NCBI RefSeq assembly: GCF_964194155.1
Contig: NC_135901.1
Coordinates: 5,518,001-5,582,000, forward strand
Length of the DNA: 64,000 bases
From: Cetorhinus maximus
Taxonomy: Eukaryota
Reading direction: 5' to 3'
The notes beneath the pieces were generated by a model, which worked only from the letters and a program-made list of their open reading frames with translations, was not told where the DNA came from and searched no databases. This document shows positions 1 through 64,000 of the stretch, piece by piece. The first letter of the stretch is position 1; each line of letters starts with the position of its first letter. A program made the position numbers and the translations under genes.

Positions 1-24
1 GGGAGCTGAAGGGGTCAGAATTTT

Positions 25-392
25 ATTTTTGTTCTTTCATGGGATGTGGGGGGTCACTGGAAAGGCCAGTATTTGTTGCCCATTCCTTGTTGCCCTTGAA
101 CTGATGGGTTGCTCAGCACAAGAGTCAACTACATTGTTGTGGGAGTTTGGAGTCACATGTAGGCCAGACCAGGTAAGGATGGTAGATTTCCTTCCCTAAA
201 GGGCATCAGTGAACCAGATGGATTTTTACAACTATCGATTACTGAGACTAGCTTTCAATTCCAGATTCATTAATTGAATTTAAACTCCATCAACTGCTGT
301 GATGGGATTTGAACCCATGCCCCCAGAGGATTAGCCTGAATCTCGGGATTACTGATGCAGTGATATTAGCACCACACCACACCACTGCCCTC
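25..392 (-). mobile_element. tRNA-derived SINE whose 3' tail is shared with a CR1/L2-group LINE
   Basis: Minus strand begins with a tRNA-like head (B-box GGTTCAAATCC, 304-314) and ends ...CCCACATCCCATGAAAGAA. A related copy lies at about 37118-37462, and the tail matches the LINE end at about 63080-63158. Confidence 0.7.
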
Positions 393-409
393 AGCCCCTT
401 GATTTCAGG

Positions 410-925
410 AGCACACAAAATGAAGTTGAACACAGTTAAATGTGAGGTAGTAGATTTTGGTCAGAAGAATGAGGAGGTCATTTATTACTTGGAAGGTGTG
501 AGCCTGGGTGGAAAAAAGGAACTAAGAGATCTCTGAGTATAATTGTATCATTCAGAGCAAGGCCATAAAATGAGCAAATCGAGCACTAGGTTTTATTTCT
601 TGAGGAATGGAATTGGAATGTGGGGAAGTTCTGCTAAAGCTGCCTGGAACCCTGGTCAGACCACACTGAGAGTAATGAGTACAGCTCTGGTCACCATTTT
701 ATAAAACAAATAGAGAGACACTGGAGAGGGAGCAGAGAAGATTTACAAGGATGATACCAGAAATACATATGAGGAAAGGATTGACAGACTGAGTCCCTTC
801 CCCCTGAAAAATAGCAGGCTGAAGGGTGACCTAATAGAGGTCTTTAAAATTGTGAAAGATTTCGATAGAGAGGAAACAGAGAGAACGTTTTCTCTCGTGG
901 GAAAGAGAATAACCAGAGGTCTTCA
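410..925 (+). mobile_element. degenerate CR1 LINE 3' fragment
   Basis: Remnants of KCEV-HFG, LVRPHLEY, YEERL-RL and GDLIEVFKI coding motifs, as in the other CR1 copies in the window. Confidence 0.7.
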
Positions 926-1959
926 ATAGAAGATGGTGTAAAATTATTAACACTGAACTCTGTTAAAACCCCTTTTGTGTTATAGTGAGGAAGGAAAATG
1001 GAGAAATAGGGCATAATATAAATTAATTCCACGGGAGAAAGATTCTGGGAAATAATGACAATCTTTAAAACACTTACTGCAGCTAAAAACTAAAGTTCTT
1101 GAAGATTGGTTGTGTGAGCCAAAGGCAGGAATGTAGGGGCCTCTCTGAGATAAATGGCAACAGGATGTAGCAGCCTGCAGGTACGAGGAAATAGAACCAT
1201 GGTGAATACACGGAACATTACATGATTAACCAAGGCTAACATTCCTGACATGAACTGTGAATACGAAAATTTAGGTGATTAACTAAGGCTAACATTGCTG
1301 ACATGAACTATACCTGACTGGTTAAGAGAAACATTCTCAGGGCATGATCACCACAGGGATGAATATTGATTGGGATGGGGCAGAGGTTAATTGGATAAGA
1401 GGCAACAAGAAAGAGATCCTCCTGAGCAAGGCCATGTGGAGGAGAAGAAGCCGAGACCAGCAGCCAAGAGAAGGAGAAACAGAGAAGAAACAGATTTGAC
1501 ACAGGTAGAATAACCCACATTAAACTGTAAATCATTGCCAGAGCTTGTTGCTGTAGTTTACATGAAACTTGATAAACTTGTCCTGACTCTGTCTCCATAA
1601 AGTTGTTTCACAATTGAAACTTTGTTACTATGTCTGTTTCTGTTGATAAATGAGGAATTAAAACCTCCCAAAAGTACAGATTGAGTTACTGTTTATATTA
1701 AAATAGACTGTATCGGTATTTATGTTAAAGTAGAATGTATCTCTGATTACATTACTGAAAACACTGTCTCAGATTCCTGCACTAAGCCAATGCCTCTATT
1801 TATAACATACTAGGATCTACCTCAGTTATTACTGCATTGCACCATATCTCTCCTTATATTACAATCGGCTATATTCAAGATATTACTGCACTAGACCCTA
1901 TCTGATTATTACCAAACTCGACCATGTCTCTCTTTATATTACACGTTACTCTGCCTCAG

Positions 1960-2490
1960 TTCACAGAATTGTTACGGTGCAGAAGGAGGCCATTTGGCCC
2001 ATCGTGTCTGCACCGGCTCTCTGAGCATTGTAACTTGGTGCCACTCTCCTGCCTTTTCCCTGTAACCCTGCACATTGTTTCTATATAAATAATCATCTAT
2101 TGCCCTCATGAATGCCTCAGTTGAACCTGCCTCCACCACACCTCCAGGCAGTGCATTCCCAACTCGAACCAGTCGCTGTGTGAGAAAGTTTTTTTTCACA
2201 TCACATTTACTTAGACCATAAGACATAGGAGCAGAAATTAGGCCGTTCGGCCCATCGAGTCTGCTCCGCCATTCAATCATGGCTGATAAGTTTCTCAACC
2301 CCATTCTCCCGCCTTCTCCCCGTAACTTCTTTTGCAAATCACTTTAAATCTGTGCCCTCTCGTTCCCTCGATGAGTTTCTCCCTATTTACTCTATCGAAC
2401 CCCCACGTGATTTTGAACACCTCAGTCAAATCTCCTCTTCACCTTCTCCTCTCCAGAAGAACAGTCCCAACCTCTCCAAACTATCTTCAT
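1960..2490 (-). mobile_element. stacked CR1 3'-end fragments
   Basis: Minus ORF 1972-2337 has FLTQRLVRVGNALPGGVVEAG, the CR1 C-terminal motif, plus CR1 3' UTR sequence. Confidence 0.75.
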
Positions 2491-2495
2491 AACTC

Positions 2496-2822
2496 AAAAC
2501 AAAAAACAGAATTACCTGGAAAAACTCAGCAGGTCTGGCAGCATCAGCGGAGAAGAACAAAGTTGACGTTTCGAGTCCTCATGACCCTTCAACAGAACTA
2601 AGTAAAAATAGGAGAGGGGTGAAATATAAGCTGGTTTAAGTTGTGGGGGGGAGGGGGAGAGAGAAGTGGTTGGGGGGGGGAGGTGGTTGTAGAGACAAGC
2701 AAGCAGCGATAGGAGCAGATAATCAAAAGATGTCACAGACAAAAGAACAAAGAGGTGTTGAAGGTGGTGATATTATCTGAAAGAATCTGCTAATTATGAC
2801 TGGATGGCAGGACACGCAAGGT
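2496..2822 (-). mobile_element. Penelope-like element terminal (pLTR) fragment with hammerhead-like motif
   Basis: Near-identical to the terminal sequence following the GIY-YIG ORF at about 39560-39863; hammerhead-like motif at 2561-2599 on the minus strand. Confidence 0.75.
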
Positions 2823-2966
2823 ACAGCGTGGCGCCCAGAACTATATACAATATTCCAACTGAGGCCTAACGAGTGTCTTATATTGAGGGAACAGCGCCAC
2901 TAATTGGCGAATACCTGTATTGCAGCCAGTGGCCCAGGAAGGCGGTTTGTCTCCTTTTAAGGCATT

Positions 2967-2974
2967 ATGCAAAT
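2967..2974 (+). promoter_or_regulatory. octamer (Oct-1) distal sequence element of the U1 gene
   Basis: Perfect ATGCAAAT about 205 bp upstream of the U1 start, the usual DSE position for snRNA genes. Confidence 0.65.
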
Positions 2975-3171
2975 ATAAATGGAGGACAGTATATCAGCTA
3001 CCTTTTCTCCATCTAGAGGGATAGTTAAGCATGTTCTACAATACATGAGAAAAACTGAGCTGTTTAATGGAAAAATATGAACAGGGTGACGTTATGATTT
3101 TTAAAAATTAGTGTATGTGACTATGAGAGGTAGTGCTTGATGCCGGCTGGCAGCGTGTGAGAGTTTAGGGC

Positions 3172-3222
3172 ATACTTACCTGGCAGGGGAGCAAACAATG
3201 ATCATGCAGATTGTTCTCCCAG
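3172..3222 (+). ncRNA. RNU1: U1 snRNA, 5' part (nt 1-51), interrupted by a retrotransposon
   Basis: ATACTTACCTGGCAGGGGAG...ATGATCATGCAGATTGTTCTCCCAG matches the U1 5' splice-site recognition end and stem-loop I. Confidence 0.95.
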
Positions 3223-3890
3223 TCCCCGTCAGATCCTTCCTACACGCCAGGAGTCTCACCCCCTCTGCACGATGCCCTCGAGGTGGCTGTGGTGGGGAAG
3301 AGACCGTTGTTCACCTCCTTGTGGATTGTGCCTTTGCAAAGAAAGTCTGGAGAGAGATGCAGTGGTTGCTGTCGAGGTTCATCCCGAGCAGTTCTGTGAC
3401 ACAGGACTCTGTGCTCTACGGGCTGTTCCCAGGGACACACACCGAGACAAACATCAACTGCAGCTGGAGGATCATCAACTCGGTGAAAGACGCGCTTTGG
3501 TCTGCCCGAAACTTGTTGGTCTTCCAGCACAAAGATTTGTCCCCGACCGATTGTTGCGGACTGGCACAATCCAAAGTCCAGGACTACGTGCTGAGGGACG
3601 CACTAAAGCTTGGGGCAGCTGCCGCAAAGGCGCAATGGGGAAGGGTCGCTGTCTAAGACCTTTCTACCACAGCGCACCGAGAGACTGGGAACTGTTTAGA
3701 GCCCCTCGGGCTGTACAGATCAAAATGAAAGGCTGTAAATGACTGTAATATTGTTTGTACTGATGCACCTGGTGATACATTTTGTAAAAGTTTAACCTGG
3801 ATTGTACCCTTGTAATGTTGTCTTTGAAATGGTTTTGAATGTGATTGAAGATTTTTATGAATAAAGTATATTTTTACAAAAAAAAAAAAA
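3223..3890 (+). mobile_element. 5'-truncated Tx1/L1-clade non-LTR retrotransposon inserted in U1
   Basis: Uninterrupted ORF2 C-terminus with zf-RVT-type knuckle (CPRGGCGGEETVVHLLVDCAFAKKVW), stop at 3654-3656, AATAAA at 3860-3865 and A13 at 3878-3890. Flanked by the TSD GATTGTTCTCCCAG (3209-3222 and 3891-3904). Confidence 0.9.
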
Positions 3891-4018
3891 GATTGTTCTC
3901 CCAGGACGAGGCTATCCCATTGCACTTCGGGTGTGCTGATGCCTGCGATGTCCCCAAATGCGGGATACTCGACTGCAAAATTTGTGGTAGTGGGGGACTG
4001 CGTTCGCGCTCTCCCCTG
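3891..4018 (+). ncRNA. RNU1: U1 snRNA, 3' part (includes duplicated target site)
   Basis: Stem-loop II ATTGCAC loop, Sm site AATTTGTGG (3979-3987) and stem-loop IV GGGGGACTGCGTTCGCGCTCTCCCCTG. Confidence 0.95.
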
Positions 4019-4040
4019 GTTTTTAATTCAAAAAATAGAC
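4019..4040 (+). terminator. snRNA 3' box
   Basis: GTTTTTAATTCAAAAAATAGAC just downstream of U1 resembles the GTTYN(0-3)AAARRYAGA consensus. Confidence 0.6.
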
Positions 4041-4829
4041 TTCAACTTATTTGTTTAATGAGGTTCTTTGTTATATCTTATCCAATGTAAACAATTTGGG
4101 CCACAAAATACTCTTTCGAAATCTAGACTCTTTTGTTTTCCCTCCCGCAACTATCCAACCCCCATTCTTTTCCCCCCTGCGATTATCAACAGGCGATTAT
4201 TCCATCTCCGCATCATTTTATCGCTGCCATTTCTTTTGCGGCCGCCAAATTCCACGCGCCATTTTTAACCCCGTATTTGCCCACTCCAATATTCTCTCTC
4301 AAACCCCCATATAATACCCAACCCACCATCAAAACAGTCCCTGCACTCCTTCCAGCACCACCCTCCACCTCCCAACCCACCCCGTATCTCTCTGGACTTC
4401 GTTATAATATCATCATTCATATACATTCACCATTTAAAACATGCAACTGCGAACCCTCACTATTTCAAACATGTGCAAGTACCCTGTCCCCATGTACATT
4501 CTAATTACCCCCCTCCGAAATCAACAGCAGCCTCCCACCCCCTCTGTATAATCTCCCACTTCAACAGCTCCCTCTGTGATTTCTACCTTCTCAAACTCCT
4601 GCCCCCCTCTCCCCATGTGTAAAGTCTTTCCCTGCCCCTTCTGCAGCTCACTTCCCCTGCTGTGTGTTTATCTCATAAACAGGCTTTCCATTCACTTGCC
4701 ATTATTTCTTCAAGACTTCAATAGCGCAAAGCGAAGAAATAAACGGAGAAAGAAAGCTGGAGAGAGACAGAAAGAAATCTAAACCCAAAGCCTCCGTAAA
4801 ATGAATAGAAAATGACCAACAGGAATCCC

Positions 4830-5110
4830 GTTTCTGGGCGGCTCCTTTGTTGTGAGTCGGACTCGGTGGAAATGGAGAAGAAACCGGGAAGCCGCGGCGA
4901 GGATGGGGGAGGCGCTGCAGCATCGCTTTAATGGGCAGCCCCGACCCCCAGCCCGGGGAGATCACCGCACGGCCGCCGGGCCCGGCCGCTCTCATTCGGC
5001 CTCTGAGAGCCGCACTCGCTGTTCCTGAGGCTGCGCTTGCCCCCCGCTCAGTTTCTCCATTGAATCCTGTTTCTCTCCTTGTTTCTCCCAACTCAGATTC
5101 ACCGCCTCAT
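4830..5110. promoter_or_regulatory. CpG-rich island, probable promoter of ZNF locus 1
   Basis: Local high GC/CpG density upstream of the splice acceptor at 5764-5765. Confidence 0.5.
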
Positions 5111-5419
5111 TTTCTTTTCTTCCTCTGAGCCCCTGAACTCCACCTGACAGGGTCATGTTGGAGAGCGGACATTGACTGTCCTGGGAAACAACAGCAAGAG
5201 GAGCTCAGAGGCCGGAGGAGCAAAGGAGCAGCGAGTTCAGTCACCAATCGGGGGCATTGAGGACTGGACCCTGAGTCAGTCAGTCAGGGGAGTCAGAGTG
5301 AACCCCTGGGGAATCAGTCATCTCTGAAAAATTAAATGAGTATCTCTTTTATCAACAACACAAGTTAACATTTCTCAGTATTTTTTTTATTCTTTGTTAT
5401 CTCAATCCCAGGACATCTC

Positions 5420-5700
5420 TGTTGGAGTTCCTCAGGTCAGTGTCCGAGGCCCAACCATCTTCAGCTGCTTTACCAATCACCTTTCATCCATCATAAGTCA
5501 GACTTGGGAATGTATCGCTGTTCCTTCACTGTCGCCGAGTTGAAATCATGGGCCTCCCTTCCTAACAGCACCGACACCACATGGACTGCAGCAGTTCAAG
5601 GAAGTGGCTCACCACCATCTTCTCAAGGCAATTCCAGCTGGGCATCAAATACTGGTCTTGCCAGTGACACCCACATCACATGAACAAATTAGAAAAAGGA
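5420..5700 (+). mobile_element. internally deleted CR1/L2-group LINE 3' fragment
   Basis: GVPQG-RT remnant joined to a 3' tail matching 62980-63158. Confidence 0.6.
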
Positions 5701-6003
5701 AAGAAACTGGAATTGTCTGTTCTGAATTTCTATCCTTTACTGACTTTTGTAAACTCCTTTTACAGGATACTTGAACAGGAAGATTTGCTGACAGGAAACT
5801 CAAAGAAAACATCACGTCAAAATCTGACAGATTCACTCAATACATCAGGAGCTGGATATCATTGAATCTTTAATATAGAAGGAGAAATGTTTTACCAATT
5901 GCACAGCCTGAAAAACCATTGCACCATTCACAGCGAGGACAAATTGTGTGGATGAGGTTTGAACTGACCATCCAACATGGACAGCCACAAGGACACCAGC
6001 ACC

Positions 6004-6762
6004 ATGGTGAAACCGTGGAAATGTGGGAACTGTGGGAAGGGATTTGGTTCCCCATCAAAGCTGGAAATTCATCAACGCAGCCACACTGGGGAGAGGCCAT
6101 TCACCTGCTCCGTGTGTGGGAAGGGATTCACTCATTCATCCAGCTTTCTGAGACACTAGCACATTCACACTGAGCAGAGTTCAGTCATCTGCTCCGTGTG
6201 TGGGAAGGCAATCGGTCATTCATCAAACTTTCTGAGGCACCAGCAAACTCACAGTTTAGAGAGGCAGTTCACATTCTCTGTGCGCGGGAAGGGATTCACT
6301 CAGTCATCCTACCTGCTGACACACCAGCGCATTCACACAAGGGAGAGTCCATTCATCTGTTCCTTGTGTGGAGAGGGATTTAACCGATTATCCAGGCTTC
6401 TGACTCACCAGAGCATTCACACTGGGGAAAGTCCATACACCTGCTTTATCTGTGGGAAGGAATTTAATCGGCCATCCAAACTACTGACACACCAACGAAT
6501 TCACACTGGGGAGAGGCCATTCACCTGCTCCATGTGTGGAAAGGGATACACCAATTCATCTGACCTGTTGACACATCAGCGAGTTCACACTGGCGAGAGG
6601 CCATTCACATGTTCCATGTGTGGAAAAGGATTCATTCGGTCATCCCACCTTCTGACACATCAACTTGTTCATACTGATCAGAGACCTTTTAAATGTTCTG
6701 ACTGTGAGAAGACCTTTAAAAGTGAAAAGGATCTGATTACACACCAGCGAGTTCACGAGTGA
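6004..6762 (+). pseudogene. C2H2 zinc-finger locus 1 (9 finger units), probable pseudogene
   Basis: accATG at 6004; in-frame TAG at 6157-6159 in finger 2; the same frame continues to TGA at 6762; finger 4 has lost both Cys; acceptor AG at 5764-5765. Confidence 0.8.
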
Positions 6763-6859
6763 CTATGGGGATTGAAATCTGGTTACTGTTGCTGTTAATC
6801 CTGTTCAGGATTGAATTCTTTCATTCTGACAGCTGGAGTTTGTTTCTGCTGAAATATAA

Positions 6860-8370
6860 TTGTGCAAATATGGGTGGCAGCTCAGAAGACTGGACAGAAT
6901 TTAAAAAAAGAAAAGAATGACTGAAAGATTAATAAAGAGGGAAAAGGTCGAGAACGAGAGAAAGCTAGTTAGAAATATAAAGACAGATAGTAAGAGTAAA
7001 TTTCGATATTTTAAAATGAAAAGAGTTAACAAAGTGAGGGTTGCTCCTATAGAAAGTGAGTCTGGGGAGTTAATAATGGCAGATGAATTGAAGAGGGATT
7101 TTGCATTGTCTTCACTATAGAGGATACAAGTAATATGCCAAGAATGGCTGTAAATCAGGATTTGGAAAGGGGGAGGAGCTCAAGAAAATTACAATCACCA
7201 GGGAAGTGGTACCGAGCAAATTGTTGGAGCTGCGGGCTGACAAGTCCCCCTGTCCTGATGGATTTCATCCTCGGGTCTTAAAAGAAGTGGCTAGTGAGAT
7301 AGTTGATGCGTTGGTTTTAATTTTCCAAAATTCGCTAGATTCGGGGAAGGTCTCATCAGATAGGAAAATAGAAAAGGGAGGGAGACAGAGAGCAGGAAAG
7401 TATAGGCCAGTTAGCTTAATATCTATCATAGGAAAAATGTTACAAGTGTTATAACAGGGCACTTAGATAAATTCAAGGTAATCAGGCAAAGTCAATAAAG
7501 TTTTGTGAGAGGGAAATCATGCTTAACCAATTTATTGGGGTTCTTTGAAGAAGTAATAGGTGCTGTGGATAAAGGGGAACTGGTGGATGTACTGTACCTA
7601 TATTTCCAGAGGGCTTTTGATAAGATGTCACATTAAAGGTTATTGTGGAAAATAAAATCTCATGGTGTAGGGGGTAACATATTGACATGAATGGAAGATT
7701 AGCTAGCTAACAGGAAACAGAGAGTGGGCATAAATGGATATATTTCTGATTAGCAGAATGTGATGGTTAGTGTGCCACAAGGATCAGTGCTGGGACCTCA
7801 ACTCTTTATAATTTATATAAATGATTTGGATGAAGGAACCAATGGTATGGTTGCTAAATTTGCTTATGACACACAGGTAGGAAAATAAATTATGAAGAGG
7901 ACATAAGGAGGCTACAAAAGGATACAAATAGGTTAGGTGAGTGGGCAAAGATCTGGCAAGTGGAGTATAATGTGGGAAGATGTGACATTGTCCATGTTGG
8001 CAGGACGAATAAAAAATCATATTTAAATGGTGAGAGACTGCAGAGCTCTCAGATTCAGAGGGATCTGGGTGTCCCAGTGCATGAATCGCAAAAGGTTAGT
8101 GTGCAGGTACCACAAGAAATTAGCAAAGCTGAAAGAATATTATCGTTCATTGCAAGGGAAATTGAATACAAAAGTAGGGAGGTTATGCTTCAGTTATACA
8201 GGGCATTTGGTGAGCCCACATCTGGAGTACTATGTGTAATATTGGTCTCATTATTTAAGGAAAGATGTAAATGCATTGGAAGCAGTTCAGCGAAGGTTTA
8301 GTTGATCATTACCAGGAATGGGGGGGTTGTCTTATGAGGAAAGGTTGGACAGACTAGGCTTGTTGGACAT
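6860..8370 (+). mobile_element. CR1 LINE ORF2 fragment (frameshifted)
   Basis: [30 protein letters not shown] and YEERLDRLGL motifs. Confidence 0.9.
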
Positions 8371-10499
8371 AGCATGTCAAACTTTGTTTTTCACACATTG
8401 TTGTACAATTTTGTCTTTCGTACCTGAGTGTTTAACATCACCTGGCTGGAGCTCAGGAAGGACAATCTGGGGGAGGATCATACACCAGGAACAGAACTTC
8501 AGCCTGGACGCAGTCCTTTAGGGTCACACTGAGAGGGACAAATGGCATTTTGGTCTTTCTCATATTTCTTCACTGACAGCAAAACCCACATGTGGATTAA
8601 TCCTGAGGTGTGTGAGAAATGTGTCACAGCCACTTCTGTGCAGTATATACAGCCTAAAGATGACCAAGGTCAGGCTGTGGAATCCAAGGCCACATAGAAA
8701 AATGGATGGAAAAATACAAACTCCCTGTAAATCTATCCCTCTGATTTCTGTTTGGAATCATTGGGTTTCAAAGTTCCCGAGTAGAAGGCTCCTTTACAAC
8801 TGTGGTTGTACAACCTGAGTCAGGCAGTCTGGAAATGTGCTGTTAAATCAGAGATTGGTGTAAAAGTGTGCTCTGTTCCTGACTGAAACTGAAATGGCAG
8901 GAATAAGTCTCCAGTTTAAAAATGACTGTGGTGATTATTCTGTGAAGTTTTTAAGGTTTATTGGTGACAGTCCTGAGTCTACTACTTTAAGCCAATGTCA
9001 GCAACAACTTGTATTGACATAGCACCTTTAACATAGTAAAATGTAGCTAAACGTAAATAGTGTAAAGTCTGTATTAAAATAACACAAGGAGGAATTCACA
9101 GGATCCTTTTAACTCCCGGGATAATTATACAACAGACATTTGATCTCCAGATAAAGAAGGACCTGCACCATGTTTCCAAGAATTCCCTGCTATATTGGTG
9201 TGTGTGTGTTAGATTCCAGGATTTTGTTGCAGTCTTCCTCAGTATTAACTGTACTTCCCAATTTGGTAATCAATTAATTCATAAATAAATCAGTTAATCA
9301 CTTCCTCATGTCATTGTACACTGTGCTACTGAATTAAAGATTTAATGAACTGTACAACAAAGTTTTGTTAACTGGGAATTCTTATCTGTGATTTACTGTA
9401 ATTCTGCTCCCAAATTTTAAAATTGGTTTTCTGATTTCTGAGTCCAAATCGTTTATATAAATTTGAATAACAGTGGTTCCAGCATTGCTCCCTGTGGAAC
9501 ATCAATTCCCACCTTTTACCAGTCTGAGTTGCTACTCTTAACCTCTTCTCTCTGCTTTCTGTTTTGTAACCCGCTTGTTATCCATAACAGTGTGCACAAG
9601 GTGACCAAGATCAGGCTCTGTGGAGTGAAGGGCCAGGCAGCAGATGGATGGAAATGGCTACAAAACCGAAATCAGAGGGTTAGATTTAGAGGGAGTTTGG
9701 AGCCATCTTTTCATCCATTCTGCCTTGTGGCCTGACCTTCACCGAGACCATCAATATAAGGGGAATTATCCGGAATACCAATAGGAAAGTAGAGGCTGCA
9801 ATTATGCAAAGATGTTTTGTATTGTCTAAAATCTCCCACCAGGGCTGATCACCAGAGGAGACATAAACCGCCTAATATCTATTGGTGGCTTAGCTTTTTG
9901 TCATTATGTCTGTTCAAGATGTTGTCCATTATAGATTAAGGTTCAGAGAAAGTGCTGGAATTAGATAGTCAAAACTGCTTTGAGTCCCTGGAGGGTGATG
10001 TTTACTTGAATTTCTATAACTTTTTGGTCCTTGCAGACACTGATACTTTATCGCCAGTCTTAGTCAGTAACTTAGTTAGTTGGCGGTGTGAGGCAAAACC
10101 TGGTCCACCTGATCGATAGGAAGTGAATCCATGTGGGTTTGTGTGTGTGTTGTGTCAAACCAAGTGGAAGGTCCCATGTCCTTTGTAACAACATGAAGAG
10201 TCTGTTTTTTTTTCAAGATCCCTTCCTTTCCCCTCACTATTATCCTCAGTTCAGAAAACCCTTGTGTACATCATCCTCCAGCATGCTACTGTCTCCACTA
10301 AATACTTCCATCGGTCTTACTAACAGATAGGAATGGGATCACTGATATCACAGGAATAATTTCTGAACTGCTGCCATTCTGATTTTAAAGCTTCCTGGAG
10401 TAAGACATTGATCCAGACCTTCTCACCTAACACCAATCCTTATCCGCATCTGAGTTCCAGATTTTAATGTGATTGTCCCATATGTTTAGCATCTGTCCA

Positions 10500-10815
10500 T
10501 CTGTGAGAGATGATGGGAATGCAGCCTCAGAACTTTGGTGAGATCAGATGAGACGATCTGCTGCACTTCATCTGATGGCTGAACAAGCCGATTCTGTAAA
10601 GGCAAAAGTGCCTCGTATGAAGGTTTTCCTTACTCGTGTTGCGAGATGATTTCTGCTGACACCTTGTTTGTCTGTGTTGAAGTTTCTGAAACGACATGTT
10701 GCTGTGGTGGTGAACTCCTGCCCACAGCTGGTGTTTCCAGTTGCATCAATCATCAATTAGCTTCCCACTTGTCATGATTAATGTTGAGGGCTTTCATGTC
10801 TCATCTTTGAAGCAT
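10500..10815 (-). mobile_element. RTE-clade LINE 3' fragment
   Basis: Minus-strand remnants reading FKD...DMKALNINHDKWEA and RIGLFSHQMKC, typical of the RTE C-terminus. Confidence 0.55.
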
Positions 10816-11194
10816 TGTGATTGTGCAATATGGAAAACATGTTTAACCTCTTTAAACCTGGTTCAGCACATCCCCTCCACACACATTACAACAAATTGTC
10901 TTTGAGATCAGTTTTTCCTTTACATTCTGTATTGTTCTGAATATTAACTTTATCCCTGACCTGTCCTAACCCTCCTGCCGGTTCATTTATTGAAACCAAG
11001 GACTCCCCTTGTTCAAATGGTGAATTCCCTGTCTGCCCAGTTATTTCTTTAAGTTTGTGCCTTGTTTCACCATGTTCCCACATTTCAGTAACAAATATTG
11101 AAATATTTGTTCCACACCCACAGGGTTTCATCTGTTTAAAGCCACAAGCAAGAAAGGTCCAGTTTTCTCCTGAAGTTTGAGGCAAATCATCTTC

Positions 11195-11365
11195 CAAAAT
11201 GATGCAGAGTTTCAGCCAATGAGGGAGATCCTGGTTAGGCCCCGCCCCTCATTCACTCCAATTGGCTGGAGGGCCAGCCGCACCCCTTTGGTCCTGCAAC
11301 CTCTTGCTATTGGTTCAGAGCTGCCGTCAATCACCCAGGCATTGTGATGGGAGCATGCGCAGTGT
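11195..11365 (+). promoter_or_regulatory. ZNF promoter module type I (CCAAT, GC box, CCAAT/ATTGG, GTCAATCA, NRF1-like)
   Basis: CCCCGCCCC at 11240, CCAATTGG at 11258, ATTGG at 11309, CTGCCGTCAATCA at 11321, GCATGCGCAGT at 11353. Followed by a putative donor CCG/GTAAGA at 11469, a YY1-like CCGCCATCTT at about 11643 and GCGCATGCGC at about 11663. Confidence 0.7.
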
Positions 11366-12319
11366 GGTTGCTGGACATCAGTGCGCAGGTGCAATCCCGC
11401 CTCGAGTTTGGAGCATGGGCAGTGTATGAGGGCGAAGGAAAGCTGCTTGTTTGTCAGGTCCGCAGCCGGTAAGATAAAGGGCGGAATTGCAGGAGAGATG
11501 CAGCCGGCGGGTGGACGGGCAGGTTTCGTAAACACTTTGAGCCGTTCTGAAGCCAGAATAACAAGCTACCGGTTCCTCGCTGGTATCTGTGGGCGGCAGT
11601 TGCCCCGATCCGCGTTCCTCGGTGAGAGGCCCGGATTAACGACCGCCATCTTGTGCAGCAGGGCGCATGCGCGGTCATCCCTGCCCCTGTCAGCAGGAGG
11701 AGAGAATATTGTGCATTTCTATCCTGGACTGACAGGGATGGAGTTTGGAAAATGATTAATTCATTGATTTTATTGTCAGTCTGCAGACAGGAGCCGGAGA
11801 ACTGAACCCAGGCAGAGGAGAGGGAGGGAGAAAACTGGGAGTGGAGGAAAGAAATGGTGGAGATGGGTTTGGATTTCAGCCCAGGGAGGAGGGAGAGTGT
11901 GTGGGACGGGAATTTACAGCTTTGGGGGAACAAGAGAGAAAACAATATTCCATTAAAACTAGAATTGTCTGTTCTGAATTTCCATCCCGGACTGACAGTG
12001 ATGATTTTTATAAACTCGTTTCCCAGAGTATTAGAAGGGAAGGATTTGCAGATGTGAAACTCAAACCAAACATCTTCTGACAGAGTCACTTGATTCACCA
12101 GGACCTGAATATTCTCAGACTTTGAATGTGGAAGGAGAAATGTTTGTCTGTTCTGTCAGTGGGGAAAGATACTGAACTTCAGTGTCACTGGATAAACACC
12201 GAGGCACACACACACACACCCAAGTGAGAGTGTTCAGTGAACTGACTGTGGAAAGAGCTTTAACCAGTTAAACAGCCTGAAAAAGCATCACATCGTTCAC
12301 AGTTTGGAAAACCATACAC

Positions 12320-13054
12320 ATGTTCTGTGTCTGGACAAGGTTTCAACTAATCATTCAACCTGGAGAGACACAAGGACACCCACACTATGGAGAACTGTGG
12401 AAATGTGAGGACTGTGGGAAAGGATTCAGTTACCCATCCCTGCTGGAAAACCATCGACGCAGTCACACAGGGGAAAGGCCATTCACCTGCTCTGTGTGTG
12501 GGGAGGGATTTACTCAGTCATCTGGCCTTTGGTCACACCAGCGAATTCACACTGAGGAGAAGCTATTCAGCTGCACTTCCTGTGGAAAGAGGTTCAGGCA
12601 CTCTTCAGCACTCACTGTACAACAATGCACCCAAATTGGGGAGAGGCCGTTCACCTGCTCCGAGTGTGGGAAGGGATTCACTCAGTCATTCCATCTTCTG
12701 ACACACCAGCGAGTTCACACTGGAGAGAGGCTGTTCACTTGCACTTCCTGTGGAAAGAGTTTCAGACAGGCATCCTCCCTCATTTTACACCAGCGAGTTC
12801 ACACTGCGGAGAGACCGTTCACATGCTCCGTTTGTGGGAAAGGATTCAGTCGGTCATCCAACCTCACTGCACACCAGCGAGTTCACACTAGGGAGAGGCT
12901 GTTCACTTGCTCGCTGTGTGGGAAGGGATTTGCAAAGTCTTTCAACCTGCTGACCACCAACGCACTCACATTGAGAAGAGGTTATTCAACTCTCGGTGTG
13001 TGGGAAGGGATTCACTCAGTCACGATGCCTCCTGAGACATCAGCAAGTTCATAA
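12320..13054 (+). CDS. C2H2 zinc-finger locus 2, degenerate (5 intact fingers; possibly a pseudogene)
   Basis: 244-aa ORF. The family-typical ATG (12387) is out of frame owing to a 1-nt deletion, finger 3 lacks both His, and there is a frameshift in finger 7. Acceptor AG at 12025-12026. Confidence 0.6.
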   Translation: MFCVWTRFQLIIQPGETQGHPHYGELWKCEDCGKGFSYPSLLENHRRSHTGERPFTCSVCGEGFTQSSGLWSHQRIHTEEKLFSCTSCGKRFRHSSALTVQQCTQIGERPFTCSECGKGFTQSFHLLTHQRVHTGERLFTCTSCGKSFRQASSLILHQRVHTAERPFTCSVCGKGFSRSSNLTAHQRVHTRERLFTCSLCGKGFAKSFNLLTTNALTLRRGYSTLGVWEGIHSVTMPPETSASS

Positions 13055-13439
13055 GTGACTGCAGGGGTTGGATCCTGCTGTTCTTGCTGCTTGTAAGCTT
13101 GTTTAATATTGATAGTCTGGCAATATTTTGTTTCTGCTGATGTTAACAACCCTATAACTGGCCGGAGTCTAATATTCTGAAGGTGTCACTGATTTTCAGG
13201 GCTGCAATGTCCCTTTTTAAAAGCACCATCTGTGATCCTTCCCCTTAATTTGAAAAACTTTCAGCAGGACCCCCTTGACAAAATTATGAACTTTTACTAC
13301 AATCGTAAATTGATATTTGGTGAAAAATCTACAATTCAGTGTCTGAAAGATTCAACTGCAGGGATCTAAATTTTTTTTTCAATGCCAATGGGAAGAGGAT
13401 AACCAGGGAAAGAGTAGGGCCCATTAGGGACCAATGGGC

Positions 13440-14790
13440 CTTGACATCTTGACCAACATTCAAGGCTATGGGCCAAGTGCTGGTAAATGGGATTAGGTAG
13501 GTAGGTCAGGTGTTTCTCACATGTTGATGCAGAATCGATGGGCCAAAGGGCCTCTTCTGCACTCTGTGATTCTGAGACGATTTCAGGTGTGACGGGAAAA
13601 ATGCAGAGACACACAAACCCAGGTTAGAGCATTCCTGAAGAACTGTGTTCAGTTCTGGGCAACAAACATCAGGAAAGATAGAATGGCCTAGGAGGGAGTG
13701 TAGCACATATTTACCTGAGTGATCTGAGCTCCAAGGGTTAAGTTACAGAATGAGATTACACATAAGAGTCACAGAGTCATTATGGCACAGAGGAGGCCAT
13801 TAGACTCATTGAGTCCATGCCAGCTATGTAGAGCAATCCAATCAGTCCCGTTCCCCTGCTCTAATATCCTTGCAAGTTTATTTCCCTCATGCTTCTGTCC
13901 AATTTCCTTTTGAAATCACTACCATGTCCATTTCCACCCCCCTCATAGGCAGTAACCTCCAGGTCATCACCACTCACTGTGTAAAGATATTCTTCCTCAC
14001 ATCTCCCGCAGCTTTTACCCAAAATTTTAAACCTCTGTCCTTGAGTCCTTGTATGATCAGCTGATGGGAATAGCTTTTCTTTGTCCACCATATCTAAACC
14101 TGTCATAATCTCGTACACCTCTCCAAATCTCCCCTCAACCTCCTTTGCAGGAACCATTCTGGTAAATCTCCTCTGCACCTTCTCAATGACCTTCACATCC
14201 TCCCTAAAGTGAGGTGACCAGAACTGGATGCAATTCTCAAATTGTGGCCTAACCAGAGCTTTATAAAGAATTCAACATAACTTTCCTGTTTTTGTTCTCA
14301 ATATCACTATTTATGAAGCTCAAGATCTAATCGGCTTTGCTAACCACTCTCGTAATACATTCTGTCACCTTCAGAGATCAAAGCCATGAAGCCCCAGGTC
14401 CCTCTGTCCCTGCTCACTCTTTAGAGCTGTGCCATGAATAATATTTTCCCTCTCCCTATTCCTCCTGATAAAATACATCACCTCACTGTGAGGGTTGTAA
14501 TCCCTGGAATTTATAAGATTAAAAGCTGATTTGATCAAAGTTTTTGGGATATTGGAACTGACAGGATAGATAGAGAGGAACTATTTCCACTGGTTGGGGA
14601 ATCTAGGACCAGTGGGCAGAGGCTAAACATAGAATCAGGTTCTAGCACCTTTTCAGGGAAAGGGTTCCAGATCAGAACAATTCTCTGTTGGTGCACTTCC
14701 CTGTTTTTGTACTCAGTACCTCTATTTATGAAGCCCAAGACCCCCATATGCTTCACTGATACCCCCTCAATCTGTCCTGCCACACGAAAT
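13440..14790. mobile_element. mosaic of CR1 3' fragments in both orientations
   Basis: KVQRRFTRMVP and DKEKLFP motifs on minus ORF 13861-14196; CR1 3' UTR at 13450-13575. Confidence 0.75.
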
Positions 14791-14864
14791 TGGTTCCACA
14801 AATGGTTTAATCATCACTCGTACTCACAGAACCTACATAATGATACAAGATTTAAAATAGTTCC

Positions 14865-15756
14865 TGTAATATGTGCCCTGAACACCACACACCCGTCCCT
14901 AAGGTTATGTCATCCCATCTACAAGGACCTTGATGTTCGGATGATAAGGGAATTATCCAGGAATTTCATAAGTCAGAATGCAGGGAGAGAGATGGGTGGA
15001 CTATGACCACCCAGTAGCCAAGACCCCGGTGTTAAGGCAGTTTTGGGAAAACACCGCGATCGTCCCTGTGATAGTGACACCAGTAAAAAGGGTGGAGGGA
15101 AGAGAGGGATCAGTGACTGGGCTGGAATAGGGGCCACGGCTGGCACGGCCGCTGGGAAGCACTTAGACATGGAGAATATTTGGGAACAGGACGAGGCTGT
15201 GAGGCAGCAATGGACAGGAATCTTCAGTAAAAGAAATAAAAGGCAGAGAGATGAAATCCTGGAACAACAAGAAGGAGTGAAATCCAGAAAAGAGATGGTG
15301 GACGGACGGATCGAGAGAAAAGGAACGGTCAGTGAGATCATTCAGCAGAATAAGATTGAGGTGAAAAGTCAGAACATGTCTAAAGCTGTTCCCTGTGTGA
15401 TGTAAGGAGGGTTTTTATTGGATCAGATACAACAAGGCCAGGAGGACATTGAAAAGCAATAGAGAGTCCAACAATAGAGAGCCCAAAGGGTCTGGAGGGG
15501 GGAGAGTTAATAAACTCAGGGAATCACAGGCTGCACGAACCTCAAGTGTGACCCCAGACCCATTGTAAAGCAGTGAACAAATAAATCCCTGATTTTACTG
15601 AGACTCTTTTCCGTGTCGCAGCTCCTGTAAATACTGACGGGAAAGGGACTGGAATCTCAGGAGGCTCCAAACCGCTGACTGCTCGTGTGGAAGTGATCTC
15701 CAATCAGATTAACGTGCTTCTGCTGTGAGTATTCAATAAAGTGTCTGAACCTCTCA
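14865..15756 (+). mobile_element. possible LTR-like sequence
   Basis: TG...CA-bounded stretch with AATAAA near the 3' end; no TSD recognised. Confidence 0.25.
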
Positions 15757-16692
15757 TTGTGCTTCCTGTCCAGTATCCCCCTCATCCATGGACTTTCTGT
15801 TTTACCAACTGGGGGAAACAAAATGCCCGTTCACTGATTGGTCTCGATGGCGGCTGGTTTATCCAGAATGCCCTGTGGGTCAGAAGGTCCCCTATCAATG
15901 AGAACAGGAACCCAGAGCGCCAGCGTGGGGACCGGGCTGTGCTCTGAGGCAGGGGCACAGCTGGGCGATGTTACTGAGGTGGAAATGGGTGGTTTTAGTG
16001 ATTTGTAGTCAGAAGCTCAGCTTGGGCTGAAACATGACAACAAGATTGTGAACAGTCTGGTTCAGCCTCAGAGACTGCAAGAGGGATGGAGTCGGTGGTT
16101 AGGGAGTGGAGACAATGGCTTTCATCTTCCCAACATTTAAATGGAGGAAATTTCTGCTCATCCAGTACTGGATGTCAGACAAGTTAGGACAGTGTGTGAG
16201 TTGGAGGTGATGGTGTTCATTGACACCTGTTACCTTCATACTTCTAGGTAGTGGATGTTGAGGGTTTGGGATATTCTGCCAAAGTTCTGGTTGAGCTGAA
16301 GATGTATTAAACACATCTTCACCCCCTGCACCTCCCACCTCTCTCTTTCATCCCATGGAGGCCAGAGTCTTGTGTAGACCCAGACCAGGTGACAGGTTCC
16401 ATTCCCTGAAGGACATTAGTGAACCAGTTGGGTTTTTATGACAATCCGGCAGTTTTCGTGGTCACTTTTCCCTCGTGCCGGCCCCACAAATTACCAGATT
16501 CATTCAGCTCAATTTCACAACCTGCATTTGTGTTTTTGTGGATTCTCTCTCACACCTTTTTTTCTGTTTTAAATCAATTTCACAGGGTATTAGAAGGGGA
16601 TGATTTGCAGTCGGGAAACAGAAACAAAACATCACAGCAGAATCTGACATTCGCTCGATTTATCATAACCTGAATATCATTTGATTTTGAAC

Positions 16693-18486
16693 ATGGAAGG
16701 AAAAAGTACCATTCACAGTGGAGAGAAATCGTACATGTGTTCTGTGTGTAGACGAGGCTTCAACCGATCATCTGGCCTGTCAAGACACCAGCGCAGCCAC
16801 ATCGGGGAGAAACCATGGAAATGTGGGGACTGGGGGAAGGGATTCAGATTCCCGTCAGAGCTGGAAGAGCATCGGCGGAGTCACACTGGGGAGAGGCCGT
16901 TCACCTGCTCAACGTGTGGGAAGGGGTTTACTCTTTCAAGCTACCTGCTGAGCCACCAGCGAGTTCACAGTGAAGAGAGACCTTTTAAATGCCCAGACTG
17001 TGGGAAGTGCTTTAAAAGTTCCTGCGAGCTGATGTCCCATCAACGTGTTCACACTGACGAGAGACCGTTCAGGTGCTCTCAATGCAGGACTGGGTTCTGG
17101 CGATCATTTCAACTCACTGTACACCAGCGAATTCACACTGGGGAGAGGCCATTCACCTGCCCTCAGTGTGGGAAGGGATTCACTCAGTCATCTCACCTGC
17201 TGACACACCAGCGAGTTCACACTGGGGAGAGGCCATTCACCTGCCCCCAGTGTGAGAAGGGATTCACTCAGTTATCTAGCCTGCTGACACACCAACGATT
17301 TCACACTGGGGAGAGGCCATTCACCTGCCCTCAGTGTGGGAAGAGATTCACTACCTCATCCAAGCTGCTGACACACCAGCAAATTCACACTGGGGAGAAG
17401 CCATTCATCTGCCCTCAGTGTGGGAAGAGATTCACTACCTCATCCAACCTGCTGGCACACCAACGAATTCACACTGGGGAGAAGCCATTCATCTGCCCTC
17501 AGTGTGGGAAGGGATTCACTCAGTTATCTAGCCTGCTGACACACCAACGAATTCACACTGGGGAGAAGCCATTCACCTGCCCTCAGTGTGGGAAGGGGTT
17601 CACTCAGTCATCTCACCTGCTGACACACCAGCGAGTTCACACTGGGGAGAGGCCATTCACCTGCCCTCAGTGTGGGAAGGGATTCACTCAGTCATCTCAC
17701 CTGCTGACACACCAGCGAGTTCACACTGGGGAGAGGCCATTCACCTGCCCCCAGTGTGAGAAGGGATTCACTCAGTTATCTAGCCTGCTGACACACCAAC
17801 GATTTCACACTGGGGAGAGGCCATTCACCTGCCCTCAGTGTGGGAAGAGATTCACTACCTCATCCAAGCTGCTGACACACCAGCAAATTCACACTGGGGA
17901 GAAGCCATTCATCTGCCCTCAGTGTGGGAAGAGATTCACTACCTCATCCAACCTGCTGGCACACCAACGAATTCACACTGGGGAGAAGCCATTCATCTGC
18001 CCTCAGTGTGGGAAGGGATTCACTCAGTTATCTAGCCTGCTGACACACCAACGAATTCACACTGGGGAGAAGCCATTCACCTGCCCTCAGTGTGGGAAGG
18101 GGTTCACTCAGTCATCTCACCTGCTGACACACCAGCGAGTTCACACTGGGGAGAGGCCATTCACCTGCCCTCAGTGTGGGAAGAGATTCACTACCTCATC
18201 CAACCTGCTGACACACCAACGAATTCACACTGGGGAGAGGCCATTCACTTGCCTCCAGTGTGGGAAGGCATTTATTAATTCATCCCACCTGCTGACACAC
18301 CAACGAATTCACACTGGGGAGAAGCCATTCACCTGCCCCCGTTGTGGGAAGGGATTCACTACCTCATCCAAGCTGCTGACACACCAACGAGTTCACACTG
18401 GGGAGAGGCCATTCATCTGCCCCCATTGTGGGAAAGGATTCACTACCTCATCCAACCTGCTGACACACCAGCGAGTTCACAAGTAA
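16693..18486 (+). CDS. C2H2 zinc-finger protein, 21 fingers, 597 aa (locus 3)
   Basis: Intact ORF from aacATGG at 16693 with TGE(R/K)PF linkers, ending HQRVHK*; acceptor AG at 16584-16585; conserved 3' UTR with AATAAA at about 18611. Confidence 0.92.
17132..18183 (+). repeat. 504-bp (6-finger) tandem duplication within the ZNF array
   Basis: Fingers 6-11 equal fingers 12-17; identical off-frame ORFs at 17334 and 17838 are offset by 504 bp. Confidence 0.9.
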
Positions 18487-18689
18487 CTAAAGTGGTGGGA
18501 TTTTGCTGGTAATCACATCCAGGACCGAACCATGTTCATTGGGATCTGTTTCTGCTGATGTTAATAAACTACAGACCACTTAGGGGGGCTAGTATTCTGG
18601 ATAAATATCAAATAAATTAGTTTTGTGTTAAAAGACACAATGTGTTGAACCTTTTTAATATCTCTAACACAAGTTCATTCCTTTTGAAA

Positions 18690-19042
18690 TGCTCTCCCTC
18701 CATCCTCACCCCCAACAACTGGTGTGAGGATCTCATGGAGCTTCTTTATCACTAAGATTGAGACAATCGGATCAGCTGCCTCTGTTGCTTCCCTCCTTTC
18801 CACTCGCCCTCCCTAAAGTTCCCCATTACCCGAGCTCTGAACTCTCATCTTTCTGTTTTTTCCCTTCCATCTCCCCTCATGCCCTCTCAGAGTTCATCTT
18901 GTCCATGAAATTCACCTCTTGCTCTATTGACCCTACACCCACTAAACTACTGATCAATCAACTTCCCCATTTTCACTGAATATGTCAACAGTTTTCTCTC
19001 TCAAGTACTGTCCATCTCTCCTTCAAATCTGCCATCATTATA
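18690..19042 (+). mobile_element. L2 LINE fragment (left half, split by CR1)
   Basis: Matches the L2-type sequence at about 44100-44520 (reverse) and continues at 22984. Confidence 0.65.
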
Positions 19043-22000
19043 CCCATAGAACCATAGAAAAGTTACAGCACCGGAGGCCATTCGGCCCATCTTGTCCATG
19101 CCAGCCCGAGGACACCCAGGTGCTCTTTCTAATCCCACCTTCCTGCACCTGGCCCATAGCTCTGTAGCTTACAGCACTTAAGGTGCAGATCCAAGTACTT
19201 TTTAAAAGAGCTTAGAGTTCCTGCCTCTACCACCAACGTGGTCAGCGAATTCCAGACACCCACTGCCCTCTGCGTAAAAAAGTTCTTCCTCATGTCCCCC
19301 CTATACCTTCTGCCACTTATCTTGAATCTATGTCCCCTGGTTTTAGAATTCTCCACCAAGGGAAACAATTTTATCCTGTCCACTCTATCTATTCCCCTCA
19401 TCATTTTGTACACCTCAATCAAGTCACCTCTCAGCCTTCTTTGTTTAAGGAAAATAACCCCAACCTATCCAATCTCTCCTCGTAGCTACACTTTTCTAAC
19501 CCTGGCAACATTCTTGTAAACCTCCTCTGCACTCTCTCCAGAGTTATTATGTCCTTCCTGTAATGTGGTGACCAGAACTGCACACAATACTCCAGTTGTG
19601 GCCTCACCAGTGTTTTATACAATTCCAACATTATATCCTTACTTTTATATTCTATACCTCTGCCAATGAAGGAGAGCATTCCATATGCCTTCTTTACAAC
19701 CTTGTCTACCTGAACTGCTGCCTTCAGGGACCTGTGTACTTGTAGGCCAAGATCTCTCACTTCATCTACCCCTCTTAGTATATTCCCATTTATTGTGTAA
19801 TCCCTGTAACTGTTTGACCTCCCTAAATGTATGACCTCACACTTCTCTATGTTAAAATCCATCTGCCACTTTACCGCCCACTGCACCAACCCATCTATAT
19901 CGTTTTGGAGATTATGGCTATCCTCTACACTATGCACTGCTTGGCCAATCTTTATGTCATCGGCAAATTTCCCAATCTTTCCCCCAACGTTCACATCCAA
20001 ATCGTTAATATATAACACAAACAGCAAGGGTCCCAACACTGAGCCCTGTGGAACACCACATGAGACAACTTTCCATTCGCAAGGGCATCCATTGACCATT
20101 ACCCTTTGTTTCCTGTTACAAAGCCAACCTTTTATCCAGTTTGCCACATTACCCTGAATCCCACGGGCTTTTACTTTCCTGACCAGTCTGCCATGTGGGA
20201 CCTTGTCAAATGCCTTGCTAAAATCCATGTACACAACATCCACTGCACTACCTTCATCAACCCTTCTTGTCACTTCCTCAAAAAATTCAATCAAATTTGT
20301 GAGGCAAGACCTTCCTTTAACAAATCTATGCTGACCATCCCTGACTGGTCCATACCTTTCCACCTGACAGTTAATCCAATCTCTCAGGATTGATTCTACT
20401 AATTTGCTCACTGCTGATGTAAGACTAACTGGCCTATAATTGTTTGGCATTTCCTTTGATCCCTTTTTAAACAATGGAACTACATTTGCATTTCTCCAGT
20501 ACCTCCCCTGCATCTAGTGAAGATTGGAAAATCAACCTCAGAGCATCTGCTATCTTCTCCCTGACTTCCTTCAGCAGACTCGGAAACAATCCATCTGGCC
20601 CTCGTGACTTATCAGCTTTCAAGGATTTCAACCCTTCGAGTACTTCCTCTCTATGACTATCCCGTCCAATATCTCGCAGTGTTCGTCCTGGACTACTCTA
20701 TCTACATCCTCCCTTTCCTTTGTAAACACGGAGACAAAATATTCATTCAAAACCCTTCCCACAGCCTCTGCATCCACACACAAGTTTCCATCTTCATCTC
20801 TGATAGGTCCCACTTTTTCCTTAACTAACCTTTTAGCATTAATGTATTGGTAAAACATCTTTGGGTTATCTTTAACTTTACTTGCTAATCTTTTTTCATG
20901 CCTTCTCTTTGATTTCCTTATTTCCTTTTTTACTTCGTCTAGGCTATCTGCAGTGCTTACTTCTTTGTGCCTATCGTACACTTCCTTTTTCTGTTTGATC
21001 TTCCCCTGTATTCCCCTAGACAACCAGGGTGGTCTAGATTTGGCAGTACCACTCTTATTTTTGTAGGGGACATGTCTACTTTGTACAATTAGGATCTCGC
21101 TTTTTAGTGCTTCCCACTGGTTTTCCACTGTTTTATCCTCCAGCAGTGCTGTTCAGTCCACCTCAACCAAGTCCCTTTTCATTTCTGCAAAATTTGCCTT
21201 CCCCCAGTTCAAGACTTTTGCTCCTGCCTTATCTCTGTATCTCTGTTCTTTTCCATGGTAATGCTAAATCTAACTGAATTGTGATCACTGTCCCTGATAT
21301 GGTCACCAACTGTCACTTCACCCACTTGCCCTTCTTCATTCCCCAAGACTAAGTCTAGAATTGCATCTCCTCTCATTGGGTTTATCACTAATTGGTTAAA
21401 AAAATTTTCTTGGACACATTGCATGAAGTTTTCTCCCTCAGTTCCCATTATATTGTTTGAATCCCAGTTGATATTAGGATAATTGAAGTCTCCGACTATT
21501 ATTGCCCTCTTGTTCTTACAAGCAGAAATTTGCCTACATATTTGTTCTTCTATCTCCCTTTCACTATTTGGGGGTCTGTAGTATACTCCCAGTAGTGTGA
21601 CTGCCCCTTTTTTATTTCTAAGCTCAATCCATAAAGCCTCGTTTGTTGATCCATTAAGTGTTTCATCCCTTCTCACAATTGGAATTGATTCTTTAACCAT
21701 TAGTGCTACCTGCACCCCTCCCCCATCCTTTTTTAATCTCCTACTCTATCGTGTCTGAAGACTCTATAACCAGGGATATTAAGCTGCCAGCTTTGTCCCT
21801 CCTTTAGCCAGGTCTCCGTTATAGCAATGACATCCTGCTGCCATGTGTCTACCTGTGCCCTTAACTCATCTACCTTGTTTGTAATACTCCTTGCATTGAA
21901 GTTTAAACAGTTTAACCCAGTCAATTTCCCTTGCTGGACACTTTGTAAACTTTGCTTCTCCTGTAACTCCATGTCTATCACAACGTCCCTAGCTAATGTT

Positions 22001-22983
22001 CTACCTCCACTTTTCTGATCTGAATCTGACCTATCTGATCCTACTCCTGGGATCCCATCCCCCTGCCACACTAGTTTAAATACTCCCCAACAGAACTAGC
22101 AAAAGCTCCCACAAGGACACTGGTCCCAGCTCTGCCTGGGTGCAGCCTGTCCGGTTTATACACGTCCCACCTTCCCCAGAACCAGTCCCAGTGCCTCAAG
22201 AATCTGAATCCCTCCCAACTACACCATCTCTCCAGCCACGTATTCATTTGGCCTATCCTCTTATTCCTGCTCTTGCTAGCAGGTGGAACAGGGAGTTATC
22301 CTGAGATTACTACATTTGAGGTCTTATTTTTAAATTTATTTCCGAGCTCCCTAGATTCTGCTTTCAGGCCCTCATCCCTCTTATTACCTATGTTGTTGGT
22401 ACCAATGTGTACCACGACCACTGGCTGTTTACCTTCCCTCCCCAGAATGTCCCGCAGCCGCTCTGTAACATCCTGGACCCTGGCACCAGGGAGGCAACAT
22501 ACCATTCTTGATTCACGTTTGCGGTCACAGAAACGTCTGTCTGTGCCCCTAACTATTGAATCCCCTATCACAATAGCCCTGCCACTTGTTTTCCTCCTGC
22601 CCCTCTGAGCAGCAGAGCCACCCACGGTGCCATGAACTTGGCTGTTGCTGCTTTCCCCCGAGAGGCCATCCCCCCCAACAGTATCCAAAGCGGTATATCT
22701 GTTAGAGAGGGGGATGACCACAGGGGACTCCTGCACTACCTTCCTGAGTCTTTTACTGTTCCTGATGGTCATTCTGCCTGTGTAATCTTCACCTGCGGTG
22801 TGACCACCTCGCTAAACGTGCCATCCATGACTTGCTCAGCATCGCGGATGCTCCACAATGAGTCCACCCGCAGCTCCAGCTCTGAAACCCGATTCGCTAG
22901 AAGCTGCATTTGGACACACCTTCCTCACACATGGTCGCCATGGACGCTGGAAGCGTCCCTCATTTCCCACATCCTGCAGGAGT
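19043..22983 (-). mobile_element. near-full-length CR1 LINE (ORF1 zinc finger + SGNH esterase; ORF2 APE endonuclease + RT), frameshifted
   Basis: ORF1 RAIVIGDSIVRG...VVVHIGTNN; endonuclease FNARSI, ITETWL, VGDFN, SDH; [15 protein letters not shown]; 3' tandem TTCTATGG repeats at about 19043-19060. Confidence 0.93.
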
Positions 22984-23592
22984 CTCAAAAAGCAAATCCT
23001 TGGCCCCACTCTCCTTCCATCTACTGCCCCATCTACAGCCTCTCTGTCCTCTCCAAAGTCCTTGAACGTGTTGCCACCTCCCAAATTCCTGCCCATCTTT
23101 CCCAGAACGCCATGTCTGAATCCCTCCAATCATGTTTCTGCCCCTGCCACAGGACTGAAACAGCTCTTATCAAAGTGACAAATGACATCCTATGTGACTG
23201 TGACAAAGATAAACTCTCCCTTCTCGTCCTCGACCTGTCTGCAGCATTTGATGTTGACCACATCATTCTGCACCTTCACCTCTCCCCTGTCCCCTGGGTG
23301 GGGCTGCTCTCTCCTGGTTCCATTTTTCTCTTTCTAATCATAGCCAGAGTATCACTCACAATGTCTTTCCTCTCAACTCACACAGTTACCTCTCGTGTCC
23401 CCAAAGGCCTCCTCTTATTTCTCATTAACCTGTTCCAATCAATGACATCATCTGAAAACACTGCCACTTATCACATTTACACTAACAGCTCCCAGCTCTG
23501 CCTCACCACCACGTCTCTCGACTTCTCCACTCTTCGTAAATTATCAGACTGTTTGGTGGATGTGTAGAAATTTCCACCAATTAAATACTGGC
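22984..23592 (+). mobile_element. L2 LINE RT fragment (right half)
   Basis: LSKVLERV...HRTETALIKVTNDIL...LDLSAAFD, typical L2 RT. Confidence 0.8.
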
Positions 23593-24184
23593 AAGTCATT
23601 GTTTGAATGGCTGGTAGAAGCAGATTTAGTTATAACTTTCAAAAGTGATTTAGATTTTAATTTAATAAGGAAAGATTTAGAGGGCGATTGGAAAAGAGCA
23701 GGGGAGTGGGACAGAATGGTAACATTTTCAGGGACGGTACAGGCACAATGGGCTGAATGGCCACCATCCCTGCTCCATGATTCTATCATCATGTTTATTA
23801 TGAATCATTATATTATTATAGATGACAGGATCTCCTAACAGTACAGCAGAGAAGGAGGCTGGTTGGCCTATTGAATCTGTGCTGACAAATTCGACGAGCT
23901 ATCCAGTTAGTCCCACTCCCCCATTCTTTACTCATCCCTGCATCATTTCTCCTTCAAATATTTATCCAATTCCTGTTTGAAGGTTACTCTCGAACCTGTA
24001 TCCATCAGATAGTGAATTCCAAATTCTTAACACTTGTTACTGAAAAGATTTCCTCATGATGCTAGTGTAAAAGCAAAATATTGCGGATGCTGGATATCTG
24101 AAATAAAAACAGAAAATGCTGATCAAACTCAGCAGGTCTGACACCACCTGTGGAGAGAGACAGAGTTAACAATTCGATTCCGTA

Positions 24185-25132
24185 TGACTCTCCTTCATTG
24201 CACAATACCAAATATAGGATAGCCTGTTCCCTAGTCGGTTCCTCGACATTCTGGTCTAAAAGACATCTTGTATACTCCAGGAATTCATCCACCACAGTAT
24301 TATTGCTAATTTGGTTTGCCCAGTCTATATGCAGCTTAAAGTCACCCATGATTATCGTAGCACCCTTTTTACATACATCTCTAATTTCCTGTTTAACGCT
24401 GCCCCCTACCTTATCACTACCGTTTGGAGGCTTATAGACAACTCCCACTAATGTTTTCTGCCCTTTGTTGTTTCTTAGCTCCACCCGACTGATTCTAGAT
24501 CTAGATTTTCTGAGCCAATATCCTCTCTCACTACTGCACCGATTTCATCCTTAACTAACAATGCTTTTTGCTTGTCTGTCCTAAATATCGAGTACCCTTG
24601 GATATTCAGTTCCCAGCCTCGGTCACCCTGCAGCCATGTCTCTGTAATCACAGTCATGTCGTACCCGTTTACATTTATTTGCACTGTTAATCCATCTACC
24701 TTATTGCGAATGCTCCATGCATTCAGATACAGTGCTTTTAGACTTGTCTTTTTAACATTTTTTATACATCTCTTTTTGTACTATGGTCCTATTTGCTGCT
24801 AGCCCTTGTTTCCTCTGCCTTCCACTTTTGCTTTCTACTTTTCTATCTTTCATTCCTATCTTTGTTTCCCTTTCTTGTGTCTCCTCACTCAGTTTCCCAT
24901 TCCCCTGCCAGTCTAGTTTAAACCCTCCCCCACAGTACTAGCAAATACCCCTGTGAGGATACTGGTCCTGGTCCTGCTGGGGTGCAACCCAATCAGCTTT
25001 TACATGTCCCATCGTTCCCAGAATCAATCTCCATGCCTCAGGAATCTAAATCCCTCCCTCCTACATCATCTCTCCAGCCATGCATTCATCCAGTCTATTC
25101 TCCTATTCCTGATCTCGCTCGCACATGGTGCT
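24185..25132 (-). mobile_element. CR1 LINE fragment (ORF1 end/endonuclease)
   Basis: ITETWLQGD, GVVYKPPN, IIMGDF and EPTREQAIL motifs. Confidence 0.85.
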
Positions 25133-25145
25133 GGATTCCCCATAC

Positions 25146-26300
25146 CTAGTTGCCCTTGAGAAGGTGGAACTGCAGCAGTCCATGTGGTGTAGGTACACCC
25201 ACAGTGCTGTTAGGAAGGGAGCTCCAGGATTTTGATCCAGCAACTGAAGGAATGGCGATATATTTCCAAGTCAGGATGGTGAGTGGTTTGGAGGCAAACT
25301 TCCAGGGGGTCGTGTTCCCATCTATCTGCTGCCCTTGTCCATCGAGATGTCGTGGGTTCAGAAGGTGCTGTCGAAGGAGCCTTGGTGAGTTCCTGCAGTG
25401 CATCTTGTAGATGGTACACACAGCTGCCTCTGTTTGTTGCTGGTGGAGGGAGTGAATGTTTGTGAATGGGGTGCCAATCAAGTGGGCTAATTTGTCCTGG
25501 ATGGTGTCAACTTTCCTGAGTGTTGTTGGAGCTGCACCCATCCAGGCAAGTGGAGAATATTCCATCACACTCTTGACTTGTGCCTTGTAGATGGTGGACA
25601 GGCTTTGGAGAGTCAGGAGGTGAGTTATTTGCGGCAGAATTCCCAGCCTCTGACCTGCTCTTGGAGCCACAGTATTTATATGGCTGGTCCAGTTCTGTTT
25701 CTGCTCAATGGTAACCCCCAGGATGTTGATAGTGGGGGATTTAGTGAAGGTAATGCCACTGAATGTCAAGGGGTGATGGGTAGATTCTCCCTTGCTGGAG
25801 ATAGTAATTGACTGGCACTTGTGTGTTGCGAATGTTACTTGGCACCTGTCAGTACAAGCCTGGATATTGTCCAGGTCTTGCTGCATTTAGACATGCATCG
25901 CTTCAGTAGCTGAGGAGTCGTGAATGGTGCTGAACATTGTGCAATCACCAGTGAACATCCCCACTTCTGACCTTATGATGGGAGGAAGGTCATTGCTGAA
26001 ACAGCTGAAGATGGTTGGGCCTAGGACAATACCCTGAGGAACTCCTGCAGTAATGTCGTGGAAATGAGGTGATTGACCTCCAACAACCACAACCATCTTC
26101 CGTTGTGCTAGGTATGAATCCAACCATTATAGAGTTTCCCCCCTGATTCCCACTGACTCCAGTGTTGCGAAAGCTCTTTGATGCCACACTTGGTCAAATG
26201 TTGCCTGGCAGTCACTCTCACCTCACCTCGGGAGTTCAGCTCTTTTGTCCATTTTGAACCACAGCTGTAATGAGGTCAGGAGCCGAGTGACCCTGGCATT
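25146..26300 (-). mobile_element. CR1/L2-group LINE RT and C-terminal fragment
   Basis: AGVPQG-VLGPTIF, QQDLDNIQ and IYKAQVKSVMEY; same family as 62677-63158. Confidence 0.85.
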
Positions 26301-26544
26301 AGTGAGAAGGTGTTATTTCTAAGCAAGTGCCACTTGATACAGAAACAGGCCCAATCTCGATGTGGTGATGAAAATTTTTGTTCACAAATTAAGCTTTGAG
26401 TGACACTGTTACAATCCATAATTTTCCATGAATCAGAATGTGCCCCATCAGTGACCACAGGAGCCCAGTGCGATTACTCAGCACTCGGTTGCACTCTGAG
26501 CATGTGCAGTACAAGTGGTGGATGTGGAACATGCTGATCAAGAG

Positions 26545-26670
26545 CCAGTAGGAGATGTCACTGAATTACAGAAAATATCAAATCCAGAAACAGAGCATTC
26601 TGTTCAACCAGTAGGAGATGACACTGAATTACAGAGAATATCGAGTCCAGAAACAGAGCTTTCTGTTCAA
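26545..26670 (+). repeat. 63-bp tandem duplication
   Basis: CCAGTAGGAGATG...TTCTGTTCAA at 26545 and 26608. Confidence 0.85.
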
Positions 26671-27014
26671 CTGACCTGTGCTGGAGTTTATGTTTTGCAT
26701 AGACACATTCAATTTCATCTACCTCAAGTCAGTTTTTCAGCATATCTTTCTTGACACAGGTACCAGCACTGAATTAAAAGCAAAATACTGTGGATACTGG
26801 AAATCTGAAATAAAAACGGAAAGTGATGAAATAACTCAGCAGGTTGTTTCCACCAGTTTGTACCAGCATTGATCTTTGTGAATTTCAACTTCGACCTTTT
26901 TCCAATCTGCCATTGCAGGTGGAGGTGGGGGTGAATTGCACAGATTGCATCATGGAGGAAGGTCCAGACATTCGGGTTTCTACATACTTTAAGTACCTAT
27001 TGTGTGTATTGCGC

Positions 27015-27942
27015 TGTCATGAAAATATAATACTTTTCATAATATTATTTTGATATATTGTAAAGGTTGGTTAATAGTGGAGTTTAGATTAGTTTCTCTG
27101 TGTTGATGTGTGTGGTGGTGGGGGGGTGGGAGGGGGGGCGGGAGAATTTAATGGAATTGGAGACAGCTGGTCTGCAGCTTTTGAATGATCAAAAGGGAAG
27201 CTAGGTTTGAAATGCTAAATACACAAACCTGGCTGAAGTTTTAGAATGTGAGGTGCGAGGAACATTTGCATTTTTATATAAATTAGGTTAGTTTGAACTT
27301 CAAACAGATGGTAAGATGTTACACCTAGCCATAAGAAGCTAAGTCATACAGTGTTTATTTTTCCCAAAGGTTACTGATAATATGAGTACTATGAAAAATT
27401 TATAATAAAGTTAAAAGTAAAGTTTCAAAGAAATATTGGGAATTGGAATTTACATTAAGAGAGAAGCATGTATAAAGGAGATGAGGTTATATGTAAGAGG
27501 GAAGGCATTCTAAGATCTAACACAAGTGTGAAAAGCCTCCAGCCTGTATGCATTTGCTGTCTACAGGAACCGAAGCTAAGAAAATTCACTTTGAATATCA
27601 CTGCCCAAGGTTTTGTGTGCTTTACCAAGGTCTGTTAAACTTATGTTTTGTTTCACTGTTGCCTTAACAGAGGTGTAACTGGGAGCTAGATTAATTAGGG
27701 GAGTTAGGAGTTATTATAATCGTAATTTGTAGACCTATGAATGTGCTTAAAATCTTTTATTCTGTTAATGAATGTTTATTTTAGTTTTAAAAAAACTCTA
27801 ATTGTGGGTGGACTTATTACTACTGAATTCAAGGCACGCATCTCGAGATAAAATACAAATTGCAAAACGGTAGTGGCAGCTGTTTCAGGTTTCGCTCTGT
27901 GATTTGAGCAGCTCGGCATTTACCATCCGCCGTGCCATAACA
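27015..27942. mobile_element. solo LTR (Gypsy-like)
   Basis: TGTCATG...CATAACA termini (short imperfect inverted repeat) flanked by the 4-bp TSD GCGC (27011-27014 and 27943-27946). Confidence 0.7.
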
Positions 27943-27949
27943 GCGCCCA

Positions 27950-28450
27950 GGGTCCCGATCTCGATTGGGAAGCCGATGCATTGAATTTTGTGTTCCCAAG
28001 TCAAGCTATCAATGGCGGATTATTTACCCAGAACAAACCGCGTTGCAGAAAGTCCCCTATCAATGACTATAGGAGTCCAGTGCGCAGGTGCAGTGTGGGT
28101 GTGCGCTCTGAGCATGCTCAGTGACAGTCATGGTGACAGAGAGGAGGAGCGGGCGGTTCGGGAGGCGGGAGGAGATTGTGAGCACAGGGTAGGATTGGAA
28201 ACCGCGGCTGGACTGGGAACTGGAGCAACTTCTGGGGTAGGCCCCAGGCCCCGTGTTTACCCCGCGGTGACAGGCCCGGGGGGGGAGGGAGCGATGGAGC
28301 TGGCGGCTGGACGGGGAGGATTTGGAAACACTTTGTGGATCCGCAAACCCTGAGGAATAATTGTCAGCTCCTGGTTTGCAGCTGCGGGGCTTCTCCCTCC
28401 CGGGAACAGGCCCAGGTTAACGGCCGCCATCCTGGGTCAGCGAGTGGAGG
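27950..28450 (+). promoter_or_regulatory. CpG-rich promoter/first-exon region of ZNF locus 4
   Basis: GC-rich; 28280-28440 is homologous to 11495-11655 and to 63180-63335 (reverse); YY1-like CCGCCATC at about 28424. Confidence 0.6.
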
Positions 28451-29194
28451 ATGGTTCACATCAGAGGATGGGGGAGGAGGGACAAGAAATAAGACTTAAT
28501 TTATAAAAAATAAATAAATTTGGGCTCAAATCAATGAGGATCTGATCTGTGTTTGGGAAACTGTTAACAAATGGCCCCTTGTAAAACATGATCTCCATTT
28601 GTAGAATTTATTAAAAGGATACAGAGAATTATCCAACACTTTATTTAGATTTCAGCCCAGGGAGGGGGGAGAGTGTGTGGGACGGGGATTTGCAGCTTTG
28701 GGGGAACAAGAGAGAAAAAATGTTCCATAGGAACTAAAATTAACTGTTCTTCATTTCTATGCCGTGCTTACAATGAGGACTTTTGAAATCTCTGCTTACA
28801 GGGGCATTAGAAGGGAGAATTTATACACTGGTAACTCAAACAAAACATCACATCAAGATCTAACAGAGTCACTTGATTCATCAGGAGCAGAATATCACCG
28901 GCCTTTGAATGTGGAAGGAGAAATGTTTGCCTGTTCTGACTGTAGAAAAAAAAAAATCACTCATCTATATGACTGGAAAAGCACTGAGACACACTCACCG
29001 GTGAGAGTGTTCCAGTGCACTGACTGTGCAAAGAGCTTTACCTAGTTACACAACCTGAAAAAAAAATTACAGCATTTACCGTGGGATGTTGTGAATTCCA
29101 CGTACACGTGTTTTCTCTGTGTGTGTGTGTGTGTGTGTGTGGACAAGCATTCAACTGATCATCCAATCTGGAGAGATACAAGGGCACCGGCACC

Positions 29195-29780
29195 ACGGAG
29201 AAATCGTGGAAATGTGGGGACTGTGGAACTGGATTCATTTCCCCATCCCAGCTGGAAATTCATTGGCGCATTCACACTGGGGAGAGGCCGTTCACCAGCA
29301 CCGATTGTGGGAAGGGTTTCACGCAGTTATCAAATCTTCTGACACACCAGCGTGTTCACAGTGGCTTGAGGCCGTTCAGCTGTTCCGTGTGCGGGAAGGG
29401 ATTCATGAGCTCATCTAACCTGGGGACCCACCAGCGAGTTCACACTGGGGAGAGGCCATTCACCTGCTCTGTGTGGGAAAGGCTTCACTCAGTCATCTGC
29501 TCTGCTGACACATCAACTTGTTCACAGTGATCAGAGATTGTTTAAATGCTCTGACTGTGAGAAGAGTTTCAAAGGACCAATAAATCTGCTGAAACACCAG
29601 CGAGTTCACACTGGGAAGAGGCTGTTCACCTGCTGTGTGTGGGAAGAGATTCACTCGGTCGCATAACCTGCACAGACACCAGCGAGTTTACACTGGGGAG
29701 AGGCCTTTCAACTGCCCCATCTGTGGGAAGGGATTCACTTTTTCATCTAACTTGAAGAGACACCAGAAATTTCACATATG
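29195..29780 (+). pseudogene. C2H2 zinc-finger pseudogene (locus 4, about 7 finger units)
   Basis: Family start codon mutated to ACG at 29195; frameshifts near 29470 and 29635; acceptor AG at 28800-28801. Confidence 0.85.
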
Positions 29781-29847
29781 ACAACAGGGGTTGGATTCTG
29801 CTGTTATGAATCACATCCAGGTTTCAACTAGGTTCATTCTGATAACT

Positions 29848-31428
29848 GTGGTTGGATTTTCACTTTCTGATGGGGGTGGGAACCGGGACTTGTGCGATTT
29901 GAAAATTACTTTCCCGGTCGGAGGCACTGGATCCGCTGCCTCTGAGACAGTTTGTAATTTTCAAAGTGCCAGTGGAGGGGAGGAAACAGGAAACCCACTC
30001 ACCACCAATTAACGGCACCTTAATCTCATTAAAGAACTTGTTAAGGAGCCTGTCTGGAACAGAATGGGATTTTCAGTCTTTTCTTCTGGATTCTAAATTG
30101 ATTTATGTACAGGTTGTTTGCAATAAATCCCCAATTGTGAATGAAATCATCAGGTTCTACAGGACTGAACATCGGGCAGGAATGAACACTTTAAACGGTC
30201 ATTTTAAAAAGATTTATTAACCATTAAAATGTGGAAAGGTCACAAGTTAGAAAAATAAAAATCAAGTTTCAATTAACAGTAAGAGGAGAATGTTTAACTT
30301 TAACAATTAAACAGACTTCTCACAACCTTCCTCGGTTGATCAGGCTGAAGACATGAAGTGAGGATAACCCTCCGTCATTCGATACACAGATAACATGCTA
30401 ACAAAGTGGCTTCTCGAAATCTTCATTTTTACACTTAAAAGATGCTGTAAGCCCACCTTAGCCAAGTTATTGGAAATGGCTAATTGGTCTATGATTTGTC
30501 AATAATGTGACAAGAGTTAATTCCATTGGTTTTAGCTAATTTGCCACATTGTCTTAAACTTAGGACACTGCCTTCCTTTAAGCTGTGTCTCTCATCTTGA
30601 TGTTTTTTCAGGAGCACATTCATTAAGACAGACTCAACAATCAAGGACAGTGTGTGTTCCTGATAGGGAGCAAGTCCAAGGCTTATCCTATTTCTTTCCC
30701 AGCTGTTACAGCACTTTAATTCTCTCATAAATGCTAATGGACAAATATTGAGATAACATGAAGCTACTTCTAAGCAACTACCAATCATCTGTTGCCCGTC
30801 AGTCACTGCTTCGTAATACTGTTTTGGGAAAGTTTGTTGTAAAAGGTTAAAATCATCAAAATGGCTTCTCATCTCAGTGTTAGCAGAAAATTGTGTTTTG
30901 ACATTGTTAGCTTATTACAATGAATATGACATGAAATGAACCAGAAAATGGTTGGGCTACACTAAAATCAAGTACCCAGGCTTACTTACAGGATGAAGTC
31001 AGATAGTCTGCTGCATGTTAGTGCACAGCTGTTGGAGTTACCATAGGTCAAAAGGAAGTTAATTTTCATCTGGTTTTTGTTTGTAGAATTTGAGGGATAG
31101 ACTTGTTCCGGTTTGAGCGCTGTACCTCGACTTGATGTCCGTGCGCACTTGTATTGTCTTTATTGTCCTGGTCATTTCATGAGCTGCTAGCTCCCCTCGG
31201 CAAAGCAGCAGCAAACCCCAAAATGGCTGCCTTCTGCCTTTGCTGCTGGCATCAGACAGGAAGCTCCTTGCCCCCGGTGCCTCGGTTTGGATGCTGAGCT
31301 CACCTCCTGCCAAAACAGCTTATTTACATTTAAAAATAGTGCTGCAAGAGCGATGCAGTTCAGGTGCAGAGTGCGGACCCGGAATTGATCCAGTGTCAGG
31401 TTCCCAACCCTCTTTGAAAATCCAGCTC
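29848..31428. mobile_element. putative non-autonomous DNA transposon with imperfect TIRs inside the ZNF 3' UTR
   Basis: Left GGTTGGATTTTCA...GGGGTGGGAACC versus right GGTTCCCAACCC...TGAAAATCCAGC; the conserved ZNF 3' UTR stops before it and resumes after it. Confidence 0.55.
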
Positions 31429-31627
31429 TTGGGGGTTTTATTCCTCCTGGTGTTAATAATCCCTGTAACAGGGCTGGAGTTTAATATTCTGGTTAAATGT
31501 CAAATAAATCACTTTGGCGTCAAACACACAGTGTGTGGAGTATTTGTTTACTCCAGGATAAGAGGAGACTAATTGAAATCCTGTTCTCGACTGTTCCATT
31601 TCTGGGCCTTTTCTCTTCTGTTAAAGA

Positions 31628-32055
31628 AAATTTTTTATTTCTGCAGAGCCTTTCATGACATCAGGATGTCCAAAGCATTTTACAGCCAATGAAATTCCTT
31701 TGAAGTGTAGACAATGTTGGAATGTAGGAAATACAGCAGCTAATTTATGCACAGCAAGATCCCATAGACAACAAATTAATAATACCCAGATAATCTGTTT
31801 CAGAGATGTTGATTGAGGGATTAATATTGACCAAGACTCCTGGGAGAAACCCCGGCTCTTTGAAATAGTGTCAATGGATCTCTTACACCCGTCCATTCTG
31901 TCTCAGTGCCATCTATGACAGTCTGTTTCTGACAGTGCAGTGCTCCCTCAGTGGAATGTCAGCCTGAATTTTATGCTCATCTTTCTGGATGTGGATTTGA
32001 ACCCACAACCTCCTGACTCAGACATGAAAATGCAACCACTGAGCCATGACTAACA
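31628..32055 (-). mobile_element. tRNA-headed SINE with Deu-domain-like core (DeuSINE/SacSINE1-like)
   Basis: Minus strand has B-box GGTTCAAATCC and core GGGATCTTGCTGTGCATAAATTAGCTGC...TTCATTGGCTGTAAA; other copies at about 52620-53077, 56705-56950, 57530-57630 and 58655-58870. Confidence 0.7.
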
Positions 32056-32164
32056 CATCGTCACTCTGAATTATTTCAGGACCTAGACCTTTGGTTACTC
32101 TCATGGACAAGTCCCAGCTCCCCATACCTTCCAAAGTGTCTCTCCCAGCCTTGGTAGCAAACAT

Positions 32165-33552
32165 AATCTCACTTTTCTGAAAAGGAGGAAGAGAGAAAAT
32201 GGGGAACTAGAGATCAGTCAGTCTAACATCAGTAATTGACAAAATGTAGGAATCTATCGTGAGGGATGTGGTAACAGGGCATTTAGAAAATCATTAACTG
32301 ATTGAGCAGAGCCAATATGGATTTATGAAAGGGAGATCATGTTTGACAAATCTGTTCAGAGCTTTTTGAAAATGTAATAAGTAAGGAGGATAATGAGGGT
32401 ATCAGTAGATGTTGTGTATTTGGATTTTCAAAAAGCATTTGATAAGGGGCCACACAAGAGGTCATTACACAAAATTCGGTCTGGTGTTTGGGGGGTATCT
32501 GAGCATGGACTGAGGAATGGTTAATGGTCAGAAAATAGAGAGTGGGAATAAACAGGACATTTTTAGGTTGGCAGGCTGTGACTAGCAGGTACCACAAGGA
32601 TCAGTTGTTGTGCCTCAGCCATTTACAATCGATACCAATGACTTAGATAAGGAGACTGAGTGTAATGTATCCAGGTTTTCTAACGATGCAATGTTGGGTG
32701 GGAAAGTAAGTGTTGAGGAGGACACAAAGAGGCTGCAGAGGGATATAGACAGGTTGGGTAAGAACGTGGCAGATGGAATACAACATGGTGAAGTGTGAAG
32801 TTATCCACTTTGGTAGGAAAAATATAAGAAAGAATATTTTTCGAATGGTGAGAGACTGGGAAATATTTACATTCCGAGGGACCTGGCTGTTCTTGTACGT
32901 GAATCACAGAAAATTAACATGCAGGTACAGCAAGCAAATGGTAAATGGTCTGTCAGCTTTTATTACAAAGGGATTGGAGTATAAGAGTAAAGATGTCTTA
33001 CTACAATTACTCAGAGCATTGGTGAGGCATCACCTGGAGTACTGTGTGCGGGTTTAGTCTCCTTACCTAAGGAAGGACACACTTGCCCTAGAGGGAGTGA
33101 AACCAATGTTCACCAGGCTAGTTCCTGGGATGAGGAGATTGTCCCATGAGGAGAGATAGAGCAGACTCGGCCTATATTGAATGGAGTTTGGAAGATTGAG
33201 CGATCTAACTGAAACATTCTTAAATGGCCTGACAGGGTAGATGCTGAGAAAATGTTTCCCATCTGGTGAATTTAGAACACGGGGATCAGTCTCAGAATAA
33301 GGGGTCGACCATTTAGGACTGAGATGAGGAGGAATTTCTTCACTCAGTTGTAAATCTTTGGAACTTTCTATCCCAGGCATCCTTGGCTCCCAGTTATATT
33401 TAAGACTGAGGTCGACAGAGTTTTGGGTACAAGGGGAATTAAGGTTTATGGGGAGTGTGGATCTAAGGTAGAAGATCAACCATGATCATATCGAATAGCA
33501 GAGCAGACTTAATGGGCCAAATGGCCTCTTCCTACTCCTATTTTTTATGTTC
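32165..33552 (+). mobile_element. CR1 LINE RT-to-3'-end fragment
   Basis: GFMKGRSCLTN, DFQKAFD, KCEVIHFGRKN and HLEYCV motifs, plus CR1 3' UTR. Confidence 0.88.
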
Positions 33553-34284
33553 ATTAAACCTCAGTCTGGTTCCCCTCAAGGTGCTGAGTGAGTGAATTAA
33601 ATCTTTCTTCACAAATCACCCGGATACCAGACGACAAGTCAGGCCATGAACATTGTTTATTGTTTACAAATCACAGTGAAATGTGGGCACACAGACCCTT
33701 TCTAGACGTGTCTAAATGTAATCAGAGTTATCCAGCAGTTCAGCACTAATGGGGAGAGCTATTTCACAAAACAAGGAACAAAGACTCCACAGGATATTCA
33801 GTAATTCACCGTAAATCAGCACGAATGGATGCTGAGTATTAATTACAGCAGGGAGCAGAGTCTGAGGTTATCAATTGGTGAGTTTATTTTCAGAGTAATT
33901 CCTTCAATATCTGACAAGTTAACAGTTTTGAACAGCCCATCTCTCAAATAGCTTGAGCCTACTTGTAATTACAAACATTCAGAGCTTACCAAGCTTCATC
34001 CTCGAGTTACAGAACAGACTTTCTCCAGTCAATATAGAGCTGCAGGGTTGCACTATGATCTGCTCATTGTTCATCTTTAGTTCAATACAATTTGAGTGAT
34101 GTACATTGAAAACGAGGTTTGCAGACATGATGATCTAGTCACATGATTGAGAGATGGCGTGGGTACACGCTAAGTCTAAACTGGGCAACTGACATTCAAG
34201 ATCAACCCCAACTTTCAGAATGAACATGATTCAGTCCAGGATGTGATTAACAGCAGCAATAACAGCAGAATCCAACCCCTGTAA

Positions 34285-35322
34285 TCACTTGTGAACTCGC
34301 TGGTGTGTCACTAGGTAGGATAAGCGAGTGAATCCCTTCCCACACTTGGAGCAGGTGAACGACTTCAACCCAGTGTGAACTTGCTGGTGTATCAGCAGGT
34401 TGGATGACTGAGTGAATCCCTTCCCACACTCAGAGCAGGTGAACGGCCTCTCCCCAGTGTGAATTCGCTGGTGTGCAGTGAGATGAAATGATTGCCTGAA
34501 CCCAGTCCCACAGTGAGAGCATCTGAATGGTTTCTCATCAGTGTGAATACGTTGGTGGTATTGCAGATCCCCAGAACTTTTAAAGCACTTTCCACAGTCT
34601 GGACATTTAAATGGTCTCTCGTCAGTGTGAACTCGCTGGTGTCTCAGCAGGTGGGGTTTCTGAGTGAATTTCTTCCCACACTCAGAGCAGGTGAACGGCC
34701 TCTCCCCAGTGTGGGTGCGCTGGTGTGCAGTGAGATGAGATGGTTGCCTGAACCCAGTCCCGCAGTGAAAGCACCTGAACGGTCTCTCATCAGTGTGAAT
34801 ACGTTGATGACATTGTTGATGCCCAGAACTTTTGAAGCACTTCCCACAGTCTGGACATTTAAACGGCCTCTCGTCAGTGTGAACTCGCAGGTGTTTCAGA
34901 AGGCGGGATGATGTCCTGAGCTTCTTCCCACACTGTGAGCAGCTGAATGGTGCATACGCAGTGTGAATGCGCTGGTGCTCCCTCAGTCCATGTGGGTTTT
35001 TAAAGCTCTTTTCACAGTCGGGGCATTTAAACTCTCTCTTGTCAGTGTGAACTTGCTGGTGTTCCAGCAGGTGGGATGAGCGAGTGAATCCTTTTCCACA
35101 CGTGGAGCAGGTGAAAGGCCTCTCCCCAGTGTGAAGTCGCTGGTGTCTCTGAAGGCAGATTAACTGAGTGAATCCCTTCCCACACACGGAGCAGATGAAC
35201 GGCCTCTCCCCAGTGTGACTGCGTCGATGAGTTTCCAGATTAGACGGGGATCTGAATCCCTTCCCACAGTCCCCACATTTCCACGGTTTCTCCCTGGTGT
35301 AAACGGTGCTTTTTGCTTCCAT
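34285..35322 (-). CDS. C2H2 zinc-finger protein, 12 fingers, 345 aa (locus 5)
   Basis: Intact ORF from ATG at 35322, ending HQRVHK*; acceptor at 35426-35427; putative donor G/GTGAGA at 37827; conserved 3' UTR. Confidence 0.9.
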
Positions 35323-35809
35323 GTTCAAAGGCTGATGATCTTCAGGTCCTGATGAATCGATAGACTCTGGCAGATTTTGATCTGATTTTGGTTTGACCTT
35401 CCTGACTGCAAATCCTTCTCATACTCTGTAACGTGAATTTAAAACAGAAACAAAGAAATATGAAAGAGAACCCACAAAAACAGAAAGACAGATTGTGAAA
35501 TTGAGCTGAACGAATCCGGTAATTTGTGGGGCTGACACGAGGAAAATGTGACCATGAAAACTGTCAGATTGTCATAAAAACCCAACTGGTTCACTAACGT
35601 CCTTCAGGGAAGGGAATCTGCCTCCCGGTCTGGGCCTACACGAGATTCTGGCCTCTATGGGAGAAGAGAGAGTGAGAGGTGGAGGAGGGGAAAAGGAGAT
35701 GGATTTCATAGATCTGCAGCTCAACCAGAATTTTGACAGAATCTCCCAAACCCATGACCCCCACCACCTGAAAAGACAAGAGCAGCTGGAGCATGGGGAA
35801 GCCACCAGC

Positions 35810-36095
35810 TCCAAGACACACAGCAGCGAGTTCACACTGGGGACAGGCCGGAAACCTGCTCCATGTGTGAGAAGGGATTTAATCCATCATCCAACTGTCT
35901 GATACACCAGCGAGTTCAGCATTGACTCCAGGGGTTGGATTCTGCTGTTATTGTTGCCGTTGATCACACTCAGTACTGAACCTTGTTCATTCTGATAGTT
36001 TGGGTTTGTTTCTGCTGATGTTAAAAATCACTGTAACTGGACTGAAGGTTTAATATTCTGGAAATTACTTTGTAACCTTTACTCTTCAAATAAAG
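35810..36095 (+). pseudogene. ZNF relic: degenerate last finger plus family 3' UTR (locus 6)
   Basis: CAGCGAGTTCACACTGGG...CACCAGCGAGTTCA followed by GGGGTTGGATTCTGCTG...AATAAA; lies antisense within the inferred intron of locus 5. Confidence 0.75.
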
Positions 36096-36109
36096 TATAT
36101 TTCTTCGGC

Positions 36110-36430
36110 CTACAACAAAGTCATTTACTTGTAATTGTTTTCAATTTAGTTACTGTATTCAGTGCTCATCATGTGGTCTGCTCGACATGGGGAAGATCAA
36201 ACACAGATTGTGTGATCACTTTGGGGAATAACCTCTGTTCAGCCTGTGAGCTTGACCCTGAGCTTCCAGTCACTTGTCATTTTAATTCTCCGCCCCACTC
36301 CTACTCTGACATCTCTGTCCTTGGCCTCCTGAACTGTTCCAATGAAGCTCAATGGGAGCTCTAGGAACAGCAGCTCATCTTTCGATCTGGCATTTTACAA
36401 ACTTCCAGACTCAACATCAAGTTCAGCAGT
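36110..36430 (+). mobile_element. degenerate Penelope GIY-YIG fragment
   Basis: DPELPVTCHFNSPPHS-SDISVLGLLNC, homologous to 39060-39395. Confidence 0.75.
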
Positions 36431-37117
36431 TTCTGCACCAACAGAGAGTTGTCAGGATCTGGAACTCTCTACCTGAAAAGGTGCTGGGACCTGACTCTAG
36501 AAGGAATTTTAAAAGGAAGTTGACAGGGATTTGAGAATGAGGAACATATGGATTACAAACAGAAAGTGGGTGTCTGGGGCTAAACATGATTGCTCTTTCA
36601 AAGAAACAGCACAAGCATAAAGGGTTGAATGGGCTCTTTCTGTGCTGCAAGTTTCTATAATTCTAGAAGTTGGCCGTTTAGTCCCTCGTCCCTGTCAGAT
36701 TTAAATTTAATCTCGCATCAACTGCTGTTTGTGGAACAGAGTTCCTAACTTCTACCTCCCTTTGTGTGTAGAAGTATTTGCTGACTTCACTCCTGGAAGG
36801 TCTGGCTCTCATGTTTACACTATGCCCCCAGAGTCTAGGACTATGACTCTTCTTTGGAACTGACTGAATCTTTGTCTGAATCTGGGGAAGTGAGGTCGAG
36901 CATGGTCTAAAAATTGTAGCCATGTCTTTCACAGTGAAATGAGGAAACAATCGTTGACACAAAGCTTGACAAGTTTGGAGTTTTCTGCCACAAATGACAA
37001 TTCCCTCACCAACATCACTACCCATTCACTCCACCTTCCCCTCTCAAGATGACAATAGGCAGTTGCCTGCATAAGGCAGGCCTCTTACCAGGGTTTCCAG
37101 TCCTGCACGCACCATGT

Positions 37118-37462
37118 GTTTTTTTATTCTATGATGGGATGTGGGCATTGCCCATCCCTAAATAGCCCTGGAGCTGTGTGGCTTGCTGGGCCGTTTCAGA
37201 GTGAACCACATCACTGTGGGTCTGGAGTCACATGTAGGCCGGACTTGGTAAGGACGGCAGATTTCCTTCCCTAAAGGGACATTAGTGAACCAGATGGGTT
37301 TTACGATAATTTGATAGTTTTATAAATTATTAACTGACTCTTGGAGTCCAGGTATCATTCAGGTAAAACTGTGCTGCACTCACAAGGACAATAACCCATA
37401 GTCCGATGTTGGGACTTGAACCCATGTCCCGAGCCCAGTGGCATTACCACTGGGGTACCGTC
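37118..37462 (-). mobile_element. tRNA-derived SINE (same family as 25-392)
   Basis: Shared body GAGTCACATGTAGGCC...TTCCCTAAAGG...GTGAACCAGATGG and a B-box-like GGGTTCAAGTCCC on the minus strand. Confidence 0.7.
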
Positions 37463-37806
37463 TCCCCGCCCTCCAAGCTCGCGCGCGGTTTCCAGGCTCC
37501 CCCCGGTTCACAATCTGCACCCGCCCTCCGAGCTCGCGCGCGGTTTCCAGGCTCCCCCGATTCACAATCTCCACCCGCCCTCCGAGCTCGCGCGCGGTGT
37601 CCAGGCTCCCCCCCGGTTCACAATCTCCACCCGCCCTCCGAGCTCGCGCGTGGTTTCCAGGCTCACCCCCGGTTCACAATCTCCACCCGCCCTCCGAGCT
37701 CGCGAGTGGTTTCCAGGCTCCCCCCCCCGGTTCACAATCTCTACCAGGCCTCCGAGCTCGTGCGTGGTTTCCAGTTTCCAGGCTCCCCCCCGGTTCACAA
37801 TCTCCA
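37463..37806. repeat. CpG-rich minisatellite, about 55-bp unit, about 6 copies
   Basis: Unit CCACCCGCCCTCCGAGCTCGCGCGCGGTTTCCAGGCTCCCCCCGGTTCACAATCT; CACAATCT recurs at 37509, 37563, 37619, 37675, 37733 and 37796. Confidence 0.92.
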
Positions 37807-37874
37807 GCCGCCGGCTTCATTTCTCACCCTTCGTGATCTCAACTCGACCGCTCCTTCTTCCAGCTCCGGTTCTA

Positions 37875-38020
37875 GTACTGCGCATGCTTCAGTCGCAGCC
37901 TAGCCCCGCCCCTCTATCACTCCAATTGGTTGGAGGGCAAACCGCACCCGCTCGGTCCTCTAGTCCCGCCTCTCTCTTCCTATTGGCCCGGAACTGCTGT
38001 CAATCAGCCGGGCATTGTGA
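37875..38020. promoter_or_regulatory. ZNF promoter module type I (probable promoter of locus 5)
   Basis: ACTGCGCATGC, CCCCGCCCC, CCAATTGG, ATTGG at 37982 and CTGTCAATCA (reverse of TGATTGACAG). Confidence 0.7.
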
Positions 38021-38152
38021 GCTGTCAGGTGAGAGTTCACTGTCGGGAGCGGGTTAATAAACCCCGGGCAGGGGGGCGGGGTTTACAAATTCCGAATGCG
38101 GCCCCAGATCCGAATATTAAACAATGAACATTCTCCACTCTCACTATCCGCC

Positions 38153-38643
38153 GGATAGGTAGATAAGGTGGTTAAGAAGGCATATGGGATACTTGCCTTT
38201 ATTAACATTTAAGTTATGAAGAGAGGTTGGATAGACTTGGGTTGTTTTCGTTGGAGCAGAGAAGACTGAGGGGCGACCTGATCGAGGTGTACAAGATGAT
38301 GAGGGGCACGGACAGGGTGGATAGGGAGCAGCTGTTCCCCTTAGTTGAAGGGTCAGTCACAAGGGGACACAAGTTCAAGGTGAGGGGCAGGAGGTTTAGG
38401 GAGGATGTGAAGAAAAACTTTTTTACCCAGAGGGTGGAGAATACGCTGCCTGGGAGAGGGCGTTGAAGGAGGGTTGCCTCACATCCTTTAAAAAGTACCT
38501 GGATGAGCACTTGGCAGATCATAACATTCAAGGCTATGGGCCAAGTGTGGGTAAATGGGATTAGGTAGGTAGGTCAGGTGTTTCTCACGTGTTGGTGCAG
38601 ACTTGAAGAGCCGAAGGGCCTCTTCTGCACTGTGTGATTCTAT
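38153..38643 (+). mobile_element. CR1 3' fragment inserted into a duplicated promoter-flank
   Basis: LEQRRLRGDLIEVYKMM motif; the flanks rejoin to match 43003-43250. Confidence 0.85.
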
Positions 38644-38782
38644 GAACAACCTCAAAGAGACCAGGACCCTCCGAGCATGCACAATTCACCTGGCCAACCC
38701 GCGGCAGATAGAGCGGTTTCTGAGATGTTTGGGACTGTGGGTAATATGGATGCCATTAGAGACCCAGAGTCCATTGATCATT

Positions 38783-39863
38783 AAAATAAAAGCAAAATAT
38801 TGCAGATGTTGGAAATCTGAAATAAAAACAGAAAATACTGGAAAAACTCAGCAACTCTGGCAGCATCTGTGGAGAGAGAAACAAGAGATAATGTTTCAAA
38901 CCCACTATGACTCTTCATTGGAGAGAGACACCCTGGTCCACTCCTCCATTACCCCCTACTCCTCAACCCCCACCTATGGCACCTCCCCATGCCCACGCAG
39001 AAGATGCAACACCTGCCCCTTCACTTCCTCTTTCCTCACCGTCCAAGGGCCCAAACACTCCTTTCAAGTGAAGCAGCATTTCACTTGCATTTCCTCTAAC
39101 TTAGTCTACTGCATTAGTTACTCCCAATGCGGTCTCCTCTACATTGGAGAGACCAAACGCAAACTGGGCGACCGCTTTGCAGAACACCTGCGGTCTGTCC
39201 GCAAGAAAGACCCAAACCTCCCTGTCGCTTGCCATTTTAACACTCCACCCTGCTCTCTTGCCCACATGTCTGTCCTTGGCTTGCTGCATTGTTCCAGTGA
39301 AGCCCAATGCAAACTGGAGGAACAGCACCTCATCTTCCGACTAGGCACTTTACAGCCTTCCGGGCTGAATATTGAATTCAACAACTTTAGATCTTAAACT
39401 CCCTCCCCCATCCCCACCTCCATTTCCGTTTCTTCCCCCTCCCTTTTGTTTTTTCCAATAATTTATATAGATTTTTCTTTTCCCACCTATTTTCATTATT
39501 TTTAAATCTATAACTATAATACCCTGTCAGTCTTTCCATCCCACCCCCACTAGAGCTGTACTTTGAGTGTCCTGCCATCCATCCTTAATTATCACATTCT
39601 CTTAGATAATATCACCACCTTTATCACCTCCCTGTTCCTTTGTCTGTAACATCTTTTGATCATCTGTATCACTGCTTGCTTGTCCCTACAACCCCCCCAA
39701 CTTCTCCCCCCCCCACCAACCGACCTTAAACCAGCTTATATTTCACCCCTCTCCTAACTTCACTCAGTTCTGCTGAAGGGTCATGAGGACTCGAAACGTC
39801 AACTCTTTTCTTCTCCGCCGATGCTGCCAGACCTGCTGAGTTTTTCCAGGTAATTTTGTTTTT
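38783..39863 (+). mobile_element. Penelope-like element: GIY-YIG endonuclease 3' part with pLTR and an inverted pLTR-like piece at the 5' side
   Basis: CxRRRCNTC...NLVYCI...LYIGETKRKLGDRFAEH...HFN...EQHLIFRLGTLQPSGLN (about 38925-39397); hammerhead-like motif at 39766-39804. Confidence 0.9.
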
Positions 39864-39864
39864 G

Positions 39865-40230
39865 ATTAGAGTGGTAGTTGGCAAGAACATTGGGGTCAAG
39901 GGCTTGTTTTCTTGAGGATAAGTAGTTATGGCAGATTTAAAGGAAAGGACAGTACCTGAAGAGAGAGAGAGCTGTTAACAATATCAGCGAACATGGGAAG
40001 GTTGGGTGATCAATTGGAATAGGAATTGAGGAGGTGGGTTTTATGGAAAAGATAAGTTCTGAGAAGCATGAGGGAAGATTGGAGAGAAGCTAAAGAAAAA
40101 AGCAGATTCAGGCCTGCAGCAAGGGGGCTCTTTAGAGGCAGTTTGGCCCAGTGAGTCAGTGGAAGGGAGGGAAGCAGCAGAGGCAGCTGATCGGATTGTC
40201 TCAATCTTAGTGACAAATAAGCTCCATGGA
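39865..40230 (-). mobile_element. L2 fragment
   Basis: Homologous to 18730-19040 and 44100-44480. Confidence 0.65.
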
Positions 40231-40571
40231 AAGTTTGGCCCAGGTCTCTCTCCCTCTTAAAAACATTGACATCTTTTGCTTTCCCAGCTTGACACATTTA
40301 TTTGTCTGACAAAGGATGGCCTCTTTCTTAATATTCACAATTAAAGGGGCGGTTACCCAGGGGCCAATAAATTAATATAGGGCAGAGGTATATCTAGTGT
40401 TGTTAAATGGTACATATGGTTTTCTAATTAAGTAGATTTATTTCATTCCTTGTGAATAAATCCATTTCAGTAACAATTGCTGAAATGTTTGCTCCACACC
40501 CAAAGGGTTTCATCAAGTTTTCTCGTGGAGTTTGAGACAAAATCAGCTTTCAAAATGATGCAGAGTTTCAG

Positions 40572-41475
40572 TGGCCAGTAAGTTCACAGATGACATAAAA
40601 ATTGGTGGTGTTGTAAACAGTGAGGAGGAAAGCCTTAGATTACAGGATGATATAGATGGGCTGGTAAGATGGGCAGAGCAGTGGAAAATGGAATTTAACC
40701 CTAAGAAATGTGAGGTGATGCATGTTGAGAGGACTAACATGGCTAGGGAATACATAATGAATGGTAGGACCCTAGGAAGTACAGAGGATCAGAGTGACCT
40801 TGGTGTACATGTCCATAGACCCCTGAAAGCAGCAGCACAGGTAGATAAAGTGGTTAAGAAGGTATATGGGATATTTGCCTTTATTAGCTGAGGCGTAGAA
40901 TATAAGAGCAGAGAGGTTATGTTGGAGCTGTATAAAACACTAGTTAGGCCACAGCTGGAGTACTGAGTGCAGTTCTGGTTGCCACACTACAGGAAGGATG
41001 TGATTGCACTGGAGAGGGTGCAGGGCAGATTCACCAGGATGTTGCCTGGGCTGGACCGTTTCAACTATGAAGAGAGATTGGATAGGCTAGGGTTGTTTCC
41101 CTTAGAGCAGAGAAGGCTGAGGGGTAACATATTAGAGGCTTACAAAATTATGATGGGCATAATTAGCGGAAGTGTCAATAATAGGGGGCATGGAATTAAG
41201 GTTAGGGGCAGGAAGTTTAGAGGGGATTTGAGGAAAATAATTTCACCCAGAGGGTGGTAGGAATCTGGAACACGCTGCCTGAGGGGTTGGTAGAGGCAGG
41301 AACCCTCACAACATTTAAGAAGTATTTAGATGAGCACTTGAAAAGCCATAGCATACAGGGCTACGGGCCAGGTGGTGGAATATGGGTTTAGAATAGACAG
41401 GTGCTTGATGGCCGGCACAGTCCCAATAGGCCAAAGGGCCTGTTTCTGTACTGTATAACTCTATGTGACTCTGTT
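40572..41475 (+). mobile_element. 5'-truncated CR1 inserted in a promoter module
   Basis: SKFTDD...KKCEVMH...YRKDVIALERVQ motifs and CR1 3' UTR; the flanks rejoin to GAGTTTCAG/CCAATGAGGGAGATCC as at 11207-11231. Confidence 0.88.
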
Positions 41476-41477
41476 CA

Positions 41478-41672
41478 ACAAATGAGGGAGATCCGTGCTC
41501 AGCCACGCCCCTCACTCACTCCGATTGGATGGGGGGCCTGCTGTTCCCGATCGGTTCTCCATCCCGCTCCTTCCTCCCACTGGCCTGGAGCTGCCATCAA
41601 TCACACAGGCATTGTGAGCTGGAGCATGTTCAATATGGCTGCTCCATCTATATCGGTGCGCATGCGCATTGC
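41478..41672 (+). promoter_or_regulatory. degenerate promoter module type I (orphan)
   Basis: Aligns with 11215-11365; GTGCGCATGCGCA at about 41656. Confidence 0.55.
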
Positions 41673-41715
41673 GAGTGGTGTCCAGAGACAGACAATTGAA
41701 GGGGTGGTTACCCAG

Positions 41716-42228
41716 GAACAAAAGCAAAAATTGCTGGAAAAACTCAGCAGGTCTGACAGCATCTGTGGAGAGAAAGACTAGTTAACATTTCGAGTCCATA
41801 TGACTCTTCATCAGAACTAAAGAGAAGTAGAAATGTAGTGAAATATAAGCTGTTAAAGGGGGTGGGACAGGTGAAACTGGATAGAGGGCCAGTGATCGGT
41901 GGAGGCAAAGGAGAGACTGCAAAAGATGTCATAAATAAACGGTCAAAGGGGTGTTGACGATGGTGATATGAGCTAAAGGATGTGCTAATGGTGACATTAA
42001 GGGTGGAAAGCAGGATGAGCAGTGACAGATGGCCCTAGTGGGGGTGAGGTATGGGGGAGGGGATCGAAATAGGCTTAAAGGTGGAAAATAAACAATGAAT
42101 AGAAACAAATTTCAAAAATAATAATAGAAATCAGTGAGAAAAGAAATATATATATATATAAATAAAATTAAATTTAAAAAGGAGGATAAAAGAGGGGTGA
42201 GGATGGAGGAGAGAGTTCATGACCTGAA
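41716..42228 (-). mobile_element. Penelope-like terminal fragment with canonical-core hammerhead motif
   Basis: Minus 41780-41818: AGTT-CTGATGA-A-GAGTC-ATATG-GACTC-GAAA-TGTT-AACT. Confidence 0.75.
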
Positions 42229-42231
42229 GAC

Positions 42232-42792
42232 ACATAGAAACATAGAAAATAGGAGCAGGAGTAGGCCATTTGGCCCCTCAAGCCTGCTCTTCCATTCAAA
42301 TGATCATGGCTGACCCTCTACCTCAACATCATACTCCCCCTCTTTCCCCAAATCCCTTGATGCCTTTCATGTCTAGAAATCTATTCAGCGGTTTGGCCTC
42401 CACAGCCTTTTGTGGTAGACAATTCCGCAGGTTCACCATGCACTGAGCAAAGAAATTTCTCCTCAACTCAGTCCTAAATAGCCTGCACCATATCCTGAGA
42501 CTGACCCCTTGTTCCAAACGCCCCCCACCACCCATCCCTCCAAACCCAGCTAGGGGAAACATCATCCCTGCATCCAGTCTGTACACTTCTGTCCGAATTT
42601 TATACGTTTCAATGACGTCCCCTCTCATTCTTCTGAACTCTAGTGAATACAGCCCTAGTCGACCCAAAACTCTCCTCATACAACAATCCTGCCATCCCAG
42701 GAATCAGGCTGGTGAAGCTTTGCAGACACTTCCTCTGTGGCAAGTATATCCTTTCTTCGGTAAGGAGACGAAAACTGCACACAATACTCCAG
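42232..42792 (-). mobile_element. CR1 3' fragment
   Basis: RLGLYSLEFRRMRGDVIETYKI motif; 3' TTCTATGT repeats. Confidence 0.85.
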
Positions 42793-42831
42793 GCTGCCTG
42801 CTTCCAGCTCTGTGACATCTCCCATTGCCCA

Positions 42832-43250
42832 TTTCAAAATGATGCAGAGTTTCAGCCAATGAGCTGATCTGGACTCAGCCCCGCCCCTCATTCACTCCAA
42901 TTGGTTGGAGGATCAGCCGTCGATCCTCATGCCTCCAACCCCGCCCCCTCTTCCTATTGGTCTAGCTCCGCCGTCAATCAACCGGGCATTGTGAACGGTC
43001 AGGTGAATAAACCCCGGGCAGGGGGGCGGGGTTTACAAATCCCGAGTGCGGCCCCAGAGCCGAATATTAAACAATGAACATTCTCCACTCTCACTATCCG
43101 CCGCTTCCGGCTTCTCTCCGGGAACAACCTCAAACAAAGAGACCAGGACCGTCCGAACATGCGCACCCACCCGGCCAAACCGCGGCAGATAGAGCGGTTT
43201 CTGAGCCATATGGTATTGTGGGTACTGCGTCCGCCATTAGAGATCGAACT
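42832..43250 (+). promoter_or_regulatory. promoter module type I plus CpG-rich flank (orphan; paralog of 37900-38770)
   Basis: GC boxes, CCAATTGG, ATTGG at 42956, CCGTCAATCA at about 42971 and ETS-like CTTCCGG. Confidence 0.65.
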
Positions 43251-43824
43251 CACTTAATCTTCGTTTGATTCTAGGGAAGTGGGGGTGAGATTCCGCTAAT
43301 GTCGGTGTTGAAAAATAAGAAAGAACAAGCTCCATATTCTACCATCCGCATCCTGCAATAATGGAGCTTTTGGCCAATCTGTGTAATGACTGTTTCAATA
43401 AGTCACAGAAGACACAGTTGCTATGCAATGCCTTGCATTTTAATGGGAATTTTCAGATATTTTTACTGCTATTAGATTGGGTTGTGGACTATACCGTCTT
43501 CACTTATCCCTGTTGATCTAATCCAGGAGCGGTGATATATTTAGAAGGACTTGGTCTGTAAGAGACAGTCAATGTGAGACCGATAATGGAACATTTTTAT
43601 GTTAATGTCTAGTGACACATGATCATTTTCCCAGTTAGTCAGTTTGTTAAAAAAAACCTCAAATAATCACAGCTACTGCAGCTGATCCTCTTGCTACAAT
43701 TTGATAAGAAAGGAATCAGGGATCAGTCCCACCCAGCTGGACAACAGTGAAGAGGCATTGAAGGAATTTTTGTTTTAATTCATTCATGGGATGTGGCTAG
43801 GCCAGCATTTATTCACCATCCCTA

Positions 43825-44525
43825 AGGATGGTTTGGTCAATGGTGTCAAAGACTGTAGATGGGCCAAGAAGGACAAAGGACAATGAGGGAGAGTTTACCT
43901 TGGTTACATTGGATGCAGTTTGGGACAATGAGAAGAGCTACTTCGATAATGTGGCAGAGGCAGAAATCTTATGTGTCGAGGGGCCAAATGGCCTACTTCT
44001 GCTCCTATTTCATATGTTCAGATTCAAAAATGGAATTCCAAAAAGATGGGCAGGATTTGGGAGGTGTCAACACATTTCAGGACTTAGAAGGGGAAAGGGA
44101 GCTTAAAGTGGTTTGCAAGGATGGTGGGATAAATGGTTGATTTTATTGAGGAGGGGGTGATAATGTCAGATTTGAAGGAGAGAGGAGCAGTGCCTGAAGA
44201 GAGAGAACTGTTAACAATGTTAATGAACATGGGAAGGTTGGAGATCAACAGATGAGTGAAAATAGGGCTGGGGTAGCAGGAGATGGATCTCATGGCAAAG
44301 CTAAGTGCTGAGAAGGAACGAGGGGACATGAGAGAGAAACTACAGAAAGATGCACGTTCAGGGCGAGGGGGGAACATTCAAGGTTAATTGGACTGGTGAT
44401 CTAGTGGAAGGGAGGGAGGCAGCAGAGGCAGCTGATCAAATTGTTTCAATCTTAGTGACAAAGAAACTCCATGAGCTTCTCACACTTGTTGGCGATGAGG
44501 ATGGAGGAGACAGGGGAGAGGGAGA
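43825..44525 (-). mobile_element. L2 fragment
   Basis: Minus ORF 44084-44377 contains INIVNSSLSSGTAPLSFK...ITP...DPT-like L2 RT sequence. Confidence 0.7.
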
Positions 44526-44579
44526 ACCCTTCAAAAGGAACTAACTTGTCTCAGAGATACTAAAAAGACTCAATACACT

Positions 44580-44835
44580 GTATTTAACACAAAGCTGCTG
44601 ATTTGAATTTTATCCACAATACTATGCCCTATAACTGGGCTGGAGTTTATTAACATTAGCAGAAACAGACCCCAATGAACATAGTTCAGTTCTGTTTGTG
44701 ATTAACAGCAAAATCCAATCACGATAGTTACTTGTGAACTACCTGGTGTGCCAGTAGGTGGGATGACGAGTGAATCCCTTCCCACACTCAGAGCAGGTGA
44801 ATGGCCTCTCCTCAGTGTGAAGAACTGGTGTTTCA
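44580..44835 (-). pseudogene. ZNF relic: last finger plus family 3' UTR, truncated by CR1 (locus 7)
   Basis: Minus strand reads [15 protein letters not shown]...HK* followed by the conserved UTR. Confidence 0.75.
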
Positions 44836-45540
44836 GTGGGCTGGAAGTGTATTCAAAATCATGAGGGGTCTGGCAGGGTTGATGGGGAGAATGTGATGAG
44901 TTCCCCTTCTGACAGGATCTAAAACGAGAGGGCACAGATTTAAAGTAGTTGGTAAAAGAAGCAAAAGTGATACGAGGAAAACCTTCTTCACGCAGCAAGT
45001 AGTTAAGGTCTGGAATGCACTGCCTGGGAGTGTGGTGGAGGCAGGTTCAATTGAAGCATTCAAGAAGGAATTAGACAGTTACTGGAAAAGGAAGAACGTG
45101 CAGGTAGAAGGCGGGAGAACGGCTCTAAATCAAATGACCATCCAAAGAGCCGGTGCAGTCATGATGGGCTGAATGGCCTCCTTTTGCGCTGAAACAAATC
45201 TGTGCTCCTGGCCACTTCAGAGGCTGAGGATGTTTCTCCTTATGGGAGAGACGACAACTAGGGGCCGCTGTTTAAAAATAAGGGGTCTCCCATTTATGAC
45301 AGAGATGAGAAATTTGTCCTCTCACAGGGTCGTCAATTGTGGAATTCTCTTCACCAGAAAGCAGTGGAGGCTATTGAATAATTTTGAGGTTGAGTTAATT
45401 CTTGATTGACAGGGAGTCAAAGATTATGGGGGTAGACAGGAAAGTAGAGTTGGGGCCTCAATTACATCAGCTATGATCTTATCACATGGCCGAGCAGGCT
45501 CACAGGCCTGAATGGCCTACACCTGCTCCTAATTCATATG
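44836..45540 (+). mobile_element. two CR1 3' fragments
   Basis: FFTQ-VV-VWNALP motif and CR1 3' UTR sequences. Confidence 0.75.
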
Positions 45541-46019
45541 ATTAACTGCTTTCTACCACAAGGCCTTTCACTGGGAGGGCCACTGTAGATTTCATCCTCT
45601 AGCTTCAAGCCAGGCAAATCTTCCAGCTTCTTTTCCCTCACCAACTCCAAGTGAGCTGCAAACTACACAAGCCCAGATGTGCAACTGCCTTCTGTGGGAA
45701 ACACCCAGATAAATTAAACAAAAGAACCTTCTAACTCCAACAGCCCATCTCCATGGCAACATGGCATGCTTTAGGAGATTCCAAACAGAAATGCATGAAT
45801 ATCTTTTTCCATCCATACAGCATTTTATTTCATGATCCATATGTAATGTGCAATGGATACTCGCAACAAGCCTCAAAGAGCATCAGCCCACTGGAAACAA
45901 AGGTATGAGACCGGCCAGTCCAGCAGAAAGGGGTCCTCCCACTTCACCGTCAGGATGAACATGGTTCAGTCCTGGATGTGATTAACAGCAGCAATAAGAG
46001 CAGAATCCAATCTCTGTGA

Positions 46020-46694
46020 TCACTTGTGAACACGCTGGTGTGTCTGCAGGTGGGATGACTGAGTGAATCCCTTCCCACATACAGAGCAGATGAATGGCCT
46101 CTCCCCGGTGTGAACTCGCTGGTGCCTCTGTAAGCTGGATAATCGCGTGAATCCCTTCCCACACTGAGAGCAGGGGAATGACCTCTCCCCAGTGTGAAGT
46201 TGCTGGTGTAGCAGCAGGTTGGATGACTGGGTGAAATCCTTCCCACACACAGAGCAGGTGAACGGCCTCTCCCCGGTGTGGACTCGCTGATGTGTCTGCA
46301 AGTTGAATAACCGAGTGAATCCTTTCCCACAATGAGAGCAGGTGAATGGCCTCTCCCCGGTGTGAACTTCCTGGTGTGTTAGCAGGTTGGATAACTGGGT
46401 GAATCCCTTCCCACACTCAGAGCAGGTGAACGGCCTCTCTCCAGTGTGAACTCGCTGGTGTCTCAGCAGGGTTGATGAATCACTGAATCCCTTGCCACAC
46501 TGAGAGCAGGTGAATAGCCTCTCCACTGCATGAACTCGCTGGTGTGCGTGCAGCTGCCATGAACCACTGAATGCCTTCCCACACTCACAGCAGGTGAATG
46601 GCCTCTCCCCAGTGTGACTGCGTTGATGAATTTCCATTGCAGACGGGCATCGGAATCCCTTCCCACAATCTCTACATTTCCATCGTTTCTCCAT
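46020..46694 (-). CDS. C2H2 zinc-finger protein, 8 fingers, 224 aa (locus 8)
   Basis: accATGG at 46694, intact fingers, ending HQRVHK*; acceptor at 47046-47047; putative donor GTGAGT at 48056. Confidence 0.88.
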
Positions 46695-48149
46695 GGTGCG
46701 AGTGCCCTTGTGTCTCTCCAGGTTTGACAATCAGTTGAAGCCTCGTTCACACACAGAACCTGTGTACGATCTCCCTGGCTGTGAAAGCTGAAATGTTTCT
46801 TCAGACTGTATAACAGTTCATAGCTCTTTCCAAAGCCAGTGCATTGGAATACACTCACTCGGGTGTGTGAGAATCGGTGCTTTTCCAGTCACACTGATGT
46901 TTCAAATATTTTGAAGCAGACATAACAGACAAATATTTCTTCTAGATTCAAAGGCTGCTGATATTCCGATCCCGATGAATCGAGTGGATCTTGACGTGAC
47001 CTTTGGTTTGAGCTTTCTGACTGCAAATCATCCACTTCTAATGTCCTGTAAAAGGAGTTTACAAAAGTCATCACAGAAAGTCTGCGATAGAAATTCAGAA
47101 CAGACAATTCTAGTTTCTATGGAACATTCATTCCCCTCTCATTCCCCAAAAGCTGTAAATCTCCATCCCCAACATGCTCCCTGCATTTTGAGCTCTCAGG
47201 AATGTTCAGACAGATTCAAAATGTTAGCTCTGTTTCTCGCTCGACATATGCTGCCAGACCTGCTGAGTTTTTTTGCACCATTTTCTGTTTTTACTCCCTT
47301 CATTCTCACTCTGTTATATCTCATTTATACACTCCCAATTCTCCTGAAGGAGCCAAAAAGATTGTAATACTTGAATAGCGATACAGAGGGAATATGAGGA
47401 AGAACTTTATTTAGGCAGCAAGTAGTCATGGCCTGGAATTCGATGCCTATGAGGATGGCAGAACCGGAGATGATCAATGGTTTCAAAATGAAATTGGATA
47501 GGGAGTTGAAAGAAAAACTTTCAGGGGAACGAGGATACAGATGGAGAATGGGATCGACTGGATTACTCTACAGAATGTCAGCATGGATCTGAGTTTCCAA
47601 TTGGACACCATCTGTGCTGTAATGAGTTTATGACTGGAAATATATAATGCAGCTACAGTATTATTACAGGACTAGAAATAATAATAAATGAACTTTAATA
47701 CAGAATAATAAATAACTAGACATTTCTCTGTTGTTACGATCCCTGTGGAAACCAATAACCTTAAAATAAACAAATTCCCAGACAACCCCAACGGAATAAA
47801 CAGAAGGACAAGGTTTTATTTTTTAAAAACGATTCCGGTAACAATCAAACTAAATTCAACATAAATGAAGCCTGCATTAACAGACAACTAGCATTTCAAT
47901 AGACCGGATAAATATGACTTTAAACAGCTGGAGCATCAGCCTGGTCCACAAAATCACCAGCATTTCCCCCCTCAGCATATTTGGCACTAATTCCAGTTAC
48001 AGAGTCCCGCAACTCTCTGTATTTCCCAGGGGAAGGAAAGAAAGTGATTTACTCACAGATGTTGGACCGAGGAAGAAGTTTTAATGTTTATGAAGCTAAA
48101 AACAAATGCTGTGCCGTTTAAAGTCAAATTGCATTGGAAGAAAATGAGG

Positions 48150-49330
48150 AGAAGACATTTTACACAGTCCCCTCCCGCACCCCCATAGCCGGCAGCCCAG
48201 CACGCAGGCGCAGAAAGCGTTTTCTGTCCGAAGCAGGCGCAGTGCGGCTGCCGTCAGCGGTCGCTCTCGATCTCTTTTTGGACCAGCCGGTCGCCGTAGA
48301 CAGAGGGGGGGAGGGGGAATTCGCCGAGCGGCTTCTCGCTCTGGCCGGAGCCGTCAGCCGGTTGCCTGGAAACTTTGGCTCGAGGAGGTTAGGGGGAGGG
48401 GGAACAATGGGAGGGGGAGGGGGAACAATGGGAGGGGGAGGGGGAACAATGGGTGGGGGAGGGGGAGGGGGTACAATGGGTGGGGGAGGGGGAACAATGG
48501 GTGGGGGAACAATGGGTGGGGGAGGGGGAACAATGGGTGGGGGAGGGGGAACAATGGGTGGGGGAGGGGGAACAATGGGTGGGGGTGGGGGTGGGGGAGG
48601 GGGAACAATGGGTGGGGGTCGGGGAGGGGGAACAATGGGTGAGGGAGGGGGAGGGGGAACAATGGGTGGGGGAACAATGGGTGGGGGTGGGGGAACAATG
48701 GGTGGAGGTGGGGGTGGGAGAGGGGGAACAATGGGTGGGGGAGGGGGAACAATGGGTGGGGGAGGGGGAACAATGGGTGGGGGTGGGGGAGGGGGAACAA
48801 TGGGTGGGGGAGGGGGAACGATGGGTGGGGGAGGGGGAACAATGGGTGGGGGAGGGGGAACAATGGGTGGGGGTGGGGGAGGGACTCCCGTGTCCGCGCG
48901 CCTGGTCCGCAAACTGGAACCCGAGGACGTCACCGCGGAGCACAGTCAGACCTATTGGCTGACTCAGGCGTCACAATGATTCAGAGGAACGTACCCAGTT
49001 CACATTGAGAGCAATGGACTTGATGGTCAAAGTCTCTCCCCCGAACACGCGCTCGGGTTACTTTACCTCATTGTGGTCGGACCGAGGTTAGCCAATGGGA
49101 GGAGCTGGACGACCGGAAGGTGGATGGTCCTCCAACCAATCAGAGCGCGGGCACTGTCGCATTGCCGACACGGAGCTTCCCCCATTGTTTGAATGCGGAT
49201 GTTGGACAATGAGCTTTTAAACCTGTCCATTACTGCCCAGCAAAGCTGCTGATGCTGTTTCTCTCTCTGAATGAGGATTTAGCTTCACACACACGAAAAC
49301 TTTCTCCCCAGTCTCGTGTCAAATACCTGT
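48150..49330. promoter_or_regulatory. CpG-rich bidirectional promoter between loci 8 and 9
   Basis: Head-to-head genes; outward-facing CT/GTGAGTAAA donors at 48056 (minus) and 49329 (plus); reversed type I module with CCAAT boxes at about 49085-49150. Confidence 0.65.
48391..48884 (+). repeat. G-rich minisatellite (GGGTGGGGGAGGGGGAACAAT)n with G-quadruplex potential
   Basis: More than 20 units, mostly 21 bp, with 6-bp indel variants. Confidence 0.95.
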
Positions 49331-49736
49331 GAGTAAAACACTTTCTTTTTCTCCCCCTTTCCATTTCTTTTCTAATTCTGGGTTTAAATTGTTGACCTGC
49401 AAGTACTGAAGGGAAAGTAAGTGAATCCAGTGAGGGTGCAGACTCTGGAAAGGTTGGCCCAGGTCTCTCTTTCTCTCTCGCTCTCTCTTAAAGACATTGA
49501 CATCCTTTACTCCCTCAGCTTGACACATTTATTTGTCTGGCTAAAAGGATAGCCTCTTTCCTAGTATTTCCAATAAAATAGGCGGATTCCCCAGGAGATG
49601 CCTGACATTTAAGGTGGCAGTAAACTAATATAGGGCAGAGATATGTCCAATGTTTTTATATGGTAAATATTTGATATATTTTTTGTTGACCGATAATAAC
49701 TTTCATTTATAAATATGTCTAGTCTTGTAATATAGT

Positions 49737-50453
49737 GATAAAAACAAAAAGTTACTGCGGATGCTGGAAATCCAAAACAAAAACAGAATTACCTGGAAAA
49801 ACTCAGCAGGTCTGGCAGCATCGGTGGAGAAGAAAAGAGTTGACATTTCGAGTCCAACATGACCCTTCAACAGAACTGAAGTATAGTTAGGGCAAACTGG
49901 AGGAACAGCACCTCATCTTCCGACTAGGCACTTTACAGCCTTCCGGGCTGAATATTGAATTCAACAACTTTAGATCTTAAACTCCCCCTCCCCCCATCCC
50001 CACCCCGTTTCTTCCCCCTCCCTTTTGTTTTTTTTTCAATAATTTATATAGATTCTTCTTTTCCCACCTATTTACATTATTTTTAAATCTACAACTAATA
50101 CCTTGTCAGTCTTTCCACCCCACCCCCACTAGATCTGTACCTTGAGTGTCCTGCCATCCATTCTTAATTAGCACTTTTCTTAGATAATATCACCACCTTC
50201 AACACCTCTTTGATCCTTTTGTCTGTGACATCTTTTGATTATCTGCTCCTATCACTGCTTGCTTGTCCCCACAACCACCCCACCCTCAACTTCTCTCCCC
50301 CCGCCCCCCACCTTAAACCAGCTTATATTTCACCCCTCTCCTAACTATACTTCAGTTCTGTTGAAGGGTCATGTGGACTCAAAACGTCAACTCTTTTCTT
50401 CTCCACCGATGCTGCCAGACCTGCTGAGTTTTTCCAGGTAATTCTGTTTTTGT
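49737..50453 (+). mobile_element. Penelope-like insertion with inverted pLTRs and 12-bp TSD
   Basis: TTGTAATATAGT at 49725-49736 and 50454-50465; GIY-YIG C-terminal remnant at about 49892-49980; about 105-bp inverted repeat (49773-49880 versus 50352-50455). Confidence 0.85.
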
Positions 50454-50792
50454 TTGTAATATAGTACTCTAGCTACCGTTATATATTTCCAGTCATCGAG
50501 TCATTACAGCACAGGAATGCATTCAGCAACTCAAGTCCATGCCAACCCTCTGTAGAGCTATCCATCCCATTCTCCCTCTATACCCCGTTCTCCTACAAGT
50601 TTATTTCCTTCAAGTGTCCACCAATTTCATTTTGAAATCACTGATCATCACGAGTTCCTCCACCCTTGTAGGCAGTGAGTTCCAGGTCATGCACACTCGC
50701 TCCTAAATAAAGCTCTTCCTTGCATCCTCTCTGTACCTTTAATCAAGTAATGCAGTGTATATTATGCACATTTTAAATCCAGTAATGTTTCC

Positions 50793-50819
<27 letters not shown>
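50793..50819. repeat. (AT)n microsatellite
   Basis: Direct dinucleotide run. Confidence 0.9.
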
Positions 50820-50824
<5 letters not shown>

Positions 50825-51432
50825 CCTGCATAATGATTTCAAAGGCCCCTGTGCCCTGGACAGGAAGCAGTGCACATGGATCTGCTGATCAGCATGAAAT
50901 GGCACCTTCAGGAGATTTGGGAGGTACAGCAGAGTGAGAATGGAGGGACAGTGTGTGGGACAGAGAGTTACTGCTTCTGGGGAATATGAGAGAAAGAATG
51001 TTCCGTAGAAACTAGAATTATGTGTTGTGAATTTTTATCCTGCACTGACAATGATGACTTTTGTAAACTCCTTTTACAGGATATTAGGAGAGGACTTGTA
51101 TCTGGGAAACTCAAACCAAATATCGCATCAAGATTTATTGGATTCATCAGGACCTGAATATCATCAGCCCTTTGAATGTGGAAGGAGAAATGTTCCCCTG
51201 TTCTGTCTGTGGGAAAACATTTCAAGCATCAGTGTGACTGGAAAAGCAATGAGACACAGACAACTGAGTGACAGTGCTCCAGTGCACTGACTGTGAAAAG
51301 AGCTTTAAACAGTTACACAGTCCGAAACAACATTACGCCATTCACAGCGGGGAGAGATTGTACACATGTTCTGTGTGAAGACGAGGTTTCAACTGAGCGG
51401 TTAACCTGGAGGGACACAAGGACACCTGCACC

Positions 51433-52275
51433 ATGGAGAAACCGTACAAATGTGGGGACTGTGGGAAGGGATTCTGCACCCCATCTGCGCTGGAAACTCA
51501 TCAACGCATTCACACTGGGGAGAGGCCTTTCACCTGCTCTGAGTGTGGGAAAGCATTCGCTCAGTCATCCACCCTGCTGAAACACCAGCGAGTTCACTCC
51601 GGGGAGAGGCCTTTCGTCTGCTCTGAATGTGGGAAGGGATTCAGTAATTCATCTCACCTGCTGACACACAAGCGAGTTCACACTGGGGAGAGGCCATTTA
51701 TCTGCTCTGAGTGTGGGAAGGCATTCACTCAGTCATCCAACCTGCTGATGCACCAGCGAGTTCACACCAGGGAGAGGCCATTCACCTGCCCTGAGTGTGG
51801 GAAGGGATTCAGCGATTCATCTGCCCTCCTGACACACCAGCGGGTTCACACCGGGGAGAAGCCTTTCATCTGCTCTACATGTGGGAAGGGATTCCCTCAG
51901 TCATCCAACCTGCTGACACACCAGCGAGTTCACACCGGGGAGAGGCCTTTCATCTGTTCCGAGTGTGGGAAAGGATTCACTCAATTATCCCACCTGCAGA
52001 CACACCAACGTGTTCACAATGGGAAGAGGCCATTCACTTGCTCTGGATGTGGGAAAGGATTCATTCAGTTATGCAACCTGGTGATGCATCAGCGAGTTCA
52101 CACCAGGGAGAGACCGTCCATCTGCTCTGAATGTGGGAAGGGATTCAGAGATTCATCCACCCTGCTGAGACACCAGCGAATTCATACTGGTGAGAGGCCA
52201 TTCACCTGCTCTATGTGTGGGAAGGGTTTCAGTCAGTTATCCAGTCTGCTGAGACACCAGCGAGTTCACAAGTAA
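51433..52275 (+). CDS. C2H2 zinc-finger protein, 10 fingers, 280 aa (locus 9)
   Basis: accATGG start, MEKPYKC..., intact fingers, ending HQRVHK*; acceptor AG at 51078-51079. Confidence 0.9.
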
Positions 52276-52619
52276 TTACAGGGGTTGGATTTTGCCGTTA
52301 TTGCTGCTGTTAATCATATCCAAGACTGAACCATGTTCATTCTGACAGTTGGTGAAGTGGGAGGATTGGAGATGTACTAGAATGGTGCCAGGGATGAAGG
52401 GGCTTAGAGGAAGATTCAGTCATGGTTTTGAACAGAAAATTGGATCATTATCTGAAGGGGAAAAATTGACAGGGTTATGTGGAAAAGGTAGCGGAATGAC
52501 ATCATGTTCGCTGCTCTTGCAGAGGGCTGGCTCAGACACAATGGGCTGAATGGCCTCCCTTCCGTGTTGTAACCATTCCATCATTCTAGAACACCAGCTA
52601 GATAATTTTATTCAACACA

Positions 52620-53077
52620 GCATGACAGTGGGTAGTACTCTTACCTCTGAGTCAGGAGGTGCTGCGTTCAAATCCCCAACCCAGAGACTCAAGCCCCCAG
52701 AATCCACGGCTGACACCTCCGGTGCCAGTTATGAGGGAGAGCAGTCCTGACGGAGGGACCGTCTTTCCAGTGAGACATTAACCCGAGAGCCCCGTCTGCC
52801 CTCTCAGGTGTATGTAAAAGATTCAATGGCCACAATTGGAAGGAGAGCAGGAGGGGGAGGAGATCTCCCCTGGTGTCCTGGTGCCTGATATTTATCCCTC
52901 AGTCAACATCAGTGAAAACAGACACTCTGGCCATTGCCGTCTGTGGCAGCTTGCTATGCACAAATTGGTTGCCACGTTTCCTACAGTGTGACCACATTTC
53001 AGAAAGTGTTTCATTGGCAGTGGAACACTTTGAGACTCCCTGAGGTGGTGGAAGATGCTTTATAAATGCAAGTTTAT
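52620..53077 (+). mobile_element. DeuSINE-like SINE
   Basis: tRNA-like head with GTTCAAATCC, Deu-like core and tail ...TATAAATGCAAG. Confidence 0.7.
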
Positions 53078-53354
53078 TTTTAAATCAACACGCTCCTATT
53101 CTTACCGGCAGATTGTCCAGCAGGAGCAGGAGCCAGCTGACCTGAGGGTGGGGGGGAGAGGCAGTGCAAGAACTCCCAGTGTGGACCAATCTGCTTCCGT
53201 CCAAAGGCCACTGAATACATTGTGGGAACTGGCTATTTAAAGGGGTTGCCTTATCTTGCTTGTCTGAGAATCCACCCCTTTCCCCCTGTGAAATGCTGGC
53301 TGAGAATAGATTTTGGGGCTGGTCAATGTACTGAGAGTACCTCTGCCATTGAAG

Positions 53355-53880
53355 ATGTTTGTCTGTAAACAATTGATCTCACAAAGCAATGGATGGATTT
53401 ACCGAAACTTGGTACACCGACCATGCAAGAACTGTCCTATGTCCGGTGCAGTTGCGGATCCTGGAATTTTTTTGAAGGATCCGTTCACATTGGGAGATCA
53501 GGAGAATTGACTTTTTCTTTTCAATTGTTGTGGTTTGTTTTATTTCGAATGGCGATTGCTTTCTGGAATGTTGTGGATTGTCTCCGCTGCTGGGGTGGAA
53601 TTTATCACAGCTGTCAAAATATCAGCAGAGTTTTCAGAGCAGGTTGTTGGCTGTGGATTATCCTAAGGCTTCCTTGGTCTTAATAAAAACATTTTTTTTT
53701 TCAGCTTTGTCCTTACAGAGAATGTTTTCATCCCTATTTGTTTGTCTGTCTGTAACAATATATCTTAAAAACTAATGGATGGATTTGAACAAAACGTGGC
53801 ACACAAATAGGCTATGGCCATAGGAAGAAATGATTAGATGTAGTGAACATGCAGACTGGATCCAGGCACTGGATTTTTCA
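53355..53880 (+). repeat. dispersed repeat with two internal copies (possibly Helentron/DINE-like)
   Basis: GTTTGTCTGT...AATGGATGGATTT...AAAC-TGG-ACAC at about 53357 and about 53740. Confidence 0.35.
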
Positions 53881-53944
53881 TATTCAAATACTGGGCCCTG
53901 TTTTCTGCACACAAAAGGAATTTGTCCAAGCATTTTGCCTTTTT

Positions 53945-54242
53945 AATTAAACAGGCACTTGGGGGACAATTGTTCCCTGATGCATTCCCCATGGCAACAT
54001 CTCAACCAATCAGAATCGACTTGCCATTTCTGAATTTGAGCAAAAGCTTGGGGTAACTGTTCCCTGGTGCATTCTCCATGGCAATGCCTCAACCAGTCAG
54101 AGTCCACTTGACAACCAATTAGCACCTTGTTTCTCAGACAGTTTAAACTCAGTTGTTCCCCTTGACATTTGGTATTCTTGCATCTATCCTGATGAGTGCA
54201 AGACGAAAAGCTTTGACAGCATGTCTGTTTTTTCAGCAATAT
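53945..54242 (+). mobile_element. second Penelope-type terminal repeat with hammerhead motif
   Basis: TATC-CTGATGA-GT-GCAAG-AC-GAAA-AGCTTT-GACA at 54185-54218; tandem CCATGGCAA/CCAATCAG units; related copy at about 60520-60685. Confidence 0.6.
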
Positions 54243-54734
54243 TCAAATGTTTAAAAGGATTTGATAACATTGGGAGATTGGTTGAAATAACATTTTTTTC
54301 TCCCCAACAATTTATTGTAAACAAGAACAACAAATTGGCTGAAAAGTCACATACGCTTGCGCTAGCAAATTGGTTAATTTTAGTGGTAAATGTTCACGAT
54401 CTGGACCATTTCTGGATTCAAAAATAAGTTATGTACATGTAGTTAAAAATTCTATTTATGAAATCACACAAACGATCGTTTCTGCTTACTGCGCAAAGGT
54501 AAAGGATTGTACAGGCATCAGCTAATCCCACACTCCCAATAAAGTATATAGTCTGGTGTCAGCTGATTATATAATCAGAAAAATGCTGATGTAATCTTAT
54601 GACATCATCACAATAGAATGTGATGACATCAGCAGATTATGCAATCCCAATGGAAAGGTTTGATTTCAGCTCAATCTTAGACATAAGTAGTGTCATGGGA
54701 AATGTACAGAACTGGACCAGTTTTCTTCAGTCGA

Positions 54735-55232
54735 CAAACTCTGCTGCCCGTCTCCCAACTCACACTCAGTCCCGTTCACCTATCACCCGCTGTGCTCACT
54801 GACCAACACTGGCTCCCACTCAAGCAACACCTCGATTTTAAAATTCTCTTTTTTTTCAAATCCCTCACCAGCATCCTTTTTTTCAAATCACCACATGGTC
54901 TCACGTCCCCCTCTTGCCATCTCTGTAATCTTCTCCATCCCTAAAACCCTCTGAGATATCTGTGCTCCACTAATTCTGGCCTCTTCAATATCCCCAATTT
55001 CAATTGCACAACAACTGGGGGCTTTGTCTTCAGCTGCCTGGGTCCCACGCTCTGGAATTCCCTCCTTAAACCTCTCTGCCCCTTGATCTCTTGTGCTTCT
55101 TTCGCAAACTCCTTAAAACCAAGCTACTGGTCATCTCTTTATGTGGCTCGGTGTAAAATTTTGTTTAGTAATGGCACCTGTGAAGCACATGATTAAAGGT
55201 GCTATACAAATGCAGGTTGTTTTTGTTGTTGT
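54735..55232 (+). mobile_element. L2 3' end
   Basis: HWLPLKQHLDFKIL motif and tail GGTGCTATACAAATGCAGGTTGTT. Confidence 0.75.
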
Positions 55233-55692
55233 GGTTTAATCATGTTCAGCGGAGGTTGCTATTGTTAAGCAGTCAAAATGCTTTGTTGCTGCCTCCTGAG
55301 AGAGCTATAGGAAGGCTGTTGACTACAATTGGCCATGGAATATTCAATGTTTAAATATACAGAGGACTAGAGACATTGTTATGTCGGTCCCTCAGAACTA
55401 AAGAGAAACTTGTCTCTTTAAATATATATGCCAGGAAGAGGCTGAAATGAAATTTGACCCTTTTAACCTGCACAAAGACAGGAAGCTCAGATTCACAGGC
55501 TGCAGGAGTTCATTTGGCCCATCATGCCCGTACCATCTCTTTGAAAGGAATTTCTGATTCATCCAACTGCTCTCCTCTTTCCCTACAGCCCTGCAAATTC
55601 TTCCCTTTCAAATATTTACACCTTGGAAATAAATAATCGAATCTGCTTTCAGGCAGATCAGAACTACTCGCTATGTGAAAAAAATAAAATTT

Positions 55693-56005
55693 ACATAGAA
55701 ACTAAGAGCAGGAGCAGGCCATTCGGCCCTTCGAGCCTGCTCCACCATTCATTATGATCATGGCTGATCATCCAACTCAATAGCCTGCTCCCACTTTCTC
55801 CCCATACCCTTTGATCCCTTTCGCCCCAAGAGCTGTATCTAACTCCTTGAAAACATACAATGCTTTGGTCTCAACTACTTGCCGTGGTAACGAATTCCAC
55901 AGGCTTACCACTCTTTGGGTGAACAAATTTCTCCTCATCTCAGTCCTAAATGGTCTACCCCATATCCTCAGACTGTGACCTCTGGTTCTTGACTCCCCCA
56001 CCATC
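55693..56005 (-). mobile_element. CR1 3' fragment
   Basis: SRTRGHSLRI...FTQRVVSLWNSLP motif. Confidence 0.85.
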
Positions 56006-57802
56006 ATCTCACCCTCTGGATCCTTTGCCAATTATCTTAGAGGGACTCACTTTCTGTTAAACAGCCTGCCAATTCCTTTCACCCACTTTCCCTAAAGTGC
56101 ATAAATCAAATCAAAAGTCCAGCAAAATCAAATATTTTTACTGATAAAATTTATTAATGTAACAGAACACGGTTTAAAAAAAACAGCAAATTACTTGAGG
56201 ATCAAAGACAACCAGAATAAAAGGATGTGCACAATGTTCTGGATCCAAATGGTTTCTTTTTGGCTCCTCTGTACCCTGTCCTCATGACTCCCCACTTTGG
56301 ACACAGGAGCACTGAACCCCGGGGAGGTCACATCACCATCTCTCCCTCCCTGATTGGCTGGAGACCCATTTCCCAGTCAGTCCTCCAGCACCTTCCTGTC
56401 TCTCTCTATTAGTGCGACGTCCGTGGCAGTTTCCCAACTGGGCCACAAGCCCTGTTATTCTCAGCTACATTGAGCCTTCAGCTCCATCGCCTGGCTGTCA
56501 TTCACATGCACAATAGAGAGACAGAAAAGCGTAGGAACTCAAATGGGAACTCAAAACTTTGGCTCTAAACCAACACTGTAACATTTGTCAGTCCTGTATG
56601 TGTTTTTTATACTAGGGTTTTTATTATTAGATTTAGGTGCTGGAGGCAAAGGGTGGGGGCTTTTAAAGGGTAACTTTCCCTTTCTAAGTTTGTATTGTCT
56701 ATCGTGTCAGCAGTGGCTCAGTGGATCTCACTCTTACTTCTGAGTCAGAAGGTTGTTGGTTCCAGTCCCAATCCAGGGGCCCAAGAACAACAATCAAAAT
56801 TGACATTCCTGGTGCCAGCACTGAGAGAGTGCTGCACTGTCAGAGCTGCTGTCCTTCAGACGAGCAATACACCAAGGCCCTGTCTGCCCTCTCAGGTGGG
56901 CGTAGAAGAACCCACAGCCACTATTTCGAAGAAGAGCAGGACAGTTATCTCCAGCAGGGACTGGGAGAGAAATCCTGGGCCCCGGTGCTTTTCCTGTTTC
57001 CAGGCTTCTCCGTGCAACAGAACTTTTAAGGGGCCAGAGAACGAAGACTGAATGGCTCACAGTTGTATCTGTTTGGTCATCAGCAAGTCTGAAGACTCTG
57101 CTGATTGCTGCTTGTCACCACAATATATTTTCAATATCTGCAACGCAACATAATTTTATCACGATATTTCTAACCTCAAAAAACAGCAAGATGAAGCGGG
57201 ATAACAGGTAACTGGACAAAAGGACAATATTGAAGTATATGGAAAAGACTCTTATGAATCATGTGCAGTAAAACAGGTTACTGATTCACACTGAGCTCAA
57301 TCTGCACTCCTGTCCTGGTGATCTCATCGCACAAATCCTGCTCACAGTAAACTTTCACCAGCAACAAAATAAACAGAACTCCAGCCAGGATTCCACCCTC
57401 TTCGCACGATAATTATAGATGACAAAGGCCATCGAGTCCTGTTCATCTCACCTGTCTCCGTACACACATATGAATTAGGAGCAGGAATAGGTCATTCGCC
57501 CCCATGAGCCTGCTCCACCATTAGATAACATTCCCTACATTTCACCAATGGCTACAACTCAAAAGTGCTGAATTGGCTGGAAAGTGATTTGGGGCATTGT
57601 GAAAGGTGCTGTATAAATGTAGGTTTTGTCTTTCTTTCATTATACCTGCATGCAGTGGGAAGAGTGACAGTAGCAATGGTGAAAGTGGAGGCCCATTGCT
57701 GATTATTTAAAGATAATTAATCACCGAGCAATCAACTGATGTTAGCAAAGTGGCTACAAAGGAATCACTACATTTACAAAAACAATTCAAATCTGTACCT
57801 AA

Positions 57803-58240
57803 TCTACCCCCAAAACCCCTCTAGCTCCCCTGAACGTCCCTCCAACCATCCCCCCTACTCCACCAAACTTCCCCGACCTCCCTCCAAATTTCCCCCAAAC
57901 CCTTCCAAACTTCCCCAAATCCCTCCAACTTCCCTCAAAACCTTGACCTACCCCTCAACCCCCCTCCAAGCTTTCCCCAACCCCCTCCAAATTCCCCCAA
58001 CCTCCTGCTAAATTCTCCCCAACAGCCCATCTAAAGTTCCCCCAACCCTCCAAACTTTCGCCAACCCCCTAACTTCCCCACAACCCCTCTCAAAACCTAC
58101 CCCCAACCACCCCTCCAACCTACCCCCACATCCCCCAAACCCCCTCCCACATCCCCCAACCCCCTCCAAACTTCCCCCAACCGCCTCTAAACATGCCCCC
58201 AAACTCCCCCCCCCACACCTCCCCCCCACCCCCTACCCAC
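57803..58240. repeat. C-rich degenerate simple repeat (CCCCCAAAC/CCCTCCAA-like)
   Basis: Low-complexity C/A run; G-rich on the minus strand. Confidence 0.8.
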
Positions 58241-60895
58241 AACTGCATCCAATTGGTTGTAAAATTACAGGGATTTGACTGACTATTTCTCAAGCAGGAA
58301 AACTCTCAGTTTCTGCTGCTGCTGCTTCTCACCTTTGGGCAGCTTTGTGGTTTCCTGGCGGGCTTTTCAAAAAAATTGGAATTGCAAAGCTGCCTGAAGG
58401 TCGGAGGCAGCAGCAGCGACTCGTGAAATTGACCTGACACTGACAGACTGGCTTCGAAAATATCAGAACTCTCAGCCTGACAGATCTGTTTTTTTTAAGC
58501 TGGTCTGTCAGGTCTGTAGCTCTGGCTGCTCAGTGAGGATGATGCAAAACTGTTTGAAACAACGAGCCCAGCCCACACCTACTCACCTCCCCCACCCACA
58601 ACATCCCAGGGCCTGCTGTTTGGCACTGTCTGAACCCCACTCTCCCGGGCCTTGATCCCTGGTGTCTTGGGCCAATATTTATCCTTCAATCAACATAACC
58701 ACAAACATATCATTTGGGTCATTATCACATTTCTGTTTGTGGGATCTTGCCGTGTGCAAATTGCCTGCCGAGTTTCCAAAATTACAACAGTGACTACATT
58801 TCAAAAGTGGCTGTAAAACGCTTTGAAACATCCTGTGGTTGTGAAAGGCGCTATAGAAATGCAAATCCTTGTTTAATTGTCAGCAAATTTGGATGCATTA
58901 CACTCAGTCCCTCATCTCGATCATTCATAAGGATTGAGACCTCATTTTGTGTATGAAGCTCCTGGTTGACACCTTTCCGAATGCTTTTTGAAAGTCCAAA
59001 TACACCACACACAAGATGAGGAATTATTTGTTTTAAAAACACAGCGAATTGTTACAATTTGGAATCCACTGCCTCAAAACCGACTGGAAGTAAATTCAAC
59101 TGTATCGTTCAAAAGGGAACTGGACAGATTCTTGAAAGAAAAAGAAAATTGCAGGGCAATGGGATTAATGGGAAAACTCTTTCAAAGAGCCTCCAATTGC
59201 CTCCTACTGTGCTCTATGAGCCTCATGTGCATTTAAAGGATCTTCAATTGTGGGTGACATATTAAAGCAATCAGTGCCTCCTCTTCTCTGTATGTTTAGT
59301 TTAACACTTAAATCTCCCCTTCACATTCTCTGAAGTGGCAGATGGAGTTTAATACAGGGAAAGTTGAGGTGATGTAATTTGGCAGAAGGGACAGGTAGAG
59401 GCAACACAGATGTAATGGCACAGTTTCAAAGAGTGAGCAGGGACAGAGGGACATGGGGGTTCATGTGCAGAGATCTTTGAAGGTGGCAGGACACAGTGAG
59501 AGAGGAATTAGCAAAGCATGTGGGATCTTGAGCTTCAGAAATAGAGAGCTTGGGTTGGATCTTCGGTACCGAGGTGGGTAGCTTGGATCTGGAAATTTTC
59601 CAATTGCCGGACCTGCCTCGGTTTAAAAGTTCCCAAATGTTGTGATCTTCACTCGGGGGCGGGGGGAGGGGGTGGTGCTTTGAGGTGGGCGGTTATGGAT
59701 CGAGTTGGTTGCTGTGCCACCGGAATCGGAGCTTAGGCGGGTAACAGGATGCCCGAGCACTGAGGTGTGCTGGTTAAAAGGCCCGCCTCCATTCTCTGGG
59801 ACTTGATCCCAGTTGTATTGTAACCTTTTGGAATCTCTGGTCTTCGCCAGTGGCACCCACATGCCAAGAGAATGTTTTAAAAATAAATTAATAGACATGA
59901 TTATTTGGAATAATTGCCCACCCACCAGGGGCAGCAGTCCAACACAATTGCTCCTCACTAAATGCAAGTAAGCCAATTGTAAGCCCCCATCCCACCCCAA
60001 GGCCCTTATACACTCCATGCCAGCTCATGCCAATTCTTGCCCTGGCATGGAGAGCAAGGAATTTAAAAAAGACTTTCGATCATGACAGTTAAACAGACCC
60101 TATCCACCCAACAAGAGTCTTTGCGTCTACTCCATAAAGTCGTGACTTTCACACTATGAATTAACTCCCTTGCAGAAGGCAAAATGGTGCCTGTTTGAAC
60201 TCAGTGCTGAGTTCAGATGGCTCTGCTGAGTTCAGGTTCAACTTGGGTGTGAATCAAGCCCTGCCCCTGTCCCCTACTGGCAAAAATTGGATCTGTGAAA
60301 AATGGGAGTGGGACTTCCGCATCCGGGTCCCACCCACGATTTTTGAAGGTAGGTGAGTCTTTCTGACTCTGAAAATCCAGGTTATTGAGTAAAGAAGCAG
60401 GGAAGTGACATTGAACCATCATAAAGCTCTGATACTCTGAAGCCAAAATGGACATGTCCAGGCATTGCAACATTTTTGAATTCAACTAAATGCTGAGGTC
60501 ACGTGAGGATTCTGGTGAATTCTCCATGGCAACGACTTGACCAATCACAGCTGACTTGCCAACTGATGAGCACCCTTTTCTCACGCAGTATAAATAGTTG
60601 CTCCCTTTGAAATTTGGTGTTCTTGTGTCTGTCCTGATCAGTGCAATATGAAAACTTCGAGAGCATGTCTCTTTTTGCAGCAATAAATGACCTTCATCAG
60701 CTTCTGTGGAACATTTCAGTGGAAATGTGCACTCCCAGACCACTGGAAACAAAGTTGTAAGACTGGCCAGTACAGCAGAAAGAAACCCTTTGACCTTCCC
60801 ACTTCACCAACTGTCAGAATGAACATGGTTCAGTCTAGAATGTGATTGACAGCAGCAATCACAGCAGAATCCAACCCCTGTAATCACTGGTGAAC

Positions 60896-61642
60896 TCACT
60901 GGTGTCTCAGCAGGTGAGATTTCCGAGTGAATCGTTTCCCACACACGGAGCAGGTGAACGGCCTCTCCCCAGTGTGAACACCCTGGTGTCGCAGAAGGGT
61001 GGATGAATCACTGAATCCCTTCCCACACTCACAGCAGATGAAAGGCCTCTCCCCAGTGTGAACTCGCTGGTGTGTCAGCAGGTTGGTTAACTGAGTGAAA
61101 CCCTTCCCACACATGGAGCAGCTGAAAGGCCTCTCCCCAGTGTGAACTCGCCGGTGCTTCCGCAAGATGGATGGATCAGCAAATCCCTTCCCACACTCAG
61201 AGCAGGTGAACGGCCTCTCCCTAGTGTGAGCTCGCTGGTGTCGCAGAAGGTTGCATAATCGACTGAATTGCTTCCCACATACAGAGCAGTTGAATAATTT
61301 GTCCCCAGTATGAACTCGCTGGTGTATCAGCAGGCTGGATGAATCACTGAAACCTTTCCCACATTTGGAGCAGGTGAACGGTCTCTCCCCCGTGTGAACT
61401 CGCTGGTGTGTCCGCAGATTGGAAGAGTTAGTGAATCCCTTCCCACAATCAGAGCAGGTGAATGGCCTCTCCCCGGTGTGAAGTCGCTGGTGTATCTGCA
61501 GGTGGGATAACTGAGTGAATCCCTTTCCACAATCAGAGCAGGTGAACGGCCTCTCCCCAGTGTGAATGCGGCGATGAGATTCCAGTGCAGATGGGGACCG
61601 GAATCCCTTCCCACATTCCCCACATTTGCATGGTTTCTCCAT
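60896..61642 (-). CDS. C2H2 zinc-finger protein, 8 complete fingers plus a truncated 9th, 248 aa (locus 10)
   Basis: accATGG start; premature TGA at the HQR position with the ancestral stop at 60884-60886; acceptor at 61997-61998; putative donor G/GTAAAG at 63349. Confidence 0.85.
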
Positions 61643-62676
61643 GGTTCAGGTGTCCTTGCATTCCTTGAGGTAAGATGTTTAACTGAAGCCTCATCCACAA
61701 ACAGTACACGTGTTCGGTCTCTCCCGGCTGTGAATGATGCAATGTTTCTTCAGTCTGTGTATCTGGTTAAAGTTTTCTCCACAGTCAGTGCATTGGAACT
61801 CTCTCACATGTGTGTACGCGAGCTTCTTGGTGATTTTCCAGACACAGTGACGTTTAAAATCTGTTGAAGCAGACAAAACAAACATTTCTCTTTCTAGTTC
61901 AAAGGCTGATGATATTGAGCTCCCATAAATCAAGTCAGGTCTCGATGTAATGTTTGGTTTGCGATTTCTGTCTGTAAATCCTCCATTTCTAATATCCTGT
62001 AAATGGAGTTAGTTTACAAAAGTCATCACTGTCAGTACAGGATAGAAATTCAGAACACACAAGTCTACTTTCTATGGAACCTTCTTTCCTCTTTCATTCC
62101 CCAAAGACAGTCAATCTCGATCCCACATATTCTCCATCCAATCTCAATCCGCTGACCTAACAAATCCATGCTCATCGCTTCCTGTCCAGGACACAGAGAC
62201 CTGAAAATGTTCAGGCAGGCTGCTAGACATGGAACTCACTGTGTGGTGGAAGTGGAGATGGTCAATGATATGAAAATGAAACTGGGTGTGCACTTGAAGA
62301 AAATAAACTTGCTGGGGAACGGGGATATAGAAGAAGAATAGGACTGACTGGGTTGCTCTACAGAGAATCAGCATGGATTTGAATTACTGAATGGACTCCT
62401 TCTGTGCCATTATGACTGACTCAAAATATATGACATAGCACAGTGCTATGTTACAAGACTAGAAATAATAATAAATTAACTTTATTACAGAATCATAAAT
62501 AACATATCTAATATATACCATATAATAACACCAGGCATATCTCTGTCCTACATTACTTTACTGTCCCCTTAAATGTCAGCCATCTCCTGGGGAATCCACC
62601 ACTTTAATTGTGAACATGAGGAAAGAGGCCATCCTTTTAGCCAGACAAATAAATGTGTCAAGCCGAGGGAGCAAAG

Positions 62677-63158
62677 GATGCCTGGATGAGTGCAGCTCCA
62701 ATAAAACTCAAGAAGCTTGACACCATCCAGGACAAAGCAGCCCTCTTGATTGGCACCCCATCCACAAACCTTCACTCCCTCCACCACCGACGAACAGTAG
62801 CAGCTGTGTGTACCATCTATAAGATGCACTGCAGGAATCCACCTAGGCTCCTTCGATAGCATTTTCCAAACCCACGACTACTACCCATCTAGAAAGACAA
62901 GGGCAGCAGATAGATGGGAACACCGCCACCTGGAAGTTCCCCTCCAAATCACTCACCTTCCTGACTTGGAAATATATCCCGTTCCTTCACTGTCACTGGG
63001 TCAACATCGCTCCCTAACAGCACTGTGGGTGTACCTACACCACATGGACTGCAGCGGTTCAAGAAGGCAGCTCACCACCACCTTCTCAACGGCAACTCGG
63101 GATGGGCAGTAAATGCTGCCCCAGCCAGTGAAGCCCACATCCCGTGAATGAATAAAAG
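62677..63158 (+). mobile_element. CR1/L2-group LINE 3' end in the inferred intron of locus 10
   Basis: AWMSAAP-KLKKLDTIQDKAA...IYKMHC motif; tail CCCGTGAATGAATAAAA. Confidence 0.85.
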
Positions 63159-63384
63159 AACCAATGTCCAGCCTGATACAAACCGGCTCTTCATTGATCT
63201 GGGAGCTGCGGCCCCGCTCGGTGCAAACGGGGAGGGGGGAACCGGTCAGTTTATTTCCGGGGTTTGCGGTTTACACAACATGTTTCCGGAGCCTCTCCGT
63301 CCACCCGCCGGATCCATCGCTCCCTCCGCCCCGCCGTCCCCCCCTTTACCCATTGTGGACCCGTCTGCCCATCGCCATTACCCG

Positions 63385-63530
63385 CACTGCGGATGCTCCA
63401 GTCACTGCCCGGCCCCGCCCCTCATTCATTTCGATTGGTTGGAGGACCAGCCACTCCTGTAGGTTCCTCCAGTTCCCCTTCCCTTTCCCTATTGGTCCGG
63501 AGCTGCCGTCAATCACCCGGGCACTGTGAC
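63385..63530. promoter_or_regulatory. promoter module type I (probable promoter of locus 10)
   Basis: CCCCGCCCC, GATTGGTTGGAGG, ATTGG at 63491 and CTGCCGTCAATCA. Confidence 0.7.
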
Positions 63531-63656
63531 AGTTTCAAACGCTGTGAGCGGCCACAGACTCAGCCTGACTTGCTGATTCTTGGCAGCATTTTCTGTTTGG
63601 GAATTAGAGCTAGAGATGGATGGTCAGTTCCCCTCTGTCCGGGGGGATTCACACTC

Positions 63657-63728
63657 ATTTCCCCAGTGCAGTGATTATCACCTTTACTTTATATGAGAAA
63701 GTCCCCGGTTCAATCCTGGCTGGAAACT
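63657..63728 (+). pseudogene. degenerate tRNA-Val pseudogene
   Basis: ATTTCCCCAGTGCAGTGATTATCACC...GAAAGTCCCCGGTTCAATCCTGGCTGGAAAC is colinear with vertebrate tRNA-Val (GTTTCCGTAGTGTAGTGGTTATCACG...GAAAGGTCCCCGGTTCGAAACCGGGCGGAAAC); stems and anticodon are degraded. Confidence 0.7.
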
Positions 63729-63864
63729 TTGTGTTTAACATTGTTACTGATGAGGAATTAACAGTGAGTTTAGTTTCATGTCGAACAGGGTGACAGTTCC
63801 TGTTGTCTCATTCCAGAGAAAACGGATCCACTCTGACCCAAAAACAAAATACTGTAATACTCCA

Positions 63865-64000
63865 GGTGGAAACCCGACCTAGAACTAGGGGGGGGTCACT
63901 GTTTAAAAATAATGGTGGCCCATTTAAGACAGAGATGAGGGGATTTTTTTTCTCGCAGAAGGTCATGAGTCTTTGCAACTCTCTTCCTCAAAAGGCGGTG
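63865..64000 (+). mobile_element. CR1 3' fragment running off the window
   Basis: RTRG...PFKTEMR...FSQKV-SL-NSLPQKAV remnant. Confidence 0.65.

Follow-up and report, generated by a model that had tools for sequence, protein, structure and literature searches.

A U1 snRNA 5' end that passes directly into the 3' tail of a LINE, behind a likely U1 promoter, raises the question of whether a new SINE is arising at this locus or whether a mobile element has inserted into a U1 gene. The second is the case: the gene is split by an insertion. Our full explanation, to which we give a probability of about 0.72, is that a Keno-like Tx1 element, truncated at its 5' end, inserted once and very recently at a repeatedly used site in U1, that this repeats the event by which the family captured its U1 head, and that the locus is a dead end so far.

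A U1 gene interrupted by a LINE 3' end

The locus at 3172-4018 is the sole U1 locus in the window, by which we mean the whole 64-kb stretch of DNA that was analysed, and it is interrupted by a 668-bp LINE 3' end (Table 1). The preliminary description had reported 51 nt of U1 fused to a LINE 3' tail and poly(A), and this is what we find: U1 nt 51, at 3222, meets the LINE at CTCCCAG/TCCCCGTCAG, the U1 5' part and the LINE piece together measure 719 nt (3172-3890), and the body is pure Tx1 tail, identical to the 3' end of the family described below. The target-site duplication sits inside U1, and the U1 part of 3172-3890 lies outside the inserted unit. Since the duplication is within U1 and the U1 3' half follows directly after the insert, the structure is that of an insertion into a U1 gene and not of a retrocopied chimera.

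Table 1. Features of the split U1 locus and of the surrounding window
Feature	Position	Strand	Remarks
Octamer ATGCAAAT, likely distal U1 promoter element	2967..2974	+	at -205; same position in intact sister genes
Conserved upstream block -56 to -37, likely proximal element (PSE), putative function	3116..3135	+	common to octamer-bearing U1 loci
U1 snRNA gene 5' part, nt 1-51 of a 165-nt variant	3172..3222	+	5' splice-site-pairing end, stem-loop I region
Chimeric frame, 152 aa, U1 ATG in frame with ORF2 residues 993-1135	3198..3656	+	likely non-functional
Left target-site duplication GATTGTTCTCCCAG	3209..3222	+	14 bp; 15 bp with A3208
5'-truncated Tx1-type LINE 3' end	3223..3890	+	ORF2 tail to 3656, then 3' UTR
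Poly(A) signal AATAAA	3860-3865	+	within LINE piece 3223-3890
A-tract A13	3878-3890	+	3' end of LINE piece
Right target-site duplication	3891..3904	+	second copy of GATTGTTCTCCCAG
U1 gene 3' part, nt 38-165, with Sm site	3891..4018	+	Rfam U1 match; directly after LINE A-tract
3' box-like sequence	4019..4039	+	identical to intact sister gene L052
C2H2 zinc-finger arrays	6082-6698, 12463-13022, 17121-18481, 29271-29750, 34290-35218, 46025-46617, 51509-52270, 60890-61566

Seven sister U1 loci carry the empty site, with 98.7-99.6% identity over 551 nt upstream, ending at the junction; together with the target duplication, these empty-site paralogues rule out chance as the origin of the split-gene structure. 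Compared with its closest sister (L052), the locus differs on the 5' side at 6 of 1551 nt; among these is a G-to-A change at U1 nt 39, with the A in both copies of the duplication. The insert itself shows 0 differences from family copy L001 in 655 nt. Judged by its sequence, the locus arose when target-primed insertion struck a complete U1 gene very recently, likely inactivating this one U1 copy. That the change at nt 39 created the target was considered and rejected, G-bearing sister genes having been targeted at the same offset. The sequence directly behind the gene resembles a 3' box consensus and is probably its 3' box. Folding of 3172-3300 gave a hairpin over the stem-loop I region with z = 0.10, which lends no weight to a special structure. 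The block at 3116..3135 lies where a PSE is expected in snRNA promoters according to the available text of PMC4494074.

The U1 variant itself has a remodelled stem-loop I, with AACAAT/GTTGTT arms, one extra base and the loop GAUCAUGCAG; it is common to 3172-3222 of the window and to L049, L050, L052-L055 and L059, a duplicated gene group on C24. The window is also a C2H2 zinc-finger gene cluster with 84-bp arrays, and the zinc-finger frame nearest the U1 locus has internal stops.

As the preliminary description had it, the U1-internal ATG at 3198 is in frame with the retrotransposon C-terminus for 152 aa. Residues 1-9 derive from U1 and the junction codon, and residues 10-152 correspond to ORF2 993-1135, with 141 of 143 identical to the reference copy. 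Part of the zf-RVT domain is included in this frame, and the endonuclease and RT domains are absent from it. No function is indicated and the frame is likely non-functional; an in-frame join at this ATG is expected in one case out of three by chance and is not informative on its own.

A young Keno-like LINE family

The family's tail is present in at least 40 copies at ~100% identity (40 of 40 scored candidates; 889 first-look candidates), with diverse flanks. L064, a full-length copy of 5.26 kb, encodes an ORF1 of 519 aa, in which ZCCHC3-like and CCHC domains are recognised, and an ORF2 of 1135 aa with Exo_endo_phos (AP endonuclease), RVT_1 and zf-RVT domains, the best solved relative of which is L1 ORF2p. 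A protein search with ORF2 returned unnamed relatives, at up to 48% identity among long matches, as well as shark proteins that carry ORF2 pieces and make a cartilaginous fish the likely host; no named Keno or Tx1 reference sequence was among the matches of that search. We regard the family as a young Keno-like LINE, probably of the Tx1 clade to judge by the target site and the CCHC-knuckle ORF1.

All 20 full-length copies fetched have a U2-derived head, mostly from U2 nt 1-3, and 19 of the 20 are without an upstream octamer. Targeting is loose, because most sampled copies are outside snRNA genes: in a sample of 30, the 28 other copies were at unrelated or tandem sites. One full-length copy starts just behind a tRNA-Phe gene (L137:425-497), and further repeatedly targeted sites are a repeat starting TTCTGGGAGAAGTCA (L009, L024, L365) and a satellite with TCTGGGAAGAGTG (L019, L139).

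Recurrent insertion into U1 and U2 genes

A genome-wide pattern search for poly(A) joined to the U1 3' half gave 168 overlapping matches, and every one of the 19 distinct loci examined terminates in a tail of this family, 83-99% identical. Among 40 larger stretches the position of the join ranges over U1 ~27-41, most often 37, and the 3' flank of the U1 gene itself follows. Differing offsets, truncation points or U1 paralogues point to ~14 independent U1 insertion events by hand count, a figure that is approximate because many loci are rearranged (most U1-3'-flanked loci being without a U1 5' half within 8.5 kb) and in which the many C29/C30 junctions that share one 3' flank count as one event. 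The sole U1 control, a 30-nt window at U1 ~56-86, had no poly(A)-join match.

For poly(A) joined to U2 39-52 there were 3021 forward (overlapping) and 431 reverse matches, with a Tx1 tail upstream in 14 of 15 loci examined. Insertion here is at U2 nt 37/38, which is the Keno site, and the flank equals the Keno 3' target as quoted in the available part of PMC6136364. Truncated copies occupy 6 of 18 U2-array genes with shared upstream sequence, and Tx1 is at the Keno site in 6 of 12 U2 units from 400 kb of array, a set that overlaps the 18 genes and includes one seamless full-length copy. The motif (T/G)GTTCT stands just past the join at both the U1 and the U2 site, and we infer an endonuclease preference for a site of this type; enrichment at flanks is modest, TTC being found at 17 of 55 insertion flanks against a background of 16% and GTTC at 5 of 55 against 3%, the flanks not being independent. 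By these joins U1 is a recurrent target of the family besides the Keno site of U2, alongside genome-wide dispersal. For U1, the available part of PMC4640811 (2015) names no targeting elements other than Dada DNA transposons, and neither a U1-targeting Tx1 nor an element of this type in sharks was found in the papers searched.

snRNA heads and compound copies

The U1 5' end joined to the start of ORF1 has 104 matches, and 48 of the 100 listed belong to one tandem array. This array (C14:24.55-24.74 Mb, L281), with 48 units among the matches listed, repeats a unit of ~3.6 kb in which a U1 head is joined to ~124 nt from the start of Tx1. In alignment the heads form a series, from an intact U1 1-57 in L274, where ORF1 is open for 532 aa from the U1 ATG 26, through a 6-nt in-frame deletion to a 12-nt deletion preceded by a U2 head. 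When 107 headed copies are placed in a tree (midpoint root, head labels assigned by pattern without a hand check, copies chosen by head searches), those with U2 plus a U1 remnant fall into one group (90/92), nested among U1-headed copies, and at least five head changes are required. Stacked heads also occur: a U1 head preceded by U2 1-52 (L290, L296), the usual head preceded by U2 1-45 to 1-50 (L288, L294) and, in L279, U1 1-45 under a U1 promoter followed by a U2 head. Five older copies (L173, L177, L178, L182, L185) carry a U2 head in place of the whole U1 head, including the U1 ATG. Short heads were read by eye and by pattern; an Rfam scan of 19 loci for heads returned a single sub-threshold U2 match, and a script for target-site duplications (TSDs) found them for 3 of 8 U1-headed copies. 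A 12-nt U2 piece in L003 was considered as a template switch and rejected, being a duplication of the downstream element's head.

Full-length copies also reside in snRNA genes. At C713 a copy with open ORF1 (520 aa) and ORF2 sits seamlessly behind U2 upstream DNA and is followed by the U2 3' half; its U1 analogue, L148/L190, consists of octamer, U1 head, an older full-length copy and the U1 3' half. An upstream octamer was not found at the U2 array genes, so that the term U2 promoter rests on shared upstream DNA.

Compound copies are composed of Tx1, an A-tract, a U2 spacer from the Keno nick and a truncated Tx1-An, and 6 of 20 dispersed ones lie within one clear non-U2 TSD. The downstream modules of the dispersed compound copies are nearly all different, which means that many source loci are needed. 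Inside a 16-bp TSD, L366 begins at U2 +1 and also comprises the U2 3' half together with ~70 nt of the genomic sequence flanking it. L290 (G000:C4:66246398 onward) is an A-tailed retrocopy of ~310 nt in which U2 1-52 is followed by a Tx1 start with a U1 head and by an entire U1 plus 3' flank; it is bounded by a 14-bp TSD, is single-copy and is SINEU-2-like in its make-up. L289 consists of U2 1-45 and an A-tail.

Search for offspring of the locus

The preliminary description took the locus for a possible proto-SINEU, a chimera mobilisable in trans, looked to a genome search for dispersed copies of its junction, and named a single-copy, untranscribed junction as the contrary outcome. The junction is single-copy, with one match at up to 1 mismatch in the 3.99-Gb assembly, which is one half of that outcome. 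The exact 20-mer of the U1 5' end has 117 matches, and we classified 100 of these (15 by pattern only, 2 of them checked, and 5 by Rfam table only). Full-length U1 accounts for 33 and heads of full-length Tx1 5' ends for 65, the latter being without promoter in 62 cases, in a gene remnant in one and behind a U1 promoter in two; the remaining two are a promoter with U1 and unrelated sequence and the locus 3172-4018 itself. Dispersed copies of U1 with a short tail number 0 among these 100 U1 5' ends, listed from the 117 matches, in a search that diverged copies would escape.

A U2/U1 SINE family was likewise not found, the U2-U1 junction pattern having 2 matches, the L290 junction 1, and 14 of 15 Keno-site tails being Tx1, in a search by exact patterns that misses diverged or truncated copies and covers 100 of 117 U1 and 30 of 32 U2 5' ends. 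We see no sign of offspring of the locus or of a U1-headed SINE, and the locus is likely a dead-end seed of the head-capture step. What survives of the suggested SINE-creating step is that an event of this type is able to furnish a Tx1 body with an snRNA head, as has happened repeatedly in the family; the locus as a SINE does not.

Origin of the heads

Copies resident in snRNA genes would, we propose, be transcribed from the snRNA promoter at +1, reading through poly(A) signals, and would give rise to the dispersed copies that have no promoter; on this view a head would comprise the snRNA from +1 as far as the target duplication reaches. L366 suggests such read-through at a U2 gene, as it carries the U2 3' half and flank within its own TSD. 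As far as the available texts go, snRNA promoters are external (PMC5493778), and transcription from U1 promoters tends to pass over poly(A) signals, with long transcripts behaving like mRNA (PMC2241894). The locus 3172-4018 would be a repeat of the event from which the family's U1 head arose, though here the body is truncated, and as a seed not capable of coding it would need ORF1 and ORF2 in trans. L290 and L289 show that template jumping onto snRNA also occurs, and both routes, read-through and template jumping, probably operate. More broadly, and tentatively, since we think it somewhat more apt to fail than to hold in full, a family without a promoter of its own may cycle between U1 and U2 genes, taking from them promoter, head, start codon and homing target; truncated copies would seed SINEU-type elements, and the heads of crocodilian SINEU and Tx1-Mar elements would be fossils of such insertions and not only of template switching.

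The heads could instead stem mainly from template switching of the RT onto free U1 and U2 RNA, as in Kojima's SINEU model, the insertions in snRNA genes then being by-products aided by homology between head and target, and the source of neither heads nor transcripts. This is the route favoured in the available text of PMC4494074, and it gains from the diversity of compound copies and from L290 and L289, which are products of a jump or of mobilisation in trans. A whole chimera inside one TSD, without snRNA promoter or 3' flank, is found at L290 and is not found at 3172-4018, where the duplication (3209-3222/3891-3904) shows that the U1 locus itself is no template switch. Template switching as the main source of heads nevertheless seems unlikely: the head ends (U2 43-53, U1 57) coincide with, or slightly overshoot, the positions where TSDs end in gene-resident insertions (U2 46-52, U1 ~47-53), L366 has U2 genomic flank inside one TSD, the spacers start at the Keno nick, implying a DNA target, and dispersed copies begin at snRNA +1 with no promoter.

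Less probable still is an active proto-SINEU, transcribed from the U1 promoter and mobilised in trans, with present or future dispersed offspring. The near-identity of the promoter region to that of intact genes, the identity of the tail to the youngest family members, the existence of copies with open ORF1 and ORF2 that could act in trans and the retrotransposition of compound U2-derived units all agree with this idea, but the single junction match, the lack of dispersed short-tail copies among the 100 classified U1 5' ends, the mere 2 U2-U1 junction copies of the tested form and the tendency of U1-promoter transcripts to ignore poly(A) signals (PMC2241894, in its available part) make it very improbable. 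That U1 was struck by chance, with no target preference, by a family that is after all abundant and dispersed, is scarcely credible: ~14 independent events fall in a ~15-nt window against 0 in the 30-nt control, 100,000 copies would by a hand estimate place ~0.04 in ~1,500 target bases of a 4.0-Gb genome, and the differing offsets and truncation points exclude a single ancestral event for all U1 cases. An insertion by the Keno-like family at its recurrent U1 site is the reading that we prefer.

Comparison with known systems

Keno is a U2-specific member of the Tx1 clade, its U2 target being described in the available parts of PMC6136364, PMC4640811 (section 6) and PMC4494074. Like Keno, the shark family has an AP-type endonuclease and an RT in ORF2 and inserts 37 nt into U2, with the 3' flank TCTGTTCTTATCAGTTTAAT / TCTGTTCTTATCAG (compared with PMC6136364); unlike Keno, it is not restricted to U2, having a recurrent U1 site, many dispersed copies and heads from U1 and U2. 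The crocodilian Tx1-Mar elements with snRNA heads (Tx1-2_Crp, Tx1-2B_Crp and Tx1-4_AMi from U1, Tx1-11_Crp from U2) are, in the available text of PMC4494074, old, at 85-87% to consensus, and prefer Mariner-N4 (Mariner-N4_AMi). They too are Keno-related Tx1 LINEs with a 5' end from U1 or U2, whereas the shark family is young, lies within the snRNA genes themselves and has ORF1 open from the U1 ATG.

The preliminary description treated it as established that SINEUs join snRNA heads to L1/Tx1 tails. The available text of PMC4494074 reports otherwise: SINEUs are multi-copy, shorter than 500 bp and have bodies that are not LINE 3' ends, the 3' half of SINEU-1 resembling no Repbase LINE, SINEU-2 being U1 plus U2 and SINEU-3 an internally deleted U2, and the forms with an snRNA head on a Tx1 body are the Tx1-Mar LINEs. 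The shark material resembles SINEU in that U1-derived sequence precedes the LINE piece at 3172, though as the host gene's own 5' end, in the 3' poly(A) tail and in the recurrent gain of U1 and U2 heads; the U1/U2 junction of SINEU-2, at consensus 53-58 (PMC4494074), is near the end of the family's U1 head. Unlike a SINEU, the locus is single-copy, with its head outside the mobile unit, a length of 719 nt and a Tx1 3' end as body. The same text describes mammalian snRNA/LINE template-switch chimeras and tailless snRNA retrocopies; the chimeras likewise fuse an snRNA 5' part to a LINE 3' end, but they are retrocopies, whereas the U1 locus still has its upstream DNA as well as the 3' half and 3' flank of the gene.

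What the locus and its family allow is of wider interest. Kojima's 2015 paper (PMC4494074), in its available text, left open how SINEUs are transcribed without an internal promoter and how heads are gained, with a preference for template switching for the heads. The shark genome holds all stages side by side: the empty gene, the truncated insertion, the seamless full-length copy behind snRNA upstream DNA and dispersed offspring headed at +1 with snRNA flank; a young family with all of these makes the question directly testable. U1 is added as a recurrent LINE target, and a start codon is taken from a non-coding RNA. If the promoter-borrowing cycle is real, it describes a non-LTR retrotransposon with a recurrent U1 target, which was not found in the literature searched. 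Taken alone, the locus is likely a dead-end insertion in one of many U1 copies, and a clean example of the head-capture step.

R2, in 28S rRNA genes, is unlike the shark family in that its endonuclease is restriction-like, its target is transcribed by Pol I and its insertion is strictly site-specific. The two have in common that they are likely transcribed together with the target gene from its promoter and joined at the 5' end with the help of homology (cited in the available text of PMC4494074).

Rearranged snRNA loci

On C29 and C30 (L166-L187) one Tx1-U1 3' junction has been multiplied into dozens of copies with different 5' partners, some of them behind U2 3' halves, which suggests recombination between Tx1 copies at U1 and U2 loci. 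In L151 and L163, and for U2 in L298, an intact snRNA gene with several hundred bases of 3' flank stands before the element and the gene's 3' half after it; these loci look like a very long target duplication that spares the functional gene, which recalls the Utopia case in the available part of PMC4640811.

What the first reader, a model, noticed from the sequence alone, without database searches (positions are those of the whole stretch)
5766..61996. Dense birth-and-death cluster of effector-less tandem C2H2-ZNF genes
Seen: about 10 loci in 64 kb on both strands, each with a single coding exon that is almost all fingers, no recognisable KRAB/SCAN/BTB/SET domain, varied recognition helices, and every decay stage from intact to single-finger relic, amid dense TEs. 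Established: tetrapod KRAB-ZFP clusters and lineage-specific fish ZNF expansions evolve this way and are linked to TE repression. Inference: a lineage-specific TE-surveillance repertoire working without a known repressor domain.
Basis: partly seen in the sequence, partly recalled or inferred. Interest (0 to 1): 0.7.

Follow-up and report, generated by a model that had tools for sequence, protein, structure and literature searches.

The report
Fingers-only regulator genes filling shark chromosome
This window is a slice of a likely shark chromosome carrying an estimated few thousand duplicated genes whose predicted proteins are only DNA-gripping zinc fingers with no known silencing domain; their DNA-reading tips diversify while one signature first finger stays conserved and may serve as a docking surface, but whether they police transposons is untested.

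Summary
Observation confirmed: 10 C2H2 loci (4 intact, 1 truncated, 3 broken, 2 relics). They are not single-exon genes. Eight share a splice acceptor, and one contig of a probable RNA run joins an upstream exon to it. An upstream effector exon is excluded at that acceptor: 127 of 137 non-redundant paralogs have an in-frame stop between acceptor and finger ORF, and the leader evolves as non-coding DNA. The window samples a 65-Mb chromosome with about 3,700 (2,200-5,300) ORFs of five or more fingers; a KRAB search found one hit genome-wide, elsewhere. Births are block duplications of 29-41 kb, plus finger gain and loss. Contact positions -1/3/6 give dN/dS 1.59 (1.27-1.91) in the N-terminal block but about 1 in close pairs. 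A W/P/E signature finger is conserved on its non-contact face. Transposon targeting is untested, and repeat density is no higher than on other chromosomes. Effector-less expansions are known in bugs, and shark ORF counts are in a published supplement. The scan noted this same chromosome before in other windows.

The parts
5766..6762 (+). Z1: finger exon from acceptor; start codon 6004; stop in second finger (broken gene)
11330..11621 (+). CpG-rich promoter / first exon of Z2, with GT donor at 11622 (joined in one contig) and a second candidate donor at 11469
12027..13054 (+). Z2: finger exon, frame broken just after ATG 12387, several damaged fingers (broken gene, copied as such in the duplicated block)
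16586..18486 (+). Z3: intact ORF, ATG 16693, 597 aa, 20 canonical fingers, homogenised array; its signature finger lacks the second Cys
19431..22811 (-). LINE retrotransposon remnant (reverse transcriptase, endonuclease, GDSL-like ORF1 piece; CR1-like by recall)
28802..29840 (+). Z4: start codon lost, frameshifts (broken gene); promoter-like module near 28000-28400
34285..35425 (-). Z5: intact ORF, ATG 35322, 345 aa, 12 fingers; stop in the finger frame right after the acceptor
35818..35925 (+). one-finger relic with 3' flank
37300..38100 (-). CpG island, likely promoter / first exon of Z5, interrupted by a 56-bp tandem repeat
44733..44845 (-). one-finger relic with 3' flank
46020..47045 (-). 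Z7: intact ORF, ATG 46694, 224 aa, 8 fingers; dead fingers in the leader
48100..49200 (.). CpG-rich region between head-to-head Z7 and Z8, likely two-way promoter, split by a G-rich minisatellite (48392-48883)
51080..52275 (+). Z8: intact ORF, ATG 51433, 280 aa, 10 fingers; dead fingers in the leader
60896..61996 (-). Z9: ATG 61642, 248 aa, premature stop in the last finger
63100..63600 (-). CpG island, likely promoter / first exon of Z9

Best explanation
These are spliced genes of a chromosome-filling, likely shark-wide C2H2 family whose predicted proteins are only zinc fingers, multiply by block duplication, diversify their DNA-contact residues, and likely act as sequence-specific binders of repetitive (transposon) DNA that would recruit a partner through a conserved signature finger instead of a separate silencing domain. 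Shown: anatomy, closed leader, block duplication, finger-number change, purifying selection on the fold. Moderately supported: diversifying selection at -1/3/6 and extra constraint on the signature finger's non-contact face. Inferred only: translation from the in-exon ATG, transposon targets, repression, partner docking.
For: Stop in the finger frame between acceptor and ORF in 127 of 137 non-redundant genes, 18 of 18 in the unbiased grid, 7 of 7 in the window; class A leader shows no codon periodicity (0.111/0.133/0.138) and 10 of 46 indels are multiples of 3; ATG context TTGAACATGG in 44 of 57; 92 of 137 ORFs end within 3 aa of the last finger. One contig of a probable RNA run joins a GT donor at 11622 to the acceptor, not listed for the DNA-like run. 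KRAB: 1 hit genome-wide, on C34; SCAN: 0 of the best 150 hits on C24. dN/dS in 36 independent pairs: helix Leu 0.08, core Phe 0.13, linker 0.37, contacts -1/2/3/6 1.15 [1.02-1.25]. Collinear first two fingers, 31 pairs: -1/3/6 1.59 [1.27-1.91]; seven non-contact positions 0.29 [0.18-0.43] in the signature finger against 0.62 [0.48-0.76] in the next finger, at similar synonymous divergence. The model is a canonical two-finger DNA-binding fold. ZNF number tracks retroelement number across animals independent of accessory domains (PMC10547256, parts 1-3 and passages read).
Against: No binding, ChIP, repression or protein data. In close pairs contact dN/dS is 0.85 [0.50-1.09] over whole arrays and 1.03 [0.53-1.31] in the first two fingers; it is 0.55-0.78 when only fingers at least 88% identical are kept, so finger shuffling or conversion may inflate it. 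The signature-finger contrast vanishes in the 17 close pairs (0.42 against 0.38). The youngest amplified Z3 copies have a signature finger without its second Cys, and 7 of 26 grid loci with three or more fingers show none. The broken Z2 is copied with its block. Repeat density is ordinary. 10 of 137 leaders are open, and some public shark gene models carry long N-terminal extensions, though these share nothing beyond the leader. The RNA support is one joined contig from a related organism in a run only guessed to be RNA; unspliced contigs cross the same acceptor.
Confidence: 0.5

Rival explanations
1. Mostly passive expansion: an unstable chromosome copies 30-40 kb blocks regardless of gene function; a minority of genes keep a fold constraint, contact residues drift near neutrality, and no arms race is involved.
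For: 22 of 26 near-identical Z8 copies keep a Z3-like gene 28.6-41.5 kb upstream on the same strand; 11 copies of the Z2-Z3 block are about 97-99% identical to the window over several kb, including the broken Z2; about half the window's loci are broken; contact dN/dS is about 1 in close pairs.
Against: Overall dN/dS 0.49, fold residues about 0.1; contacts 1.87 [1.45-2.29] in 14 more distant pairs; the same gene design occurs in other sharks and rays.
Confidence: 0.22
2. Functional, but not a transposon-silencing system: the bare arrays act by occupying DNA (competition, insulation, heterochromatin nucleation on repeats as genome stabilisers) or regulate host genes.
For: No effector domain. Wells et al. 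themselves call it open whether TE silencing is the main role and propose a genome-stabiliser role (PMC10547256, passages). Effector-less ZF271-like expansions in bugs did not correlate with repeat content (PMC6444547, passages).
Against: Fast change at contact residues and high turnover fit moving targets better than fixed host sites (inference).
Confidence: 0.2
3. A hidden effector exists: an unseen upstream exon is spliced in frame through another acceptor, as for KRAB or FiNZ genes.
For: The class A majority leader is acidic and nearly open; 10 of 137 leaders are open; only one exon-1 junction was observed. FiNZ has no similarity to known domains, so family searches would miss such an exon (PMC10547256).
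Against: 93% of leaders are closed, without coding signal; ATG contexts are conserved; annotated extensions in 12 shark and ray proteins share nothing beyond the leader and first finger.
Confidence: 0.08

Closest known systems
Cyprinid FiNZ-ZNF genes on zebrafish chromosome 4q (Wells et al. 2023, PMC10547256; parts 1-3, passages and parts of two supplements read)
   Same: Hundreds of lineage-specific tandem C2H2 genes on one chromosome region, two-exon layout, contact residues most variable.
   Different: FiNZ genes have a 28-aa coding exon upstream; here the frame is closed before the fingers. About 684 genes there, an estimated 2,200-5,300 ORFs here. TE repression was shown there by knock-down, not here.
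KRAB zinc-finger clusters of coelacanth, lungfish and tetrapods (PMC10380595, PMC11603059; passages read)
   Same: TGEKP-type linkers, clustered birth and death, finger gain and loss, fast contact residues.
   Different: No KRAB exon; a single KRAB hit in the genome, off this chromosome, about 11 kb from a 10-finger array (PRDM9-like by inference).
Hemipteran ZF271-like / APEZ subfamily (PMC6444547; passages read)
   Same: Fingers only, no other domain, tandem clusters, pseudogenes, no KAP1 partner known.
   Different: Insect, more than 115 proteins in clusters of 4-8, varied exon structure; here a vertebrate, thousands, one exon design and a signature first finger.
Cephalopod C2H2 expansions (PMC12513265; passages read)
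   Same: Lineage-specific expansion concentrated on a few chromosomes.
   Different: Linked there to neural expression; domain content was not stated in the passages I saw.
PRDM9 finger minisatellite (recalled; fold match)
   Same: Z3's array is homogenised (90% unit identity) and differs in finger number between copies.
   Different: No KRAB, SSXRD or SET part; variation is between paralogs, not shown between alleles.

Membership tests
KRAB-ZFP | N-terminal KRAB domain on an upstream coding exon | tested here: not met
   1 KRAB hit genome-wide among 150 of 152 candidates scored, on C34; frame closed after the acceptor in 127 of 137 genes
KRAB-ZFP | Tandem C2H2 array with canonical linkers on one exon | tested here: met
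KRAB-ZFP | TRIM28 recruitment and H3K9me3 at targets | not testable with these tools
   no protein or chromatin data; TRIM28 was not searched in this genome
FiNZ-ZNF | Conserved 28-aa acidic domain on an upstream coding exon, in frame with the fingers | tested here: not met
   no FiNZ profile was run, but any in-frame upstream exon is blocked at the shared acceptor; the leader lacks coding signal
FiNZ-ZNF | Concentration on one chromosome region | tested here: met
   21 of 44 evenly spaced C24 samples hold two or more fingers, 0 of 14 controls
SCAN-ZNF | SCAN domain fused to the array | tested here: not met
   none in the window's finger ORFs; 0 of the best 150 of 4,987 candidates on C24 (lower-ranked ones not scored)
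BTB-ZF / PRDM | BTB or SET domain fused to the array | tested here: not met
   none in the window ORFs scanned; no room in 6-15 aa N-termini; no genome-wide BTB or SET search was run
Rapidly evolving tandem ZNF families (TE arms-race type) | Purifying selection on the fold with excess change at -1/2/3/6 | tested here: inconclusive
   fold constraint met; contacts above 1 in all and distant pairs, about 1 in close pairs
Rapidly evolving tandem ZNF families (TE arms-race type) | Binding to and repression of TEs | not testable with these tools
   no motif predictor, TE library or ChIP data available
Effector-less tandem C2H2 expansions (ZF271-like / APEZ type, by design only) | No domain besides fingers; clusters; pseudogenes | tested here: met
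   common ancestry with the insect family not tested and not claimed

The most novel reading that the evidence does not exclude
Sharks and rays run a third vertebrate zinc-finger defence, with thousands of genes on one dedicated chromosome, in which the effector is built into the array: the W/P/E signature finger reads DNA on one face and docks a co-repressor on the other, so repression needs no KRAB or FiNZ domain.
Probability: 0.2. Interest if true: 0.8.

Novelty: new variant of a known kind. Interest (0 to 1): 0.5.

Why it matters
Sharks branch off before KRAB and FiNZ systems arose and carry among the largest ZNF counts on record (703-3,586 ORFs in seven shark and skate assemblies, PMC10547256 supplement). 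If these fingers-only proteins silence repeats, they show how such a defence works without a silencing domain, and the signature finger gives one small testable handle. If the expansion is passive, it is a counter-example to reading ZNF number as an arms race. Five searches listed no paper describing this family or chromosome; subscription journals are largely missing from that library, and three supplement files of PMC10547256 were not searched.

Tried and rejected
Homodimer prediction of the signature finger plus next finger with zinc: no answer, no evidence either way. No run on record as RNA was listed for the stretch; only runs guessed to be RNA, from related organisms. Laying them on 6 kb gave finger and repeat noise and no clear junction among the rows shown. 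Joints near 11680-11746 to about 12024 were rejected as splices: they lack GT-AG ends and similar ones stand in the DNA-like run. Contig depth steps up at the acceptor in three probable RNA runs and not in the DNA-like run, but contigs cannot show levels, so this is not counted. A tree-based count of substitutions was not obtained, so selection rests on pairwise counts only. Zero dN/dS at Cys and His is built into the finger pattern and is not evidence. SSXRD search found nothing, so the PRDM9 label of the C34 KRAB hit stays an inference. Exact look-up of five proteins: none in the collection. ESM Atlas, PDB sequence and fold searches returned only generic C2H2 proteins. Six GC-rich ORFs over promoter regions gave no Pfam family. 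ATGs in Z2's first exon give peptides of 4-67 aa without fingers, weak evidence because Z2 is broken. Local TE density as support for TE surveillance: rejected. Motif prediction against TEs was not attempted (no predictor or library).
Full report
1. Observation. Six-frame scanning finds 77 canonical C2H2 fingers and 7 ORFs with five or more fingers, in ten loci on both strands. Z3 (597 aa, 20 fingers), Z5 (345 aa, 12), Z7 (224 aa, 8) and Z8 (280 aa, 10) are intact; Z9 stops in its last finger; Z1, Z2 and Z4 are broken; two one-finger relics lie at 35.8 and 44.8 kb. Pfam lists only zinc-finger families for the seven finger ORFs, with two lists cut at 25 rows. LINE remnants are present, but 27% of the window matches a 130-kb library from other chromosomes, against 30% for control pieces and 21% for the C24 grid. 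The TE setting is therefore background.

2. Organism and scale. The window is G000:C24:5,518,001-5,582,000 in a 3.99-Gb genome. The most identical relatives of the Z8 N-terminus are shark proteins, so the genome is likely a shark's. C24 is 65.16 Mb. Of 44 evenly spaced 10-kb samples, 21 hold two or more fingers (258 fingers, 25 ORFs with five or more); 14 samples from other chromosomes hold none. Extrapolated: about 3,700 such ORFs (bootstrap 2,200-5,300), broken genes included. The best hits of two searches run from 0.9 to 64.7 Mb of C24, plus small contigs and a few on C22, C25 and C37.

3. Gene anatomy. All eight non-relic loci share a 3' splice acceptor followed by a homologous leader; CpG-rich promoter-like modules lie upstream of most. 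In a run guessed to be RNA, from a related organism, one contig joins 11622 to 12041 with 13 letters between; counting these letters puts the intron at 11622-12026 with GT-AG ends. It is not among the joints listed for the DNA-like run (33 further joints were not shown). Loose ends lie before 12028-12029 in four contigs each of two other probable RNA runs; unspliced contigs also cross the acceptor. So the genes are likely spliced from a short first exon.

4. Is an effector spliced in? Among 175 ORFs with five or more fingers, 169 were complete; 10 had no acceptor and 22 were duplicates, leaving 137. In 127 a stop codon lies in the finger frame between acceptor and ORF; 18 of 18 in the unbiased grid; 7 of 7 in the window. 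116 of the fetched loci were picked by likeness to Z3 or Z8, so the grid is the fair sample. In 57 class A genes (start M-E-G-K-S-T-x-H) the leader has no codon periodicity (mismatch 0.111, 0.133, 0.138) and 10 of 46 indels are multiples of three; 9 of 57 have no in-frame stop. All 54 class B genes (start M-E-K-P-W-K) have in-frame stops in the leader, which in the window's class B loci holds dead fingers. 92 of 137 ORFs end within three residues of the last finger. KRAB gives one hit in the genome, on C34 near a 10-finger array; none of the best 150 SCAN hits is on C24. Long N-termini in some public shark and ray models share nothing beyond the leader and first finger. The predicted proteins are thus fingers only.

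5. Birth and death. Z3's first 91 residues recur identically at 11 places and Z8's first 84 at 96% or more at 26 places. 22 of those 26 have a Z3-like gene 28.6-41.5 kb upstream on the same strand; 14 of 15 on C24, in both orientations. Eleven fetched copies match the window at about 97-99% over several kb, including the broken Z2, yet Z3's finger number runs from 10 to 20. Birth is by multi-gene block duplication, with fast finger gain and loss inside arrays. Copies on small contigs may be assembly duplicates.

6. Selection. 36 disjoint gene pairs were chosen by non-coding identity. dN/dS over 322 aligned fingers: all 0.49, linker 0.37, helix Leu 0.08, core Phe 0.13, other positions 0.56, contacts -1/2/3/6 1.15 [1.02-1.25]; 0.85 [0.50-1.09] in the 21 closest pairs, and 0.78 or 0.55 if only fingers at least 88% identical are kept, a filter that biases downward. 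In the collinear first two fingers (31 pairs) -1/3/6 give 1.59 [1.27-1.91]; 1.87 in 14 distant pairs and 1.03 [0.53-1.31] in 17 close pairs. The fold is under purifying selection; contacts evolve two to three times faster than other surface positions; positive selection is likely but not proven, since conversion between fingers could mimic it.

7. Signature finger. A finger with W before the first Cys, P at +1 and E at +5 occurs once per gene in 105 of 110 genes (106 fingers), as first or second finger in all but one case (biased sample, partly circular definition). In the grid, 19 of 19 P/E fingers carry the W, against 4 of 239 other fingers; 19 of 26 loci with three or more fingers have it first or second. 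It is present in 4 of 13 shark and ray proteins (P/E alone: 6) and in 0 of 75 other proteins (P/E alone: 1); three rows were set aside as possibly from this genome. Its contact positions vary freely while seven non-contact positions show dN/dS 0.29 against 0.62 in the neighbouring finger, with similar synonymous divergence, which argues against sequence copying alone. Against it: no contrast in close pairs, and the youngest Z3 copies lack its second Cys. The predicted fold is a canonical DNA-binding finger pair (pLDDT 92).

8. Mechanism. Shown: anatomy, turnover, fold constraint. Inferred: the proteins bind DNA by the usual helix code, sample new sequences by contact changes and finger shuffling, and most likely target repeats; any repression would need the array itself, the signature finger being the best candidate surface. 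I put this at 0.5, passive expansion at 0.22, a non-silencing function at 0.2, a hidden effector exon at 0.08.

9. Known systems. It works like KRAB-ZFP and FiNZ-ZNF clusters in layout and turnover but fails their defining domain test. Fingers-only clustered expansions are described in aphid and milkweed bug (PMC6444547, passages). Wells et al. list 703-3,586 ZNF ORFs for shark and skate assemblies in a supplement and include shark chromosomes in their notebook, but the main text does not mention sharks. KRAB-ZFPs are reported only from lobe-finned vertebrates, and a shark is said to have PRDM9 alone (PMC10380595, PMC11603059, passages). Tandem fingers can trigger ribosome collision and mRNA decay in zebrafish (PMC11620358, abstract only), which may limit output from these genes. 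PMC8455134 and PMC10208646 (passages) held nothing on this family.

10. Verdict. A real feature, a new variant of a known kind, not found described for sharks in five searches. The scan reached the same reading in other windows of this chromosome (8 of 75 fitting notes shown); that is not independent support. Interest 0.5.

Noticed in passing
window 17121-18481: Z3's array is 16 units at 90% identity with an internally repeated six-finger block; copies elsewhere have 10-20 fingers, minisatellite-like change between paralogs.
   Followed up: yes
window 48392-48883: G-rich 21-bp minisatellite (about 23 units) between the two halves of the likely two-way promoter of Z7 and Z8; could form G-quadruplexes (inference).
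   Followed up: no
window 37465-37812: CpG-rich 56-bp tandem repeat (6 units) just downstream of Z5's candidate donor.
   Followed up: no
window 11192-11372, 37877-38153, 41474-41643, 42832-42994, 63386-63529: A shared promoter-like module with CCAAT and GC boxes; the copies at 41.5 and 42.9 kb have no intact gene next to them.
   Followed up: partly
G000:C34:9123034-9123144 (L065) and L018:7301-8725: The genome's only KRAB hit, about 11 kb upstream of a 10-finger array on the same strand; PRDM9-like by inference, SSXRD not found.
   Followed up: partly
window leaders of Z7, Z8, Z9 (e.g. 51080-51432): Class B leaders hold dead fingers and several upstream ATGs (2-4 in 43 of 54 genes), which could dampen translation.
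   Followed up: partly
genome-wide: Nearly 5,000 SCAN-like candidates spread over many chromosomes, probably retrotransposon capsids (recalled link, not checked).
   Followed up: no
L127 (C25), L144 (C37), L149 (C22): Members of the same family with the same acceptor lie on other chromosomes.
   Followed up: no
window 38573-39397, 3141-3656: GIY-YIG-like ORF (Penelope-like by recall; no Pfam hit) and a zf-RVT piece (Tx1-like by recall).
   Followed up: no
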